Assembly (NCBI GenBank): GCA_965248265.1
Contig: CBDFJF010000002.1
Location: 2,656,001-2,720,000, forward strand
DNA: 64,000 nt
From: Candidatus Latescibacterota bacterium
GTDB lineage: Bacteria > Latescibacterota > UBA2968 > UBA8231
Reading direction: 5' to 3'
The position numbers and the translations under genes were made by a program. The notes beneath the pieces are model-generated. The model worked only from the letters and a program-made list of their open reading frames with translations. It was not told where the DNA came from and made no database searches. Numbering within the stretch: position 1 is the first letter of the stretch; every line of letters starts with the position of its first letter. This document shows positions 1-64,000 of this stretch, piece by piece.

Positions 1-663
1 CGTGTCGAAATCCTCCTCACGAGCCCGCTCTCTATAGGATCTGAACAGCCAGTGGAAGGCCCACCCCCAAAGCCACATCAGCAAGCACTTCTCGGTTAGG
101 CCATTCTCTGCCAATTCCGCCGCAGTAAGCTCGGAGACCTTCCACGGCAATGAGCGAGTGAGCCTGACCCACGGTAAGCCCGCAGCAAGCGCTGCGGTCA
201 CGTGAACGTGAAGATCGACACAGGTATCCGCCATATCACTACTAGACCACGGTGCACCGTCCTCGATGAGTTCAAGGGCCACATCCGGAGCAACGTCGTG
301 CTCAACACAGACGATCACGACCAGCGCAGACGGATCTAGAAGTCGGCCAAGGTACGGAAGGTATTCCTCTACTCCAAGGTCACGATGACCAATATGCATG
401 GGGCGCCAAACGGCTCGGGGTCGTCTAATGTCGATAGAAGCACTACCGAGGTCAGCGAGATGCTGGAGTGCGTCCTTCCCTGGATGCCACACTGGCTCCG
501 TGAAGTACGCGTCCGGAACCCTCTGGCCAAGAGAGCCTTCGATGGGCCGTCTCACTCTGCCTGGCGCCGGCAATCGCCCACCTTCGATGGACTCTTCGGC
601 CGAAGCGAAAGGCCAGATATAGATCGCGAGAGACGGATCAACCTGCCCCATGCTCGGAGTCAT
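1..663 (-). CDS. rdrB: Putative RADAR adenosine deaminase RdrB-like protein, N-terminal 221 aa (runs off window start; not in ORF track)
   Basis: Hand translation from ATG 663-661, which overlaps the ATPase stop (TGATG), is open to base 1: MTPSMGQVDPSLAIYIWPFAS...CVDLHVHVTAALAAGLPWVRL. HxH metal motif at 210-202 and gene order match RADAR. Confidence 0.65.
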   Translation of the reverse strand, partial: MTPSMGQVDPSLAIYIWPFASAEESIEGGRLPAPGRVRRPIEGSLGQRVPDAYFTEPVWHPGKDALQHLADLGSASIDIRRPRAVWRPMHIGHRDLGVEEYLPYLGRLLDPSALVVIVCVEHDVAPDVALELIEDGAPWSSSDMADTCVDLHVHVTAALAAGLPWVRLTRSLPWKVSELTAAELAENGLTEKCLLMWLWGWAFHWLFRSYRERAREEDFDT

Positions 664-2999
664 CACGGGTTTGTTCTACTCTCGCTGCTCGGTTTCTTAG
701 GCATTTGCTGGCCGTGGACGAGTTCTGACAACTCCCTTTCCTTCACCGCAATGCTCTCAGGAACCAGGCCCACCTGTTCAAGGGCGTTTCGCAGCGCCAG
801 CCACTGGGGGCTAGGATCTATCGTCTGCGAGTCTACCAGAATTTTTTGTAGGGCGAGGTGCTCCCCCTGGGCGATAAATCGTTGTACCAACTCCGGCCGC
901 AATTCCTGAAGAGCTCCGGTTGCCCTCTTGCTTGCGGTAGAGTCCTGCCTCAATGTCACGAGTATGTCTCTGGCGGCGTGCGCCTTTTCCAGCCTCTCAT
1001 CAAAGTCGGTCTCTGGTTGAACCTCCGAGAAGAGCGCTCGTGTCAATCGAAGGATTCCTTCGACTGGCACTTCTGCCTTCTGGAAATGGGACGCTATCAT
1101 AGGCATGTTCGCCAGAAATCGCTCAATGTTGATCGCGCTCATTCGTGCTGCACCGTCGCGGTCTTGAAACTTCCGCGTGAAGTTGCGGATGCGCGGCACT
1201 GCCCACTCTTGCATCTCATCCCAAGCAGAATCCTCCCTGAAGTTCCGATACGTCGCGAGCCTCAGCGACAGCCGTTGTGCCAACAGAAGCGAGAAGACGA
1301 TCCTCAGATAGCAGTGCATCATCGCCGAAGCCACGTGACGCCAATGCAGTCGATCTGGCTGCGACAAAAAGCATTTATCAAATACGTGATTAACCACAGA
1401 GCTCACTAAGTCGTGCTGCCAGAACTCGTCGAACTCGACGGATGGCAGTGAGATCTCATCGATGCGGAAATTTACACCGTCCACACCGCCTGGCAGAGCA
1501 AGTTTCCCAGTTGGGTATGGAAGATCGGCAATTGTCTGAGAGACATCGTGAAGAAGAAGAACTGCCTGAGACGTCGACTGCTTCCATCTACTGTTGGCGA
1601 GCTGACGCATGCGAAGTAGCTCCCACGGGCCCATTTTCGTTATAGCGAAAGCTTTTCCAGGGGCTGCTGCCCCCCAGTCAAAGCTGATCTGCTCCTCCTC
1701 CCGGTCGATCATAGAAGCGATCTCCGAACTCGACGCGGCGTCAACGACGCACTGGTAATCAACGATGTCTTGAGCCAAGGAGAGGAACGAATGCACGTAA
1801 GACTTGGAACGTGCGTCCAGAGAAGAGCGCGAGCTGGAAGCCACAGTTTCTGATGCGAATGACTGCACCTGGCGCTGGAATATAAGACTCAAAGACCTCA
1901 AGTGCCGCGGATTCGCTGTGAACATGGATACATACGGCGAATGGGCTCGCATGCCTCTGAGCTCCCCCGTCAATGCCCAGCTCCAGTCGAAGTACCCCAA
2001 CAGAGTGGATGGCGTCAGGTACCCGGGCTGCCTTCGAATGGGAAACCTGTCGAGGATGACGCTCAGGCTGTCGGAACCCCTGTCGCTTCGAAAGGACAGG
2101 ATCTCATTACGCTCCCAGGGTTGCACGAAAATCCGCCCTTCGTAGGGTAGTAGCTTTACCATCTGCTCCACAGCCTCGTTCTGAGGAAGCACAGAATGCT
2201 CTTCGCTATCCTTGTTGTTGTCTATGCTAGTATTTTGCTCAGGCGCCGCGACCCCGGATGAGGCTGCATTGTCAGAAAGAATTGTGTTAAGGACCATTCT
2301 TTCGTCAGCGCTGACCAAAAACACGGTACGGGGATGACAGGAGAGCATCCACAAATCTCGAATGACATTCGCCGAGTCGTTAGGCCTTAGGTCGACATCA
2401 TCTACTGGAACCACGAGCAACGGGTTGCCACGCCGCTGTCCGAGTTCCAGGGACAAATCTAGCAGGCCGGAAGCCAATAGCTCCCAGCATTTTTGTGCGT
2501 CATAGCCTGCTGAATAGGTCTGTACCACTGTCGAAAGCTCTCGATTCTGGGTATACGGGCTCCCCTCTCGCTGGGGGGCGAGCTCGAGCAGACCGGCCAT
2601 GCGGCGGAGTCTCTCCCAGGTTGCTTCAAGTGTCGTTAATTCTGGTGTGCTTGGTTGTGTCTCTGTCCGTTCGGCCTCAAGCAGGAGGTTTCGGAGGGGC
2701 GACTCTATCGCTGCTAGTAGGATCGAGAGGGCAGAATCGCCTGGCCAGAAGACTTCTGGCTCAAGCACTTCGATCACGAGATCCTCTCCTCGCTCCTCGA
2801 GGGCCCGACGGACTCCGCGAAGGATGGTGGTCTTTCCTGACCCGCGATTACCTAGGAGAGAGATCAGATTAGGCATTGGCGCTTGAACCGATTTGCGCGA
2901 CGAGAGAACAGGCTTCTGGTAAGCCCTGTCTCGATTTTGATCAATCTGCGACACGATCGAACTCACGGCGTCCTGTTGCCGACCGCTCAGGCTGTTCAT
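663..2999 (-). CDS. rdrA: P-loop NTPase, RADAR RdrA-like (KAP/AAA+ type)
   Basis: Walker A ISLLGNRGSGKTT, Walker B LVVPVDDVDL, downstream EQMVKLLPYEGRI motif; 778 aa; coupled to an HxH ORF. Confidence 0.65.
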   Translation of the reverse strand: MNSLSGRQQDAVSSIVSQIDQNRDRAYQKPVLSSRKSVQAPMPNLISLLGNRGSGKTTILRGVRRALEERGEDLVIEVLEPEVFWPGDSALSILLAAIESPLRNLLLEAERTETQPSTPELTTLEATWERLRRMAGLLELAPQREGSPYTQNRELSTVVQTYSAGYDAQKCWELLASGLLDLSLELGQRRGNPLLVVPVDDVDLRPNDSANVIRDLWMLSCHPRTVFLVSADERMVLNTILSDNAASSGVAAPEQNTSIDNNKDSEEHSVLPQNEAVEQMVKLLPYEGRIFVQPWERNEILSFRSDRGSDSLSVILDRFPIRRQPGYLTPSTLLGYFDWSWALTGELRGMRAHSPYVSMFTANPRHLRSLSLIFQRQVQSFASETVASSSRSSLDARSKSYVHSFLSLAQDIVDYQCVVDAASSSEIASMIDREEEQISFDWGAAAPGKAFAITKMGPWELLRMRQLANSRWKQSTSQAVLLLHDVSQTIADLPYPTGKLALPGGVDGVNFRIDEISLPSVEFDEFWQHDLVSSVVNHVFDKCFLSQPDRLHWRHVASAMMHCYLRIVFSLLLAQRLSLRLATYRNFREDSAWDEMQEWAVPRIRNFTRKFQDRDGAARMSAINIERFLANMPMIASHFQKAEVPVEGILRLTRALFSEVQPETDFDERLEKAHAARDILVTLRQDSTASKRATGALQELRPELVQRFIAQGEHLALQKILVDSQTIDPSPQWLALRNALEQVGLVPESIAVKERELSELVHGQQMPKKPSSESRTNP

Positions 3000-3089
3000 G
3001 TTCCTCTCCTCTTCATGTTCCTCTCCATTGGCTAGTGGAAACCCTTCACAAGAATCAGGTATCGTCTGGGGTGGGTCAAGAAATTCCTC

Positions 3090-3190
3090 CCCTCGCCATA
3101 CCCGGTAAGCCCCACTATACCCATCCCGCCCTTCACAAAAGCCTCAAGTTTTCATTCGACACCAAGCCTCAAGCGATCTTGACTATTTAT
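3090..3190 (+). mobile_element. IS91/ISCR-family oriIS-proximal remnant, interrupted by IS1111-type copy A
   Basis: Near-identical to 4333-4430 and 52968-53050 (ttttcattcgacaccaag..gcgatcttgacta), which follow an IS91 transposase 3' end or lead to a ...cctatac tip. Confidence 0.7.
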
Positions 3191-3214
3191 CTCTTTAGGC
3201 GGAAAAGTGCAAGG

Positions 3215-3400
3215 TTTCTTTTCTGCAATTCGGAGGATTTCTTCAACTTGCAATAATCTCATTTCGGTCTTCAGTAGAGACCTTCATACTGTTCCGGCCA
3301 GAAGCCGAGCCAGAGGGACAGAGTGTAACGTGGGTGATCTTCCCGAAGGAGTCACGAATAAATAGCGGTCATCTCTGGCCCAGTTCCTCGTTGTTCGTCT
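3215..3400 (-). ncRNA. Predicted bridge/seek RNA of IS1111-type copy A
   Basis: Downstream non-coding region with two hairpin-closed loops. 3358-3365 is the exact reverse complement of the element's flank 3183-3190. Boundaries approximate. Confidence 0.7.
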
Positions 3401-3402
3401 TC

Positions 3403-4192
3403 TCAGGCGGCCGCCCGTTCGTATGATGCGGCACAGGTGAAGTGGCGTTCGGCGTTAAATGCTTGTCCGGAGCGGTACCAACCGTGAAGTTTTCGCAGGA
3501 AGTGCCTCATGACGGCGGTCATGGCTTTCTGTCCGGGCATGGAAAGGCGTTTGCTTCGGTAGTAGTCGCCGTACAGACCCGTTCTACGCACCAGGGGAAA
3601 GATGACCTGGCTGGGAATCTTACGCAGGAGAGCCCTTCCCTTCTTGGAGATTCTGTATTGCTCTCGATACTGACCGGATTGACGCATCTGAATATTGAGA
3701 CCGGCGTAGCGCATGAGCATACGCCAGCTGGTGAAATCGCTGAGTGGTCCGGTTTCACCGATGAGGCGAGCCAAATTCTTGGCTGATGACGCCCGAGGTC
3801 GGAGCGGGTAGGCTCGGATCTTTCTGACGCAGACGCCGCAAGAGCGAAATCAAGCGCTTTTCCAAGATCGCCTTGCGTTGCTCGTAGAGCAGGAACTCCT
3901 CCCACAGCTGGCTGAGGTCGACCTCGAGGAGATCGATGTATTCGGGTGTGAGTTGATGACGGGCGGTGGAGGTTGCGTCCTCCCAGAGCCGGTCCAGCGA
4001 GCACTGCCGGATACGCGGCGCCCGCCGCCGCATGGCCCGCTCGAAGCGGGTACGGCCCGCACGGACGATGCGATAGGGATTGCATCGATACTTATCGATC
4101 AAGGCGCGACCCGAGGTGCTGTAGAGAAAGCTCTTGGTGAAGGAGAAGTCGCAAAACAGCTCCATCAGCACGCGATGCAGTCGGCCACGCAC
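3403..4192 (-). pseudogene. IS110-family recombinase pseudogene (C-terminal half, frameshift near 3780)
   Basis: YAGL..RQSGQ motif; 2-bp deletion relative to the intact copy; DEDD RuvC half is missing. Confidence 0.9.
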
Positions 4193-4257
4193 GTTTGGAT
4201 ACCGGTCGGCCAAAGGCTGCTGAGATCTGCGGATAATCATGTTTTTCCGAAGGCCTT

Positions 4258-4430
4258 CCCAGCAATCCGAGTTCGAATACACGGCCTGATCGCAGCACCG
4301 CTTGATCCCACAGGATCGATGCGCCTGAATCGACCCTCGCCTGCCCGGCAAGCCCCAATATACGCATCCCGCCCCTCATAAAAGCCTCAAGTTTTCATTC
4401 GACACCAAGCCGCAAGCGATCTTGACTATC
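4258..4430 (+). mobile_element. IS91-family remnant (transposase last codons QQSEFEYTA* plus ori-proximal region)
   Basis: Matches the QQSEFEYAA* end at 52788 and the ori-proximal block at 3090-3190. Confidence 0.7.
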
Positions 4431-5278
4431 TATATGGCCGCTGATCAGGGTCACGCGCGCGGCCGCAAAGCGACCTCTGGTGGCTGGCATGAGGTCCCAC
4501 TCAATTCGTTAGATTGCGCGTAGCACGTGGGGGTAGCGCGTGCACGAGAGCCGATAATCAAAGACTGTCATGCGTACCCGCGCAAAGCCCTTCATCGTCC
4601 TCGTCGAACGCTTCTACCCCCGATCCGTTCGTCTTCGCCTCGTCCTGACGTTCGTCGCCGGGCTGATGGCGCTGGGGCTGACTGACCGGCGGAAGTCCTC
4701 GTTGCATGGGGTGAGGGACTCAAGGGGCTCCTTACCTTCATGACACAGATCGCATTGACTCTCGTCACTGCGCACGCACTGGCTCACACCGACACGATTC
4801 GTGCTGCACTTGCCTGCACTCAAGGCAGCGTGTCTAGTGCCCCAGCTTCTCGATCTCCCGCTGAATGAGGGTGGAGCCGGTAGCCAACGCCGAGTACGCC
4901 GCCGCTGCGCCTCAGCACGAATAAGCCGGACAGGCGGTTGCCCGGCCTCGGCGACGGAACGACCTTCTCTCCGACGCCCATCGACCGAGCAACCGCCGTC
5001 CACAGTGCACTCACGAGTAATCGTGAGAGACCCGCGCGGGTTCGGTCGTCTCAGACCACGGAGACGAGGATGCCGGATCGGAACCCACAGCCAACCGGTC
5101 GCTTCTGCGCTGGTGTTGGCCTCCGTCCGCCGAACAAGGCTGTGAGGGACTTAGCCACAAGCCATGGCGCCACGACCGGGCGTCTGCGAAGGGCACGATC
5201 CACCATCAACAGCCCCCATGTTTTTCGAAGTGAGCCGCTTCTCCTCGACGTCGCACGCCACACGGGTCCTGTCATCAG

Positions 5279-6307
5279 TTGGAAGGACATTCTTCTACGG
5301 TTTTGAAAACGTCCAGTTTTGAGAGCAGCGCTTTGGCTACGGAGGAGGAGGAGGAGGTACGCCGAATCCAGCAAGGTGACGAACGGGCATGGGCCGATTT
5401 TCTGGCGCGTCACTCGGATCTGATCTTCACCAAGGCGAGCCAGTACTGTCGCCTTTCGAAGGTCCTTGCCGGTGGCCTCGACTGGAGGGATGAGCGCGAT
5501 GAGCTTTACCTGTTCATGGCCCAGGCCCTGCGGCGGAGTCTGAATTCATTCCGCATGACCTGCCAACCGCGGACGTGGGTTTTCGCCGTACTTGGTAACC
5601 GCAAGCAAGTCGTGAAAGCCTATCTCCTGCACAAGGCCCCGGCCCGGGCGGACGTGCGCCTGCCCAAGATCATGGAGTCGAGGACGGCCCTGGAGAAGCA
5701 GATTTTCAGGCGGCTTATCTGGGGTATTGATCCTGCCCATATCGCCCTGGAACTGCAAACGGAAGAGGACCAGTGTGCCGAGGTGGAAGCGCTGCTCCGG
5801 CAGCACAGTCCGCGCGTCTACGAGCGCATGCTAGGCAACCGGGTGGCGTTGGAGCCGACGCTGAGCGTTGATGACGTTGACGAGCGCGGTGGAGGACTAC
5901 TCAAGTTTACCGCCGACGCGCCAAATCCGGAGGAACTGTTTGAGTCAAAGGCTGTGAAGCAGATCGTGCAGCAGTCGCTGGCCGATGCCCTCGACAAGCT
6001 CACCACTCCGGAACGCCGGGTGCTGGTCCTGCTCTACAGCCAGGGTATGAGCGCGGCTGACATCGTTGCCCTGGCCGCAAGTGATCCCACGCTTCTCGAA
6101 GGTGAGATCGGCAACGTCAATCAGTGCTACTACATCAAGGATCGCGCGCTCGAAAAGATCGCTGGTGTCATGACATGCGAGCTGGTCAGGGCCTTTGACG
6201 AGGAGTTGGTAACATCCCAGTCCAGACGGGTTTACCAGTGTATCGAGGCCCTTCTGAAAGAGCGCGGATTTCCCGCATCAAGGTTGGACAGGAGTTCGGG
6301 GAGATGA
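5279..6307 (+). CDS. Sigma-70/ECF-like RNA polymerase sigma factor (start uncertain)
   Basis: Region-2-like GDERAWADFLARHSDLIF; region-4-like LDKLTTPERRVLVLLYSQGMSAADI. Confidence 0.75.
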   Translation: MEGHSSTVLKTSSFESSALATEEEEEVRRIQQGDERAWADFLARHSDLIFTKASQYCRLSKVLAGGLDWRDERDELYLFMAQALRRSLNSFRMTCQPRTWVFAVLGNRKQVVKAYLLHKAPARADVRLPKIMESRTALEKQIFRRLIWGIDPAHIALELQTEEDQCAEVEALLRQHSPRVYERMLGNRVALEPTLSVDDVDERGGGLLKFTADAPNPEELFESKAVKQIVQQSLADALDKLTTPERRVLVLLYSQGMSAADIVALAASDPTLLEGEIGNVNQCYYIKDRALEKIAGVMTCELVRAFDEELVTSQSRRVYQCIEALLKERGFPASRLDRSSGR

Positions 6308-6331
6308 ACTATCATTCTACTGGCGCGACGT

Positions 6332-7288
6332 TTGTCGCTCCAAGAACAGTTAACGGTCAGGCTGAGGGCGTCGAAGGGAGTGTTCGAGTCGATGGTTGAC
6401 GAAGCAAGACCCAACTCCACGGCCTGTCCCGATCTGGAGCAATGGAGCGCTTACGTGGAGGCTTCCGTTGAGGAGCGGATGGACAGTCCTCTGGGAGAGC
6501 ACCTGTCGCGCTGCGATCATTGCTTCTCCACGGTTGCGGCGCTTGAGCAGTCTCTTTCTTCCACTGACGAGGCAGAGCAGGAGGTCACGCCGCCGGATCT
6601 CCTGCGCCGAGCGGCCGCATCCGGGATGAGACCAGCGCGCAGACTCTACTGGTACGCGGCGGCGGCGTTGGCGGTGATCCTGCTCGGATCCTGGTACGCG
6701 AACAGACAGGAGCGTGATAACCTGATACCTGCAGGGGAACAACTGACAGAACAGCCGGTCACTGGCGATGGCGTGTTCGGATTCGCGGGAAAAGGGGAAG
6801 AGTCGGTCTCCGGGCAGCTTCACAGCCTGGTGGTCTTTGCCGGATTCGGTGAAGGAGAATCGAGTGCGCCTCCGGGTTGGGGGGAGCAGGAGTTGACAGG
6901 GGCCGCAACGGGTGTGTTGGGAACCGTGCTTCCCAGGCGTTACACGGTAGCCAGTACCGACTCGCTGGCGTCGTTCACCCTCGATATCCTCAGACAGGTC
7001 GATGGTGATGTCGATCTGCAGCGCTTTGACAAAGACGACGACAGCAACGTGGACTACGTGTTCCTTGTGTTGAGTCCGGAGGCGGCGTCGCTCCTTTCAC
7101 CAAATGAAGTGAGAGCGGGAATCGGCATCGGAGAGGACTTCCACTCAAGCGACCCGGCACGCAACGGCGGTACAGTTCGGATCCGGGCGGACGCGGCCTG
7201 GGGTTGCGTGGTGCGTGAGGGCACGATGGAGCAAACGGCGACAGCGATGGCGAAGGGATACCGGGCGAGCATGGATACTCGGCGTTGA
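6332..7288 (+). CDS. Zinc-finger (zf-HC2) anti-sigma factor, single TM, extracytoplasmic domain resembling an M6 peptidase fragment
   Basis: HLSRCDHC; TM YWYAAAALAVILLGSW; VDGDVDLQRFDKDDDSNVDYVFLV. True start may be ATG 6392. Confidence 0.7.
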   Translation: MSLQEQLTVRLRASKGVFESMVDEARPNSTACPDLEQWSAYVEASVEERMDSPLGEHLSRCDHCFSTVAALEQSLSSTDEAEQEVTPPDLLRRAAASGMRPARRLYWYAAAALAVILLGSWYANRQERDNLIPAGEQLTEQPVTGDGVFGFAGKGEESVSGQLHSLVVFAGFGEGESSAPPGWGEQELTGAATGVLGTVLPRRYTVASTDSLASFTLDILRQVDGDVDLQRFDKDDDSNVDYVFLVLSPEAASLLSPNEVRAGIGIGEDFHSSDPARNGGTVRIRADAAWGCVVREGTMEQTATAMAKGYRASMDTRR

Positions 7289-7502
7289 GCTCGCAGCGTT
7301 TGGCATCGCCATGGTCACCACGGCGACTCCGGTACCACTGGCGGGCAGAGCTTGCCCTTCGATGATTCCGCAATCGAACGCCGTCACCTTTAACGCAAGT
7401 TCATTCTGTCAACGCATTTCGACAAAGAGGGCTGGCCTCTAGAATGGGATTTAACGTAATTGGAGTTTCCGACCCAAACCTATACCAAGCCAGGCCCTGT
7501 TA

Positions 7503-9197
7503 ATGAACACAAGAGCCAACGCAGAGCCCGAACTGCTGACAAGGTTGCGCCGATCATTGGAGCAGACGGGTCTGGTTGCTGACCTGGAGTCCCTCGACTC
7601 GCCAGACCAGGTACCAACGGTAACGAACAACCTCGCGCAGACCACCCTTCGATATCTCCTCTCCGTAGACGCCGATGCAGGCGAGCGCATGTCGGACGAG
7701 TTGAGCGGTCTTCTCGGAGCTGACCAGTTCTCACTGCTGATGGAAGATACAGGGTACACGTTTCTGCACGTCGTTCAGTATCTCTACGAGTACTCGAAAC
7801 ATCACGCAAAAATCAGTGAGAGCCAGTATTTCTGTGCTGGCATGGGCCGCGGGGGTGGTGGTATTGAAGTAGCACCGAACGAGGAAGTCTTGAGCTTGAT
7901 TCTTCTGATGATGACGGCCCTACCGGCCGAGGGCGATTCGCACGGTATCAAGAGCTTGTTCGAAACGTTCGGTCCGATCATCCTCGGCAACGTATTTCCC
8001 GTTGGGAAATTCGAATTCGATCACCCATCGGATCGTGCAATGCGCATCACCCTGCGATATTCCGATCCGGAGGCGATGAAGTCGAGTCTACATCCGCTTG
8101 GTCTCAAAGCTGATATCGGGACATTCTTCCTGAATTCGGCTCTGCACATTGAGGGAGTCATTCAGCTGGGTCTGGACATTATCATCAAGGATGCGCCGCG
8201 TTCGGTCACTGTTTCCGGACTGATCGGGGATGGCGATGACGCCGACCGGCAATCGTTACAGGACGCGTGCTCATGCACGTGGGACATTAGCTGGGTGCCT
8301 GAAGTGGGATTAAACAAACTGGGAGAGGCAGATAAAATCCTAGCTCAAGGGCGAACCATATATGAGGCTTTTCTCCGTCGCGACCTCCAATACCATCAAC
8401 AACGCATCGCGAGTCTCGAGCTGCAGGTTCGGTCCCTGGAGCAGCGAGAACAGTACAGAGAGCTCGAGCAGGAATTGCAGACGGCACATACTTTGCAAAT
8501 GGGGTTGATGCCCAAAGAAATTCCCAGCGCACGTGGGATGGATCTGGCCGGCAGATGTCTACCCGCCAATCACGTCGGCGGAGATTTTTTCAAGTTCTTT
8601 CGTCGAACCGAGGGCAGGTTAACTGGTGTCCTGGCAGACGTCAGTGGGCATGCGATGGAGGCGGCTATCCCTTTGTTGGTCTTCAGCGGTATCCTCGAGA
8701 GCCAGATGGAAATGGGTGGCTCCGTCGGCGACATCATCGACCGCCTCAATAAGCTGCTCTGCAGGACACTGACCGGTCGTTCCTTCGTGTGTCTGTTGAT
8801 GGGTGAACTCGATCGCAAAAGGGGGCGACTGACCATATCCAACTGCGGTTGTCCGTATCCCTATCATTTCCGGGCAGCAACGCAGCAGATCTCAGAGATT
8901 GAACTCGATGGATATCCCCTGGGTATCAGTCCAACCGCTACCTTCGGGGTGTTGGAGACTCACGTCGAGCCGGGCGACTGGGTTACATTCTGTTCAGATG
9001 GAATAATCGAAGCTCGCAACAAGGACGATGAGCCCTTCGGTTTCGAGCGGACGGCGGATGTAATAAGCCAGGGATGTATGGCACAGAGTTCCGCATCGGC
9101 ATTGATTGATCATGTTCTACAACAGGTCCTGGATTTCACGGAAGGCGTTCCTCTGGCAGACGATCAGTCGATAGTCGTGTTGCGAGCTCAACAGTAG
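7503..9197 (+). CDS. SpoIIE/PP2C-type protein phosphatase with unknown N-terminal input domain
   Basis: VGGDFF, LADVSGH, CSDGIIEA and DDQSIVV motifs after a coiled coil. Confidence 0.9.
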   Translation: MNTRANAEPELLTRLRRSLEQTGLVADLESLDSPDQVPTVTNNLAQTTLRYLLSVDADAGERMSDELSGLLGADQFSLLMEDTGYTFLHVVQYLYEYSKHHAKISESQYFCAGMGRGGGGIEVAPNEEVLSLILLMMTALPAEGDSHGIKSLFETFGPIILGNVFPVGKFEFDHPSDRAMRITLRYSDPEAMKSSLHPLGLKADIGTFFLNSALHIEGVIQLGLDIIIKDAPRSVTVSGLIGDGDDADRQSLQDACSCTWDISWVPEVGLNKLGEADKILAQGRTIYEAFLRRDLQYHQQRIASLELQVRSLEQREQYRELEQELQTAHTLQMGLMPKEIPSARGMDLAGRCLPANHVGGDFFKFFRRTEGRLTGVLADVSGHAMEAAIPLLVFSGILESQMEMGGSVGDIIDRLNKLLCRTLTGRSFVCLLMGELDRKRGRLTISNCGCPYPYHFRAATQQISEIELDGYPLGISPTATFGVLETHVEPGDWVTFCSDGIIEARNKDDEPFGFERTADVISQGCMAQSSASALIDHVLQQVLDFTEGVPLADDQSIVVLRAQQ

Positions 9198-9289
9198 GTT
9201 TCAGTGCACCGATGCAAGTCCCCACACGGCGTGGTCGCAGGCAATGCCGTCCGTCGGCTCGCAGCGGAGCTTGCCGACTCGGAGCGTTG

Positions 9290-10735
9290 TTAGTGGACGA
9301 ACTGGAAGGCGTAGAGTTTCGCCGATTGACCGATGAAACGCAGCCGCACGTTGCGTCCACGCAGCGATGAGAGATCGCCATCGCCGTTCCAGGTGACGGC
9401 CTGGGCGATGTCGTTGAACATCAGGCGGTCGGCCTCGGCTTTGCTGTAGCCCCACAGCGTATGGCCGCTGGCGTCCAGGACTTCCACGTTGAGCCAGCCG
9501 CGCGAGCTGGCGTCCATGTTCAGCTGCAGACGGTCGCCTTCCAAGACAAAGGGCACGGTCGTCAGCGACGACTCCTCCGCGTCGGCGTCCTGCGATACGA
9601 AGCCGTCGAGGCGGACGCGCAGCCGGCCGGCGCACGGCGGCTCGTCGTGGTCGAGATCGAGATCGTGTCTCGAGGACATACCCGTATAGTAGAAGAACAG
9701 CTCGTCCCCGGCGGCTACGAAGCCGGGTTTCATGTAGAGGGAACGCGAGTCGAACCGACCCGTCACCCCGAGACGGACGAAGGGTTCGAACCAGCGATCG
9801 AAGTGAATGCCGTCGCGGCTGACTGCCAGCTGGATGTCGAGGGTGTCGCTGGTATGGTGATAGGCGGAGGTAAAGATCAGATAGGTGTCCTCCGCAAGAG
9901 GGTACTTGATGGCGGCCGTATTGTACAACCCCCCGCCGGACTGATCCGCGTCTTCGACCAGGCTGAAATCGGGCTCCAGGATCTTCTCTGGCGCCGGGAA
10001 GTTGGCGAAATCCACGCTCTCCGAGCGTGCGATGGCCCGGTAGTCGAACGAGCCGACCTGTCGTCCGCTTTCGTCGACATGAAGATGCTCGTTCCAGCGC
10101 ACGTAGGCGACGTAGCGTTCGAGCCGGTCGTCCCAGAAGGCGACGTTTTGGGTATCCGAGTACCAGGGCATGATTGGCTCGTCGTACAGTGTCCAGTGCA
10201 TACCGTCCGGTGAGTGGGCGCCGTCCAGGCCGTGGTAATTCCAGGTGTCAAGCTTCCCCTGATAGTAGCGGAAGCGGGCACCGCCACAGTTGACGCTCGT
10301 GAACCCCCATGACGATCTCCCGCGGGATATCAGTTTGTAGCGTCTGTCCGGACTGTCATGCGGGTCGGCGAAAACGCCCGCCAGCAATCCCCGAGCGACT
10401 ATGTTGTTCTGTTTGCTGCCCTCGAATTCGAAGAGTTCCAGCTCCGGCTTCTCCCAAGCGATGCCGTCTGCGGACGTGGCGTAACACAGTACCGACCCGT
10501 CGCCGTCGGGATCGCCGGAGTGATACCACATCTCGTGCTCGCTCTTCTCACCTGAGACGATGGATCCGAGATGGACTCCCCCTGTCTCCCACGGCTTGTC
10601 CGCCACGACTACGGGGCTTTCGGTGCGAATGGCGGGATTCATCGTCAAGGTGAAGCCACGCTTGTCGTCGACCAGGGCATCGTCGAAGAGGATCTGTTTC
10701 TGCGTTCCGAATGTGCGTGGCGACTGCGGCTGCAT
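9290..10735 (-). CDS. Beta-propeller glycoside hydrolase-like protein
   Basis: YATSADGIAW, SPDGMHW, SRDGIHF Asp-box-like repeats; C-terminal LRLDGF-type beta-sandwich. Confidence 0.7.
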   Translation of the reverse strand: MQPQSPRTFGTQKQILFDDALVDDKRGFTLTMNPAIRTESPVVVADKPWETGGVHLGSIVSGEKSEHEMWYHSGDPDGDGSVLCYATSADGIAWEKPELELFEFEGSKQNNIVARGLLAGVFADPHDSPDRRYKLISRGRSSWGFTSVNCGGARFRYYQGKLDTWNYHGLDGAHSPDGMHWTLYDEPIMPWYSDTQNVAFWDDRLERYVAYVRWNEHLHVDESGRQVGSFDYRAIARSESVDFANFPAPEKILEPDFSLVEDADQSGGGLYNTAAIKYPLAEDTYLIFTSAYHHTSDTLDIQLAVSRDGIHFDRWFEPFVRLGVTGRFDSRSLYMKPGFVAAGDELFFYYTGMSSRHDLDLDHDEPPCAGRLRVRLDGFVSQDADAEESSLTTVPFVLEGDRLQLNMDASSRGWLNVEVLDASGHTLWGYSKAEADRLMFNDIAQAVTWNGDGDLSSLRGRNVRLRFIGQSAKLYAFQFVH

Positions 10736-10827
10736 TCCGGCTACCCCTTATCAGTGGGTGATTGGCAACTCACCATACGCTTCCAACTGCCTTCTGCATG
10801 GCGGACGTGGGTCTGCAGAGGCGTCTA

Positions 10828-11559
10828 TCAGTTCCTCTCCAGGAATTCGACTAACAGCTTTGGATTGTTCGTGAGGATACCGTCGACACCACACTCGATC
10901 AGTCGCAACATCTCCGTTTCGTCATCCGCGTAGTACGGATGTACGATCAAGCCCAGCCGGTGTGCCTCCTCACAGAGCTGCGTTGTCGTGATCCTGTTCG
11001 AAGGCTGCAGATTCGAACATCCCATCTGGCTTGCCCGTCGAGCGTAGGTTGCGGATTCGCTCGCAATTTCGAGCAGACAGCGACGAACTCTCGAGTCTGC
11101 GCCGACGGCCAGCCCCATGACACGATCGTCGCCGGCGATGAAGGCGTTGGTATAGAGATCCCGGGCGCGGATTTCCTCGCACACCGAGTTGACGATGGCT
11201 GCACCGTCATCCGGCCCTGGGTAAACGTGGATGTTCAATTCGATTCCCCGTGGCAGAAAATCCAGCACTTGGTGCAGCGTCGGCATCCGCGTTCCCGCGT
11301 ACTCTGCATGACCGGCGCTGGCGTCGAGCTGCGAGACTTCGTCGAAAGATAGCTCCCAGATCTGTCCTGAGCCGTCGGTGGTCCGATCGACGGAGGCGTC
11401 GTGGAGAATCACCATACTGCCATCGCTTGTAGCGCGCACGTCGAACTCGACCATCTCGCAGCCGAGGGAGACCGCCTCTTCAAACGCCGGGATCGTGTTC
11501 TCGGGGAAACTGCTGGAAGCACCGCGATGGGCGCAGACGATGACTGGCTTGTTGATCGT
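10828..11559 (-). CDS. Glycerophosphodiester phosphodiesterase (GDPD family); start apparently non-canonical
   Basis: AHRGASSSFPENT, EFDV, HDASVDRTT, GVDGILTN. Confidence 0.85.
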   Translation of the reverse strand, partial: TINKPVIVCAHRGASSSFPENTIPAFEEAVSLGCEMVEFDVRATSDGSMVILHDASVDRTTDGSGQIWELSFDEVSQLDASAGHAEYAGTRMPTLHQVLDFLPRGIELNIHVYPGPDDGAAIVNSVCEEIRARDLYTNAFIAGDDRVMGLAVGADSRVRRCLLEIASESATYARRASQMGCSNLQPSNRITTTQLCEEAHRLGLIVHPYYADDETEMLRLIECGVDGILTNNPKLLVEFLERN

Positions 11560-11569
11560 ATCCCGCTCC

Positions 11570-12517
11570 TCAGCGGCCAGGCGCCGGAGGAGCCTTAAGG
11601 TAGTCCTCCTTGAGCCCGCCCCAGGTGTCGCCAGAGATGGCGGTTTCCACGTCAACGGCGTGGATCGCGTTGTGGACGACGACAGTTCTGGATTGGCCGG
11701 GCGGGATGTTCTTGAAGAAGACATAGAGGTGGCTGGTCAGGTACAGCTGCTTGTTAGTGTGCGCTGAATATACATGTTTCATGGTCTCGTTTGGCGTGAA
11801 TGTCGAGGTCAGGGTGAACTGCTTGCCGGGTTCCTCGATGGTAACCGAGCCGCGAAGCTCTTCGATGTGAGACCGGGGAAACACGTCATGCCTGATGAGA
11901 GGGTACTCGTACAACCCCAGGGCAGTTGACTCATGGAAGTAACTCGAGAACTCCTCATCCGGTGTGTGTCGAGCCGTGGAGGTCTCGACCGCAACCACAG
12001 CCCGGTGGTTCATGAAACCCGGAAATCCCACCATTACATAAGGACCGCGCAGCCAGTTTTTGGTGTTGTTGCGAATGACGTAGTGGACGTCGAATTCGGG
12101 GGCCAGGGTGTTGAGATAGTAATCCTGTTTCAGCGTAATTCCTGGCTCGAGCACGTTCGGCTTCTCGAAATTCAGCACGGTCCAGACACCCCTGTCCCTG
12201 ATTACCGGCCGGGGCCAGGGCGTCACCATCACCTTCTCCCTTATTGGATTATCCACCGGTTGCTTGTCTTCGGAGAAAAATTCGAGCCAGAACCACTCCC
12301 AGTCCCCCAACGGAAAAGGCAGAGAGCTGGGCTCGTCCGTGGCCGCAAGATGGGCAAAATCATTGACCTGCCCCTTCGATTTCAGCGAGACGATACCGAA
12401 GGGGGCGTCGAAACGAATCGCCACGTCATACTCGTCAAACGAGAAAGCTAAGGCCGGTTGTCCGTGCGAAGGTTGCAGGGACAGCAGAAAGACCAGTGCG
12501 GCGGTGATTCTCAGCAA
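11570..12517 (-). CDS. Secreted hypothetical protein
   Basis: Signal-peptide-like N-terminus; C-terminal TWGGLK tail; 315 aa. Confidence 0.65.
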   Translation of the reverse strand: MLRITAALVFLLSLQPSHGQPALAFSFDEYDVAIRFDAPFGIVSLKSKGQVNDFAHLAATDEPSSLPFPLGDWEWFWLEFFSEDKQPVDNPIREKVMVTPWPRPVIRDRGVWTVLNFEKPNVLEPGITLKQDYYLNTLAPEFDVHYVIRNNTKNWLRGPYVMVGFPGFMNHRAVVAVETSTARHTPDEEFSSYFHESTALGLYEYPLIRHDVFPRSHIEELRGSVTIEEPGKQFTLTSTFTPNETMKHVYSAHTNKQLYLTSHLYVFFKNIPPGQSRTVVVHNAIHAVDVETAISGDTWGGLKEDYLKAPPAPGR

Positions 12518-12720
12518 CTATCCTCGGTTACGGAAAGAGTGCGACCGGCGCAGCACCCCAAACGCCAGTTGATTTGGAAAGGCGTAGCTCATAGAGTTGT
12601 ACCACCGATATACACTGAACTTAGCACCTGATAGGATTCATATCCATGAAGGACGATCCGGGCTGCTCGACATGCCCGGCAAGCCACAACGCCCACAGCT
12701 ACCTCAACGAACGGATTACG

Positions 12721-13599
12721 ATGACCGAATCTAATGAATCGCAACCATTGCGTCTCTTGACAGTTACCGCTCACCCCCACGACGTCACCTACACCCTGGG
12801 CACCTCAGCCCACCACATCGAGCGCGGTGACAGCGTCACGGTCGTGAGCCTCAGCGATGGTGTCACCACACACGACGAGGAACTCGAGGACGAGATGCGT
12901 AAGCCGGCGAGCGAACGTCGGGCGGAGATCCTCGAGCGCCCGAGGGGCGATCAGGCGTCTCGCAAACAGAGCGAGCTCGAAAGAGTCTGCGGCCTGTTCG
13001 GGATCGAGGACGTGCGCGTATTGCCCTTCCCGGATAATCCCCTCGAGCCTTCCTCATCCAAAATACTGAGTGAATTGACGGATATCCTTCACGCAATCCG
13101 TCCACATGTCGTCATCACGCACGCACCCTACAACTATCCGTACAAAAGCATGACGAGTCTGTGGGACAATGATCATTCCCTCGCCGGCCAGCTAGTCGGG
13201 CAAGCTCTGCAGCGCGTGGCTCAACCCGACGCGCGCCGTGAGCGCTCACCGCTCCACCTAGCTCAGATGTACTACATCGGCGTCGAATTCGGCTGGACGG
13301 ACATCGACCTGTTCGTCGACATCTCAGATCAGGTCGCCAGGCGAATAGAAGCCGAGGCCCTCTACGAAACCCAGGGACATACTTCCGAGTTTTCGCGAAA
13401 GCGCATCGAGGCGTTCGCGGGCTATCACGGATGGTTCGGCCACGCGGGGTACGCCGAGCCGTTTATCAGAGACCGTGGACAGACCAGCGACTATTTAACG
13501 GTCACTCCCAACGATCTGAGGTGGGCGGAGCAGACAGGCAGGGAGAATCTCGATCAGATCGGTCAGTTCGCCAGCGGGCGCGACGGCGGTGATGGATGA
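12721..13599 (+). CDS. PIG-L/LmbE-family deacetylase
   Basis: AHPHD motif, RPHVVITH, DH, VDISD. Confidence 0.85.
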   Translation: MTESNESQPLRLLTVTAHPHDVTYTLGTSAHHIERGDSVTVVSLSDGVTTHDEELEDEMRKPASERRAEILERPRGDQASRKQSELERVCGLFGIEDVRVLPFPDNPLEPSSSKILSELTDILHAIRPHVVITHAPYNYPYKSMTSLWDNDHSLAGQLVGQALQRVAQPDARRERSPLHLAQMYYIGVEFGWTDIDLFVDISDQVARRIEAEALYETQGHTSEFSRKRIEAFAGYHGWFGHAGYAEPFIRDRGQTSDYLTVTPNDLRWAEQTGRENLDQIGQFASGRDGGDG

Positions 13600-13648
13600 A
13601 ACCCCCGGGAAATCGCGAGTGAGGTCGCCACCGTCTCACGTGTGTAGT

Positions 13649-15106
13649 TTACCAGCGCATGTTAATGTTCTTCACCCGCGTGTAGCTCAGCAGCTCCTCG
13701 AAGGATTCTTCCTTGCCGATACCGCTCTGCTTCCAGCCACCATAGGGCGCACCGAGATAGCGACCGGCTGAATTGATCCAGACGTAACCGGCTTCCACCT
13801 GTTCGGCCGTCCGCATCGCCATGCTGAAGTCGTTGGTGACGATGGACGCCGTCAGCCCGTACATGACGCCATTTGCGATATCGATCATCTCGTCGAAGTG
13901 GGACCAGCCCATGATCGACATGACGGGACCGAAAATCTCTTCGCTGCCGATACGCATCTGTGGTGTCACGTGGTCAAACACCGTTGGTGCAACGAAGAAG
14001 CCCTTGGTGAGCTCCGGATCGGCAGGTGGACCGCCGCCGGTCAGCAGCTGGGCACCATCTTCGTGCCCGTAGTCGATATACCGCAACACCCTGTCATACT
14101 GCTGCTGCGACACCATCGGCCCCATTTCAGCGCCTTCAAGCCATGGAAAACCGATCGGGATAGCGGACGCGATCCTGATGAGTTCGGCTCTCACCTTGTC
14201 ATGCAGCGATTCATGCACCAGCACCCGGGATGTCGACGAACACGACTGCCCCTGGCGGTTCATGTTCATCGCCTTTACCACCGTGGCCGCAGCTTTCACC
14301 GGGTCTGCGTCAGGAAAAATGATGATCGGGTTCTTGCCGCCGAGCTCCAGCGTGACTTCCTTGAGTCCTTCGGCCGCTTCGCGCGCGATTATCCGCCCGG
14401 TCTCGACCGAGCCCACGAATCCAATGCGGTGCACATCCTTGTGGCGCACCATCGCCGATCCGGTTAAACCGTCCCCGGTGACGATATTGATGACGCCTGG
14501 TGGGAAAATTGGCTGGCACAGCTCGCCGAGTCTCAAACTGGAGAGCGGGGCTTGTTCCGGCCCCTTGATGACCACCGTATTGCCTGCCGCCAGGGCCGAC
14601 GCCGCCTTTTCCGCACAGAAACGGAACGGGTGATTGAAGGGGTTGATCTTGGCGACTACCCCGTAGGGCTGTCGTAAGGTCAGATTGAGATGGCCTGGCT
14701 CGCGCGACATCGTTTCGCCCTTCATCTCCGTGACCAGGCCGGCGAAATAACGGAGCGTGTCGGCTGTCCAGTCCATATCGCCGCGCATACCCGAAACCGC
14801 GTTGCCGCTGTCCACGGCATCCATCAGCGCCAGATGGTCCGCGTTCTCATCGATTGTGTGAGCGAGTCGAATGAGACAATCCGCGCGTTCCGACTGGGGC
14901 AATGCCGACCATGCCGGAAACGCCGCCAGGGCGCTGGCAACTGCGTCGTCGATATCGGCCTCGCTGGCCAGCGGCACCGCTCCCAGCATGTCGCCGTTGG
15001 CGGGGTTGATCGTCGTAATCGTCTTTCCCGAGCTGGCCACGACCCATTCGCCGCCGATGAACAGCCCTTTCGGCTCGAAGCCAAGATCCGGTGTCTTCGC
15101 TGACAT
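13649..15106 (-). CDS. Aldehyde dehydrogenase (candidate phosphonoacetaldehyde dehydrogenase)
   Basis: LELGGKNP, GQSC, EEIFGPV; third gene of the phnA operon. Confidence 0.9.
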   Translation of the reverse strand: MSAKTPDLGFEPKGLFIGGEWVVASSGKTITTINPANGDMLGAVPLASEADIDDAVASALAAFPAWSALPQSERADCLIRLAHTIDENADHLALMDAVDSGNAVSGMRGDMDWTADTLRYFAGLVTEMKGETMSREPGHLNLTLRQPYGVVAKINPFNHPFRFCAEKAASALAAGNTVVIKGPEQAPLSSLRLGELCQPIFPPGVINIVTGDGLTGSAMVRHKDVHRIGFVGSVETGRIIAREAAEGLKEVTLELGGKNPIIIFPDADPVKAAATVVKAMNMNRQGQSCSSTSRVLVHESLHDKVRAELIRIASAIPIGFPWLEGAEMGPMVSQQQYDRVLRYIDYGHEDGAQLLTGGGPPADPELTKGFFVAPTVFDHVTPQMRIGSEEIFGPVMSIMGWSHFDEMIDIANGVMYGLTASIVTNDFSMAMRTAEQVEAGYVWINSAGRYLGAPYGGWKQSGIGKEESFEELLSYTRVKNINMRW

Positions 15107-15109
15107 GAA

Positions 15110-16207
15110 TTAGGGTACTATCGCGGCGCGCAGCACCGAGCGTTCGGACGCTCGCCGGAACGCCTCACCGAGATCATCGAGCTTGAATTTCGAATCGACG
15201 ATGTCCTTGAACGGGAAGCGCGCCCGGTTGGCCACGACGAAGTCGAGGGCTTGAATCAGGTGTCGCGGGTGGTAGTTGTGGATGCCCCGCAACGTGATCC
15301 ATTTTTTCACGAAGAGATTGGCATCGACGGTGACATGGGCATCGGGGTTGACGAGGCCGGCAAGCGTGTAACGACCGCCCACACGCAGCATGCCGACTCC
15401 AGCCGTCACTACGGCGGGAACGCCACAGACCTCGATCACGGCATCCACGCCATCGGGCGGCGCGTGTTCGCGCACCTCAGCGACGATGTCATCCTCCTCG
15501 CGGTCCGATATGTCGATGACGACATCGGCACCGAACTTTTTCGCCACCTCGAGCCGATCCGCGACCGCGTCGAGGCCGATGACGAGGCGCGCACCACGGG
15601 TCTTCGCCATCGCGCATCCGTAGAGCCCCAACAGTCCGAGCCCCTGGATCGCGACGACATCGCCCATCTGAATCTGCGTCGCCTCGGTTACGCAAACCAT
15701 GGTCGAAACACCACAATTGATCGGCGTCGCCTCTTCGTCACTCAGCTCGTCGGGGAGTTTCAAGATGCCGGTGCCGGGCACCACGTAGCAATACTCAGCA
15801 AACCCGCCTAGAAAGTGTGGATCTTCATCTACTAGATCATGGCCATATTTTCTGACGCCCTGCGACTTTTGTGGCATGTCGTGGACGTCGCGGTAGTAAG
15901 ACTCGCCGTGATGGAAATATTCCGTCCATGTGATCCGGTCACCGACGGCGAGCGCATCACCCCGCATGTCGCGCTCGATGTCAGCCCCGAGTTGATCGAT
16001 GACGCCGATGATCTCGTGTCCGAGGATCCCCGGGCACGGGTTGGGCCTGTGCCCGTGATACGAATGGATATCGGACCGGCAGATCGTCGACATCGAGACC
16101 CGGACCAATACTTCGTCGGGGTGCACATCCCGCAGAGGATAGTCCCTGATGACGAAGGGAGTGTTCGGGGCATCGTAGACGGCGGCGCGCGCGGTACGTG
16201 GCGACAT
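15110..16207 (-). CDS. Zn-dependent alcohol dehydrogenase (phosphonate-catabolism-associated type)
   Basis: ICRSDIH, GHE, GLGLLG, GIHNY; directly downstream of phnA. Confidence 0.85.
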   Translation of the reverse strand: MSPRTARAAVYDAPNTPFVIRDYPLRDVHPDEVLVRVSMSTICRSDIHSYHGHRPNPCPGILGHEIIGVIDQLGADIERDMRGDALAVGDRITWTEYFHHGESYYRDVHDMPQKSQGVRKYGHDLVDEDPHFLGGFAEYCYVVPGTGILKLPDELSDEEATPINCGVSTMVCVTEATQIQMGDVVAIQGLGLLGLYGCAMAKTRGARLVIGLDAVADRLEVAKKFGADVVIDISDREEDDIVAEVREHAPPDGVDAVIEVCGVPAVVTAGVGMLRVGGRYTLAGLVNPDAHVTVDANLFVKKWITLRGIHNYHPRHLIQALDFVVANRARFPFKDIVDSKFKLDDLGEAFRRASERSVLRAAIVP

Positions 16208-16238
16208 GAGTCAATCCTGATCTGTTTGTGCGGTGCCC

Positions 16239-17495
16239 TTACACGGTCCCGTTCATGGCAAAGTCGAAAATGTGATAGCTCTTCACTTGCTCCGATTTCG
16301 CGCGGGCCTCGTATTCGGCGTTGAGGGGCCGGCTGACCGCGAAGGGCACATCGCGCTCGGAGATCCCGCCGTGGGAACGCAGGCGCTCCCCGTTCAGGCC
16401 GGCGAGATCGTGATCGTCGAGTCCCATGCCGACGCAGTAGCTCTCCTCGGAAATCACCACGACATCGGCTTCGAGATCGAACGGCAGATCGAACCGGGTC
16501 GCTGCCGCCCCGCGCGCGAGGACTTCCTCGATACCGGCGATTGGGCGGATGAAGTCTATCGCTTCCGCAGCCGTAACTCCGTCGAAACAATGAACGCGCA
16601 CGAAGCCGCCCAGCGATCCGTGATGGCCGACGAAGGCATCGGTAATTGGACAGATGACTTTGGTAGTGCCGCCGCCGAAACGCTCGTCCAGTAAATCCTG
16701 GAGATAGACGATATTGTAGCGGCCGTCTGCGGCGCACTTGTCTTTCATACCGTGATCGGCGACGAAGCCGATGATCGCCCCCAGCTGCTCCAGGCGCGCG
16801 AAGCGATCGTCCAGCGCCTTGTAGAATTCGAGTGCCTGTGGGTGGTCGGGGACATATTTGTGCTGCACGTAATCTGTCAGAGACAGGTACAGCAGACCCG
16901 GACGCTCATCCTGCTCGAGAAATTTGATTCCCGCATCGAGCACGAAAAGCGACAGTTCCTCCGAGTAGATGTCGGGCAGCGGCTGGCCGACCAAACTGAG
17001 CCCGTCCTCGATGCCGTTTTCCACCATCGTGCACTGGTCCGCGTGTTCGGAAGAAAAGCAGACATTGCCGGTGCTGACATCGAGGTCTTTGCCGAGTTGC
17101 TTGCGCAGTTTGTCCTTTGCCGTGACGACGACGGTCTTAACGCCCATTTTCGAAACCACATCGAATATGGTGCGGGATCGCATCAGCTCGGGCCCCGTCA
17201 TAACCACGGCCTCACCTGTTTGCCGGTCCAGATAGAAATTTCCCGAAATCCCATGGACGTTAGGCGGTCCGCCCGTGGCGATCGAGATATTGTTGGGGCA
17301 GGTGAAACTCGGAATGACACAATGAGCGATGCAGCTGAAGCCGTCTTCCATGAACCGCGCAATGTTGGGGATGACGCCGGCCTTTTTCGCAGCGTCGAAA
17401 TACTCAGGGTCTCCGCCGTCGACACACACGACGGCCACCGGAGAATCCGGAACACGGTACGTCACTCCGTTCAGCTGTGCCGTGTCCTGTGCCAT
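16239..17495 (-). CDS. phnA: Phosphonoacetate hydrolase
   Basis: VCVDGG, PSFTCPNN, YLSLTDYVQHKY, ADHGM, LRSHGG (alkaline phosphatase superfamily, PhnA signature). Confidence 0.9.
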   Translation of the reverse strand: MAQDTAQLNGVTYRVPDSPVAVVCVDGGDPEYFDAAKKAGVIPNIARFMEDGFSCIAHCVIPSFTCPNNISIATGGPPNVHGISGNFYLDRQTGEAVVMTGPELMRSRTIFDVVSKMGVKTVVVTAKDKLRKQLGKDLDVSTGNVCFSSEHADQCTMVENGIEDGLSLVGQPLPDIYSEELSLFVLDAGIKFLEQDERPGLLYLSLTDYVQHKYVPDHPQALEFYKALDDRFARLEQLGAIIGFVADHGMKDKCAADGRYNIVYLQDLLDERFGGGTTKVICPITDAFVGHHGSLGGFVRVHCFDGVTAAEAIDFIRPIAGIEEVLARGAAATRFDLPFDLEADVVVISEESYCVGMGLDDHDLAGLNGERLRSHGGISERDVPFAVSRPLNAEYEARAKSEQVKSYHIFDFAMNGTV

Positions 17496-17621
17496 CGAAA
17501 CGCTGCCTCCATCGGATGTGGTATCAGTTTTGCCCGCGCAAGGCCTGGCGACCGAGCAGCAGTATTATCTCCAAACCAAGGCGCGTTGTCGAGGGGGATG
17601 CCCGGCCGCTGGTGCGGCAAA

Positions 17622-17690
17622 CTCCTTTCAATTCGACACCAAGCCGCAAGCGATCTTAGACTATCCATAACGGGCTCTTCGTTTGGCCGG
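17622..17690 (+). mobile_element. Degenerate IS91 oriIS-proximal remnant
   Basis: tttcaattcgacaccaagccgcaagcgatcttagactatccataacgg matches 4393-4430 and 53007-53052. Confidence 0.6.
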
Positions 17691-17732
17691 TTGGTAGACC
17701 GCTCACAGAGCCTGACCCCTGGAGAATACTCA

Positions 17733-18770
17733 ATGTCTGAGATCTACAAAGCCTGCCTGGTCGGCTGCGGCCGCATGGGCGGCACCATAGACGACGAAAT
17801 GCGCGACCGCCCCTTCCGCATTTTGCCTCATACGCACGCCGGCGCGTGCAACGCCGTTGATCAAGTCGATCTCGTCGGTGCTTCCGATGTCGTGCCCGAG
17901 AAGGTCGAGGTCCTGTGCGAGCGCTACGGCGCGGCCAACGGCTACGAGGACTACCGGGTGATGATCGAGAGGGAAGAGCCTGCCATCGTCTGCATCGCCA
18001 CCCGCCCGAACAACCATGCAGAGATCACGGTCTTCGCCGCCGAGCACGGCGTCCGTGCCATTTATTGTGACAAACCATTGTGCGGCTCGATGGCCGAGGC
18101 CGACGCGATGCTGGCCGCGTGCAGTCGCCATGGAGTCAAGTTCAACTACGGCACCAATCGCCGCTTCGTGCCGATGTTCCACACCATGCGCCGCATCGTC
18201 GACGAAGGAGAGATCGGAGATCTCCAGTCGGTGACGGCTCTCAGCAGCAGCGTGGCGCAATGGGGCCTGACCCATGCCGCCGACCTGCTCCTCTACCTGG
18301 CGCAGGACGCACAGATCGATTTCGTTCAGGGCCACATCACCTGCGACGAAGCGGACTTCGATGGCGAGCACCTGATGACAGACCCGCTCGTGCACATGGG
18401 CTATGTCCAGTTTGCCAACGGCGTGCGTGGCTATGTCGTGAGCGGGATAGGGTACGAATTCGAGATCAGCGGCAGCGAAGGGCGGCTGCGCACGACGAAC
18501 GACATCGAGGCGCTGATCCATCGCCGGCGGGGAGATCACGATGTGTTGAGTGAAATACCAAGTCCGCCTTACGCATACGAGAGCGGCACGGTCAACGCGA
18601 TTCGCGATCTGGTGCAGGCTCTGAACACCGACAGCGACACCATGGGCAACCTGGCGCTGGCCTGTCGCAGCCAGGAGATGGTCATCGGTTTCTGTGAATC
18701 GCATCGTCAAGAAGGCGCGCGGGTCTCGCTGCCGCTGGTGAATCGCGAACTCTACGTGGGAAAATGGTGA
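17733..18770 (+). CDS. Gfo/Idh/MocA oxidoreductase
   Basis: ACLVGCGRMG, CDKP; SD GGAG before ATG 17733. Confidence 0.9.
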   Translation: MSEIYKACLVGCGRMGGTIDDEMRDRPFRILPHTHAGACNAVDQVDLVGASDVVPEKVEVLCERYGAANGYEDYRVMIEREEPAIVCIATRPNNHAEITVFAAEHGVRAIYCDKPLCGSMAEADAMLAACSRHGVKFNYGTNRRFVPMFHTMRRIVDEGEIGDLQSVTALSSSVAQWGLTHAADLLLYLAQDAQIDFVQGHITCDEADFDGEHLMTDPLVHMGYVQFANGVRGYVVSGIGYEFEISGSEGRLRTTNDIEALIHRRRGDHDVLSEIPSPPYAYESGTVNAIRDLVQALNTDSDTMGNLALACRSQEMVIGFCESHRQEGARVSLPLVNRELYVGKW

Positions 18771-18847
18771 GGGCCGTGAGTAAACGAGCGGGTAGTGTTC
18801 CGCCGCCGCCAACTTGAATCGCAATATGCTGACGTGGGAGAAATATT

Positions 18848-19780
18848 ATGGATGTCCAACAGGCTAAAACTGTTTTCAGAGGACCGATGGTCTCCGTGGC
18901 AACGCCCTTGACGCCGGGTTTAGAGCTCGATCTCGACGCGCTGCGCAGCAACATTCGCTTCATGGTCGACAGAGGGGTCCGTCACGGACAGGGGGTGCTG
19001 CTGGTAGCCGCGGCCGGGGGCGAATTCCCCATGCTCAGCATGGAAGAGCGCAAGGAAGTCACGCGTGTCAGCGTGGAGGCCAGCCATGGTGAGGTCCCCG
19101 TTGCGACCAGCATTCAATCCAACGGCACCCGCGAGGTGGTAGAGATGGCCCGCTTCGCCAGGGAGGTAGGGGCCGACCTGGGGCAGCTCTCCGCGCCCTA
19201 CTATTACGGACCGCCAGACCAGGACATCTTCGATCTGTTCAAAGCCGCGTCGGAAGAGAGCGGTCTGCCGATCATGATCTACAACAACTGGTGGAACACG
19301 CTCAACATGAATGTCGACATGGTAGAGAGACTGGCGGAGCTGCCCAACGTCGTCGTCCTCAAGTGGTCGGCCCCCTCTTCAGGCCAATACACGGATGGAA
19401 TGCACCGCCTGGCGGATCGACTGGCCATCATCGACAACGGCGGTCAGCACGTGTGGTCCCACATGATGGGTGCCGTGGGCTTTATCACCCACCTGTCCAA
19501 CTTCTGGCCGGAATATCCTCTCGAGATCTGGAACCTTCTGGAACAGCAGGATTATCAGCAGGTCATTCCGAAACTGGCCGAATTCAAGTGGCGCTGGAGC
19601 AAGTGGGTGACAAAGGTCGTTCATGAAACCGAAGGGGAAGGCCCCTTCATCAAGGCGGCCATGGAGGAAGTGGGGCTGCCTGCCGGTCCGCCGCGTCCGC
19701 CTGCGCGACCGGTATCCGCGGAACTGCGGCAGGAGCTTCACCAGCTGATGGCGAGCGTCCGCGAACCCGCTGATTCCTGA
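18848..19780 (+). CDS. Dihydrodipicolinate synthase/N-acetylneuraminate lyase-family aldolase
   Basis: GGEFPMLSMEER, PYY, IMIYN, Schiff-base LKWS. Confidence 0.9.
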   Translation: MDVQQAKTVFRGPMVSVATPLTPGLELDLDALRSNIRFMVDRGVRHGQGVLLVAAAGGEFPMLSMEERKEVTRVSVEASHGEVPVATSIQSNGTREVVEMARFAREVGADLGQLSAPYYYGPPDQDIFDLFKAASEESGLPIMIYNNWWNTLNMNVDMVERLAELPNVVVLKWSAPSSGQYTDGMHRLADRLAIIDNGGQHVWSHMMGAVGFITHLSNFWPEYPLEIWNLLEQQDYQQVIPKLAEFKWRWSKWVTKVVHETEGEGPFIKAAMEEVGLPAGPPRPPARPVSAELRQELHQLMASVREPADS

Positions 19781-19840
19781 GAGGGGAGCCGGCGCGGAAC
19801 TCGTGCAACTTTGCTCAGCACACGCTTGAGAGGATCCAAC

Positions 19841-20995
19841 ATGGCAGCACCGACGATCACGAAGATCGAGCACATCTATTTCACCCACGAGATTCAGGAC
19901 CTGGGAGCCGACTACAATGGCTTCAACCAGGTCTACGAGAAAGGTGCCAGGCGCGAGATGACTTCCTGCATCGCGCGCGTGCACACCAGCGAGGGCATCA
20001 TCGGCGAACACCTCGGCGGGTCTATCCCTGAAGGCGTTGCCCGCTACCTGATCGGCAAGAACCCCTTTGCGCGCGAGAAGATCTACAACGACCTCAAGCG
20101 CGGGATGCGCCACACCGGTGTCACCGCCCTCTGCTCGGCGGACGTGGCGCTGTGGGACTTTGCCGGCAAGGCCTACGGCGTACCGGTGTGGCAACTGCTG
20201 GGCGGTTGGCGCGAGACCATTCCGACGTACGCCTCGACCTACCACGGCGACGAGAACGGCGGTCTCGACACCCCCGAGGCCTTCGCCGACTTCGCCGAGC
20301 GCTGCCGCGAGATCGGTTATCCCGCCTTCAAGATCCACGGCTGGGGCAACGCGCCGATCGAGCGCGAGGTGGCCAATGTGCTCGAGGTCGCCAAACGCGT
20401 CGGAGACCGAATGGATCTCATGGTCGACCCCGCATGTGAACTGCAGACCTGGGCCGACGCGCTGCGCCTCGGGCGCGCCTGCGACGAGGCCGGCTTTTTC
20501 TGGCTCGAGGATCCCTACAGAGACGGCGGGGTGTCCAGCTTCGCTCACAAAAAGCTGCGCGAGCTGATCAAGACTCCGCTGCTGCAGACCGAGCACATCT
20601 TCGGCCTCGAACAGCACGTCGACTTCATCCTCAGTTCAGGCACGGACTTCGTCCGCACCGGGTGCTACGAGGATGGCGGCATCACCGGGGCCATGAAGGT
20701 GGCCCACGCGGCCGAGGGGTTTGGCCTGGACGTCGAGTTCCACGGGGGCGGCCTGGCTCATCGCCATTGCATCGCAGCCATCCGCAACACCAACTATTAC
20801 GAGCTGGGCCTGCTGCACCCGCTCGTCGCCAAGACCAAGCCGCCCGTGTACTCTCCCGAATTCACCGACGAGCTGGAGAACGTCGATGCCAACGGTCACG
20901 TACCCGTGCCCCAGGGGCCGGGCTTGGGTGTGGAGATGGATTGGGACTACATCGATGCCCACCGGAGTGGCGAGACCGTGTACGAGGGTCCGTAA
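19841..20995 (+). CDS. Mandelate racemase/muconate lactonizing (enolase superfamily) enzyme
   Basis: DVALWD..GK, LMVD, WLEDP, GPGLG. Confidence 0.9.
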   Translation: MAAPTITKIEHIYFTHEIQDLGADYNGFNQVYEKGARREMTSCIARVHTSEGIIGEHLGGSIPEGVARYLIGKNPFAREKIYNDLKRGMRHTGVTALCSADVALWDFAGKAYGVPVWQLLGGWRETIPTYASTYHGDENGGLDTPEAFADFAERCREIGYPAFKIHGWGNAPIEREVANVLEVAKRVGDRMDLMVDPACELQTWADALRLGRACDEAGFFWLEDPYRDGGVSSFAHKKLRELIKTPLLQTEHIFGLEQHVDFILSSGTDFVRTGCYEDGGITGAMKVAHAAEGFGLDVEFHGGGLAHRHCIAAIRNTNYYELGLLHPLVAKTKPPVYSPEFTDELENVDANGHVPVPQGPGLGVEMDWDYIDAHRSGETVYEGP

Positions 20996-21071
20996 GAGGC
21001 CATGCTAACCAGCTAGGCATCCAGGCCGAGTATCTTTCCCGGCTGAACTCCTATTTCCAGGCGGTGTAGAA

Positions 21072-22208
21072 ATGTCCACAATCTCAGTAGGTCGCTCGGC
21101 CATCGTTCACAAGGATGACTTCGCCTACATCTCGCATCCGTCCATCGCCGTACTGGCCAACGGCGATTGGCTCGCGGCGTTCAACCATTCCCGGCGTCGC
21201 CAACCTTACCATCACCCGCCCGGTGATCCACTCTTTCGCACCTTGCTTTCCCGTTCGTCCGACCGGGGGAAGACCTGGTCCGCGCCCTGGTTTGCTCCCG
21301 ACTTCGACTGGTACGGCACCGAATGCCCAGGTATCGCGCAGCTGGGTGACGGTACGGTTGTCCTGACCCAGTTTCGCTTCGCCTGGTATCCCCTCGGCAT
21401 GGTGAAAAAGCTGCGTGCCGAGGGCGTCTCGATATCGATCAAACTGCCCGGCAAGCGGTGGACGGAGGAGTTCAGTGAGCAGGATCTGAGCGATGCCGAG
21501 CACACCTGGGCGCGGGGGCATCACGGACTCTACGTTCATCTGAGTGCCGACGGCGGTGACTCTTTTGCACAGACAACCAGGATAGATTGCGGACCGTACC
21601 TGAATGGGTACACCAGAACCGGTGTCATCCACCTCGAGGATGGGCGGTTGGCGTATGCTGTTGCCGAACATCCAACCGGTAGCAACTCATACATCCTTTT
21701 CTCTGGTGATGGTGGTTCGACATGGGATTCACCCGTGCCGATTGTGGATTCCCCCGATGGAGGCTTCGGCGAGCCGGACATTGCCGAAGTGGCATCCGAT
21801 GAGCTGTACTGTATTCTGCGCAGCGAACGACCGATTTCAGAGGACGTCTACTACCTGCACGGGTGCCGGTCAGTGGATGGCGGCAAGACCTGGAGCGCGC
21901 CCGCGGCTACGGCAATGGACGGCATTCCGGGACATTTGTTGGTTCTTGCGGACGGCCGTCTGCTGTGCACCTACGCCCGCCGGAGGGCGCCGTTCGGAAT
22001 CTATGCCAGTCTTTCAGAAGATGCGGGGCACACCTGGCAGGTGGACGAAGAAATCGTGATTCGGGATGATCTGCCGAACAGGGATCTGGGATATCCGACG
22101 ACGATCGAATACGAACCGGGAAAGCTCTTTGTGTGTTATTACGGTCAGGAGTTGGATGGGGTTACCTGTGTACAGGGGAGTTATCTCGAGATCGAAATCG
22201 CCGGTTAG
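21072..22208 (+). CDS. Sialidase-like BNR/Asp-box protein
   Basis: Multiple SxDxGxTW repeats; DLGYP. Confidence 0.85.
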   Translation: MSTISVGRSAIVHKDDFAYISHPSIAVLANGDWLAAFNHSRRRQPYHHPPGDPLFRTLLSRSSDRGKTWSAPWFAPDFDWYGTECPGIAQLGDGTVVLTQFRFAWYPLGMVKKLRAEGVSISIKLPGKRWTEEFSEQDLSDAEHTWARGHHGLYVHLSADGGDSFAQTTRIDCGPYLNGYTRTGVIHLEDGRLAYAVAEHPTGSNSYILFSGDGGSTWDSPVPIVDSPDGGFGEPDIAEVASDELYCILRSERPISEDVYYLHGCRSVDGGKTWSAPAATAMDGIPGHLLVLADGRLLCTYARRRAPFGIYASLSEDAGHTWQVDEEIVIRDDLPNRDLGYPTTIEYEPGKLFVCYYGQELDGVTCVQGSYLEIEIAG

Positions 22209-22268
22209 TCTGCTAGCTTTCTCGTGCGGAGCACCTGACATCAGAGAGAAATCAAACGCGCCCTGCCA

Positions 22269-23024
22269 ATGACCCCAGAACTGCTCGAGGCCGCCAATCA
22301 CCTGCTTACCCAGGGCTATTGCCTGCTCGAAGACCGCCTACCTGAATCAGAGGCCCGGTCGATGGCGCGGGACCTTCTGCTGCTGCACGCCAATCCGGAA
22401 TACGACCGCTACAAGAGTGACTCGCTGCCCTACCAAACCCTGTTTGGCATGTTGAACCACGACGACCGCGTCTGGGAATGCGCCTTCCATCCCGATACGG
22501 TCGCCATCGCCCGTCACTTCCTGGGTGAGCGCTGCCGCGTTGTCGAGGCTTGCAGCAAACCGAACTGGCCCGGCTTCCATGGCCAGTGGCCGATGCACGT
22601 CGATTCTGCCGGTGATTTCAAGGACGTACCGGACGTGCCCTGGATGATCAACACGATCTGGATGCTGACTGATTTCACGACAGAGAACGGCGCCACCAGA
22701 GTTGTGCCGATGAGTCATCACACTCGCCTCAAGCGGCCCCCGGATGAGCTCGAAGTCGACGACCCGGTGATCAGGGATATCACCGGTCGATCCGGTTCAG
22801 TAATGATGTGGCACGGCGGCCTGTTTCACGGTGCTGGACCGAATACGGGACAGGAAATCCGCGTCGGCCTCAACATCGCCTACTATCCCCGCTGGATGAA
22901 CAACTGGGTCGAGGGCGGTCACCAGCCGCTGTGGCGGGGGACCTACGAACGCATGCCAGAGGAGTACCAGGCTTTGTGTGTCGGCAAGTTCGGAACGGAG
23001 AGGGAATCCGAGTACGAGGTGTAG
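22269..23024 (+). CDS. Phytanoyl-CoA dioxygenase (PhyH) family Fe/2OG dioxygenase
   Basis: HVD, ENGATRVVPMSH, FHGAG.N...R. Confidence 0.9.
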   Translation: MTPELLEAANHLLTQGYCLLEDRLPESEARSMARDLLLLHANPEYDRYKSDSLPYQTLFGMLNHDDRVWECAFHPDTVAIARHFLGERCRVVEACSKPNWPGFHGQWPMHVDSAGDFKDVPDVPWMINTIWMLTDFTTENGATRVVPMSHHTRLKRPPDELEVDDPVIRDITGRSGSVMMWHGGLFHGAGPNTGQEIRVGLNIAYYPRWMNNWVEGGHQPLWRGTYERMPEEYQALCVGKFGTERESEYEV

Positions 23025-23027
23025 GCA

Positions 23028-23075
23028 AGTTCGACTCGACACCAAGCCCCAACCGACATAGACTGACAAGTCGCC
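23028..23075 (+). mobile_element. Highly degenerate IS91 ori-proximal remnant
   Basis: tcgacaccaagccc..accgacatagact resembles the ori-proximal motif. Confidence 0.4.
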
Positions 23076-23139
23076 GCTCATCGGTCTGGGGGTGATTCGG
23101 AGCTGACCTGCCCACCTCGTAGCATGTAGGGGATCTCAA

Positions 23140-24699
23140 ATGCACAAGCCCAAGCTTATTCTCAACAACGACGCCCGCCACTACCTGATGTACCGGTTCG
23201 ACCCGCCTCTGAGTCGCAAGCGTCTGCAGAGCCCGGTTGATGAAATCCTCGGCACCGGCGTGGACACGCTCTCCTTCGGACTGGCATCGGGCGCGACCTT
23301 CCTGCATGACTCGAAGGTAGCCGACAAGTGGGGGGATTCGGTCGTCGACCATGACAATGGTGTAATGTGGTGGCGTGCTGCCAAGAACCTGGAGGCCGCC
23401 CTGGCCGCCGGCATGGACCCGCTGCAGATCGTCATCGACCGGGCCCACGAGAAAGACATCCAGGTTATCGCCAGTATGCGCATCAACGATGCGGGCACGG
23501 CCAACGGTCCCAACCGGCAACCCTACATGTGCAACCGGCTCAAGATCGACCACCCGGAGTACATGATCGGCGAGGAAGACCCGCTGAGGCCGGCGGTCAA
23601 AACCTGCCTCAACTTTGCCATAGACGAGGTGCGTCAAGAGAGGCTCAACGTCATCGAGGAGGTGTGTGACCGTTATGGCGCCGACGGCATCGAGATCGAC
23701 GAATACGTTCGCGTGTTCTTCAAGCCATCGGAGGTCGAGCGCAACACCCCATTGCTAACCGATTTCATGAGAGACGTTCGCGAACTGTTGGACCGCATCG
23801 GCCAGAAACGTGGTGAACGGCTGATGGTGGCGGCCCGGGTCAACCCGCGCGAAGACGCGAATCTCGCTGTAGGCATGGACGTGCGGTCATGGGTTGAAGA
23901 GAAGCTCGTCGATGCCATCGTCATCAACACCCGCGGCTTGGAGATTGACCCGGAGCCTCGCTTCGGTTGGCTCACCGATGTCGCCAGGAAGAACGACGTC
24001 TGGCTCTACCCGAACGTGGGTCGCTATCCGTATGATGATCGCCACCACGAACCCACCATTGAGATGATTCGCGCTGTGGCCTCGAACCAGATGGCGGCCG
24101 GGGCCGACGGGCTCTATCTCGCCCATCTGCTGTGGCCGCACAGCCCGGACGAGTACCTCGTCATGCGTGAGCTCGGCGATCCGGACATATATGCGCGTAA
24201 GGGCAAGCATTTCTTCCCGGCCCGGTACGAGCCCAGCATGGAGCCCTGGCCGGTGGAACGCCACCTGCCCCAGACGCTGGAAGAGGGCGTGCCGGCCATA
24301 GTTCCGATGACGGTCGGCGACGACCTCGACGCGGCACGTAGTGACGACGAGTTGAAGCGCGTCACCCTTCGGGTGCGCATCGTCCAGACCGGCATGGACG
24401 ACGAGCTCAGCTTTACGTTCAATGACAGCCCGCTTGCGGTCGAGGCACGCAACATTTCGACCATCTACGGCGGCATCGTTCCATATCTCACGTGGTGTCA
24501 GGGGATGGACGTACGGATCGGCACACACTACTGGTTCGAGTTCGACCTGCCCATCGACCTGGTGCAGCAGGGGGTGAACGAGGTCGCCGTTACCATGGAG
24601 AGCCGACTGGCAGAGCGTGTCGAGGACCGCGTCCTGCACCAGGTGGAGCTGCTGATCGAGTACGCGGAGCCGCCTATGAGGGTCGGCGCCCAGATGTAG
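23140..24699 (+). CDS. Glycosyl-hydrolase-like 10 family (TIM-barrel) protein
   Basis: NNDA, SMRIND, LNFAIDEVR, YGADGIEID. Confidence 0.7.
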   Translation: MHKPKLILNNDARHYLMYRFDPPLSRKRLQSPVDEILGTGVDTLSFGLASGATFLHDSKVADKWGDSVVDHDNGVMWWRAAKNLEAALAAGMDPLQIVIDRAHEKDIQVIASMRINDAGTANGPNRQPYMCNRLKIDHPEYMIGEEDPLRPAVKTCLNFAIDEVRQERLNVIEEVCDRYGADGIEIDEYVRVFFKPSEVERNTPLLTDFMRDVRELLDRIGQKRGERLMVAARVNPREDANLAVGMDVRSWVEEKLVDAIVINTRGLEIDPEPRFGWLTDVARKNDVWLYPNVGRYPYDDRHHEPTIEMIRAVASNQMAAGADGLYLAHLLWPHSPDEYLVMRELGDPDIYARKGKHFFPARYEPSMEPWPVERHLPQTLEEGVPAIVPMTVGDDLDAARSDDELKRVTLRVRIVQTGMDDELSFTFNDSPLAVEARNISTIYGGIVPYLTWCQGMDVRIGTHYWFEFDLPIDLVQQGVNEVAVTMESRLAERVEDRVLHQVELLIEYAEPPMRVGAQM

Positions 24700-24700
24700 T

Positions 24701-25639
24701 TCACAACCTCTCGAGCGAATCGCCGATGGCGCAGGCGCGTGTCCGCTCTTCAGCCGAGAGGGGAGGCACGTCAGCGGCGCCGGCGTTTTCTTCCAGTTGC
24801 ACACGGCTCTTGGCCCCGGGGATGACGGAGGTGACCCCGTCGTTGTCGAGGATGAAGCGGAGGGCTGCCTGGACCATCGTGCGCTTTTCACCCTCGGTCA
24901 GAAACAGCAACTCATTCAGTTTCTGGAACGTCTCTATGGCCCGGTCGGAGGTGAAGCGCTTGAGGCGCTTGTCCTTGTCGTCGAGTTCGGGGCGGGTGTT
25001 GAAGTAGCGGCCGGACAGGGCCCCTGAACCCAGCGGGATCCGGATCAGGGTACCCAGATTCTCGTCCGCGGCCAGGCGCAGGATCTCCTCACCGTCGCGG
25101 TACAGGAGGTTGTAGCCCACTTGCACCATCGCCAGATCGCCCAGTGACATGAGCTTGCGGATGGCGTCGATGTCATTGGTCGAGATGCCGAACCAGCGAA
25201 TCTTCCCCTCCTTCTTCAGATCCGCCAGCGCGCCCATGACAGCCGCCATGGTATCCTCATGAGGCGCTATGTGCAACTGGTACACGTCGATGTAGTCGGT
25301 CCGCAGGCGCTGCAGACTGCCCTCGCAAGCCTCCACGATCCACTTCCGGGCTTTTTCTTCGTCCGGATCATCGGTGATGGGCGCGACCTTGGTCGCGATG
25401 ACGTACCGGTCGCGCCGATCCTTCAAGGCCTCGCCGATGACCTCTTCGCTGTGCCCCTCACCGTAGGTTCTGGCGGTGTCGAGCAGATTGATACCCAACT
25501 CCTCAGCCCGGTGAATGGTGGCGATGGATTCATCATCGGTTGTGCCGGTCCATCCAGCAGTCACGCCGCCCATCTGCCAGCAGCCGACGCCGACTCTCGA
25601 AATCTTGAGACCGGTTTTTCCCAGTACACGGTATTCCAC
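24701..25639 (-). CDS. Aldo/keto reductase
   Basis: DTARTYG.GHSE, SLQRLRTDYIDVYQLH, IPGAK; GTG start with SD. Confidence 0.92.
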   Translation of the reverse strand: MEYRVLGKTGLKISRVGVGCWQMGGVTAGWTGTTDDESIATIHRAEELGINLLDTARTYGEGHSEEVIGEALKDRRDRYVIATKVAPITDDPDEEKARKWIVEACEGSLQRLRTDYIDVYQLHIAPHEDTMAAVMGALADLKKEGKIRWFGISTNDIDAIRKLMSLGDLAMVQVGYNLLYRDGEEILRLAADENLGTLIRIPLGSGALSGRYFNTRPELDDKDKRLKRFTSDRAIETFQKLNELLFLTEGEKRTMVQAALRFILDNDGVTSVIPGAKSRVQLEENAGAADVPPLSAEERTRACAIGDSLERL

Positions 25640-25681
25640 GGTGCTCTCCTGTTGTGACGGGTGCACTGCCACCCGTGGTGG

Positions 25682-26680
25682 TCAAGTTTCTCGAAATTGC
25701 CTGCAGGCTTGTGACAGCACTCGCATCTTTGCCCGGGTGATATCCAGCGGCACGTGGCCGCAACCACACTCGCTGCTCAACAGCAGGCGATCGGGGCTGA
25801 AATGCTCCAACGCCGGTTTTGTTCGTTCCCAGATGACATCGGGCGTTTCGATTTCGTCGCTGCGCTGGTCGATGACGCCGAGCATGAGATCCCCCTTGAA
25901 GTCCCACAGGGGCCACAACTCCATTAGATTGTAGTGGAGGGTGCAGTGTTCGAGGGAGATCTCGTCGATCTTCAGCTTCGTCAAGCCTTCGATCATGTCC
26001 GTGTACTTGCCGAAATAGACTCTCTTCCGATGGGGATTACCGCCGCATATGTGCACAGCCGTTCGCACGTGTGAGGGCAGCTTGTCGATGAGCTCGTTGA
26101 GCACGTCGGCTGCCCAGCCCGCTTCCTCCGGTGACAGGGTCAGAACCGGTTCGTCAAACTGGATGTAGTCGCAGCCGGCATCGATGACCTCCAGCAGTTC
26201 GCGGGTTAACACATCGACGAAGGCGCGGGCGACGGCGATTTCGTCTTCATAGAGGTCGGGCCGCTCGTTGACCGTGAACCGCGATAGCATATGGGGTCCG
26301 GTCACCGTCTGCTTCACCTGAACACCGGCTGGCGCCGTTTCTCTCGCCGCCTTCCACTTGCTGGCCAGTTGCCAGCGCGTCTCTGAGAGCTCGCCGACCA
26401 GGCGGGCGCACTCGATGCCAAAACCGGCGTCACCAAAACTCTTGTAGGCCATGTCTTCCATGGTGATGCCATCCATGCGCTTTTGATAAAACCAATACAT
26501 GTTCTCGCGATAGCCCTCTCCATCGCCGACGATTTCGAGGCCAAGGGAGACCTGGTCCTGGACGGCCCAGCGAATCATCTCCAGGGCTTCATCGTCGGAG
26601 ATGGTGACTTTCTTCATCGTGTCTTCGACGGGAATATTGCGCGGATAGCTGCCGACGACGGTGGCGCGGTAGTCAGTCAT
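25682..26680 (-). CDS. Cobalamin-independent methionine synthase II family protein
   Basis: TVVGSYPR, IQFDEP, HICGGN, SECG. Confidence 0.88.
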   Translation of the reverse strand: MTDYRATVVGSYPRNIPVEDTMKKVTISDDEALEMIRWAVQDQVSLGLEIVGDGEGYRENMYWFYQKRMDGITMEDMAYKSFGDAGFGIECARLVGELSETRWQLASKWKAARETAPAGVQVKQTVTGPHMLSRFTVNERPDLYEDEIAVARAFVDVLTRELLEVIDAGCDYIQFDEPVLTLSPEEAGWAADVLNELIDKLPSHVRTAVHICGGNPHRKRVYFGKYTDMIEGLTKLKIDEISLEHCTLHYNLMELWPLWDFKGDLMLGVIDQRSDEIETPDVIWERTKPALEHFSPDRLLLSSECGCGHVPLDITRAKMRVLSQACRQFRET

Positions 26681-27660
26681 GAGGTGTCCTTCGGCTCCAG
26701 GCCGGCAGCCTCACGGGTTTCGTTGATGTGGGCGAGCAGACCTGCAGACAACGGGCGCGGGAAAAAGTCGATCTCAGCCTGCAGGCGATTGCCATCCATA
26801 TCATCGATGAGTGGTGTGCAGGGCTTGTTCTCATCCACGGAAATGTCGGCATCCGGCAGGTGCTGTTTGACCTGTCGGATGAGCTCGGCGGTCGTCACCG
26901 TTTCGCCGCCGCTGTTGTAGACATAGTGCTGGAGATCCCGTTTCAGCGCCAGGCGGACCAGCTGCTCGGCGCAGTCGTCGACGTAGATCCAGTTTTCGCG
27001 GTTGGCTGCGGGAAACGGGAGGGATGCCGGTTCGCCGAGTGCCGGATTGGTGGCAAACACTTCGGCCCAGGATTGGGCGCCGCCGCCACGACCGAAGCCG
27101 AAAACGACGGAAGGTCGCAGGCAGGCGACACTCAGGTCGTGGGCCGAAGCATACTTACGGCCCATGAATTCGTTGAGCAGTTTCATGGCGCCATAAGCGA
27201 AGTGGTGGCCGTCGGGCGCACAGAAGTCGTCCTCGCGAACCGGCCGTTCTCCATAGCGGGTTTGAGTGTCACCGTACACCGCTTCGCTGCTGACCAGGAT
27301 GACTCGCCGCATCCGGTGGCGGGCAGCCCCTTCGAGGATGTTCACCGTTCCCATGACGTTGACGTGTGTGCCCAGGACCAGATTTTCCTCGACCCCAGCG
27401 GTCAATAGAGACGCCAGATGAATGACGCGGGTGATGTCGCGGCTCTGTGAAAAAGCTGATTCCACCTGTTCGAGGTCGGTGACGTCTGCCTCGACGACGG
27501 TCAGTTGATCCTCACGCAAGCCAGATTGCAACCGGTCGACGACGCTTTGGACAGGCTTTGAATCAAGGATGGCAACAGGGACGCTCCGCTCGAGCAGAAG
27601 GCGGCACACCCGGCGGCCGATGAATCCACTTCCTCCGGTGACCAGAATTCTTTCAGGCAT
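26677..27660 (-). CDS. NAD-dependent epimerase/dehydratase
   Basis: VTGGSGFIG, YGAMK. Confidence 0.9.
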   Translation of the reverse strand: MPERILVTGGSGFIGRRVCRLLLERSVPVAILDSKPVQSVVDRLQSGLREDQLTVVEADVTDLEQVESAFSQSRDITRVIHLASLLTAGVEENLVLGTHVNVMGTVNILEGAARHRMRRVILVSSEAVYGDTQTRYGERPVREDDFCAPDGHHFAYGAMKLLNEFMGRKYASAHDLSVACLRPSVVFGFGRGGGAQSWAEVFATNPALGEPASLPFPAANRENWIYVDDCAEQLVRLALKRDLQHYVYNSGGETVTTAELIRQVKQHLPDADISVDENKPCTPLIDDMDGNRLQAEIDFFPRPLSAGLLAHINETREAAGLEPKDTS

Positions 27661-27683
27661 AGGGAATCCGAGTTGGAACAGGC

Positions 27684-29222
27684 TCAATAGCCAATATTGT
27701 TCAGCGCCTTTTCACCAAGTCGGTCACGAAGCTGCGCCAGACAGAGGCTCCGGGGGGTCACATGCCGGTCCCAAGACTCGATGTAGCCGTCCTGCTTGGT
27801 CAGGTCCTGGTAATGGGTGTTAAAGACGGTGCCATGGATGCCTGAATGCCCGAACGCGAAATTCTGGGCGGTCGGCGGTTTCTGGATCAGGTACTGGCCT
27901 TCGCAGTTCCAGAACACGGTGTTGGCGCCAGCCCAGCCCATACCCTCTCCCCACCAGCGGGCGGTGAGCGGTGCCTTCACGTTGTCGAAGAGGGTCCCAT
28001 TTACCCAGCCGCCGTGAGGTTCGCTGGCGTTGTAGGGAATGGTTGCAGTGCAGTCGAGGAAGACGTTCCCGCTGGCCTGCGAGCCGCCAAGAACGAAGGA
28101 GTGCCGCCCCTTGTCGGATATGCAGCGCTGTGCAAACGAAAGCTGGCCATCGAGTTGGTAAACGAACCGTCTGCCGCCACCACAGAATGAAACCGGCTCC
28201 CAGGATTCGCAGTCCTGTACGGTCACCCATTTCGCTCCGCCGTTAGCCCTGACCAGGCCTCTGGCGAAATGGAGTGCGCTCACATGGCGTACCCAGACGT
28301 TTTTCGCATTGTCGATATTGATGAGTATCCAGTAGTGATTCTCGTCTGAATAGTACTCTTCGCCGATGTAAGGCTCGCGGTCCATGTTCCCGTACTCGAC
28401 CGTGCGGACCGTGCGGTCGTAGTCTGAAACGCCGCGCAGATTCTCGATGCCCACGTTTGAAATGCGGTCAGGATCCGTGTACTTTGCCATGTTACCTCCA
28501 CCCCAGCGAGCTTCAATAGCGGTCGTCACTGGCGCGTCTATTTCGACGAAGTCCCCGTCGATGGCGGTAATGACGCGGTCGTACTCGATCGTAAACGGCT
28601 CCCAGCGCCGTTGTTCGTTTTCCGGGTCCTGCCCAATCTCCTGTGTCCAGTCCTCGTTGCCATGCCGGCGAACCAGCACGGTATGGCCCGGTTTGAATTT
28701 CTTCGTCGAAGCCACTCGAAAACGTCGTGCACCCACCGGCACATGGTCGTCAGCGATGGCGACAGCCGTCGCCTCATCCGTTTCCCATGCCCCCTTACCG
28801 CCGACATCGATAAGAGGCACCCTGTTCTGCTCGTCCAGTACACCGACGCCGATGAGGATGGTGCCGATGTGGTCCATGCCGCTGCCGCGAAGTACTACTC
28901 CAGAGGAGGTGATCTTCAACGGAGTGTGTAGTTCGTAGTTGCCGTGCATGAGTTGCACGGTGCCGCGGAATCCATGTTCGTCGAGAGGGAGCGCTGAGAC
29001 CCGGTCGATGGCGGCCTGGATTACCGGAGAGGCATCGCCTTCAACGGCCCAGACGGTTTCTGCAGCAGGGATATGGGGAATGGCAACGCCACCTCCCATG
29101 TAGCCCGCATGCGAAAAATCGGGGATGGTGTTACCATCTTCGTCGGAAGTGTAGACGAGTTTCCCATCCGGACCGGGAAAAATCCGCGAAGTGGTGGGGG
29201 AGGGGATTCCGACAGCAGTCAT
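27684..29222 (-). CDS. Pectate-lyase-like beta-helix protein
   Basis: IPDFSHAGY.GG, IQAAID, GWAGANTVFWN; SD GAGG before ATG 29222. Confidence 0.75.
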   Translation of the reverse strand: MTAVGIPSPTTSRIFPGPDGKLVYTSDEDGNTIPDFSHAGYMGGGVAIPHIPAAETVWAVEGDASPVIQAAIDRVSALPLDEHGFRGTVQLMHGNYELHTPLKITSSGVVLRGSGMDHIGTILIGVGVLDEQNRVPLIDVGGKGAWETDEATAVAIADDHVPVGARRFRVASTKKFKPGHTVLVRRHGNEDWTQEIGQDPENEQRRWEPFTIEYDRVITAIDGDFVEIDAPVTTAIEARWGGGNMAKYTDPDRISNVGIENLRGVSDYDRTVRTVEYGNMDREPYIGEEYYSDENHYWILINIDNAKNVWVRHVSALHFARGLVRANGGAKWVTVQDCESWEPVSFCGGGRRFVYQLDGQLSFAQRCISDKGRHSFVLGGSQASGNVFLDCTATIPYNASEPHGGWVNGTLFDNVKAPLTARWWGEGMGWAGANTVFWNCEGQYLIQKPPTAQNFAFGHSGIHGTVFNTHYQDLTKQDGYIESWDRHVTPRSLCLAQLRDRLGEKALNNIGY

Positions 29223-29334
29223 GGATACCTCGCTATAAGCAGGGCAAATTATGATCGCGACCCGGTTAGTGTGGATAGAATCAGGAGTGTAGACAAGCGG
29301 CTCCAGACGGTGATCGCGGGCGGAAAGGATCTGA

Positions 29335-31479
29335 TTGATGGACACGGGACCATGGATACTGGCAACGCCTGACTGGGTCCTGGGATTCGTCCTTCGGGAC
29401 GGTATGCCGGCGATCTCGCGCATGTTGCCTGCCGCGCCGTCGAACGCAGTGGCCGGCCCAAACTGGGCAGTTGACAAAGAAGAAGTCCAACTGCCGCAAT
29501 CAGTATTTGTTAGAGACTGTCAACAGGAGGTCTCCTGGGAATGGGCCGATGTGCGGACGGACACGCGGGAAATACGTTTCGTCTATCGCAGCATCCAGCC
29601 GGCGCTGGAATGTGTCTCCACGTGGCGAAGCGTGGCAGGCCACGGGCCTGTCGAGCACGCGGTCAGCGTGACCAACAATGAAGACAGGGAGGTAGTTTTC
29701 TCGCCACCGGCATCCATTGCGTTGACCGTGTCCGCACGGGAAGCGACGCGGCTGACGTGGGTGGAACAGCCCGGGAGTGGTCCGTCGGACGAGGGCATGC
29801 ATGTGGAAGAGGTGTGTGCCCGCTTCTCCCGAAGCCTTGTGACTTCACCCAACTATTCTCGTGATGCAGTTCCCTGGTTCTGCCTCTACGACACGGTGTC
29901 CGGCGAAGGGCTCTACGGTGGCATCGAGTTCTCCGGACTGACCGAGATCCTGGTCGAGAGAGGCGCACAAGACGAGGCCGGCCTCCATGTGAGTCTCGGC
30001 TTGCGGCAGAACCCGACGCCACCCCGGTCCCGCATCATGCCGGGCAAGGGGTATGACTTGCCGGTGTGTTTCGTGGGCATGTTCCGTGGCGATGAGGACG
30101 ACGGCAGCAACCGCCTACACCGCTGGGTCCAGGCGCACCTGCGCCCGGCCACTTCCACTCCCCTGCCCATCCTGGTCAACAACAGTTGGGGAATCATGGA
30201 GTTCGAGATCGACGAACAGAAGACCCGAGACTGCATTGAGGACTGTGCAACCCTGGGAATCGAAGCCTTCGTTGTCGATGCAGGCTGGTACCGGGAGGTG
30301 GGTAACTGGCGGAACGATTTGCACAAATTCCCCGGCGGCATGCGGGCGCTGGCAGATCTGGCGCATGCAAAGGGGCTGAAGTTCGGACTGTGGACGTGCT
30401 GGAGCATGGGCGGTGTTGCCCGGGACGCCGAAGACGGCGTTCTGAACGTCCACGACGAAGCACAGAAGACGTGGTTCACCACCGACTATCCGCCAGACTG
30501 GCAGCCGAGCATCCCGTGGTACGGCCCCCCGGTATGCCTGGGTTGCCGCGATGCCCGGCACTGGTGCTTCGAGGAGCTTCTACGCCTGGTGCGCGAGAGC
30601 AAGCTGGACATCCTGCGGCAGGACCAGACCCTGATCGTGGAAAGCTGCCGCCGAAGCGACCACGATCATCTGCCTTGTGGACCACCGGACCCGAATGACC
30701 GTGGCGCTATTGAGAGTTATCTGACTCTCCCCGATCCTTTCGAGAGACGACTGACTGCTGAAGCCGTGGACGTCTGCGCATCCGCGGCCAACGGCTACTA
30801 CGAGGTGTACGACCGGCTTTGTGCAGAGGAGCCGGACCTTCTGTTCGAAGGCTCTAACGGCGGCACCAACATCCTGGACTTCGGTTACCTGAAACGCGTC
30901 CACTTCGTCCAGGCGGACGATCGGTACACTCCCCTCAGCAACAGGCAGTCCTTCTACGACCTCAGTCACGCCATGCCGCCGGCGATGATCATGCTCTGGC
31001 TTTTTGCACGAGCCCCCGGTGAATCAGTGGCGCACTTCAAGTACATGATTCGCAGTGGAATGCTGGGCACCTGCGCCATCCTTCAGGACACCACGGCCTG
31101 GCCGGACGAATGGCGACGGGCTGCGGTGGAGCTCTTCCAGACATACAAAACCCGGCTTCGCCCCTTGATCGCTGACGGCAACCTGTACAGGGTCCTGCCA
31201 CGACCGGACGAGAAGACGTGGGACGGCATGCAGTACTACGATCCCCAATCCCATGTCGGGGCAGTGATCGTATTCCGCCCCGACAACCCCTCACCGACGC
31301 AACAGGTCGTCCTGCGCGGCCTTGGAGCAAAGCGCCTTTACGACATCACGTCCGAAGATGGTTCGGTTGCCTCGCAGACCTGCAGCGGCAGCGACCTGAT
31401 GACACACGGCCTGGAGATTTCCCTGCCGGAACGCTTCTTCTCGGACTGCATATGGATCGAGCAGATCCCGCGCTCATAA
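29335..31479 (+). CDS. Alpha-galactosidase (GH36-like), N-terminus uncertain
   Basis: NNSW, FVVDAGW, KFPGG..LAD..H.KGLKFGLW. Confidence 0.8.
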   Translation: MMDTGPWILATPDWVLGFVLRDGMPAISRMLPAAPSNAVAGPNWAVDKEEVQLPQSVFVRDCQQEVSWEWADVRTDTREIRFVYRSIQPALECVSTWRSVAGHGPVEHAVSVTNNEDREVVFSPPASIALTVSAREATRLTWVEQPGSGPSDEGMHVEEVCARFSRSLVTSPNYSRDAVPWFCLYDTVSGEGLYGGIEFSGLTEILVERGAQDEAGLHVSLGLRQNPTPPRSRIMPGKGYDLPVCFVGMFRGDEDDGSNRLHRWVQAHLRPATSTPLPILVNNSWGIMEFEIDEQKTRDCIEDCATLGIEAFVVDAGWYREVGNWRNDLHKFPGGMRALADLAHAKGLKFGLWTCWSMGGVARDAEDGVLNVHDEAQKTWFTTDYPPDWQPSIPWYGPPVCLGCRDARHWCFEELLRLVRESKLDILRQDQTLIVESCRRSDHDHLPCGPPDPNDRGAIESYLTLPDPFERRLTAEAVDVCASAANGYYEVYDRLCAEEPDLLFEGSNGGTNILDFGYLKRVHFVQADDRYTPLSNRQSFYDLSHAMPPAMIMLWLFARAPGESVAHFKYMIRSGMLGTCAILQDTTAWPDEWRRAAVELFQTYKTRLRPLIADGNLYRVLPRPDEKTWDGMQYYDPQSHVGAVIVFRPDNPSPTQQVVLRGLGAKRLYDITSEDGSVASQTCSGSDLMTHGLEISLPERFFSDCIWIEQIPRS

Positions 31480-31857
31480 AAGTGTCCATGAGGCGACAAT
31501 CACAGACCTGGAGGAGAATATCACGATCGGGTTTGCCCCACGTGCATCCGCTATCTGTTGATTCCCCGTAGGCAAGCGCAGTTTCGCTTATGCGGCGGCA
31601 TGCCACGCCCGAAGAATTTCTGACACCCGAGCATTTGGCGAGTAGCAGTTATTACACCGGGGAAGATGTGTCTGCGTCGCTGGCGAGTCTGCCCGCACAC
31701 CCGAGTTGAATCCGGACGACGAGAGCTCGTCCGCTGCTGCTGTGTTGTGTCGCCTGGTACACACGTGTGTGTGGCGGAGCACCCATGGTTCCCCGGCGCG
31801 GGCCACGGGATACTCTAGCACACTCATTCTGGCCTCCATATTGCGTGCCATTGCGGC

Positions 31858-33353
31858 ATGCCAGCAACTCCCCCCGCCTACCGTCGCCGCACGCCCGAGA
31901 CGGAACCCCTCTACCAGGTGCTGGCCGAGAACGTGGAGACCTTCATCGAGCGCACGCGCTCGTCGGACCGGCAACTACCGGTTCATGTCGAGGAGGAGCT
32001 GCGCGCATACCTTGAATGCGGAATTCTCGCTCACGGGCTCCTGCGAGTACGGTGCGAGGACTGCGGCAAGGATCGCGTCGTCGCGTTCTCGTGCCAGCGA
32101 CGTTCCTTCTGCCCGAGTTGTATGGGACGGCGGATGGCCGACACCGCCGCCCGGCTCACCGATGAAGTCCTGCCGCGGGTGCCGGTACGGCAATGGGTGC
32201 TGAGCCTGCCGTACGAGATCCGCTATCGCCTGGCCTGGGACAAAGAGCTGGTCGGGGCGGTGCTGGCCGTCTTCCTGCGTGTCGTCTACGGCTGGTATCG
32301 CCGTCAGGCTCGGGCGCAGGGATATGAAGACAGTCGCTGCGGCTCGGTCACTTTCGTGCAGCGATTCGGTTCTGCTCTAAACCTCAATCCTCATAACCAT
32401 GTCCTCATGATCGACGGTGTCTACGTCGACGGCGAGGACGGTCCGGAATTCGTGCCGGCGCCACCGCTGAGCGACGACGACGTGCAACAGATCGTCGAGA
32501 CCACAGCCCAACGGGTGGTGCGCCTGCTGCAACGGCGCGGCCTGCTGGAAGAGGGTAATACCGATGTGCTCATGGAGCAGGAGCCGCTGCTGGCCACGAT
32601 CACGGCGGCTTCGATCCAGGGCCAGGTGGCCACCGGCGACCGCGCTGGCCAACCCGTGCGCCGACGCTTGCTCGATCCGCAAGAGGGCATCCGCACGGCC
32701 CCGTTGTGCTTCGCCTCCCGCGGCTTCTCCCTGCATGCGGCCACCCGCGTGCCGGCCGCCGACCGCACCCGCCTGGAAAGACTGTGCCGCTACGTCAATA
32801 GACCTCCGCTGGCAGCGGGACGCCTGCAGATCCTGGATACCGAAAGAGTGGCCTTCGACTTGAAAACGGTCTGGTCGGACGGCACCTATCGAATTGAGCT
32901 CTCGCCGCAAGAATTGATAGAGAAACTGGCGGCCCTGGTACCGCCAAGGCGCCTCAACCTGGTGCGCTATCACGGCGTCCTGGCGCCCAACGCCGGCGGC
33001 CGGGCACGGATCGTACCGGGCCCGAAGGAAGAGGCCCCCGAAGCGGACCCCTGTACGCATACTTCGGCGCCCACCCCCGCCCAACGACGGCACCGCCTGG
33101 CCTGGGCTGACCTCCTCCGGAGAGTTTTTCGAATAGACGTTACCGTGTGCCCCGCTTGCGGCGGCCACATGAAGGGAGTTTGCCGCAGGCAAACTCTAAG
33201 AGACCGGTCATCAGACCGGTCTCCATCGTGGCTGCTCTCACCGATCCACGTTCTATCCAATGCTATCTGGAGGGCGTCGGTCTACCGTCGCGCGCGCCGC
33301 CCATTGCTCCACCACGGCCTCATCCCCAACACGAGTTCGACTTTGCCGCCTGA
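31858..33353 (+). pseudogene. IS91/ISCR-family rolling-circle (HUH, Y2) transposase, frameshifted near the 3' end by a 50-bp insert
   Basis: Zn-binding CEDC/FSC..RSFCPSC, QRFGSALNLNPHNH (HUH), LCRYVNRPP; natural C-terminus ...EFDFAA* is in the shifted frame. Confidence 0.92.
33175..33224. repeat. 50-bp double-hairpin insertion
   Basis: Absent from the paralogous copy at 39911-39920. Hairpins gagtttgcc-gca-ggcaaactc and gagaccggtc-atca-gaccggtctc. Confidence 0.85.
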
Positions 33354-33554
33354 GACCGACCGGCCGGACACCGCTGCGTTCCCATCTCTCGCTGACAGCT
33401 GCCGCGGCGCCCGCAGGCGCTGATCCGGGCACCTATCCACTGTCCCATCGTTCACCGCACCACGATCAACGCACAAGCACGACCCTCAACGCCCTCGAAA
33501 AGCCCAAAAACCGCTTGACTGACTACCGATCTCTTTAGGCGAAAGAAGTCAAGG

Positions 33555-33740
33555 CTTCTGTCTATTCGGAGGATTTCTTCAACTGGCAATAATCTCATTT
33601 CGGTCTTCAATGGAGACCTTCATACTGTTCCGGCCATGTTGAAGAAGCTGGGCCAGAGTGACGGGTTGTAACGCGGGTGATCTCCCAAGGGAGTCACGAA
33701 TCGGGAGCGGTCATCTCTGGCCAGTTCCTCGTTGTTCGTC
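33555..33740 (-). ncRNA. Predicted bridge/seek RNA of IS1111-type copy B
   Basis: Target loop 33669-33707 and donor loop 33592-33626 with guide matches to the flanks and element ends; boundaries approximate. Confidence 0.75.
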
Positions 33741-33743
33741 CTC

Positions 33744-35018
33744 TCAAGCTGCCTGCCGCTCGTAGGATGCAGCACAAGTGAAATGACGTTCGGTGTTGAA
33801 TGCTTGTCCGGAGCGGTACCACCCGTGGAGCTTTCGCAGAAAGTGTCTCATGACGGCAGTCATGGCTTTCTGTCCGGGCATGGCAAGGCGCTTACGGCGG
33901 TAGTAGTCGCCGTACAGACCCCTTCGTCGCACCAGGGGAAAGATGATCTGGCCAAGAATCTTACGCAGGAGAGGCCTTCCCTTCTTGGAAATCCTGTATT
34001 GCCCTCGATACTGGCCGGACTGGCGCATCTGGATATTGAGTCCGGCGTAGCGCAGGAGCATGCGCCAGCTGGTGAAGTCGCTGAGCGGTCCGGTTTCACC
34101 GATGAGGCGAGCCAGATTCTTGGCGCTGATGACGCCGGCAGTCGGAGCAGGTAGGCTCGGATCCTTGTGACGTAAACGCCGTAAGAGTGATGTCAGCCGC
34201 TTTTCCAGAGTAGCCTTGCGTTGCTCGTAGAGCAGGAACTCCTCCCACAACTGGCTGAGCTCAAGCTCGAGGAGATCGACGTAGGCGGGCGTGAGCTGAT
34301 GACGGGCGGAGGACGTGGCATCGTCCCAGAGCCGCTCTAGTGAACGCTGCCAGATACGCGGCGCCCGCCGCCGCATGGCCCGCTCGAAGCGGGTACGGCC
34401 CGCACGGACGATGCGATAAGGATTGCATCGATACTTATCGATCAAGGCGCGACCCGAGTTGCCGTACAGGAACTCCTTGGAGAAAGAAAAGTCGCAAAAC
34501 AGCTCCATCAGCACACGGTGCAGTCGGCCGCGCACCGCCATAAGGGCTCGATCGGCCCGCTCGTAGAGGAAGCCACATTTGCGCAGCAGCTCATACTCCT
34601 CAGGGAGATCCCGGTGCCGCAGGACCTTATTGAGCCGCGCCAGCGTATTGATGATGTGCGGGTCCTTGAGATCTGTCTTGCCGTCGTCATTGCTCTCGAC
34701 GACACGAAATTTGGCAACCGCCTCGCCGTTGACGTACGCCGTCAGGTGACCCAGTCGTCGCGCTGTGCGCAACAGCTTGTCCTGGTAGCCGCCTGAAGGC
34801 TCGCAGATGACTCGCAGTGATTTGAAGCCGTGCTCTCTCGCCAAGCGCCGACAGGCACGCAGCTTCTTCTCGATCTGTCGGGTCGTATTGGGCCACTCGT
34901 CATCCATGGCCTGATCGCCTAACTCAAAGTAGACATTGAGCTTGCTCTTGCTGACATCGACACAGATATCGAGGACCTGATCGAGTTGGACGGCCGGAGT
35001 CAACTTGGTAGATTTCAT
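33744..35018 (-). CDS. IS110-family DEDD/Ser recombinase
   Basis: VDVSK, CEPSG, KTDLKD, YAGL..RQSG. Confidence 0.95.
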   Translation of the reverse strand: MKSTKLTPAVQLDQVLDICVDVSKSKLNVYFELGDQAMDDEWPNTTRQIEKKLRACRRLAREHGFKSLRVICEPSGGYQDKLLRTARRLGHLTAYVNGEAVAKFRVVESNDDGKTDLKDPHIINTLARLNKVLRHRDLPEEYELLRKCGFLYERADRALMAVRGRLHRVLMELFCDFSFSKEFLYGNSGRALIDKYRCNPYRIVRAGRTRFERAMRRRAPRIWQRSLERLWDDATSSARHQLTPAYVDLLELELSQLWEEFLLYEQRKATLEKRLTSLLRRLRHKDPSLPAPTAGVISAKNLARLIGETGPLSDFTSWRMLLRYAGLNIQMRQSGQYRGQYRISKKGRPLLRKILGQIIFPLVRRRGLYGDYYRRKRLAMPGQKAMTAVMRHFLRKLHGWYRSGQAFNTERHFTCAASYERQAA

Positions 35019-35337
35019 GACGGGCTTCTCCTTTCAGATGCAGACGTGGGCACACGTCTTTGAGGGTCTTCGGACACCTCCGAATATCCGAAAGAGAAGC
35101 CCTCTTTGTTCGCCTAAGAGTATGTAATGCCGTTTATCCTCACTATGCGCTGCCCTCTGATCGAAGGGTACACGGGATGCTCATGGTCTCTACGAGAGAT
35201 TCGGGTTCGAGGTACTTGATGATTCCGCGGCTTGGATGCAGCTGAAGTTCGAGAGGCCATGGTTCCGACCCGAGATGGGCACAGAGTGAATCGAGGGCAC
35301 ACAGGTGGGCAGGACGTATAGGACCGATGAAGTACCA

Positions 35338-35576
35338 ACGTATAGGACCGATAAAGCACCATTATGATTAGTTTAGCTGGCGGCGGGATGGTGTCGAGAG
35401 GGAATGTGAACGGTGGATTGGGTGCCGGGTGCGATGGGCGAATGGATTGGGGGTGGATCAGGGCCTGCCAACGGGTCGATGAGGCCTGTCGGTCCGTTGA
35501 AAAACGCCGCCGGGGGGGAGGGGGGGTGGGGGGTGACAGGGTCGGATCATACCGTTTGGGTAAGCTGGGCAAAATA
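35338..35576 (-). repeat. 239-bp IS91 oriIS-type end, direct repeat copy 1
   Basis: Identical by eye to 36496-36734; ends ...tttatcggtcctatac. Confidence 0.85.
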
Positions 35577-36495
35577 GAAGAAGTGGGTATCTTCGGGTAT
35601 CTCTTCGCCGAAATCGCACATGATCACCCCCGCGCCCCACTCTATAAGGAACGCGAGTTTAGACAGGAACCAGTCGATCGCCCCTGGATTGGTGAAGTCA
35701 ACAATACCTGCTTGCGGTTGTACGCCGAGAGCCGCGATGTCTATCTTCGAGAAATCAACATCCTCCACATCCTCGGGTTGATTGGGCAGCGGGCACTGCC
35801 ATAGATAGGTCTTTCCAACGCCGTCTTTCAAGAAGAACCCCTTCCGGTCACCCTCCTCGAACATCTCCGTTTTGACGGAGACCGTGGGTTGGATCCACAT
35901 CCGCGTCTTGAAGCCCCTCTCGCGTAGCGCGGTGAACATCTGCCGAGGGTTGGGAAACTTCCTCTCGTTGAAGACGAAGTCGCAGTAGTGTCCGTTCTCG
36001 AGCCAGAACGGATCGATGGACAGGACATCGGCCGGTATGTTCCGTTCCCTCAGAGCTGCTCCCGTCGCCTCAACCTGCTCCCTGGAGGTGTACCCGTACC
36101 GACTCATCCACAATCCGAAGGACCACTTGGGAGGTAAGACCTCCAGCGGCCGGTGAGATCCATGTAGTGGGAGATGATCTCCTTGAAGGACCCCCCGGCG
36201 ATGAAGTAGAAGTCGAGACGACTATCCTCTACCGCGATGGAGTAGGCGTCAAAAGACCGTGTGGCGAGGGAGTAGTTAATCCTGGATGTGGTGTTTATGA
36301 GAACGCCGTAGTTCTTTGAGTTCATGAAGAAGGGGATGTTCTTGTATGCCCGGTCGGAGCCGACGCCCCTGGCATCGCAGTTCCAGGCCTCCATATTCAG
36401 GCCGCGCTTGTTGATGGGGGAGAATTTCTCACCGAAACCGTAGAGCTTTTCCTCGTGCTCGAGGGCGAAAGAGTCTATCACCGACCGAATCCGGC
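35577..36495 (-). pseudogene. GH31 alpha-xylosidase (YicI-like) internal fragment with frameshift
   Basis: YGFGEKF, AYKNIPF, GLWMSR, IDPFW, CDFGE; truncated at both repeats. Confidence 0.85.
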
Positions 36496-36734
36496 ACGTA
36501 TAGGACCGATAAAGCACCATTATGATTAGTTTAGCTGGCGGCGGGATGGTGTCGAGAGGGAATGTGAACGGTGGATTGGGTGCCGGGTGCGATGGGCGAA
36601 TGGATTGGGGGTGGATCAGGGCCTGCCAACGGGTCGATGAGGCCTGTCGGTCCGTTGAAAAACGCCGCCGGGGGGGAGGGGGGGTGGGGGGTGACAGGGT
36701 CGGATCATACCGTTTGGGTAAGCTGGGCAAAATA
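36496..36734 (-). repeat. 239-bp IS91 oriIS-type end, direct repeat copy 2
   Basis: Identical by eye to 35338-35576. Confidence 0.85.
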
Positions 36735-36762
36735 ATTTCGGATTTCGGATTTCGGATTTCGG
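36735..36762. repeat. (ATTTCGG)x4 short tandem repeat
   Basis: Directly visible. Confidence 0.9.
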
Positions 36763-36787
36763 GGCAATTGTGGTTTAATGAGGGGCG

Positions 36788-39610
36788 ATGATGAACACCC
36801 AACGATGCAACTGCGTCCTGGCCCTGACGGTCCTCGGAGTTTTGGCGGCGCCGGCCGATGGACAGGTCATTGGGCCGCAGAAGAAGATCATTGCGTACAA
36901 GACCACTGTCCGCGGACTGTCGGCGAACATCGAGACGATGGAGGGCGAGCTTCCCGACATCGACGGGGTCATCATCTACCCGCCCGCCGGCCAGTCCTTC
37001 TTCACCGGCAGGCACCGGCTCGAGGACTACCAGACCGCGATCGAGCAGTTGCAGGACGTCCGCACCAGGGCCGGGAAGTACACGCACAACTTCATGCAAA
37101 GCTACCTCACTACCGGTGACAAAGGGGTCCTCCCCACCGACTGGTTCGATCCGCAGTTCGAGGACGTCGTCCACAACTGGAAGGTGGGTGCCGAGTTCTG
37201 TAAGCGCAGCGGCCTGGTGGGGATCCTGTTCGATGACGAGGTGTACTACGGTACGAACCTGTGGACCTACCGGGGCCTGAAACATGAGAACACCAGGTCG
37301 GCCAAGGAGTATGCCGACCAGGTCTTTCTGCGCGGCGCCCAGATCATGCGGGCCATCAACACCGTCTATCCCGATATCCGCATACTCATCCTCAACGGCC
37401 CGAGCAACATCCGGCTGTTCGAGGATGACGCCCGCTACGCTCTGACGCGGCACTTTGTCGACGGCCTCCTTTCGCAATGCACCGGCGGGTCCCAGATCAT
37501 CTGCGGATACGAGCGGGCCTATGGGTACCGCACGTCATCCCAGTTCGCCGCTGCCCGCCGGCTCATGAAGGAGAAACTGCTCCGCCTGAGCCGCGTGCCC
37601 GAGAAGTTCCAGCGCCATTTCCGCGCGGCATTCCCGTTTTACTTCATTCCGGCCCGCGAATACGGCCTCGACGACAACGAGAACCTGGAGAACATGTCGC
37701 CGGCACAGGCCGCGGAGTACTTCATTCCCGAGGAGTTCGAGTATGCCCTGCACCAGGCACTGCGGTACTCGGACGAGTACGTCTGGATCTACAAGGAGGG
37801 GAGCGGCCCGGACCTGTGGAACCGCAGAGCGGGGCGCCCCTACCTAGCGGCGGCCTACCGCGACGCCTTCGTCGCGGCCCGCAGGCCCCATCCCCACCCC
37901 CCAAAGAAACGCGGGCTCGCGGAATACCTCGCCCCGGCCGAGAAGGTGGAGCAGGAGCCCGCCGGGGCCCCGATCGGCGAAGGCAAGAAGGTCTACGTGG
38001 TGGTGGGCCCCAATCGCACCCCAGCGATGCTGCGCGAGCAGGTGGAATGGATGGAGGAAATGGCGGCCTTCGACGGCGTCCTCGTCTATCCGGGAATCCC
38101 ATCCGAGCATCGGGCGGGCGACGCCCTGGGGCGACTGTTCCGCATGGACCGGCGCAACCGAATCGAGGACTTCAGACAGGCCATCGAGGACCTGCGGGCC
38201 GCTCATGCCAAGGCCAAGAAATACCGGCACAACTTCCTGCTCACCTACCACGACCCCGTGGATACCGGTGACCGGACCATCAAGGTACCGGACTGGTTCG
38301 ACCCCGAATTCGAGACCGTGATCAACAACTGGCAGGTGGCGGCGGACTTCTGCAAGCGAGCCGGCCTCGTGGGCATCCACTTCACCGACATGGCATGGCA
38401 CAGCACCAACCTCTGGACCCACAAGGGTCTGAAGTACGCAAAGACCCGCAGCGCCCGGGAATATGCCGACCAGGTCTTTCTGCGCGGGGCCCAGATCATG
38501 CGTGCCATCAACACCGTGTATCCAGACATCCGCATTCTGGCGATGAACGGCCCCAGTAAGGCAGGCTTTAATCCTGACCCCGCGGCTCCCCACGCCCTGA
38601 TGCGGGCCTTCTTCGACGGGCTGCTCTCGCAGTGCACGGGCGCCGCCCGCATCATCGATGGCCACCAGATGGGGTGGGGGTATCGGTCGCCGGTGGCGTT
38701 CGCGTCGGCGCGCCGCGTGGTCAGGAGCAGATTGCGGGCGCTCAGCCGGGTCCCGGGAAAGTTCGACGAACATTTTCAGATCGCGTTCAGCGTGTCCGTG
38801 GGCCCCATGGGCGGGATGCCATTTTCCGACAATGTGGCCCGTAATTACTACACGCCGCAGGAGTTCGAGTACGTTCTGCACCAGGCCCTGAAGTACTGCG
38901 ATGAATATGTGTGGGTCTATACCACCGGATGTAACTGGTTCGACAAGGGGGCGAGCGGCGCTTTCATCGCCCGGGGCTATCGAGAGGCCCTGCTCGGGGC
39001 CCGCGGCCCGCACCCCCATCCGCCACCGCTGCGCAACCTCGACGCCCACGTCGCCTTGCGGCCGGGGCAGGGGGTGCCACCGCGCCGACTCGCCTTTGAG
39101 CCGGCACATGACGAGCAGGCCACGTTCGGCGATCTCTGGGCGCACTTTGTGTCCCTGGCCGACCTGTCGCCGCGGTGGCACTTCCGGATCGACCCCAATG
39201 ACCAGGGCGTGCAGGGGCGCTGGTTCGCCCCCGATCTGGACGAGAGCGATTGGTTTCTGATCAACAGTGATCTGCCGTGGGATAACTACGGGTACCGCGC
39301 CTATGACGGCTACGGCTGGTATCGCCAGACGTTCTCGGTCCCGCCGCTGCCCGACGGCAGGAAGGTGTTTCTTGCGTTTGGAGCCGTCGCTCACGGCGCC
39401 GAGGTGTACGTGAATGGCCGGTTGGCGGGGCACCACAACATGGACGGCTGGGCCCATTCACGTGGCGAACCCTGGAAGAAGCGATTCCTGATCGACGTGA
39501 CCGACACGCTTCGCGGCGGGCAGAGCAACCATCTCGCCGTCCGCGTCGTGGACTACGGCCCATGGGGCGGCGGCATCTGGAAGCCGGTCAAGCTGATTGC
39601 CGAGAAATGA
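36788..39610 (+). CDS. Secreted protein with two tandem GH-like domains and a C-terminal GH2-type sugar-binding domain
   Basis: Signal peptide; internal duplication (YADQVFLRGAQIMRAINTVYPDIRIL twice); YDGYGWYR..LAFGAV..VYVNG..GGIWKPV. Confidence 0.8.
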   Translation: MMNTQRCNCVLALTVLGVLAAPADGQVIGPQKKIIAYKTTVRGLSANIETMEGELPDIDGVIIYPPAGQSFFTGRHRLEDYQTAIEQLQDVRTRAGKYTHNFMQSYLTTGDKGVLPTDWFDPQFEDVVHNWKVGAEFCKRSGLVGILFDDEVYYGTNLWTYRGLKHENTRSAKEYADQVFLRGAQIMRAINTVYPDIRILILNGPSNIRLFEDDARYALTRHFVDGLLSQCTGGSQIICGYERAYGYRTSSQFAAARRLMKEKLLRLSRVPEKFQRHFRAAFPFYFIPAREYGLDDNENLENMSPAQAAEYFIPEEFEYALHQALRYSDEYVWIYKEGSGPDLWNRRAGRPYLAAAYRDAFVAARRPHPHPPKKRGLAEYLAPAEKVEQEPAGAPIGEGKKVYVVVGPNRTPAMLREQVEWMEEMAAFDGVLVYPGIPSEHRAGDALGRLFRMDRRNRIEDFRQAIEDLRAAHAKAKKYRHNFLLTYHDPVDTGDRTIKVPDWFDPEFETVINNWQVAADFCKRAGLVGIHFTDMAWHSTNLWTHKGLKYAKTRSAREYADQVFLRGAQIMRAINTVYPDIRILAMNGPSKAGFNPDPAAPHALMRAFFDGLLSQCTGAARIIDGHQMGWGYRSPVAFASARRVVRSRLRALSRVPGKFDEHFQIAFSVSVGPMGGMPFSDNVARNYYTPQEFEYVLHQALKYCDEYVWVYTTGCNWFDKGASGAFIARGYREALLGARGPHPHPPPLRNLDAHVALRPGQGVPPRRLAFEPAHDEQATFGDLWAHFVSLADLSPRWHFRIDPNDQGVQGRWFAPDLDESDWFLINSDLPWDNYGYRAYDGYGWYRQTFSVPPLPDGRKVFLAFGAVAHGAEVYVNGRLAGHHNMDGWAHSRGEPWKKRFLIDVTDTLRGGQSNHLAVRVVDYGPWGGGIWKPVKLIAEK

Positions 39611-39762
39611 TCCGGTCCAAATCGACTCCGCTTGCCCATGCCACCCAACTCGTGTTGCCCTCCGCGGGCTCCGCGCTCTCCGCGCTCTCCGCGATAAGAT
39701 TGTCGCGAAACAGACAATCCTGCAAGTTTGTCACACAGAGTGGGAACCGGCTCAGGGGCAAA

Positions 39763-39940
39763 CGAAGGAAGAGGCCCCCGAAGCGGACCCCTGTACGCAT
39801 ACTTCGGCGGCCACCCCCGCCCAACGACGGCACCGCCTGGCCTGGGCTGACCTCCTCCGGAGAGTTTTTCGAATAGACGTTACCGTGTGCCCCGCTTGCG
39901 GCGGCCACATGAAGATCGTGGCTGCTCTCACCGATCCACG
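39763..39940 (+). mobile_element. IS91 transposase internal fragment (copy of 33023-33250 without the 50-bp insert)
   Basis: Near-identical sequence. Confidence 0.9.
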
Positions 39941-40848
39941 GTATCGCCATAGGGAATGTAAGAACCCGGCTTGCCGATCGTGGACAGAAACATCAGGGAA
40001 AAGTCGCTGCACCCTATAAGTTCGGGCGGCGTGATCTCCTTGAGGGTTTTTCCCTCGTCGCGTGCCAGCAATGTCAGAGCGATCAGGGCTCGGTAGAGAG
40101 TTGCGGAGACGTAGCCGGGCCCTTCTCGGCCACCGTGATCTTCGGTAGCGTTGAAAACCAGATCTATAGATTCCAGCAGATCCTTTTTGGCCTGGTCGAT
40201 CCATGCCTGCGACCGAGGCCATAGCGACTTCATCGCCAGCAGCCCAGCGATCCGCCCCTGTGAAAAACCCGGTGCCTGATTACAGTGGAAAATGTACTCG
40301 TATTGCACAAAATCCTTGTTGATCAGGGACATACCTTTTTTGGAAACGGCTTCGAGGATGATCCTTCGGCCGGCCTCGGTCAGCAGGACCCCGGCCCAGT
40401 CCAATCCCAGGGCGCAGGAAAAGGCATAGCCGAAGCCTGTAAAGGAGCGATTATCGAAACAACTGCCCGGAAAATGCTCCTGGAAGCACTCGTCCCAGTA
40501 TTGGCTGTGGGCCATGGCCAATATGGCCCGGGCACTCATACGCAGCATCTCCACGTCGCCATCTACGATCCCGGCAAAGCCGCAAACCAAGGCGACATAT
40601 TCCGGGTCCGATTCCCCGCGTTGAATGTCATAGGCTCGGTGGTGCCGGTTGATGGTGGAGCTGGATTCCATCACGAACTGTTCCGGCTTCGCCGTGCTGA
40701 TCAGGTCTTGGGCCTTGACGCGCATCCCGTCCATCAATGGCTTGAACGCCCGGTGAGCCACTTTCTTCCGGAGGGCCTTCAGTTCACGCGTGTCAAACAG
40801 CAGGCCCAGCGTGGGATTCATTTCCACCGGCTCATCCGCCGGTTTGAT
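39941..40848 (-). pseudogene. Internal fragment of a heparinase II/III-like protein
   Basis: DHGGREGPGY and YIPYGD motifs; frame open between two IS91 pieces with no native start or stop. Confidence 0.55.
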
Positions 40849-41389
40849 GGATAGTGTGGATGAACAGGATTATCGGGAGTCAGTCAAGCGGCTTTTGAGG
40901 CTTTTCGAGGGCGTTGAGGGCGGTGCTTGTGGGTTGATGGTCGTCCGGCGAACGATGGGCCGGCGAATAGGGTGCGCGGATCAGCCTCTGCGGGCGCAAC
41001 GGCAGCGGTCAGCGAGAGATGGGGACGCAGCGGTGTCTGGCCGGTCGGTCTCAGGCGGCAAAGTCGAACTCGTCTTGGGGATGAGGCCGTGCCGGCGCGA
41101 TGGGCGGCGCGCGCGACGGCAGGCCGACGCCCTCCAGGTAGCATTGGATAGAACGTGGATCGGTGAGAGCAGCCACTATGTTCATGGGGCCACCGCAGGC
41201 GGGGCACACGCTAACGTCCACGCGAAAAACCCGTGCTAACAAGGCGGCCCAGGCCAGGCGGTGCCGGCGTTGGGCGGGGCTGGACTCCTTCGTATGCGCA
41301 CAAGGGTCCGCTTCGCGGGCCTCTTCTTTGCGGCCCGGTACAATCTGTGCCCGATCGGCGGCATTGGGGGCCAAGACGCCATGATACCG
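40849..41389 (-). mobile_element. IS91 remnant: transposase C-terminus plus intact oriIS
   Basis: RYHGVLAPNA...CPACGG...EFDFAA*; tip ttgactgactcccgataatcctgttcatccacactatcc. Confidence 0.88.
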
Positions 41390-42514
41390 ATGACCATATA
41401 TCACGAAGAGGGCATGTACGCCCTGAGCCCGAACGTGGTGCGCACGCCCTCCGGCGATCTGCTGGTGTTCTTCCAGCGGTCCCCGCATCTGGGCCATCCC
41501 CACCACGGCCATCCGCTGTCCAATGTGCAGGCCTGCCGCTCGCAGGACGAGGGGCAGACGTGGAGCAGACCGACGCTGATCACGGCGGATCCGCTGGGGG
41601 GGATCATGGACCGCGGCGTCTACACCCTCTCCGACGGCAGTATCTTCATGCATTGCTCGGGTACGGAGCTGGTGCCGGCCGAGGGGTCCGAGGCCCACGG
41701 ATCCGGGTGGGTCTCGCGCCCCGGCAAACCCTTCTGGGTGCGCTCCCGGGACGACGGCCACACCTGGAGTGAACCGGTGCGCTTCCCGCCCGTTCCGGAC
41801 GCCAACTACGGTCCCCTTGCCGAGCATTCGGGAGTCAGCCGCAGCGGCCTGATCGAGCTTCCCGACGGACGCCTGCTCATGCCCAGCAAGGCGACCGATC
41901 GCCCCGAGAGTGAACACAAATACTTCGGCATGCTGCGGGTGTCCAGCGACATGGGCGAGACGTGGGAGTACGGAGGACGGATCGCCGAAGACCCCGTCGT
42001 CCACTTCAGCGAGCCGGCCATCCACCGCACCCCCAGCGGCCGCATCCTGGTGATCTTTCGCTGTCACGCCAACATGGCGCGGGACGGGGACGAGTCTCTG
42101 CCGCTGCGTGACCGCCAGTACAACAGCCGTTTCCAGGCCCTGGTCACCTCCGACGACGACGGCGACACGTGGACGCCGTGGAAGCGCTCGGTGCACGGCT
42201 ACCCGGCCCACATGCTGGGGCTGCGGGACGGGCGCATCTTCCTCACCGTCGGCACCCGCTGGGACGGCCAGGCCGGCTGTCTCGCCCGCGTCCTGGATCC
42301 GGAAGGCACGGAGCTGGAGACCACGCCAATCCAGACCATGGCTCCCGACCTGGAAAACGGCCCCGACGTGATCGTGCAGAGCGATTCGTCCACCCAGGAC
42401 TGCGGCTACCCCTGGTCGGTGGAGCTGAACGACGGCCGCGTCCTGGTCGCCTACTGGCACCACTACCCGGACAATCACCGCGGCATCGAGGGCGCCATAC
42501 TGGCCGAGAAATGA
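41390..42514 (+). CDS. Sialidase-like BNR protein, 5' end clipped by the IS91 remnant
   Basis: SxDxGxTW repeats, DCGYP. Confidence 0.8.
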   Translation: MTIYHEEGMYALSPNVVRTPSGDLLVFFQRSPHLGHPHHGHPLSNVQACRSQDEGQTWSRPTLITADPLGGIMDRGVYTLSDGSIFMHCSGTELVPAEGSEAHGSGWVSRPGKPFWVRSRDDGHTWSEPVRFPPVPDANYGPLAEHSGVSRSGLIELPDGRLLMPSKATDRPESEHKYFGMLRVSSDMGETWEYGGRIAEDPVVHFSEPAIHRTPSGRILVIFRCHANMARDGDESLPLRDRQYNSRFQALVTSDDDGDTWTPWKRSVHGYPAHMLGLRDGRIFLTVGTRWDGQAGCLARVLDPEGTELETTPIQTMAPDLENGPDVIVQSDSSTQDCGYPWSVELNDGRVLVAYWHHYPDNHRGIEGAILAEK

Positions 42515-42542
42515 GCCCATTCAACCGGAAGGATTCATTCCT

Positions 42543-43970
42543 ATGAAAGTCCTCAGCACCCGGCGCATAACGAATGACCGCCACCACAATGCGTTCACCG
42601 GAGCGTGCTGGTTCAAGGGTGATTTGTACGTCGCCTATCGCCAGGGTGACTTTCACCATGAGCACGATTCCGGTCGCACCATCGTCCAGCGCAGCCGCGA
42701 CGGGGGGGTAACCTGGGATACGGTAACAGTGCTGCGCGGCCACTTCGACACCCGCGACGCCCACCTCTACACCGACGGAGATCGGTTGTTCTGCACCTGC
42801 TACGTGGATCCCGTCGACGACCTCCCGGTGGTATCGGGCTGTGGTGTTACCGAGGACGGCGATCGCTGGACGCCCTTCGAGCCCTATTCCGGGACCGACA
42901 ATTTCGCGCTGTGGCGTCCCGTCTGGCATCGGGGGAAACACTACTGTGCCGGAGGCTGTTACGACACACCAGATCGCGGCGTTCACTGGTTCGAGAGTGA
43001 AGATGGACACAGCTGGGTGTATGTGCGCCACATCAACGACTCGCCGGAGGATAAGGCAAACGAGTGTTACCTGGAGATATTACCCAGCGGTGCGGCGACG
43101 ATGCTCATGCGGTGCGAGACTGGCCTGAAGAAACCCAAGTTGTGCTTCAGCCAGTACCCGTTCGAGAGCTGGGAAATGCAGCAACTGGACGTCCGCATAA
43201 CCGGGCCCGCCGTCTGGACCGTCGACGACAAGGTCTACATCTCCGGGCGCTGGGACCCGATCGACGAACGCATCCACGCGGAGGAAGACCACGCCGCCCA
43301 CACCGCCATCTTCCGGGTCATCGACGGTGAATGTTTCCTGATCTGCGTGCTCCCCTCCGGACCACACCCGGACAACTCCTACATGGGCGTCGCCCGCCGC
43401 CAGGACAACAGCCATCGGTTCTCGCTCAGCTATTACAGCAACGCCCTCGCCAATGAGGATCCGCTGATAGACCAGTGGCAGAAGCCGGATATCTACGTGG
43501 TCGACGTGCTCTTCGGCGCCGATTTCATCGATGAGATGCTGGTCAGCGATCTGGTGGACGCCCGGCGCGGTCTCGAGGAGGCGACGGAGCCCGATCCCGG
43601 GTCTGATGGGTTGAGATATCGTCCCGTGCGCATACCCGAGGACGGTACGCCTCACACACCCGGTCACAACTTCCTCGACGCCCGCGACGTCATCGGCGGC
43701 CGCGGCGGACTCGTTTACTTCGTCAAGGATATCGAGGTGGGACCGTGGGATCTGGTCGACGTTCACCTCGGCTACGACGGACCGGTGAAGGTGTGGTGGA
43801 ACGGGCAGGAGGTTTTCACTGGCCCCGGAACCGGTCCGGCGGTGCCGGACGCGACCTCACTGCGCCTCGAATCCAGGCACGGTACAAACCGGCTGGCATT
43901 GGCCCTCGATACCAAAGGCGGCCGGGCGCGGGGGATCTACGCGCGCTGGGAGCGCACATGGGAGTCGTAG
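42543..43970 (+). CDS. Sialidase-like BNR protein with C-terminal beta-sandwich domain
   Basis: HNAFT, SRDGGVTW, RD, DNSY; DGPVKVWWNG. Confidence 0.75.
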   Translation: MKVLSTRRITNDRHHNAFTGACWFKGDLYVAYRQGDFHHEHDSGRTIVQRSRDGGVTWDTVTVLRGHFDTRDAHLYTDGDRLFCTCYVDPVDDLPVVSGCGVTEDGDRWTPFEPYSGTDNFALWRPVWHRGKHYCAGGCYDTPDRGVHWFESEDGHSWVYVRHINDSPEDKANECYLEILPSGAATMLMRCETGLKKPKLCFSQYPFESWEMQQLDVRITGPAVWTVDDKVYISGRWDPIDERIHAEEDHAAHTAIFRVIDGECFLICVLPSGPHPDNSYMGVARRQDNSHRFSLSYYSNALANEDPLIDQWQKPDIYVVDVLFGADFIDEMLVSDLVDARRGLEEATEPDPGSDGLRYRPVRIPEDGTPHTPGHNFLDARDVIGGRGGLVYFVKDIEVGPWDLVDVHLGYDGPVKVWWNGQEVFTGPGTGPAVPDATSLRLESRHGTNRLALALDTKGGRARGIYARWERTWES

Positions 43971-43974
43971 TTGT

Positions 43975-44479
43975 ATCCACCGTAAGCCCACAGAGAGAGC
44001 GGGTGACTGGAGCCTCCCGGCGGGTGGTCTATCGCCTGGACCTGCAGGCCAGGACCGCGCCTGGCCTGCTACCGCTAACCGTTTCCGCTGCCTACCGGGA
44101 TGCGGAAGGCAACGAACGCAGCACGGCTTCCTGCCAGGTCTCTCTTTCGATAGACCAGCACTCGAAGACACCGCTGGACGTCAAATATGGCACCATCGTC
44201 GCGGAAGCTTGGCTGGCGATGGTCGCGCGTCGAGCGATGGGGCTGAACCACATGGAAGATTATCGCGAAGCGGGGTCCTGGCTGCGGCAGCAGAGCACGG
44301 ACTTTAATCGCTACTGGCCGCACCTACCCGACAGCGGGGCGTTGGTCAACCAGATGCGGGCGCTGTGCCGCTCATCGGTGCAGCCGATGCAGGAAAGCTC
44401 GCGCAAGGAGATTACGCTTTCGCGGTATCAGCACCTGAAGGGCGTGTCGGATCAGAGGGTGGCTGCGTCGGAAGCGTAG
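43975..44479 (+). pseudogene. C-terminal fragment of a probable VWA-associated protein
   Basis: Coding-like frame ...GASRRVVYRLDL...SRKEI...* without a start. Confidence 0.35.
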
Positions 44480-44499
44480 GATTCGTATCTGGTTTCGGA

Positions 44500-44930
44500 G
44501 TAGACCAGCAAAGATGAGCTGACGGTCAGCACCTGGCAGACGTGCTCGACCGCCTGACGTCGACGCGTCGGCCGCAGAAGTTTCCCCGGGCGGTTTCTTT
44601 CAGGATCGAGAGGTCCAGAGCCTGGTCGGCAACCAGCCTCTTCAACCGTTGGTTTTCCAGATCGAGCTCTTTCAGGCGCCGGGCTTGATCCACTTCCATG
44701 CCGCCGTATTCCTTACGCCAGCGATAATAGGTCTGTTCGCTGACACCGAGATGACGGGCCGCCTCGATGATCGTCTTGCCCTCAGAAATCAGAAATCAGA
44801 ATCTCCGCCCGTCGGAGAGGGCCGAAAATCTGTTCAGCGGTGTACCGTTTCCCGGCCATAGGGCTCCCCTTTCTACGTCCCATATCCTAACTGTAAGACT
44901 GGGAACATTATAGGGGGGCAGGTCAGTGAC
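44500..44930 (-). mobile_element. IS3-family remnant (left end, OrfA, start of OrfB)
   Basis: MAGKRYTAEQI; YYRWRKEYGGM..DQARRLKELDLENQRLKRLVADQALD..GNF; RRRQAVEH. Confidence 0.85.
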
Positions 44931-44934
44931 GAGG

Positions 44935-45203
44935 TGACTGTAGTCAAACACAGGCTGCGGCTCGGGGCGGGCCGGCACGATCGGCGGCGCCCGCCGGCTC
45001 AGGCCCATCCCCCACGACCGCCTATGAGGTCGCGACGGGCCCTCACCTCCGTGGGCGTGGCCGGCACAGTCCGCTGCCTCTGCCGCCGGCCCCGGTACGA
45101 TCCGAGACCGGTCAGCCGCATGCGGTGCCAGCACGCCGTGGTACCGCACCAGGTGCGGAGTAAGCCGCGCGGCGCCAACGCCGCCAGCTTCTCGATCAGC
45201 TCT
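44935..45203 (-). mobile_element. IS91 transposase C-terminal remnant
   Basis: ELIEKLAA, LVRYHGVLAPHA, RAPPIVPARP. Confidence 0.8.
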
Positions 45204-45204
45204 T

Positions 45205-45350
45205 AGAAGGTGATGCTGATGAATTGTATGACCTTCAAAATGACCCGCACGAAATCCACAATCTCGCCAGCGATCCAGAATACAAAGACATTGTCTACGA
45301 ACATCATCTGCTCAACTGGCTCGTTGAAACAGAAGACGCGATAACCCGTT
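45205..45350 (+). pseudogene. Sulfatase C-terminal fragment
   Basis: ELYDLQNDPHEIHNLA motif. Confidence 0.65.
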
Positions 45351-45363
45351 AACAGGATTTGCC

Positions 45364-46227
45364 ATGACCGACCTCAACCAACTCCGACACCAAATGGACA
45401 CTGAAGGCTGGTTTATTGCTCGTCAGGTTCTTTCGCCTGAAAATATCGCAACGGTAAAAGATCGCTTGCGTTACATCATTCAGCACCGAGACTTTTTCGA
45501 AAAATATGGAATCCTCTGCCAAGAAAATGAGGCATACAAAAAAGACGATGCCAATAGAACAGACGACTCCCTTCTGCAATTTAACAACGTCGTGAGTGCC
45601 CATATGCGCGACGAGGTTGTTTTAAAGAACACGCTTCATACAGAAAACATGATGGCAATCGTCGCATCTCAAATTGGCCCCGACTACTGCACCAATGGGG
45701 CTTCATTTTTCCTCAAGCCACCGCACTATGGAACAGAAGTCGCATGGCATCAAGATAGTCGCACCTGGGTAAAACAGCCACGCCCCTGGCCTCCTGAAGA
45801 AACGCCGAGATTGTTTGATACCTGGATCGCTTTTGATCACGCTACGAAAGAAAATGGATGTCTGCAATTGTTACCCGGCTCCGAAGAACACGGCATATTA
45901 CCCAACCGAAAACGAGGAGACACGGACTTCGGACATGGTTTTGGAGACGATCCTGCCAGCATGGGACTTTCCGAATCCAATACTGTTCATTGCGTCATGG
46001 AACCCGGCGATGTCGCCGTCTGGCATCAGGATATGTCGCATTATTCTGAACCCAATCGCTCCGACAAACCGCGCCTGGGTCTTTCTCTCTCCCTTGTCGC
46101 AGCCGCAGACATCCCGAGGGTGCGTCCTCACCTTGTTCAAAACCGTTATGTATTTCACGGATACCCAATTTGCATAGGCGGAAAACCAGCTACAATAGGA
46201 AATGCTGCACCTGAATTTGCCAATTAA
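45364..46227 (+). CDS. PhyH-family dioxygenase
   Basis: WHQD, ENGCLQLLPGS, HYSEPNRSDKPR. Confidence 0.9.
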   Translation: MTDLNQLRHQMDTEGWFIARQVLSPENIATVKDRLRYIIQHRDFFEKYGILCQENEAYKKDDANRTDDSLLQFNNVVSAHMRDEVVLKNTLHTENMMAIVASQIGPDYCTNGASFFLKPPHYGTEVAWHQDSRTWVKQPRPWPPEETPRLFDTWIAFDHATKENGCLQLLPGSEEHGILPNRKRGDTDFGHGFGDDPASMGLSESNTVHCVMEPGDVAVWHQDMSHYSEPNRSDKPRLGLSLSLVAAADIPRVRPHLVQNRYVFHGYPICIGGKPATIGNAAPEFAN

Positions 46228-46245
46228 GATTTGGAGGAAGTTTGC

Positions 46246-46476
46246 ATGACACCTGAAGTCGCTTTATGAAAAACGCCACGACATGATCCGGGACGGCTAT
46301 TGCGTTATCGAAGATAGCGTGAGTGAAGATTTTCTCATCGAAATGTGCAAGAAATCGAGCGCTTAATCGCTAACCATGAAGAACCACCCGATCTCGTGTA
46401 ACAGGGCCAGCACATCAATGTGGAACGCGAAGACAACGCCGTCATCGACAAACTCCTCTCCTGGGAGCCATCTTGC
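46246..46476 (+). pseudogene. Degraded 5' part of a second PhyH-like gene
   Basis: MIRDGYCVIED motif, internal stops, truncated at an ori tip. Confidence 0.55.
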
Positions 46477-46808
46477 GTATAATTAGAAAGAGAGAGGGTT
46501 ATCGCTACTTCGGTCCAGCGCGTTGGGCGGGGAAGGAGGAACTCAGGCCGCGGCGCCGAGGTCGTGTGGGCTGGTCAGGGATAGAGATGTGAGAACGGGG
46601 GAACGGGAACGGTTAACTTCAGGCGATGTTGGCCGGCCCTGGTGCACCGGTGCCGAGGTGGATCAGGTGACGCAGGAGAAAACGGCCTGCGGAGCGGGGC
46701 GGGGCCGCGCGATGGGGGGCGCTCGCCCGCTCAGGCCCATCCCGGCAAAGCAGCGGCGGATCGACCCGGCCGCGATCACCCGCATGCGGCCATCGCAGTC
46801 GGGACAGA
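46477..46808 (-). mobile_element. IS91 remnant (degenerate transposase end plus oriIS)
   Basis: CPDCDGRMRVIAA..GRAPPIA; tip gataaccctctctctttctaattatac. Confidence 0.65.
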
Positions 46809-47091
46809 TTGCTCAGAGCACGTGCTTGCCCGCCCTGGCAGCAGGGATCCCGCAAGGGGCGTGCTCTCCGCTGTCCGTGCACACAGAGACGGCGTCGATA
46901 TCGTCCCTGGAAAATAGGCCGTCGTAATCATCGGTCGGGTCTCCGCCAAACGCGTCGATAATGCCTCTCGCGCGATCGAGATCCCTCGAGCTGACGGCAA
47001 CGAGCTCCGCATCCTCCGTGTCCGAAATGACGTGGGCGTGGAGCTGACTGATCATGCCGGCACCGGCGATGGCGAAACGGACGCTGCTCAC
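46809..47091 (-). pseudogene. Gfo/Idh/MocA oxidoreductase 5' fragment
   Basis: IAGAGMI, DIDAVSVCT, AGKHVL; truncated by the IS91 remnant. Confidence 0.8.
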
Positions 47092-47109
47092 AGTGCAGTT
47101 CCTCGCTGG

Positions 47110-47913
47110 TTAGAGTCGATCGATGTAGACATAGTATGCGCCGACGTCGTTTCCATGCGCATCGACGAACCACGTTTGCAGCCGCGTCTCCCCGGCATTG
47201 AGCTTCACCGTGAACGAGATTCCGAAGTCGTCCGCGTTAACGTCGGCTTCTTTCTCGATGTCGGCCACACGGAGACGCGCCTTCCTGATCGGCAGCGCCT
47301 TCCCGCCGCCGTATCCGTCCTTGATCTCGACGTAGGAGCGGAGGTCTCCCTCTATGCCCTCCACGATCGGGCGATCTTCCTCCTTCGGCCATCGCCTGAG
47401 CTCGACACGATATCGGCTGGAGACAGCGACGTCGATTTCCCAGTAGCCGTTGCACGCCATTCCCGCCCGAACCTGCGACTGGTTCCAGGCACAGACCGCA
47501 TCCGGATTGCGCCAGTCGTGAGCGTTCAGCTGGACCGCAGGCACTTCGGTCGATCCAACGGGAATCGGGATCGTACCGCTGAACTGGCGGGACACCTTTG
47601 CCCACCACGCCTCGTAATCCTTCCGCAGGCGGGTGACGACATCCGGATAGTCCGCCGCGACATCCGTGGTCTGTCCAGGGTCCGTCCGGACGTCGAAGAG
47701 TTCTTTCCCGTTGATCAGGCGCCAGCGCTGCGTCATCGTCGCGCTCTTGCGCCACTTGATCGGGTCTGTGATCCGCTGCGAGTCGGTCACGAGCGTGCGA
47801 TCGGGCCAATCGACATCCTCTCCCCGAATTAGCGGGGCCACGCTCGTGCCGTCGAAGTCGTCGTCGTCGTGTTCGATCCCGCACAGATCCATCAGCGTCG
47901 GCATCATATCGAC
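47110..47913 (-). pseudogene. Arylsulfatase 3' half
   Basis: DMMPTLMDLCG, DGTS, ELFDVRTDPGQ; begins at an IS91 ori tip. Confidence 0.8.
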
Positions 47914-47969
47914 GCTTAGACAAGCGGTAACATGTCAACACCGATCGTGGGCAAATATCGAGTCTCCGT

Positions 47970-49160
47970 TCAGTTGAGGATAGGTGTGTAGGGACGATTG
48001 TTCTTGAGGACGCTGAAGACGACGTGGAGCATCTTGTTGGCGACATGAGTGAGCGCGACGAGATGGTGCTTGCCGCGATCAATGTGTCGCTGATAGACCT
48101 GGGTGAAGAGGGGGTCATGGCTCTTGAAGACGGCGATCTCTGAGGCTTGCATGACGGCGGTGCGCAGGTAGCGACTGCCGCGCTTGGACATTCTGCCGCG
48201 ACCGACCAGATCGCCGCTGTCGAACTGCTTGACGTCGAGGCCAGCGGTGGCGACGAATTTGCGAGCACCATGCTGATCCTCGGGATGAAACACGGGCAGG
48301 ATCTCGGCCAGGATGGTGGGTGCCCACACGGGCCCCAGACCTGGGACGGAGCGCAGAAGGCACTGCTGCTCGGTCACGAGATCTTGCAGTTGTTCGTCGA
48401 GTTGAGCGATCTGTTCGATGAGGAGGTTGACGCGCTCCATGACGAAGCGAATCTCCAGGGACAAGTGCTGACTGCGATGAGTGAGGGCGAAGGAGTTTTT
48501 AGCGGAGGCCTTCAAGGCTTGTGCCTGGTCTCGTCCGAAGGCTCCCCGACTGGCGTCCTTCAACAGACGCGTCAGGCGGCGGATGTCGACGCGGGCCAGG
48601 TCCTCAGCGGTGGGAAACTGTGCCAGCACGGCTCGACTGGAGGCACCGAAGAGATCGGAGAAGTGCTGCCCGTATTCGGGAAAAGCCAAGTCGAGGAGGC
48701 TGACGAGATGACCCTTTTGGGACTTGACGGTCTGTGCGCACTGATAGCGCAATCGCGTCAGATCGCGCAAGGACTGGACCTGTCGATCCGGGATAGCGCA
48801 GACCTTCAGATCGGTCTCCCGCAGCAGATGGGCGATCAGCAGGGCATCGGCGCTGTCGGTCTTGGTGCCACGGATGGTGATGTTGCGCCGCGCTGCCACG
48901 ACCAGGGGATTGATGAGGTCAACGACATACCCTGCCTGGACCAGGGCTTCGTAGAGGACCATCCAGTAGTGGCCGGTGGCCTCCATGCCGACGCGGATGT
49001 CGGCGGCGGGTTGTCCGGTCTCGGCCAGGCGTTGACACAACTGCTCGATGCCCTGGCGAGTCTGCTCCACGGCGAGATTACGGAAAACAGCCTGAGATTC
49101 CTCATCCAACAGCGTGGCGCGATGACTGCGTTTGGCCACATCAATTCCAAGTGTCCACAT
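47970..49160 (-). CDS. IS110-family DEDD/Ser recombinase
   Basis: GIDVAK, MEATGHY, KTDSADA, AGL....DSG, SKRG. Confidence 0.95.
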   Translation of the reverse strand: MWTLGIDVAKRSHRATLLDEESQAVFRNLAVEQTRQGIEQLCQRLAETGQPAADIRVGMEATGHYWMVLYEALVQAGYVVDLINPLVVAARRNITIRGTKTDSADALLIAHLLRETDLKVCAIPDRQVQSLRDLTRLRYQCAQTVKSQKGHLVSLLDLAFPEYGQHFSDLFGASSRAVLAQFPTAEDLARVDIRRLTRLLKDASRGAFGRDQAQALKASAKNSFALTHRSQHLSLEIRFVMERVNLLIEQIAQLDEQLQDLVTEQQCLLRSVPGLGPVWAPTILAEILPVFHPEDQHGARKFVATAGLDVKQFDSGDLVGRGRMSKRGSRYLRTAVMQASEIAVFKSHDPLFTQVYQRHIDRGKHHLVALTHVANKMLHVVFSVLKNNRPYTPILN

Positions 49161-49174
49161 TCGGCGAGCTCCTT

Positions 49175-49437
49175 GATCAAGTGACCGAAGCTGCCCACGA
49201 TCGGGGTGACGCCAGCTGGCACATCCTCGTAGCCAGATCAGGGAACGAAGGTCCCGTCAAGCGGTAAGTGCATGTGCTGGCGCAATGGCGGTCTAAGCCA
49301 GAGGACTGAGCCTCGAGTGGAGGATAGCCAACCCAGCAGCTTCGCTGATCCAGGATCGCATTGCTGGCATCAGGAAGCAAGCACTGAGAGTACGCAGCTG
49401 GTCGCCGTCTCGCGGGGCAGACACACCGAAGTGGCCT
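49175..49437 (-). ncRNA. Predicted bridge RNA of IS110 copy C
   Basis: Upstream non-coding region just after TATAAT; all four guide segments identifiable; boundaries approximate. Confidence 0.8.
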
Positions 49438-49443
49438 GCACCT

Positions 49444-49449
49444 ATTATA
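49444..49449 (-). promoter_or_regulatory. -10 box (TATAAT) of circle-junction promoter; -35 TTGACA at 47938-47933
   Basis: Circularising at the CT core gives TTGACA-17 bp-TATAAT. Confidence 0.85.
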
Positions 49450-49451
49450 CG

Positions 49452-49755
49452 AGTGGTTATAAAGTAGGTTATCGTTAGTCGATCAGGTGTTATTTTCGCT
49501 TTTTTTCGCGTTGATGGCGGTCTATGTGGGTTGACGGTCGTCGACTGAGCGCTTGAGGCTGCGAATAGGCCCGAAGGGGAGTGGCTGTGAACGAAGATGG
49601 GATTGCCAGCGAGGGATCAGGACACATCGGTGCCTTTGCTGTGACGACGAATCGATCTCAGGCGGCGAAATCTAGCTCGGACTGGGGATTGGGGCGTGCC
49701 GGGGCGATCGGCGGGGCCCGTGATGGCAGGCCGACCCCCTTCAGGTAGACGCGAG
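49452..49755 (-). mobile_element. IS91 remnant (transposase C-terminus plus oriIS, tip cut by IS110 copy C)
   Basis: YLKGVGLPSRAPPIAPARPNPQSELDFAA*; 49452-49676 repeated at 51351-51575. Confidence 0.85.
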
Positions 49756-49790
49756 CATCCCTCCGTACCCGCTTGCTATCAAACGATGGG

Positions 49791-51287
49791 TCAGCGTGCG
49801 TGTTTACCCGTGAGCCGTAAGAGTTTGCCGCCGCCGGGCATGAGTTCCACCTTGGCGCGGGCGCCGCCCGAGGCCGGGCGCCACTTCCGCTCGGTGGCGT
49901 CGAACACCGCCATTGAGCCCGGGCCGACTACGGTCGTGGTGACCCCTTGGGTGTAGTCGAGGTTCACCACCAGCACATGGGTGGGATCGCCGTCGGTACC
50001 GAAATAGCCCAAGAGCATGCCCGTCACCGGCGCCGGGGGGTTGAACTCAGCCGGCGGCACGGGCGGGTCAAGGGTGAAGCGGGCGTCGGCCGGCAGTCCC
50101 TGCGCCCCCAGGGGAACGGTGCCCAGATGATATGCACCCAGGGAAGTCAGCGGCTGCAGCTCGGTGCCGATGGCGATGAACTCGGGGTTGATCTGTCGCA
50201 GGGCCTCACCCAGCGGGGTCAGGGAATCATCCCAAAGAAGATAATTGGACACTCCCCCTCGAAAAGGACGGACACTGGCGTAGTACACAAACTGGGACAG
50301 GCCCTGGCCGCCATAGGCCAGCGTCGTGTAGGCCAGGAATCTCCCCTCGTCGCCGTTGGGCACGCGCCAGTCGTTGTAGCCCTCATCATCCACAGCGCAA
50401 GCCTGGACGACGTTGACGAAGGGCAGGCCGCTTTTCACCGCCGCTTCGCGGACCAGGGCCAGGTTGAGGAAGTACTGGACGTTGTCACCCTGGCGGAGCT
50501 GGCTGTCCTCAACGAACCGTTCGCTGCCAACTTCGCGCGCAAGCTCACCGAGGAAGTGGTAGTGGTCATAGCTGATCAAGTCGGGCTTGACGATCTCAAC
50601 GAACTGGCGGAGGTGCTCTCTGTAGGCATGGATGCTATAGCCCACGCCTGCAAGAGCATCAAGCGCTCGCTGTTCATCAGAAATCGGTGCATTCGGATCG
50701 ATGGGGATGCCCAGGTTATTAGCGCTGGCGTAAGTGGGGAATAGATTGACGAGGCACATGTGATCGGGGTCACGCTCGCGGATGTACGCCACCAGCCTGC
50801 CCAACTCCGGAAAAAAGGTGGCGCTGTAGGAGAGCTCATCATAGAGGTAGTAGCCGTACATCGCCGGATGGTTCTTCACCCGTTCGATCATCGCATCGAG
50901 TCGCGCCCTGCGCCGCGGGTCGTCCAAGATGAAGGGGGTGATCGTCTGGGCGCCGAAACCGAGGTATCCGGCAAAAAACAACGCCCGCAGCCCCTGCGCG
51001 TGCGCAGCGTCCAGCTCCTCCACGGTCTGGCACCAGACCAGGTTGAAGCCGCCGTCATCCAACTTCCCGGCGATGGCGGGCGTCACCGGCCCGAAATTGG
51101 CCCCCGGGCCCTGGTAGTAGGACGTGATGGGTGCGCCGATCTCCCACTTGCTGCCCGCCGGCCGGCCCCGTGCGGCACCTGAGGCGGACGCGTCCGATGT
51201 TGTGCATACTACCGCCCCCAGCAGTACGAGGCCGAAGATCCGGTACAACCAAATTCTGCCAACATCCGAAGGCTCAGGAAATGTCAT
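49791..51287 (-). CDS. Secreted glycoside-hydrolase-like protein
   Basis: Signal peptide; HPAMYGYYLYDE, VNLFP, ISYDHY. Confidence 0.7.
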   Translation of the reverse strand: MTFPEPSDVGRIWLYRIFGLVLLGAVVCTTSDASASGAARGRPAGSKWEIGAPITSYYQGPGANFGPVTPAIAGKLDDGGFNLVWCQTVEELDAAHAQGLRALFFAGYLGFGAQTITPFILDDPRRRARLDAMIERVKNHPAMYGYYLYDELSYSATFFPELGRLVAYIRERDPDHMCLVNLFPTYASANNLGIPIDPNAPISDEQRALDALAGVGYSIHAYREHLRQFVEIVKPDLISYDHYHFLGELAREVGSERFVEDSQLRQGDNVQYFLNLALVREAAVKSGLPFVNVVQACAVDDEGYNDWRVPNGDEGRFLAYTTLAYGGQGLSQFVYYASVRPFRGGVSNYLLWDDSLTPLGEALRQINPEFIAIGTELQPLTSLGAYHLGTVPLGAQGLPADARFTLDPPVPPAEFNPPAPVTGMLLGYFGTDGDPTHVLVVNLDYTQGVTTTVVGPGSMAVFDATERKWRPASGGARAKVELMPGGGKLLRLTGKHAR

Positions 51288-51344
51288 TCTTCCGATCTCC
51301 TTTGTTTGTTCTTTGCAATCCAACGGATAGCACGATAAGGGACC

Positions 51345-51575
51345 ACGCTTAGTGGTTATAAAGTAGGTTATCGTTAGTCGATCAGGTGTTATTTTCGCTT
51401 TTTTTCGCGTTGATGGCGGTCTATGTGGGTTGACGGTCGTCGACTGAGCGCTTGAGGCTGCGAATAGGCCCGAAGGGGAGTGGCTGTGAACGAAGATGGG
51501 ATTGCCAGCGAGGGATCAGGACACATCGGTGCCTTTGCTGTGACGACGAATCGATCTCAGGCGGCGAAATCTAGC
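51345..51575 (-). repeat. IS91 oriIS end, direct repeat of 49452-49676, uninterrupted
   Basis: 225 bp identical by eye; tip ...tttataaccactaagc. Confidence 0.88.
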
Positions 51576-51779
51576 GTCTCCGAATCAGCAGGGCACGTGG
51601 GCGACGACTTCTGGTCTATCGAGTACAAGGTGGAGTTCGGTCACCTGTCAAAGATTCCCACGCCTGAAAAAGGTGACCGCTGGGGAGTTTCCGCTCAGCG
51701 CGTGTATCGACAGGCGGAGTGGAGTGTGTGGACTGTCGCGGACGAGAATATGAACTATGGATGGTTCCTGTTTCAGTGA
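51576..51779 (+). pseudogene. C-terminal fragment of a CBM9-like sugar-binding protein
   Basis: WSIEYKVEF..L..P..GDRWG..R..YGWFLFQ*. Confidence 0.45.
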
Positions 51780-51873
51780 CAGAGTGACCACCCTGGCTCG
51801 CGAAATGCGAGGCCTGCCCGACGCCGCGGATCTGTTTGCCGTTCACGGCACTGCGCTGTAGCGCGAGTAGGTG

Positions 51874-52413
51874 TCAGGCTTCGAGGGCGGCGCCGCGCCC
51901 ATGGCGCACGACCTTCGTGGCCAGTGAAAGCGCTGCGGTCACGGGGGTAGGGAGCTTCTCACCCGTGCTTGGGCCGTACAGCAGCCTGCCGTTCAGCGTG
52001 TCCCCAGCCCCGATGGAGCTGGATTGCGAAACCGCCTCAGTCGGCACAGTGCCGGACTCATTGCTGGCCGCGGCATAGAGAGCACCTTGGGCACCGCGCT
52101 CGATCACGACGCAATCGGGTCCGGCCGCGAGGACAGCTCCTGCCAGTGCTTCGCCGCATTCGTCAGGCAACCACTGGGCGAGCTCCTCTTCGGTGGCAAC
52201 CAGGCCGTAGAGGTGCGTCAAAAGGGCCACCATGCGCTCCCGCGGAACTCTCCCCGCGAACCACGGGCTGGGATCGAAGACGATCCGCGTGCCCTCACCG
52301 TGGGCCGCGGCAAACAGCTCTTCGAGCTCGCCGAAATCCTCGACGAATAGGGAGTACGTGGGCTCCCTGAGCGCCAGCTCTCCGCGCAGAGTACCTTCAA
52401 ACCTCGCGAACAC
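51874..52413 (-). pseudogene. PfkB-family carbohydrate kinase C-terminal fragment
   Basis: VFDP, RGAQGA, IGAGD. Confidence 0.7.
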
Positions 52414-52578
52414 CGGGCGCCTTATTAATCCTCAAGCGGCTTGCGACCGCCTCTGGCTCATCCTGAGAGATCGCGGCTGCGGCAGTTCATGGGCATCGCG
52501 TCGCGCGACATAGGGTAACCCGTCTCGCAGATCAAGGGAACAGCCATGCAGCAGAACGACCAGCACCTCGAGCTTTGA

Positions 52579-52967
52579 GTATAGGATAAATGAGTGGCGT
52601 TATGGTGAGTTTAGATCCTTGTGAGGTTTGGGGTCGAGTGGATCTTGGGATCTTTCTGAACGGCGGAATGGGGGTTTCAGGCCATCGACGGGCATGCCGA
52701 AGGAGAGGGATCCAGGGTTGAGCGTGGTTTTCCCTTTTTTGCGACCCGGATGATCAGTTGGGGCGCAGCAATCCAAGCGCGCTGCGATCAGGCGGCGTAT
52801 TCGAACTCAGACTGCTGATCGTGCCTTGCCGGAGCAATTGGCGGAGGCCTTGCCGGCAGGCCCACCCCCTCGAGGTATGACCGAATCGAGGCGGGGTCGG
52901 TCAGAGCAGCCACTATTTTCATCTGCCCCCCACACTCGGGGCATTCTGAAACGTCAATCGAAAACAC
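52579..52967 (-). mobile_element. IS91 remnant (transposase C-terminus plus oriIS)
   Basis: VFSIDVSECPECGG..EFEYAA*; tip ccataacgccactcatttatcctatac. Confidence 0.85.
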
Positions 52968-53071
52968 GGCCAAAGTACCCATCCCGTCCATCACAAAAGC
53001 TCAGATTTTCATTCGACACCAAGACGCGGGCGATCTTGACTACCCATAACGGCCCCTTATTTATCCTATAC
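52968..53071 (+). mobile_element. IS91 oriIS end
   Basis: gcgatcttgactacccataacggccccttatttatcctatac; first 45 bp repeated at 53416-53460. Confidence 0.8.
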
Positions 53072-53395
53072 TCGCCCTCCCCCCCCTGCCCGTGTCTGAA
53101 ATGTGGTTGTACCGGATCACATGCCCGGACCGGGCGACACGGCCGTCGACCTGTCTTTCAGGCACGTCCATCCAGCAGTTGATCGCCCCCAGGTCACGGT
53201 TTTCCTGACACGTCCGACTCATTCGGTTGAATTCGAGGATATTGCGGCCGAACCCATTGGCCCCGAGATTGATACCGTGATGCGGCATGTCGTGAATCTC
53301 GTTGTGGGCCACGAGGTTCGCGTCCGACAGCCCCAGGAACACGCCGGCGCAGTAGTTGTTGATCCGGACGGGATGATGAATGGGGCCGGAATCCA
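53072..53395 (-). pseudogene. Right-handed beta-helix protein internal fragment
   Basis: NLVAHNEIHDMPHHGI, NILEFN, DLGAIN, VIRYNHISDT. Confidence 0.7.
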
Positions 53396-53639
53396 CCCTC
53401 GCCCAGCTCCCGCAAGGCCAAAGTACCCATCCCGTCCATCACAAAAGCTCAGATTTTCATCGGCACCACCCATGGCATTGCGGATCAAGCCGGTCCCAAG
53501 GCCGAATCGACGGTCCCATCGCACCCCACCCGACCCACGGCCGGCACCCAAGCGCCCTGGCGACAGCAAGCACCACCATCGAATCCAAAAAAAAACCCAC
53601 TTGACCGACTCCCGATAACACCGTTTATCCTCCCTATGC
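53396..53639 (+). mobile_element. Chimeric IS91 oriIS end
   Basis: Left part like 3090/52968; tip ttgaccgactcccgataacaccgtttatcctccctatgc like 40849. Confidence 0.75.
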
Positions 53640-54095
53640 ATCCAGCTTGAGTTCGGCCAGTTCCCGGCCCATCGGTTGCCACCATGCCTTCGAATTGAAA
53701 AAGTTGTCCTGACAGCCATTGTAGTGGCGTGTCAGCATCAGAATGAACATCATGGCGCATTCTGCCAGCGAGATGCCGCTGGTAACACCCGGACAATTAC
53801 ATGTGGGAATACCCTTGGCCTTCAGAGCCGCCAACGGAGCATCCTCGAAACCCGTCTTGGCAACCTGCCAGAGTTTCAGATCCACGGCGGCCTCGACCAT
53901 CTGCTCAGTGTTCTCTATCAAGCCGTCATCGATCACCGCGTCCATCCCTTTGATTTGGGCCACACCGGGCTGTGACGGATCAAAGAACCGGAGATCATGA
54001 CGATGATGTAACGCCTTCTCAAGGTACGGGCCCAAAGGGTAATACTGGTCTTCGTTGTTCCGGTCGGCCAAATAGAGAACGTTCATAGATGCCAC
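53640..54095 (-). pseudogene. D-2-hydroxyacid dehydrogenase 5' fragment
   Basis: KTGFE, NCPG..SLAECAMM; stops just before the GxGxxG motif, at an ori tip. Confidence 0.8.
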
Positions 54096-54331
54096 TCAGT
54101 GCTTATTTGGGGGTTTTTTGTTGCGACTGCCGGTCGGGTTGCCAACCACACGACCCGATTTTCGGCCAATGGCGGCGATGGTGAGAATGATCGGCGGCGA
54201 GACGAAGGTCAATACCGACCCACTACTTCGATAAGCAATCCGCATTATTGTTCTGGAATCGAGAACTATCGACCCAAGCCGAGGAAATTCGGAGCGAACG
54301 AAGAAACCCGACTCGACAGAGGAGAGAGAGC

Positions 54332-55201
54332 ATGACCGATCGCAAGCTGCGCATACTGACAGTGTCTGCCCACCCCCACGATTTCACCTGGTTTTCCGGG
54401 ACGCTCGGAAAACACGTCGAACGGGGGGACGAAGCCACGGTATGCGTGGTGACCCACGGAGGCAGCACCCATCGAGAGGAATGGATGGAGGAGTTGCGCA
54501 AACCGGTGTCGGAGCGAGATGCGTCAGTCGTCAATGCTTCGGCCGAAAGATACATCCAGCAGAAAGAGGATGAACTGCGCAACGCGGCCGCCATCTTCGA
54601 CGTCACTGACATCCGCATGCTGAACTTCCCGGACAAGCCGTTTCTCATCTCAGAGCATCCAGAGGTTATCGATCGCATAGCGGAACTCATCCTCGAGGTG
54701 AGACCGCACGTCATGCTCACGGAAAGCCCGTTCACCGACTGCGGCCGGCCTATGGTGCACCGCTCGGACCATACTGAAGTGGGCATTGCCGCTGCCGAGG
54801 CAAAATTGCGCGCCGAACTGCCCCGCCCGGGTTCGACGGCGCAGCCTCATCAGGTGGCCATGACCTTCTGGCCTGGCCTGGTCTTTGACCTGAGCCAGCT
54901 GGACCTGGTGGTGGAGTTGTCTGATGAATGGTTTGAGAAGCGGGTCCAGGCGGAGGCCTGTTTTGAGACCCAGGGACATGACGAACGATGGGCCCGCCAT
55001 CGGATGCTTCTGGAACTGGGCGTCATGGGCAACCATGCGCGCACAGCCTACGGCGAGGGATTCGTGCGCGAGAAACTGGAATTGAACAGTCATCTCCCGG
55101 TGCCCGAGGTCATGATCCGACAGGCGGAAATAGGAGATACCCAGAACGCGCGACGGATGCTTCGGCTCGATCTCCCTGACCAAGGAGCGCCTCCATGTTG
55201 A
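54332..55201 (+). CDS. PIG-L/LmbE-family deacetylase (paralog of 12721-13599)
   Basis: AHPHD, RPHVMLT, DH. Confidence 0.85.
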   Translation: MTDRKLRILTVSAHPHDFTWFSGTLGKHVERGDEATVCVVTHGGSTHREEWMEELRKPVSERDASVVNASAERYIQQKEDELRNAAAIFDVTDIRMLNFPDKPFLISEHPEVIDRIAELILEVRPHVMLTESPFTDCGRPMVHRSDHTEVGIAAAEAKLRAELPRPGSTAQPHQVAMTFWPGLVFDLSQLDLVVELSDEWFEKRVQAEACFETQGHDERWARHRMLLELGVMGNHARTAYGEGFVREKLELNSHLPVPEVMIRQAEIGDTQNARRMLRLDLPDQGAPPC

Positions 55202-56292
55202 GAATCGTAGACCGCGGCGTCATATCAAGTCGGCGAGGCCTTGGCGCCTACATGCCGACCATCGCCCCGTTGGCGGACGGCACCTGGGTCGCTGCCCAGC
55301 ACGTGGGTCAGAGCCTTGGCTCGTCTGATAACCACATCGAATTCCTGATTTCTCGCGATGGGGCGACCTGGGAAAATCGCGGCAGCATTCACGGAAGCGA
55401 AGGCGCCGATGAGCGTTATACCTACCGCGCACCCAAGATCGTCGCAGTACCGGATGGCCGCCTGCTCATCTCCGCCGACCGCTACCCGCAGAATACGGGC
55501 GCACTCTTCGACCTGGAGTCGGAGACGCTGTCGCGATCGGAAATGCTGTTGATCTGGTCGAATGACCGGGGAGAGACCTGGGCTGAACCCCAGATCGTGC
55601 CGGTCGACCTGCCGCCGGAGAGGTACAGCTGGAACGGCACCGGACCGGTATTACAGGTGAATCCAAACCGTTGGATCTACACTCTTGAGACCTGGAAACC
55701 GGAGGGGTACGAAGGTCCCCCCGATCAGAAATCGGCCGCCGTGTTCTCCGCCGACGGGGGGCAAACCTGGGGTGAGCTGACGGCGACGGCCGACGATCCA
55801 GAAAACAGGCTGATGTACTACGACCAGATGGGAGCAGTCCTGCCCGACGGTCGGGTCTGTATCCTTCTGTGGACCCATCTGGATGGCACCTCACAAGATC
55901 TGAACAACCACTGGGTCGTCTCATCCGACGAAGGCCGTGCCTGGTCTGCACCGAAACCCACCAACCTGCGCGGCCAGGTCTGCGCACCGATCGCCCTGTC
56001 AGATGGCCGGCTCGCGGCGGTATACAACTTTCGCCACGAGCCCCAAGGGGTACGTCTCGCGCTGAGTGAAGACCTGGAGCATTTCGACGTGGAGAACGAG
56101 GTGGTGGTTTTCGATGCCGGTGCCGAGGCGACCATGGGCCCGCCTGCCGCCGACAGCTTTCACGCCGAGCACATCCAGATCGCCTTCGGCAAACCTGGTG
56201 GCCTGCAGCTTCCCGACGGTGATCTGCTCACCTACTTCTGGTGCACGTCGGAAGGTGTGACTCACACGCGATGGGTACGCCTGCAACTGTAA
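55195..56292 (+). CDS. Sialidase-like BNR protein
   Basis: SxDxGxTW repeats, FGKP. Confidence 0.85.
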   Translation: MLRIVDRGVISSRRGLGAYMPTIAPLADGTWVAAQHVGQSLGSSDNHIEFLISRDGATWENRGSIHGSEGADERYTYRAPKIVAVPDGRLLISADRYPQNTGALFDLESETLSRSEMLLIWSNDRGETWAEPQIVPVDLPPERYSWNGTGPVLQVNPNRWIYTLETWKPEGYEGPPDQKSAAVFSADGGQTWGELTATADDPENRLMYYDQMGAVLPDGRVCILLWTHLDGTSQDLNNHWVVSSDEGRAWSAPKPTNLRGQVCAPIALSDGRLAAVYNFRHEPQGVRLALSEDLEHFDVENEVVVFDAGAEATMGPPAADSFHAEHIQIAFGKPGGLQLPDGDLLTYFWCTSEGVTHTRWVRLQL

Positions 56293-58642
56293 AATCTCTC
56301 CTGACCAGAGTGATCCTCTGGCCTTGCTCCATCATCAGCTTGTGATGTTTACCTCCGTAGCTGACGCAACAATCAGTCCCAGTCCGACTGTGGATCGTTG
56401 CTGAAACCAGATCGCCACCCTTCCATTTCATGTCCACGACGATGCCACCGCGCGAGTGTACTCCCTTGATCTCGCCGTTTGGCCAGGCATCCGGCAGGGC
56501 GGGCAGCAGGATGACTTCGGCTGGGTCTGTTTCACTACCCGACCAACGCGACTGCACCAGCATCTCGGCGACCCCGGCAGCGCCGCCGAGATTTCCATCG
56601 ATCTGGAATGGCGGGCAGGCACAGAAGAGGTTGGCATAGGAGCCTGAACCTTCTCCGCTGTAGTTGATCCCCATCTCCTCGGAAGGATTCAACAGGTGTC
56701 GAAACAGCTTCTCCGCCCGGTTCCCATCGCGCAGCCGCGCCCAGAAGTTCATTTTCCAGGCCAGCGTCCAGCCACCCGCCGCATCGCCGCGGCGCTCCAG
56801 AGACTTCCGTGCGGCTTGCGCAAGCGCCGGCGTCGTGTCGACGGAGATCTCGTCGTAAGGATGCAGGCCATACAGGTGCGACAGATGACGATGGTGCGGT
56901 TCGGGTTCCTCATAGGGCTCCAGCCACTCCTGAAGCCGTCCGTCCGGGCCAATCTGGTTCGGCGCCAGGCGCTCGCGCTTCGCCGTCAGTTCCTGCCGGA
57001 AGACGTCGTCCACACCCAGAATCGTGGCCGCCTTGATGCAATTACCGAACAGTTCACGCAGCAGCTGCATATCGATGGTTGGGCCCATGCAGATGTGTGC
57101 GGGCATACCATCTTTTGTCAGGAATGCATTCTCGGGCGAGTTCGACGGTGCCGTCACCAGCCACTTGTGATCCGGCTCTTCGATCAGCATGTCCACATAG
57201 AACTGAGCAGAGCCTTTCATGATGGGATAGGCCCAGGCCAGATACTCTTTGTCACGGGTAAAGGCGTAGTGCTCCCAAAGGTGTTCACACAGCCAGGCCG
57301 AACCGCTGGTGGCTGCCCCCCAGCTAGCGTTTTCACCGGGCGCCGTAAAGCCCCAGGGGTTGGTAATGACATGGGCGATCCAGCCGCAGGCGTTGTAATA
57401 GGACTTCGCGGTTTGGCGGCCGGGCACCTGGAGCGACTCAATCAGCTTGAGCATCGGCATATGGCATTCGCTCAAACCAGCCAACTCCGCCGGCCAGTAG
57501 TTCATCTGCACATTGATATCCAGGTGCCAGTCACCGTTCCATGGGGTTTGAATGCTGTCCGCCCAGATGCCCTGCAGATTCGCCGGCAAGGTTCCGGGCC
57601 GCGATGACCCAATCAGCAGGTAACGGCCATAATTGAAATAGAGAGCAGCCATAGACGGGTCGGCTCCGCCTTCTTTGACCGCGGCCAGGCGCCGGTCCGT
57701 CGTTTGCATTGCGGACTTCGCACTTTCGGGCTCGTCATCGGCAATGACAAGTGCGGCGCGGTCGAACCAGGATCGATGTTCCCGGGTATGATCGGCCAGC
57801 ATCGCATCAAACGGTTTTGCAACTGCGGCGGCGATGACCTGTTGGGTCATCTCAACGGGGTCCTTCACTTTACGGTCACGCGGCACATTGCCGTCGTAGT
57901 CGGTCTCAGCGCTGAAAACGATAACCAGCTCATCGGCGCCCGTGACCTTGATCGTCGTGCCGCCTGCTTCAACTGGGCGGCCACCGTGCAACACGCGCAC
58001 ACGTGCCGCATACGAAACCCCATCGCCGCCCTTCCCGTCCGGGAGCGTGCCGGTCATCAGCAAATCGCCGTCGACTACGGAGGTCTCAGAGCGCTCGGGC
58101 CGGCCCATGCCGATCACCAGGGAAAGCTGCCCTGGTCTATCAGCCGTGCAGCGGATCACCCCAACCTGATCCGGCTCACTGACAAGATATTCACGGGTAA
58201 ACCGGACATCGTCCCGCTTGAACGAAACCGTGGCGACAGCTGTGGAGAGATCGAGCACCCGCCGGTAGTCGGCAACGGTGCCCAGATCACTATCCTCGAT
58301 GAGCAGATTTCCCAATGTCTGGAAACAGCCAAACGGCGCATTCGCGCCGCGCCCGCCGCTCGATCCCGGTGGCAAGCAGGTGAACGTCTGGTTGACCAGC
58401 GCCTCCGCTTCCGGGTTATTGCCTGCCAGCAGCAGCTCGCGGATCCTTGGCAGGTTCCCATGCGCTCCGGGCCGGTCGTCCTCCTTCTGCGAGCCGGACC
58501 ACATGGACTCCTCGTTGAGCACGATCCGTTCATCACGGATCCCGCCCAGCACCGTCATCCCCAGCCGCCCGTTCCCGAGCGGCAGTCCCTGGCAAAATTC
58601 CGTCCCTGGCGTGTCGTACCATAATGTTGTTGAATGATTCAT
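56228..58642 (-). CDS. Alpha-L-fucosidase, GH95
   Basis: LPLGNGRLG, YGRYLLI, PANLQGIW, INVQMNYW, SPEN, HRHLSHL, FQIDGN. Confidence 0.95.
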   Translation of the reverse strand: MNHSTTLWYDTPGTEFCQGLPLGNGRLGMTVLGGIRDERIVLNEESMWSGSQKEDDRPGAHGNLPRIRELLLAGNNPEAEALVNQTFTCLPPGSSGGRGANAPFGCFQTLGNLLIEDSDLGTVADYRRVLDLSTAVATVSFKRDDVRFTREYLVSEPDQVGVIRCTADRPGQLSLVIGMGRPERSETSVVDGDLLMTGTLPDGKGGDGVSYAARVRVLHGGRPVEAGGTTIKVTGADELVIVFSAETDYDGNVPRDRKVKDPVEMTQQVIAAAVAKPFDAMLADHTREHRSWFDRAALVIADDEPESAKSAMQTTDRRLAAVKEGGADPSMAALYFNYGRYLLIGSSRPGTLPANLQGIWADSIQTPWNGDWHLDINVQMNYWPAELAGLSECHMPMLKLIESLQVPGRQTAKSYYNACGWIAHVITNPWGFTAPGENASWGAATSGSAWLCEHLWEHYAFTRDKEYLAWAYPIMKGSAQFYVDMLIEEPDHKWLVTAPSNSPENAFLTKDGMPAHICMGPTIDMQLLRELFGNCIKAATILGVDDVFRQELTAKRERLAPNQIGPDGRLQEWLEPYEEPEPHHRHLSHLYGLHPYDEISVDTTPALAQAARKSLERRGDAAGGWTLAWKMNFWARLRDGNRAEKLFRHLLNPSEEMGINYSGEGSGSYANLFCACPPFQIDGNLGGAAGVAEMLVQSRWSGSETDPAEVILLPALPDAWPNGEIKGVHSRGGIVVDMKWKGGDLVSATIHSRTGTDCCVSYGGKHHKLMMEQGQRITLVRRDFTVAGVPIACESHLPTCTRSR

Positions 58643-58854
58643 CTCAACATCCTTTGTCTGAATAAGCCCGGATTCAAGCGGATCATTACATCACGCTCAA
58701 CGGATTCCCCTTGGCAAATCCCGCGCTCTCCCGCCAGCGGCAGGCAACCACTCCTTGACCATGCACGCGAACAGGCTTTAAATCTCCTCCGGGTTCCGCC
58801 TCCATGAGCCAATAGCGGCGGTCGCGGGTTCGCCTGCCTCGCCCTACGAACGGC

Positions 58855-61068
58855 TTGGACAGCGACTGGATGGGCTTTGGCATGGTCGTCCCTCCTCAAC
58901 AGTTCCGGAAACTCGTCGGTGCTTTCCCGCTTCTCGTCTCCGGCATCCTTTCGGCGTCCGCCGCGCTCGCAGCGCCGTGGGATTCCGAAGAGGCCGGGCA
59001 CAAGAAGATGGTGACACTCCTCGCCCAGGTGATGGCCAAAACGTCCGCGGACAACATATACGTTGGAGAGCGCCACGTGCCGGCGTTACGCCGACAGCTC
59101 GCTAGCCTGGGACCCGACGCAGAGACGCGCTGGTCGGTGCTGCGGACGCTGGCCACCGAGGAGTCGCGCCTCGGGAACATGGATGAGGCGATCAGGCTCT
59201 TCTCCGAGGCTCTCGAGCTGATCCGCGCCCGCGGTGACGCATCCAAGGCGCTCTACGTGAACATATACGAGCTCGCGATCACCTACATGCGCCTGGGCCA
59301 GAACCAGAACTGCATTGCCATGCACACGAGCGACAGCTGCCTCCTGCCGATCCGCGGGGAGGGCGTGTACGTCAAGCAAGAGAGTACCCGCAAGGCCATC
59401 GAGCTCTTCGAGGAATTTCTCGCACGGTACCCGAGCGCGCCCGCTGCTCGCTGGCTGCTCAACATCACCTATATGATGGTCGGGGGACACCCAGACGACG
59501 CCCCTGAGCGGTTTCTGATTCCACCCGAGACCTTTGCCTCGGATGAGCCCTTTCCGCGCTTCACGGACATCGCTCCCGAGCTCGGGCTGAACTCCTTCAA
59601 CCTCTCCGGGGGCAGCGTCGTCGACGACTTTGACCGCGACGGCTGGCTCGACATCATGACTTCGACCTCTGACCCCTTGGGGCAGATGCTCTACTTCCGA
59701 GGCCCCCCAGAGAAGCAGAAGTTCATCCCGCGCACCCGCGAGGCCGGCCTCGTGGGCTTGTTGGGCGGTCTCAACATGGTCCACACCGATTACAACAATG
59801 ATGGCTTCCCGGACATCCTGGTCCTGCGCGGGGCCTGGTTGGGCATTGCCGGCACCGTGCCCAACTCCCTCTTGAGGAACAACGGCGACGGCACGTTCAT
59901 CGACGTGACCTTCAGCGCCGGTTTGGCCGAGCCCAGCTATCCCACCCAGACGGCGTCGTGGGCCGACTACGACAACGACGGCGATCTGGACCTGTACGTA
60001 GGCAACGAGACCGGCCCGAATCTCGCCGCTCCGTGCCAGCTCTTCCGCAACGAGGGAGATGGAGCGTTCATCGACGTGGCCACAGAGGCGGGGGTGCTGA
60101 ACGGAGGCTACACCAAAGCCGTGCACTGGGGCGACTACGATGGGGATGGCTTCCCCGATATCTACGCCTCCAATCTGCACGCAGACAACCGGCTCTTTCA
60201 CAACAACGGCAACGGGACCTTTACGGATGTCGCCGAGAAGGCGGGCGTCACCGCACCCCACGACAGCTTCCCGGCTTGGTTCTGGGACTTCGACAACGAC
60301 GGCGCATTGGACATCTGGGTCTCGAGCTACGTGACTTCCATAGATATGCTCGCCGCCAGCTACCTCGGGTTGGAGCATGGCGCGGAGCTGGCGTGCCTTT
60401 ACCGCGGCGATGGCAAGGGCGGTTTCCAGAACGTCGCGGCGGAGCAGGGCTTGACCTTGATGACGCAGCCGATGGGTGCCAACTTCGGCGACTTGGACAA
60501 CGACGGCTACCCGGACTTCTTCCAGGGCACGGGCTATCCGGGGTACGAGGCGATGATGCCGAACGTGATGTACCGGAACCGGGGCGGGACAGGCTTTGCG
60601 GACGTGACGGCGGCAGGCGGGTTCGGCAACCTGCACAAGGGCCATGGAGTGAGCTTTGCAGACATCGACTACGACGGGGACCAGGACGTCCATATCCAGC
60701 TGGGGGGCGCCTTCACCGGCGACAGGTACATGAACGCGCTGTACGAGAATCCGGGCTTCGGCAACCACTGGATCAAGGTGTGGCTCGTGGGCGTGGAGTC
60801 GAACCGGCCCGGAATCGGAGCGCGCATCCGTTGCGACATCCGGGAGGGCGAGGAACACCGCTCGGTGTACAAGCACGTGAACAGCGGTGGGACCTTCGGG
60901 GCGAATCCGTTCATGCAGATGATCGGGCTGGGAAAGGCGACGCAGGTGGAAGTGCTGGAAGTGTACTGGCCGACGAGCGATCAGCTGCAGACCTTCCACG
61001 ACGTGGCGGTAGACCAGTCGATCCGCATCACGGAGGGTCAGGACACCTTCGAGCGCCTGCCGCGGTGA
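58855..61068 (+). CDS. TPR plus FG-GAP/ASPIC-UnbV (CRTAC1-like) protein
   Basis: Repeated DxDxDGxxD motifs; C-terminal IGARI..GLG..V.WP. Confidence 0.88.
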   Translation: MDSDWMGFGMVVPPQQFRKLVGAFPLLVSGILSASAALAAPWDSEEAGHKKMVTLLAQVMAKTSADNIYVGERHVPALRRQLASLGPDAETRWSVLRTLATEESRLGNMDEAIRLFSEALELIRARGDASKALYVNIYELAITYMRLGQNQNCIAMHTSDSCLLPIRGEGVYVKQESTRKAIELFEEFLARYPSAPAARWLLNITYMMVGGHPDDAPERFLIPPETFASDEPFPRFTDIAPELGLNSFNLSGGSVVDDFDRDGWLDIMTSTSDPLGQMLYFRGPPEKQKFIPRTREAGLVGLLGGLNMVHTDYNNDGFPDILVLRGAWLGIAGTVPNSLLRNNGDGTFIDVTFSAGLAEPSYPTQTASWADYDNDGDLDLYVGNETGPNLAAPCQLFRNEGDGAFIDVATEAGVLNGGYTKAVHWGDYDGDGFPDIYASNLHADNRLFHNNGNGTFTDVAEKAGVTAPHDSFPAWFWDFDNDGALDIWVSSYVTSIDMLAASYLGLEHGAELACLYRGDGKGGFQNVAAEQGLTLMTQPMGANFGDLDNDGYPDFFQGTGYPGYEAMMPNVMYRNRGGTGFADVTAAGGFGNLHKGHGVSFADIDYDGDQDVHIQLGGAFTGDRYMNALYENPGFGNHWIKVWLVGVESNRPGIGARIRCDIREGEEHRSVYKHVNSGGTFGANPFMQMIGLGKATQVEVLEVYWPTSDQLQTFHDVAVDQSIRITEGQDTFERLPR

Positions 61069-62828
61069 GAAAAGCTGTTGCTACCTCCTTGAACAAGAAG
61101 CTGGGGGATTTCGTTTTCTCGAGTCTCATGGGGTTCTTTCTCCTAATTGTACCCCCCCTTCTCATAATGTTGGGATGTGACGCCGTCGAAGAGCGCGAGA
61201 GTCGAATCGATTCCTCGAAACAGGTGAGGTTCACGGACGTGACCGATCAGGTAGGGTTAGATTTTCAACATGAGTCCGGAGCCGACGGCAGCTACTTTAT
61301 GCCGGAGTCCGTTGGCTCTGGTGCTGCCTTGCTCGACTATGACAACGACGGCGACCTGGACATCTACCTGGTGAACGGCGCCCATCACGGCACCAAAGGT
61401 GGCAGCACGGTTTCTCCCAGAAATCGTCTTTACCGTCAGGAGGACGAGGGAACGTTTGAGGATGTGACCGGCGATGCGGGACTCGGCGACACCGGCTACG
61501 GCATGGGCGTCGCGGTCGGGGACCTGGACAATGACGGCGACCTCGACATGTACCTTTCCAATTACGGGAGAGACCAGTTGTACCAAAACAACGGAGACGG
61601 AGCGTTCGCGAATATCTCCGAGCAAGCCGGAATCAGCAATCCCGATTGGGGCTGCTCCGTGCTCTTTCTCGACTACAACCTGGACACCCACCTCGACATC
61701 TTCGTGACCAACTACGTGGCATGGGATCCTGCCAGTGTGTGCCCGGACCGCTCCGGCCGCCAGGACTACTGCAGCCCGGAGGGTTTTCCAGGGGTTCCTG
61801 ACTTGCTCTTCCATAATAATGGCGACGGCACTTTCACGGATGTTTCCGGCGAATCCGGGATCACGGCCGCCGCTTCGAAAGGCTTGGGCGTGGTCAGCGG
61901 TGATTTCAACAATGATCAGCATCCGGATCTCTACGTGGCCAACGACGGAGAGGCCAACAACCTTTGGTTGAACCAAGGAAACGGCACGTTTCAGGATCAC
62001 GGCATTTCACTGGGGGTGGCGCTGAACGACGTGGGACGTGCCGAAGCAGGCATGGGCGTTGCGATTGGCGATGTCGACAACGATGAAAACCTCGATCTCT
62101 TTGTAGCACACCTGCGCAAGGAAAGCAATACTCTGTACCGCTACGCCGGCGATTTCGGTTTTCAGGACGAGTCCTCCCCTTCCGGATTGGGAGCCGCAAG
62201 CCTGCCCTACACAGGATTCGGGGCCGGGTTCCTCGACTTTGACCACGATGGTGATCTCGACCTTGCGGTAGCAAACGGCCGGGTAAGCCGCGGGCCGCTG
62301 TTAACCGGTAAGGGAACGTCGAGTTACTGGGATCACTATGCCGAACCGAATTTTCTGTTTGAGAACGACGGTGTCGGTCGCTTCCAATCGGTCGGCGAAC
62401 AAACGACGGATTTCTGTCGTTCGATCGAAAACAGTCGAGGCTTGGCGTTCGGAGACATCGACAACGACGGCGACGTCGATCTGCTGGTCAACAACACGGG
62501 TAGTCGTGCGCGACTTTTTCGTAACGACTCGCGGCCTGCCGGGAGGTGGCTCAACGTCCGCGCTGTCGATCCAGACCTGAACCGCGACGCACTGGGCGCT
62601 CGAGTGACCATTGTTCTCAGCGCCCGCCGAATCAGTCGCCTGATTGCCCCCGCCTACAGTTTTCTCTCAAGCAATGACGCGAGAGCGCATTTCGGATTGG
62701 GCGCGGCCAACCAGGTAGACGAAATTCATGTCGAATGGCCGGGTGGCGTAGTGGAGACTTTTCCAGGCGTCCAGGCGGACCAGTTTGTTACGCTCAGGAA
62801 GGGACAATCCCCACAGGGAAATGAATAA
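61065..62828 (+). CDS. FG-GAP/ASPIC-UnbV (CRTAC1-like) protein, probable lipoprotein
   Basis: GTGA overlap with the upstream stop; DYDNDGDLD repeats; HFGLG..WP. Confidence 0.88.
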   Translation: MRKAVATSLNKKLGDFVFSSLMGFFLLIVPPLLIMLGCDAVEERESRIDSSKQVRFTDVTDQVGLDFQHESGADGSYFMPESVGSGAALLDYDNDGDLDIYLVNGAHHGTKGGSTVSPRNRLYRQEDEGTFEDVTGDAGLGDTGYGMGVAVGDLDNDGDLDMYLSNYGRDQLYQNNGDGAFANISEQAGISNPDWGCSVLFLDYNLDTHLDIFVTNYVAWDPASVCPDRSGRQDYCSPEGFPGVPDLLFHNNGDGTFTDVSGESGITAAASKGLGVVSGDFNNDQHPDLYVANDGEANNLWLNQGNGTFQDHGISLGVALNDVGRAEAGMGVAIGDVDNDENLDLFVAHLRKESNTLYRYAGDFGFQDESSPSGLGAASLPYTGFGAGFLDFDHDGDLDLAVANGRVSRGPLLTGKGTSSYWDHYAEPNFLFENDGVGRFQSVGEQTTDFCRSIENSRGLAFGDIDNDGDVDLLVNNTGSRARLFRNDSRPAGRWLNVRAVDPDLNRDALGARVTIVLSARRISRLIAPAYSFLSSNDARAHFGLGAANQVDEIHVEWPGGVVETFPGVQADQFVTLRKGQSPQGNE

Positions 62829-64000
62829 ACATTTGACGGAGACGCCCAAGCACTCACGCCGAATCCGGATCCCTCGGGACGCGGCTGTTCGTTTGGCCGC
62901 CTTGGTCGCCCCCCTATCGGTCTTTCTAAATTGCTCCTCGCCGGCACCGAGCGACGTTTTACCAGAGCTCGACTTAGCCGCCGTGGAACAACAGGTTGCC
63001 GCAAAGATTCGTGAACTCCTCGTCAATGTCGAGGCCAATCCGCGTTCTTCACAAGCCTGGGGAGAGCTTTGCATGACCCTGGATGTCCACGATTTCAAAC
63101 AGGGAGCCATTCCGTGTTACCGCCAAGCTGCGGCGCTGGACGCCAAGGAGTTTCGCTGGCCGTACTACCTTGCCATTATTCTCAACAAGGCCGGCTCAAA
63201 GGGAGCCCTCGATGAGTTCGCGCGAGCCCTTGCGCTCCGGCCTGATTACAGTCCTGCGTACGTGAGCTACGCACGCGCCCTTTACGACGCTGGCGATCTC
63301 GACAGAGCACTCCTCACGTTTGAGAAAGCTGCCGAACTCGAGGGATCTCCTCACGCGTACTTCGGTCTGGCCATGATCATGCTCTCTAGGTCCGAGCTGG
63401 AGGCCTGCCGTGAACACTTGCTGACCGCTTTGAAAATCGAACCCCAATATCCGGACGCCCACCGCCTGCTGGCCGAAGTACTGCGGCGTCTGGGGCAACC
63501 TGGGGAGGCGGCTCGACATCTGGGAATTGCTCAGAACCTACCTGGAGTCACTCCGCTGAGCGATCCGGTCTATGACGAGTTGACAGGAAAGGGAATCAGT
63601 GCTTTTTGGTACCGCGAGAGAGGGTTGGTTTACCAAGCCACGGGCCGCCTCGAAGAAGCCATCCTACAGTTCCGCACGGCGCTGGAAATAAAGCCAGATC
63701 CTGAAGGCCACAATTATATTGGCAATCTCCTGCAGCGCTTGGGTAGGTTCGACGAGGCGATCGGGCAGTACCGCACGGCGCTGCAGCTTGAGTCCAACAA
63801 CTATGCGGCGGTAAATAGCCTGGGACAAGCGCTCTTCGAGTCGGGCCGGGTAAACGAAGCTGTCCATTGGGCTGAAGGAGCCCTGCGACTCCATCCCGAG
63901 GCGCCGGATGTTTACCTCAGCCTTGGCACCTTCTACATGAGGACGGCCCGTGACGCCGAAGCGATCGCAACTTTCCAGCGCGGCCTCGAGCAGACGCCCA
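62821..64000 (+). CDS. TPR-repeat protein (runs off window end; not in ORF track)
   Basis: Hand translation of the 5' part MNKHLTE..FLNCSS..AIPCYRQAAALD..RWPYYLA; TPR-like repeats continue towards the window end. Confidence 0.85.
   Translation, partial: MNKHLTETPKHSRRIRIPRDAAVRLAALVAPLSVFLNCSSPAPSDVLPELDLAAVEQQVAAKIRELLVNVEANPRSSQAWGELCMTLDVHDFKQGAIPCYRQAAALDAKEFRWPYYLAIILNKAGSKGALDEFARALALRPDYSPAYVSYARALYDAGDLDRALLTFEKAAELEGSPHAYFGLAMIMLSRSELEACREHLLTALKIEPQYPDAHRLLAEVLRRLGQPGEAARHLGIAQNLPGVTPLSDPVYDELTGKGISAFWYRERGLVYQATGRLEEAILQFRTALEIKPDPEGHNYIGNLLQRLGRFDEAIGQYRTALQLESNNYAAVNSLGQALFESGRVNEAVHWAEGALRLHPEAPDVYLSLGTFYMRTARDAEAIATFQRGLEQTP

Follow-up and report, generated by a model that had tools for sequence, protein, structure and literature searches.

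The question raised by this locus is whether RNA-guided recombinases of the IS110 family specifically target the rolling-circle origins of IS91-type elements, as proposed in a preliminary description of the DNA. The window (the whole stretch that was analysed, 64,000 nt) holds three IS110-family elements, recognised by matches to PF01548 and PF02371, and each of them splits the transposase-distal (oriIS-side) end of an IS91 element at a fixed nucleotide (Table 1). The junctions align with uninterrupted ends, and the insertion points originally given, GACTnnnnAT^AA at about 23-24 bp inside the tip and a CT a few bp from the tip, proved correct. Altogether, it is very probable that IS110-family (DEDD recombinase) elements of three lineages, deeply diverged from one another and each guided by its own non-coding RNA, insert in one orientation each within the terminal ~25 bp on the transposase-distal side of IS91. 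The in silico support for this reading comes from the junctions, from guides that are complementary to the flanks and co-vary with them, from intact genes, from an RNA fold that is conserved, and from a promoter predicted to form only in a circle. The mechanism itself, bridge/seekRNA-guided recombination, is ordinary; what appears novel is that IS91 ends serve as a class of target and that three lineages have converged on them. A search of the full-text literature found no description of IS110-family elements targeting IS91 ends.

Table 1. Coordinates of the IS91 ends, IS110-family elements and RNA guides in the window
Feature	Position	Strand	Basis or remarks
Type B right (ori) end, inner part, ending ...CTTGACTATTTAT	3101..3190	+	Occupied by copy a; 90-nt repeat D14; nhmmer type B E 3.7e-11, profile positions 8-62 only; aligns with uninterrupted type B ends
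IS1111-type copy a, degenerate	3191..4192	-	Right end at 3191; truncated near 4192; 83-91% identical to copy b
Copy a T guide, RNA ATTTAT	3358..3363	-	Complement ATAAAT = right flank, 6/6
Second type B ori-like end, degenerate tip	4344..4445	+	Preceded by weak IS91 3' coding remnant, ~4200-4343 (E 0.07-0.12)
IS91-family element, type A	31520..33530	+	Left boundary near 31520 (similarity to other copies); transposase 31858-33423, 521 aa
Type A right end, inner part, up to ...GACTACCGAT	to 33530	+	Right-end alignment
IS1111-type copy b, intact	33531..35125	-	Transposase 33744-35018, 424 aa; 3' non-coding 213 nt, 33531-33743
Copy b B guide, RNA CGCGTTACA	33667..33675	-	Against left flank GGCATTACA, 7/9
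Copy b T guide, RNA CCCGAT	33700..33705	-	Complement ATCGGG against right flank ATCGGT, 5/6
Split type A ori end, tip AATGCCGTTTATCCTCACTATGCGC	35126..35150	+	nhmmer, profile positions 62-90
Type A ori end, uninterrupted, of degenerate IS91 copy	40845..40931	-	nhmmer E 2e-18; inverted repeats I1, I4, I8; coding remnant of this copy 41051-42520
IS110-type copy c1, intact, 1534 bp	47918..49451	-	Transposase 47970-49160, 396 aa; ends from three-copy alignment
c1 -35 hexamer TTGACA in right end	47933..47938	-	Predicted 17 nt from -10 TATAAT (left end, 49444-49449) if circular
c1 bridge RNA, structured core	49203..49341	-	RNAalifold on 11 homologues; compensatory changes at 6 of 30 pairs
c1 RDG TACGAG	49226-49231	-	Complement CTCGTA = core + left end, 6/6
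c1 LDG TTACCGCTTGAC	49256-49267	-	Matches right end ...TTACCGCTTGTCT
c1 RTG GCTTAG	49293-49298	-	Complement CTAAGC = core + right flank, 6/6
c1 LTG TATCCTCCACT	49316-49326	-	Target guide
Type C IS91 ori end with 3' remnant, tip ...TTTATAACCACT	49452..49676	-	Occupied by c1; one copy of 225-nt perfect repeat D6
Paralogue of c1 target, unoccupied, same 225 nt, ending ...TTTATAACCACTAAGCGT	51340..51575	-	nhmmer E 2.4e-7, profile positions 5-92
Type B-like ori end, uninterrupted (...GACTACCCATAACGGCCCCTTATTTATCCTATAC)	52988..53074	+	nhmmer
Type A-like ori end, uninterrupted (...GACTCCCGATAACACCGTTTATCCTCCCTATGC)	53574..53642	+	nhmmer; inverted repeat I6

The targeted flanks had been assigned to the ori side of IS91, and this assignment holds: in two IS91 subgroups these flanks come 100-150 nt after a Y2-transposase gene, or what is left of its 3' part, and share its orientation. 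Type A ends are found 100-110 nt past the transposase stop in full IS91 copies, and types B and D 100-150 nt past a stop or 3' remnant (4 loci). The transposase encoded by the IS91 element beside copy b is of the Y2 HUH type, with matches to PF04986 (E 2.9e-27) and PF14319 (E 1.4e-19). In the IS91 family oriIS is located at the tnpA-distal end, and its position downstream of the gene is described for IS91, ISCR1 and a Sphingobium IS91 (PMC13181058, PMC5737581, PMC6218425). The targeted sequences are IS91 right ends, for which the label of origin derives from their position. Across the 7.32 Mb genome there are 76 ori-like loci, each of at most 95 nt (~0.1% of the total), which fall into subtypes A-E; in uninterrupted type B ends, for instance, GACTnnnnAT is directly followed by AACGGGCCCTTATCGTTCTT.

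Whether these ends matter as origins is a separate issue. A possible, though rather unlikely, alternative is that the target is just an abundant repeat family stemming from the right ends of IS91, most of them dead and solitary, in which case origin function would be irrelevant and the term rolling-circle origins overstated. Many targeted ends are indeed solo remnants, most of the 76 loci have no adjoining intact transposase, and a full Y2_Tnp match is present in just four open frames (486-534 aa), the whole genome having 16 Y2_Tnp matches. Moreover, the related genome G007 keeps ori-like flanks with just 2 Y2_Tnp matches left. The tetranucleotides CTTG, GTTC or GTCC, which border oriIS in IS91 members studied so far, were not found beside the tips, beyond which the sequence varies, and single-stranded DNA hairpins in the ends were not significant against shuffles (z between -0.9 and +1.7); as IS91-family members differ in these traits, such absences weaken the case for origin function and not the identity of the sequences as IS91 right ends. 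Against this alternative, copy b is inserted in an IS91 end whose element retains an intact 521-aa transposase, a metagenome contig (L107) also has an adjoining IS91 transposase, and the three insertion points all fall within the terminal 25 nt, the most conserved stretch across subtypes A-E. This alternative and the targeting of IS91 ends as such differ in function only, their anatomy being the same.

Copies a and b show the traits of the IS1111 group, namely subterminal inverted repeats (sTIRs), about 11-13 bp long in that group, and a long stretch of non-coding sequence on the 3' side of the gene. Copy b, 107 nt downstream of the stop of the IS91 transposase gene, splits ...GACTACCGAT from (GT)AATGCCGTTTATCCTCACTATGCGC, an end of which further copies are uninterrupted. 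Its sTIRs read CTCTTAGGCG and CGCCTAAAGAG (33531-33541 and 35111-35120), and its terminal extension appears to be 5 + 0 (ACATA), or 1 + 2 if the dinucleotide GT is assigned to the target and not to the element, which would then end at 35123. Copy a, preceded by ...CTTGACTATTTAT, occupies a second subtype (type B) of the end split by b; it retains the right end with its sTIR, the seekRNA region (3191-3402) and what remains of a frameshifted transposase gene, which matches PF02371 on 3403-3774, but lacks the 5' third. No excision product of copy b was present in the read contigs; the sole joint across copy b in these contigs was considered as an excision and rejected, because a paralogous end explains it.

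The claim that the non-coding RNAs carry guides matching the insertion sites was borne out, and the guides were moreover found to co-vary with the flanks. In copy b the B guide follows the T guide after 24 nt, which is the seekRNA order of the IS1111 family, where the top-strand match precedes the bottom-strand match (PMC11187229). Among six ori-targeting copies with five guide variants, the T guide matches the right flank in 6/6, 5/6, 6/6, 6/6, 5/6 and 5/6 positions. The B guide matches the left flank in 7-8/9 positions in six copies and varies with the target, as read by eye. Over ten IS1111-type copies, 54 of 60 positions of the 6-nt guide match compared with 33.8 expected, a value reached in 0 of 100,000 permutations. 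The RE junction at C2:2387195 is opposite in orientation to the others, and its guide is palindromic.

The T guide reads exactly the four variable bases of GACTnnnnAT, and the guide variants follow them. Such tracking could be read as an arms race between ori alleles and guides, the insertions having been selected as a reversible off-switch of IS91 mobilisation that benefits the host or IS91 itself, a scenario to which we give little credence. About 15 of the 76 ori-like loci are occupied now or were formerly (manual tally), and AT-GT-AA is the sequence at all six occupied sites for which there is a left junction, compared with only ~3 unoccupied GT-bearing ends among the 55 ends with a readable site (by eye), both in keeping with a switch. 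Nevertheless, there is no sign of selection, parasitism of a multi-copy safe site predicts an equal pattern, the excision product is missing from the read contigs, and most copies of all lineages are degenerate.

The third element of the window, c1, is of the IS110 type, with 291 nt of non-coding sequence upstream of the gene (49161-49451) against 52 nt downstream and no terminal inverted repeats; its transposase matches PF01548 (E 3.6e-39, covering 1-155 of 155) and PF02371 (E 2.6e-16). The left end opens CGTATAAT and the right end closes ...CTTGTCT, the flanks being ...TTTATAACCACT before and AAGCGT after. Since the uninterrupted paralogue (51340-51426) reads ...TTTATAACCACTAAGCGT, the CT is placed 6 nt from the end of the shared sequence. 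In c1-c3 this core dinucleotide stands before the left end, and the right end likewise terminates in CT; c4 has TT plus one extra base instead. The transposase of c2 (C2:2724257-2725790) is identical to that of c1 (tblastn, 396/396 aa) in a different ori subtype: c1 is hosted by type C, c2 by type A, and c3 and c4 by type B-like ends. Identical transposases in unlike ori subtypes point to recent activity.

A close-up view of the bridge RNA guides shows that 72 of 99 non-core positions match over nine IS110-type copies, against 42.8 expected, with 0 of 200,000 permutations reaching 72; individually, the RTG matches in 5-6/6 positions and the LTG in 4-9/9. The LTG of c1 and c2 fits their own two flanks poorly (5/9 in register), type A/E tips being fitted only with a one-base bulge, and the c3 tip fits the c3 LTG in just 4/9 positions while better-fitting tips are empty. 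Similarly, seven identical type E ends are unoccupied despite a 6/6 RTG match. A promoter TTGACA-17 nt-TATAAT would arise only in the predicted circle, where the ends of c1 abut.

A third lineage, ISd, lies outside the window. It is an IS1111-type element with a transposase of 347 aa, subterminal inverted repeats ATGAGAAAGCC / GGCTTTCTCAT and a ~420-nt 3' non-coding region that holds a T guide (positions 127-137) and a B guide (156-166) matching in 10/11 and 11/11 positions; it is inserted in the same kind of end, ~8 nt further towards the tip than lineage a/b. The idea that IS110 subgroups have converged on this end stands insofar as unrelated lineages share it, the three having at most 35% local identity, but their number is three and not the two initially put forward. 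The prospect that other copies lie in unrelated sequence was checked genome-wide and not borne out: ori-like ends, which make up only ~0.1% of the 7.3-Mb genome, hold lineage a/b at 8 of 9 loci (two of the 8 being microhomology scars that retain 9-10 nt of the element end), 4/4 left junctions of lineage c, which fall at the CT close to the tip, and the only ISd copy (1/1), with each lineage at its own nucleotide. Three further IS110-family remnants in the genome had no ori end within 2.5 kb.

Could these insertions descend from one ancestral IS110-in-IS91 composite, copied by IS91 transposition or duplication, and hence not be independent? Many copies cluster at C2:2.65-2.80 Mb, and one end exists in the window as a 225-nt perfect repeat; yet this repeat has one occupied and one empty copy, members of the same lineage sit in unlike end subtypes and flanks (a in B and b in A, besides the c copies), and the guides vary between copies, each matching its own flank, which makes such a common origin very improbable. 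Even less credible is that the junctions are assembly artefacts of a repeat-rich region. The read contigs are short and break at repeats, but misassembly would not yield guide-flank complementarity, and junctions of these types turn up again in four other genomes as well as in an independent contig from a metagenome.

Indeed, the arrangement of IS110-family elements in IS91 ends is found again in four related genomes and one metagenome contig, with tip-like flanks in G007, G009, G011 and G012. The contig, L107, has both flanks together with the last 124 codons of the adjoining IS91 transposase. At 4 of 6 c-type loci in the related genomes IS91 remnants are present within 1.5 kb, and no IS91 transposase was found within 1.5 kb of six IS1111-type loci in G007, G012 and G066. 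More distant relatives, at 50-65% identity (L013, L014, L015, L016, L018) or 70-76% identity (L108-L110, L113, L114), have different guides and different flanks. Judging from these flanks, targeting of IS91 ends seems specific to sub-lineages, the relatives at 50-76% identity being in other sites.

In the mechanism that we propose, the non-coding RNAs would be made and would guide recombination, at GACTnnnnAT^ for lineage a/b, ~8 nt nearer the tip for ISd, and at the CT 6 nt from the tip for lineage c. The targeted sequence may act as an origin, and insertion would probably disable the end, as the 82 subterminal bp required by IS91 would be parted from the tip or from the junction of tip and flank. 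Such an end could be a good landing site: it exists in many copies, the IS91 transposase needs it and so keeps it conserved, insertion there would do the host no harm, and it is itself mobile.

Regarding known systems, the target resembles IS91, IS801, IS1294 and ISCR in its Y2 HUH transposase with a zinc-binding domain, its unlike ends and, as in the IS91 family, a targeted end 100-150 nt downstream of the gene, where oriIS lies. It differs from them in the lack of CTTG/GTTC at the tip, in having several end subtypes (A-E) per genome, and in that its origin is putative. A close parallel for the insertions is that of IS4321/IS5075, members of the IS1111 group whose target is the terminal inverted repeats of Tn21-family transposons. 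An IS4321 target with nearly 900 insertions is named in PMC11187229. As in the lineages described here, insertion of IS4321/IS5075 is site- and orientation-specific, inside a functional end of another transposon family, and a/b and ISd share with them the subterminal inverted repeats and the non-coding region 3' of the gene. Unlike in that case, the host element belongs to the HUH rolling-circle IS, whose two ends are unlike, and is not a DDE transposon with inverted repeats, and just one host end is targeted, by three lineages at three positions.

The transposase of lineage c has 396 aa compared with ~326 aa in IS621, its natural target is an IS91 end instead of a REP, and the LTG of active-looking copies fits the sites over 4-5 core-proximal bases only. 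The IS621-type bridge RNA is described as lying 5' of the gene, with two loops, a CT core and no inverted repeats in the element; its LTG matches the left target and the CT core, its RTG is complementary to the core and the right target, and its LDG and RDG match the element ends (Durrant et al. 2024, PMC11208160). Lineage c is like IS621 in RNA position, the two loops, guide roles, the CT core and the lack of inverted repeats. The IS1111 family is described with transposases of 330-350 aa and with ends that extend past the sTIR by 7 bp on the left and 3 bp on the right, and its seekRNA elements ISEc11, ISKpn4, ISPst6 and ISPa11 with attC, REP or a short linear site as targets (Siddiquee et al. 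2024, PMC11187229). Lineage a/b differs in its longer transposase of 424 aa and apparently in its extension, which would be 5 + 0, or 1 + 2, and not 7 + 3. With those four elements, a/b and ISd have in common that the seekRNA follows the gene on its 3' side, that the top-strand match comes first and overlaps the bottom-strand match at the crossover, and that close relatives have been naturally reprogrammed.

Three elements in the window of the studied genome, G000 (7.32 Mb, 59.6% G+C, in two contigs, C1 and C2), encode DEDD transposases of the IS110 family, each with PF01548 plus PF02371. No Rfam family reached its gathering score in the window. As the preliminary description had proposed, all three elements lie inside the right, transposase-distal ends of IS91-family elements: copy a in a type B end, copy b in a type A end and copy c1 in a third subtype. 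In the 150 nt that follow the IS91 stop codon, nine copies align to a common tip, ...CTTGACTGACTACCGAT-AATGCTGTTTATCCTCACTATGC (type A), and then diverge. The type A end in the window is split by copy b after ...CCGAT, and the rest of the tip resumes at 35126; the left boundary of the IS91-family element whose transposase is listed in the table lies near 31520. The type B end, ...GATCTTGACTnnnnAT-AACGGGCCCTTATCGTTCTT, is found at three loci where 3' coding remnants of another IS91 subgroup lie 100-150 nt upstream and point the same way, and the related type D end comes after a long open frame of that subgroup. The stretch ...GACTATTTAT of the type B end precedes copy a, and ...TTTATAACCACT of the third subtype precedes c1, directly after which stands AAGCGT. 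An empty paralogue of the c1 target (51340-51575), the second copy of a 225-nt perfect repeat, reads ...TTTATAACCACTAAGCGT. The reverse model, in which IS91 elements inserted beside IS110 elements, was ruled out by the continuity of both flanks in uninterrupted copies.

Features of the IS110-family insertions and their guides (positions without a contig label are those of the window; a T guide is scored by its complement against the right flank)
Feature	Location	Description	Match or detail
IS91-family transposase	31858-33423	521 aa	PF04986 Y2_Tnp E 2.9e-27, PF14319 E 1.4e-19
Copy a	right end 3191, cut off near 4192	IS1111-type, degenerate	
Copy b	33531-35125 (-)	IS1111-type, intact	424-aa gene 33744-35018
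Copy c1	47918-49451 (-)	IS110-type, intact	396-aa gene 47970-49160
Lineage a/b, left-end junctions in ori ends	C2:2763258, C2:582270		
Lineage a/b, right-end junction	C2:2387195	unusual orientation	
Lineage a/b, right-end remnant	C1:177799	25 nt	
Lineage a/b, scars	C2:2759578, C2:2263889	9-10 nt of element end replace 5-6 nt of ori end	
T guide, copy a		complement ATAAAT	right flank ATAAAT, 6/6
T guide, copy b		complement ATCGGG	right flank ATCGGT, 5/6
T guide, further G000 copy	C2:2386963-2387195	complement ATCGAT	right flank ATCGAT, 6/6
T guide, genome G007	L094	complement ATCGCT	right flank ATCGCT, 6/6
T guide, genome G007	L099	complement ATCGCT	right flank ATCGTT, 5/6
T guide, metagenome contig	L107	complement ATCGGT	right flank ATCGGG, 5/6
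c1 LTG	49316-49326	5' variable stretch	TATCCTCCACT
c1 RTG	49293-49298	3' variable stretch GCTTAG	complement CTAAGC = core + right flank
c1 LDG		TTACCGCTTGAC	matches right end ...TTACCGCTTGTCT
c1 RDG		TACGAG	complement of core + first four left-end bases

In the IS91 members studied, the left end is terIS, and the right end holds oriIS in its final 82 bp (PMC13181058); two other sources place a 17-bp oriIS 167 bp downstream of the CDS (PMC5737581) and the oriIS of ISCR1 on the downstream side (PMC6218425). The name ori ends is therefore given here by position. The tetranucleotide adjoining oriIS in IS91, IS801 or IS1294 was absent beside these tips. Moreover, single-strand DNA folds of two ori ends, on both strands, were no better than those of shuffles and contained no significant hairpins, and the idea that structure dictates where the elements insert was therefore abandoned.

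Several other arrangements were observed around these ends. Elements of the IS91/ISCR type mobilise neighbouring genes through one-ended rolling-circle transposition. A 510-aa gene (49791-51323, minus strand) is bracketed by the 225-nt perfect direct repeat (49452-49676 and 51351-51575), which consists of an IS91 ori end plus a 3' remnant and contains the IS110-type element in only one of its two copies; this looks like capture by one-ended transposition of IS91 or a tandem duplication. Directly beyond the empty type C tip (AAGCGT), at 51426-51300 on the minus strand, stands a second, different ori tip, GGTCCCTTATCGTGCTATCCG, and IS91 ends therefore also abut each other. A 265-aa open frame (47110-47907, minus strand), which we take, reading by eye, to be the C-terminal part of a sulfatase, starts right at the junction of IS91 tip and c1, so the gene was truncated by IS91 insertion or later deletion. 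Elsewhere in the window (35338-35576 / 36496-36734 and 37139-38559), a 239-nt perfect repeat, repeats of ~75% identity at a spacing of 1128-1158 nt, and an ORF (36104-37477) matching the glycoside hydrolase family 31 N-terminal domain suggest a recent tandem gene duplication. At least 10 copies of a 44-nt unit within two long ORFs (59869-62496) read as calcium-binding repeats of the pattern D-x-D-x-D-G (FG-GAP/VCBS-like).

Two nhmmer profiles built from G000's own ends (cut-off E < 1e-3) gave 77 matches in 76 distinct loci, ~0.1% of the genome. Against this background, eight of the nine loci of lineage a/b in G000 lie in ori-like ends, and all four left junctions of lineage c coincide with the CT of a tip, which in one case is TT, so that the enrichment expected of other copies was indeed found. 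The two 9-10-nt scars of lineage a/b are remnants of insertions deleted almost completely; in both (C2:2759491-2759578 and C2:2263808-2263889) the sequence CTCTTTAGG(C) matches the last bases on the right side of the IS1111-type element, and the joint lies at a GC or GG microhomology. The ninth locus, C2:1904880-1904995, which is without ori context, consists of a left end abutting the remaining 12 nt of a right end; it has the 5 nt ACATA as spacer of the inverted repeats and looks like a fossil circle junction or a tandem joint. Three remnants of lineage c retain only a right end; the bases next to it are ATGC, ATAC or ATCC, compatible with a tip but too short to score. Between c1 and c2, identity is complete for the transposase (tblastn, 396/396 aa) and 98.9% for the 280-nt left end, and the occupation of different end subtypes by the two points to recent movement.

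A PF01548 search of the genome revealed a third lineage, ISd (347 aa, C2:~929877-931437), outside the window and of IS1111 type with different subterminal repeats. It interrupts a type A-like end at a point ~8 nt closer to the tip than the a/b site. Local identity among the transposases of the three lineages does not exceed 35%, and the convergence of unrelated IS110 subgroups on the IS91 end, claimed earlier for two, thus extends to three. No ISd relative at E 1e-30 or better was found among the 75 other genomes of the order, so the targeting by this lineage is known from a single copy. The 3' non-coding region of ISd contains a 100-nt tandem duplication (C2:929876-930075), and the remaining ori tip at ~C2:931460 carries a 14-nt insert resembling an ISd end. 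No ori end was present within 2.5 kb of the PF01548 remnants at C2:579063, C2:1778098 and C2:1895010, which are fragments or another lineage. Most of the genome's IS91 and IS110-family copies and remnants are crowded in C2:2.65-2.80 Mb (~150 kb, including the window), a hot spot or graveyard of nested elements.

In the IS1111-type elements, a hexamer between conserved blocks of the 3' non-coding region varies by copy, and its complement corresponds to the first six bases of the right flank. Over six ori-targeting and four other-target copies this top-strand (T) guide matches at 54/60 positions, compared with 33.8 under permutation, and none of 100,000 permutations reached that value; for the six ori-targeting copies alone the match is 33/36, attained by 18 of 720 permutations. 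The T-guide test omits L113, the T guide of which does not match the flank as called, and L111, L112 and L115-L119 were left out of the permutation tests because one end is missing. What the hexamer reads is the AT together with the four variable bases of GACTnnnnAT. A second segment ending in ACA, ~25 nt downstream, equals the left flank at 7-8 of 9 positions; compared by eye, this bottom-strand (B) guide is ..ATTACA in the copies that target ori ends, and relatives whose flanks are different have ..CTGCACA or ..CTCCACA instead. ATTAT, a candidate bottom-strand guide of copy b from a k-mer search, was dropped, as the co-varying segment of the relatives ends in ACA. The ISd guides are ATAATGCCCTG (10/11 to the flank) and, 3' of it, TATAAAGATTG (11/11).

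The position of the a/b crossover admits two readings. All six occupied sites with a left junction read ...AT-GT-AA..., as against ~3 GT-bearing ends, by reading, among 55 unoccupied ones with a readable site, and recognition of this minority allele only would be one explanation. We favour the reading in which ACATA is the left extension of the element and the crossover is AT^AA, as originally described, because ACAT is invariant in relatives with unrelated targets, the abutted remnant at C2:1904981 reads ...AAAGAG-ACATA-CTCTT..., and ends lacking GT are abundant. A joint found in short contigs of all four runs from one sample (33528>35122, 1593 nt skipped, shorter side 19-23 nt) was considered as an excision of copy b and rejected, since the paralogous end C2:2725812-2725962, with 99% identity as far as the site and the GT allele, accounts for it.

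For the IS110-type elements, 11 homologous 5' regions share a fold in which 6 of the 30 pairs show compensatory changes; a small hairpin separates two variable stretches, and a second domain is invariant. In nine copies the right target guide (RTG) matches at 5-6 of 6 positions and the left one (LTG) at 4-9 of 9, reaching 9/9 in L004 of genome G012 and L003 of G007. Taken together, 72/99 non-core positions match, compared with 42.8 under permutation (0/200,000 permutations reach 72), and the seven ori-targeting copies give 55/77 (2/5,040); in both groups of elements the proposed agreement of guides with sites thus stands above permutation. These tests omit L005 and L007 (without right flank), L015 (contig ends), L014 (LTG register unclear), L016 and L002 (guides not extracted) and L017, whose flanks are those of L002 and not separate. 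A perfect sigma-70 promoter, TTGACA-17 nt-TATAAT, is predicted only where the right end of lineage c meets its left end. The LTG shared by c1 and c2 fits only the 4-5 core-adjacent bases of its two sites (5/9) and fits type A/E tips with a one-base bulge, and seven identical type E ends with a 6/6 RTG match are all empty. At C2:1134268-1156319, seven clustered IS91 right ends with the identical tip ...CTTATCCTCACTAAGCGC are unoccupied despite their 6/6 match to this RTG. The c3 site fits the c3 LTG at 4/9 positions, and no fewer than five type D tips with a better fit stand empty. Among the matches listed for c1/c2 guide targets at up to 2 mismatches there was no ori tip.

Relatives show how far this specificity extends. 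Among the 76 genomes of the order, c-type remnants occur at six loci in G007, G009, G011 and G012. At all six the left flank resembles a tip and finishes in CCT or CT, and the right flank begins with ATAC or ATCC; four of the six have IS91 coding remnants no more than 1.5 kb away. The a/b type occurs in G007, G012 and G066, with ori-like flanks at four G007 loci but not at two loci in G012 and G066, and no IS91 gene lies within 1.5 kb of these six. Y2_Tnp genes are present in all three genomes searched (G007, G011, G012). The metagenome contig L107 carries a transposase 95% identical, both ori flanks and an adjacent IS91 transposase, of which only the last 124 codons are on the contig. More distant relatives, c-type at 50-65% identity in other phyla (L013, L014, L015, L016, L018) and a/b at 70-76% (L108-L110, L113, L114), occupy unrelated sites with guides to match, except for the mismatched L113 T guide; ori targeting therefore belongs to sub-lineages, through reprogramming, and not to the whole clade.

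By the family's known mechanism, a circular donor would recombine with a short target under RNA guidance. Insertion would separate the tip, or the tip-flank junction, from subterminal sequence needed by IS91, so that the IS91 copy is presumably immobilised. The most economical reason for such targeting is safe-site parasitism of a multi-copy, conserved and mobile sequence. We consider it improbable that the IS110-family elements are instead RNA-guided antagonists of HUH transposons, switching IS91 copies off reversibly, with origin alleles and guides in an arms race; the alleles would differ at the four variable positions of GACTnnnnAT, in the crossover GT indel and in tip subtype (A-E). REP sequences, which are known targets of the IS110 family, are also substrates of HUH nucleases, and if the antagonist reading were true, it would tie in with this preference and could be generalised: bridge recombinases would prey on DNA signals that single-strand nucleases use. 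To our knowledge, the control of IS91/ISCR-type elements is little understood, and programmable recombinases that are naturally aimed at their origin end provide a case in which the disabling of one transposon family by another can be tested.

What appears new is the class of target, together with the fact that three lineages converge on ~25 bp, the mechanism being already known. No report of an IS110/IS1111 insertion in IS91 or ISCR ends was found in the full-text literature, supplements apart; unrecognised targets of this kind may be present among the natural targets tabulated in PMC11208160 or behind the target logos of PMC11187229. Among the other text matches, an apparent mention of IS91 is IS911 where shown (10.1101/2025.10.25.684509), the sole mention concerns the asymmetric ends of IS91 (10.64898/2026.08.14.744561), and oriIS and IS110 appear without connection (PMC5737581). 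The closely related guide variants with their cognate sites represent natural reprogramming, including tolerated distal mismatch and a possible bulge, and three independent protein and RNA scaffolds on one 25-bp sequence help to compare the target rules of the IS110 and IS1111 groups. Reading guides against flanks also makes IS110 target classes discoverable from a single genome. The a/b guides, with the top-strand match first, follow the order described for IS1111-family seekRNAs (PMC11187229), and the layout of the c1 guides is that described for the IS621 bridge RNA (PMC11208160).

Follow-up and report, generated by a model that had tools for sequence, protein, structure and literature searches.

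Predicted bridge RNA guides co-vary with insertion-site flanks in a divergent IS110-family element of Candidatus Latescibacterota

Introduction

In a genome of Candidatus Latescibacterota, two copies of an insertion sequence, A and B, carry a non-coding region with the scaffold gagtcacga-[8 nt]-cggtcatctc, in which the central 8 nt differ between the copies. Both lie in a stretch of 64,000 nucleotides (the window; G000:C2:2656001-2720000 of a 7.3-Mb genome). The 8-mer of each copy resembles the DNA next to that copy, which raises the question of whether the 8-mer belongs to an RNA that guides the element to its insertion site, and what kind of site it addresses. Guide-target covariation underlies both 2024 papers on such systems (PMC11187229, PMC11208160), and natural guide reprogramming has already been published for ISEc11 and ISXne4 (PMC11187229). 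Copies A and B are accordingly a new, divergent example of a known mechanism.

In the IS1111 elements described in PMC11187229, the non-coding region follows the gene, and its top-strand match precedes the bottom-strand match in the 5' to 3' direction. In IS621, as described in PMC11208160, the bottom strand is the partner of the left guide, and the top strand that of the right guide. Against this background, the element examined here is very probably an IS110 element of IS1111 layout in which a region of ~213 nt encodes a two-loop bridge RNA (seekRNA) that guides insertion into IS91-type ends.

Results

Anatomy of the element and its copies

Judged by protein domains and layout, copies A and B belong to an insertion sequence of the IS110 family that has the layout of the IS1111 group (Table 1). 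Copy B is the sole intact copy in the genome, which also contains the relics A and C and three left-end fragments. In copy B, 213 nt of non-coding DNA lie 3' of the transposase gene and 107 nt lie 5' of it, the long 3' region being a trait of the IS1111 group (PMC11187229, PMC11208160). A second trait of the group, subterminal inverted repeats of ~11-13 bp, is also present: the left end reads CTCTTAGGCGAA and the right end, as its reverse complement, CTCTTTAGGCGAA, with 12 identical positions and one indel, and the right-end repeat begins at 33531. Comparison of filled and empty sites gives a left terminal extension outside the repeats of 5 (or 4) nt and a right one of 0 (or 1) nt, the element boundary being ambiguous by one A. 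These values of ~5 and 0 nt do not match the asymmetric extensions reported for IS1111 elements, which as a rule measure 7 bp at the left end and 3 bp at the right (PMC11187229).

The transposase of copy B consists of an N-terminal DEDD domain (DEDD_Tnp_IS110, PF01548; 39.5 bits, cut-off 29, E 6.4e-10) and a C-terminal Transposase_20 domain (PF02371; 47.3 bits, cut-off 21.3, E 2.8e-12), the domain pair of the IS110 family, each above its cut-off. The NCBIfam model NF033542 (IS110 family RNA-guided transposase) aligns with residues 19-405 at 118 bits (E 4.9e-34), short of its curated cut-off of 140. Matches to solved structures in the PDB number two, the ISCro4 transposase (6e-6) and IS621 (8.5e-6), over the C-terminal domain only. 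On these profile scores, the protein is a divergent member of the IS110 family. The window contains another IS110-family transposase gene, unrelated to this one, at 47970-49160 (-); it encodes 396 aa and scores 235 bits with NF033542, above the cut-off.

Copy A is a broken relic. Its non-coding region matches the covariance model with 148 bits, and its transposase remnant is recovered in two pieces, with a frame change near 3782-3786 and a 2-nt gap in the alignment to copy B. The N-terminal part of the transposase, the left end and everything upstream are lost. Copy C, in the same genome outside the window, is a 3' relic. One left-end fragment outside the window (G000:C2:1904875-1904983) follows directly on the final 10 nt of a right end (…GCCTAAAGAG|ACATACTC…), an arrangement resembling what a circle junction or a tandem pair would leave behind.

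Table 1 Positions of element copies, predicted guides and target sites (window coordinates, except for copy C)
Feature	Position	Strand	Basis or state
Copy B, complete element	33531-35125 (1,595 bp)	gene on minus strand	intact
Copy B right-end non-coding region, predicted bridge/seekRNA gene	33531..33743	-	fold, consensus structure, motif positions
Copy B transposase gene, 424 aa	33744..35018	-	intact; Pfam, NCBIfam, PDB matches
Copy B left end, subterminal inverted repeat and CATACT (pairable with right-donor guide)	35019..35125	-	
Copy B predicted guide, right-target	33700-33707		
Copy B predicted guide, left-target	33667-33674		
Copy B predicted guide, right-donor	33621-33626		
Copy B predicted guide, left-donor	33592-33596		
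IS91/ISCR-family transposase gene, host element of copy B	31858..33423	+	Pfam and NCBIfam
3' non-coding end of IS91-family element up to the insertion	33424..33530	+	uninterrupted at other IS91 copies
Distal ~25 nt of IS91-family end (aatgccgtttatcctcactatgc…), severed by copy B; left target	35126..35151	+	
Uninterrupted target site in IS91-end remnant (…gactCTCCCGAT|aatcctgtt…)	40872..40879	-	8/8 to copy B guide
Uninterrupted target site (…gactCTCCCGAT|aacaccgtttatcc…)	53609..53616	+	8/8 to copy B guide
Copy A, broken relic	3191-4192	-	3' non-coding region and transposase residues 162-424 kept
Copy A right-end non-coding region, predicted bridge/seekRNA gene	3191..3402	-	alignment to copy B
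Copy A transposase remnant, residues 162-424	3403..4192	-	tblastn, two pieces in different frames
Copy A predicted guide, right-target	3358-3365		
Copy A predicted guide, left-target	3324-3331		
Copy A predicted guide, right-donor	3285-3290		
Copy A predicted guide, left-donor	3256-3260		
Type-A repeat, IS91-end-like solo repeat, left part of copy A target	3101..3190	+	family D13/D11
Second type-A repeat, uninterrupted (…gactatctat|a…), just past copy A break	4344..4433	+	family D13
Uninterrupted type-A repeat (…gactacccat|a…)	52995..53048	+	family D11
Copy C, third copy, 3' relic	G000:C2:2386987-2387195		same genome, outside the window

Guides and flanks in the genome's own copies

On the transposase strand, the scaffold shared by copies A and B reads GACCG-[8 nt]-TCGTGAC. 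The 8-mer of copy A is ATAAATAG on the window's forward strand, and its exact reverse complement, CTATTTAT, occupies positions 3183-3190, the right target of copy A and the last 8 nt of its type-A repeat, abutting the element end at 3191. Read on the transposase strand, the 8-mer is thus CTATTTAT and the bases past the right end (…CTAAAGAG) are ATAAATAG, an 8/8 match. In copy B, the forward-strand 8-mer ATCGGGAG faces the flank CTACCGAT at 33523-33530 with 7 of 8 positions matching; on the transposase strand, the 8-mer is CTCCCGAT and the bases past the right end (…CTAAAGAG) are ATCGGTAG. CTCCCGAT is also found at 40872 (-) and 53609 (+), in both cases inside an uninterrupted copy of copy B's target repeat. 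In copy C, the guide TTATCGAT and the flank ATCGATAA match at 8/8. Outside the 8-mer, loop and flank are without any similarity. The initial annotation had reported the common scaffold with its differing 8-mers, the exact match in copy A, the 7/8 match of copy B to its own flank with 8/8 to the two other sites, and the donor-loop strings CATACT and ATCTC unchanged between A and B; every one of these strings is present at its position, and the donor-loop strings are identical in both copies.

The two words differ in how telling they are. CTATTTAT occurs in the window only as flank and guide (2 occurrences, 0.17 expected; at least 2 in 0 of 100 shuffles) and 27 times on both strands of the 7.3-Mb genome. 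CTCCCGAT is not rare by itself (3 in the window, 3.84 expected), so the support from copy B rests on position and context, not on word count. Because copies A and C are dead relics, their guide-flank matches are fossils of past insertions.

Covariation of guides and flanks over 13 loci

Relatives were collected from two Candidatus Latescibacterota MAG records, from 13 metagenome contigs and by a phylum-wide DNA search, which gave matches in 4 of 168 genomes, the window's own included. A search of 76 family genomes with a covariance model (R1) returned only copies already found, in 3 genomes; neither this nor the phylum-wide search supplied additional covariation data. The test set comprises 13 loci with an 8-mer and a readable right junction, carrying 11 distinct guides; L008 (guide cut by a rearrangement), L004/L013 (guide region deleted) and L023 (right end missing) were left out.

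Covariation across further homologs, which the initial annotation had named as one way to check its proposal, is present. The right-target guide agrees with its own right flank at 82 of 104 positions, the cross-locus mean being 3.78/8, and none of 100,000 shuffles reaches 82. The match to the own flank is 8/8 at four loci, 7/8 at five, and 6/8, 5/8, 3/8 and 1/8 at one locus each. The exceptions are one element present at two sites (L021, 3/8; L024, 1/8), which fits neither right flank, and L027 (5/8). The target loop contains another variable segment on its 3' side (…TTACA, …TGCACA, …TCCACA, …TCAACA); this repeats the left-junction sequence and reads …TTACA in the window's genome. It agrees with its own left flank at 38 of 48 positions over 8 loci, a total reached by 48 of 40,320 permutations. 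Because the loci are related to each other, the figures for both guides overstate independence. Guides thus co-vary with both target flanks, as in bridge RNAs and seekRNAs, with the exceptions L021, L024 and L027, and the pattern supports the identification of the 8-mer as a right-target guide that co-varies with its flank.

Two explanations without an RNA guide bear on the same figures. The matches might be due to chance, or loop and flank might derive from one repeated sequence family, as the unremarkable count of CTCCCGAT and the composition of the flanks, which all start with A and in many cases have AT…AG in common, would allow. Within-clade permutations, however, keep these shared letters and reach the observed sums in only 12 of 720 and 4 of 5,040 cases in two clades, figures to which the same relatedness of loci applies; together with the empty tail of the 100,000 shuffles, the scarcity of CTATTTAT in 7.3 Mb and a loop-flank similarity confined to the 8-mer, this makes the explanation scarcely credible. 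The 8-mer might also be a feature of the DNA itself, either a copy of the flank written in at each insertion or a protein-binding repeat. The perfect flank matches at four loci are compatible with this, as is an RNA that is so far predicted from sequence, but L002 and L003 have the same guide beside two different flanks (6/8 and 8/8), and the guides of copy B and L015 each fit the other's flank (8/8) better than their own (7/8 each). The guide is therefore inherited and not rewritten at each insertion. The location of the 8-mer in an internal loop of a conserved fold, and the RNA mechanism established by experiment in relatives (PMC11187229, PMC11208160), likewise count against a DNA-level feature, which we consider very unlikely.

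Predicted fold and donor loop

The ~213-nt region is predicted to form two stem/internal-loop/hairpin modules, common to 13 sequences. The consensus fold contains 4 helices with 37 pairs, and 97.3% of its cells are paired, a level reached by 0 of 500 shuffles, whereas slid controls pair at 30-46%. Five pairs are compensatory, with both sides changed, a number reached in 3 of 500 shuffles, and the region of copy B folds with z = -4.18. In this predicted structure, as in bridge RNAs and seekRNAs, the guides are carried by internal loops: the first loop holds both target guides, and the second holds AGUAUG and GAGAU.

Both segments of the second loop, the donor-loop strings of the initial annotation, match the element's own ends, as donor guides do. 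AGUAUG is complementary to CATACT, which is common to all 14 left ends read, one of them differing two bases further on. GAGAU corresponds to the right end GAG plus the first one or two flank bases. The left-donor guide follows the right end, with GAGAU where the end is GAG and AAGAU in the two loci ending AAG. [quoted passage not shown] A two-base core AT, with targets of the form …TTAC-AT-…, was considered; it fits only the sites at G000:C2:2725828 and 2286941 and misfits most empty sites (…TT|AT…) and the type-A sites, and element ends of the form ACATAC…AAAGAG are preferred. An Rfam search of 33400-35300 with E up to 1 gave no bridge-RNA family, only a chance snoRNA-like match of 20 bits against a gathering score of 100.

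Strand and expression of the predicted RNA

An RNA is presumably made from the non-coding region, most likely from the transposase strand. This strand is favoured because the IS1111 seekRNAs that have been tested follow the gene and share its orientation (PMC11187229), and because it is the sole reading with the geometry of IS621, in which the left guide addresses the bottom strand and the right guide the top strand (PMC11208160). On the transposase strand, the 3' ends of both guides point at the crossover. The same guide logic could operate with an RNA transcribed antisense to the transposase, off the plus strand of the window; in that RNA, the donor loop would come first and the guides would have their 5' ends directed at the crossover. 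The opposite strand is indeed the more stable one in 13 of 13 sequences (mean -67.1 vs -59.2 kcal/mol), the promoter scan found no promoter-like site on either strand and, with 2 terminator-like sites against 1.3 expected, is uninformative, and the RNA-library contigs carry no strand information. The conserved helices, however, contain 10 G-U cells against 5 A-C cells and so speak for the transposase strand, as do the orientation in which IS1111 seekRNAs are supplied and the geometry of IS621, and a plus-strand RNA appears improbable.

Four sequencing runs were examined as contigs, which hold no strand or end information. Two RNA libraries, in which DNA may be present, yield contigs from relatives, 90-99% like parts of copy B, which do not prove transcription; one of these covers 33612-33744, and parts of the gene are covered as well. 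A G>T change at 33705 in three runs would give the guide of L015 (CTACCGAT), but it is not counted, since copies A and C have T there too. Contigs joining 33528/9 to 35122-35128 were considered as evidence of excision and rejected: their sides are shorter than 30 nt and they probably stem from other IS91 ends, and hence provide no excision evidence.

Target sites in IS91/ISCR ends and type-A repeats

Copy B is inserted 107 nt past the stop codon of a gene whose product combines an HUH Y2 transposase domain (Y2_Tnp, PF04986; 96.3 bits, 2.9e-27) with a zinc-binding N-terminal domain (Zn_Tnp_IS91, PF14319; 70.3 bits, 1.4e-19), as in IS91/ISCR elements. Its NCBIfam matches are both under the cut-off, ISCR clade Ia, the best, with 374 of 925 bits and IS91 with 105.6 of 125. 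The right target is CTACCGAT. Past the insertion point, pairs of IS91 copies remain identical over 25-26 nt before they diverge, which places copy B inside its host element, near the IS91 origin end. The oriIS-side end thus lies shortly 3' of the gene, as in other IS91/ISCR elements, its position being set by comparison and the origin itself being predicted; for IS91, oriIS has been placed 167 bp downstream of the coding sequence (PMC5737581). Uninterrupted ends read …cttgac(c/t)gact(c/a)ccgat|aa…ccgtttatcc…ctatgc. The metagenome contig L015 has the arrangement of copy B, with a 95%-identical transposase adjoining an IS91 C-terminus.

Copy A occupies a type-A repeat, with the site sequence …gatcttgact…tat|aacgggcccttatcgttc…. 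The repeat left of copy A and the one just past its break are 92% identical, and the type-A build resembles the end of the IS91 copy at G000:C2:1843697. IS91-type coding pieces were found within 7.7 kb of none of the 14 type-A repeats in the genome. On this comparison, the target of copy A is a solo repeat that is only IS91-end-like. The initial annotation had proposed that the guide was retuned to different IS91 ori variants; the part that stands is that guides track their flanks and that copy B lies in an IS91 oriIS-side end, while the extension to copy A reaches only as far as the resemblance of its repeat. The related genome G099 has the guide TTAGCGAT, which fits a repeat resident there; of the 4 occurrences of the guide-matching 10-mer TTAGCGATAA, 3 are empty sites of that repeat.

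At copy C (G000:C2:2386987-2387275), L016, L017, L018, L022 and L027, the right end of the element, not the left, abuts the …GCGTT… half of the repeat, so that the element is turned round with respect to the IS91-like end. The site of copy C contains the palindrome ATCGAT.

Surrounding repeats and remnants

The region 39700-53700 of the window is a graveyard of IS91-type sequence, with C-terminal coding remnants (D7) at 41067, 44947, 46679, 49674 and 52804 and several solo ends of both repeat types. Just past copy B, two direct repeats of 239 nt (35338-35576 and 36496-36734), 100% identical and 1,158 nt apart, contain the reverse complement of the IS91 end from G000:C2:1843697. Two further direct repeats, of 225 nt and 100% identical (49452-49676 and 51351-51575), flank a 510-aa frame on the minus strand (49791-51323), which has no Pfam match. 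A ten-copy degenerate repeat at 59860-62500, with an Asp/Gly-rich coding pattern (D1, D12) within long open frames, looks like a repeat-domain surface protein.

Discussion

The mechanism proposed for this element would begin with a bridge RNA encoded by the ~213-nt region 3' of the transposase gene and folded around two internal loops. The left-target guide, on the 3' side of its loop, has the top-strand sequence and would pair with the bottom strand on the left. In the second loop, AGUAUG would pair with CATACT of the left end, while GAGAU repeats the right end and its flank. The RNA-bound DEDD/serine recombinase would then join the circularised element to a site …TT|AT…, situated ~25 bp inside the oriIS-side end of IS91/ISCR elements or in solo repeats of like build. 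Point changes in the 8-mer would retarget the element to the end variants of each genome. Recombination itself would proceed as in IS621 and ISEc11.

Compared with ISEc11/ISXne4, ISKpn4 and ISPa11 as described in PMC11187229, the present element has the same DEDD transposase, subterminal inverted repeats and long downstream non-coding region, a top-strand match 5' of the bottom-strand match with an overlap at the insertion point, and close relatives with different guides for different targets. It differs from them in a protein that scores 118 bits against the cut-off of 140, in extensions of ~5/0 instead of 7/3 nt and in its target, an IS91/ISCR-type end; it is also known here from sequence alone. 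The guides here differ by 1-4 bases between end variants, short of a wholesale change of target. With IS621 (PMC11208160; structures 8wt6 and related), it has in common the two internal loops for target and donor, left guides with top-strand sense, right guides complementary to the top strand, and guide-target covariation in natural copies, the published basis of bridge RNA discovery. Unlike IS621, in which all four pairings described include a two-base core (CT), it has one unambiguous shared base, and the likeness in protein sequence is weak.

A fixed target inside the end of another transposable element has a precedent in one known relative of the family. The host of that relative is a DDE transposon with inverted repeats, whereas the present element sits in the oriIS-side end of rolling-circle elements (HUH Y2) and in their solo derivatives. 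Targeting of a multi-copy intergenic repeat, as by copy A and the G099 copies in solo repeats, recalls ISPpu9/ISPpu10, IS110-family elements inserted in repetitive extragenic palindromes, although the repeat family and the host are different. Among the titles and abstracts returned by full-text literature searches, no targeting of IS91/ISCR origin ends by IS1111/IS110 elements was found; the ISfinder-wide logos of PMC11187229 may include one.

Copies A and B leave the known mechanism unchanged. Within a single genome and its relatives, they offer a clean natural example of how an RNA-guided recombinase is retargeted on a fine scale: each guide allele stands beside its matching site, and the 6/8 and 7/8 cases show tolerated mismatches. 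The IS91/ISCR origin end would add rolling-circle transposons to the mobile elements targeted by IS1111 relatives, and a transposase below the NCBI naming threshold adds diversity to a family now used in genome engineering. We tentatively suggest, as a possibility that falls somewhat short of an even chance, that the lineage is a specialised parasite of rolling-circle transposons, its bridge RNA directed to one fixed point ~25 bp inside the oriIS end of IS91/ISCR-type elements and their solo end-derived repeats, and its guide alleles, 1-4 bases apart, tracking the end variants of each genome. If true, this would be transposon-on-transposon parasitism by RNA guidance. As the insertion is internal to the host element, whose last ~25 nt stay where they were, copying of IS91 could carry the passenger along, or the passenger could uncouple the origin.

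Several sites outside the window carry short pieces of the element. At G000:C2:2759535 (-) and 2263848 (-), in otherwise uninterrupted target repeats, one of each type, 4-8 nt of the site are replaced by CTCTTTAGG (window plus strand), the final 9 nt of the right end of the element; these remnants may be scars of imprecise element loss. The IS91 ends at G000:C2:2725828 (-) and 2286941 (+) have an extra GT exactly at the insertion point, which equals the first two bases of the element's left end and could be an excision scar, a polymorphism or a true form of the target; the former site is otherwise identical to the host end of copy B. Short scars of this kind, with 9 nt from the right end or 2 nt from the left, might be a record of imprecise loss.
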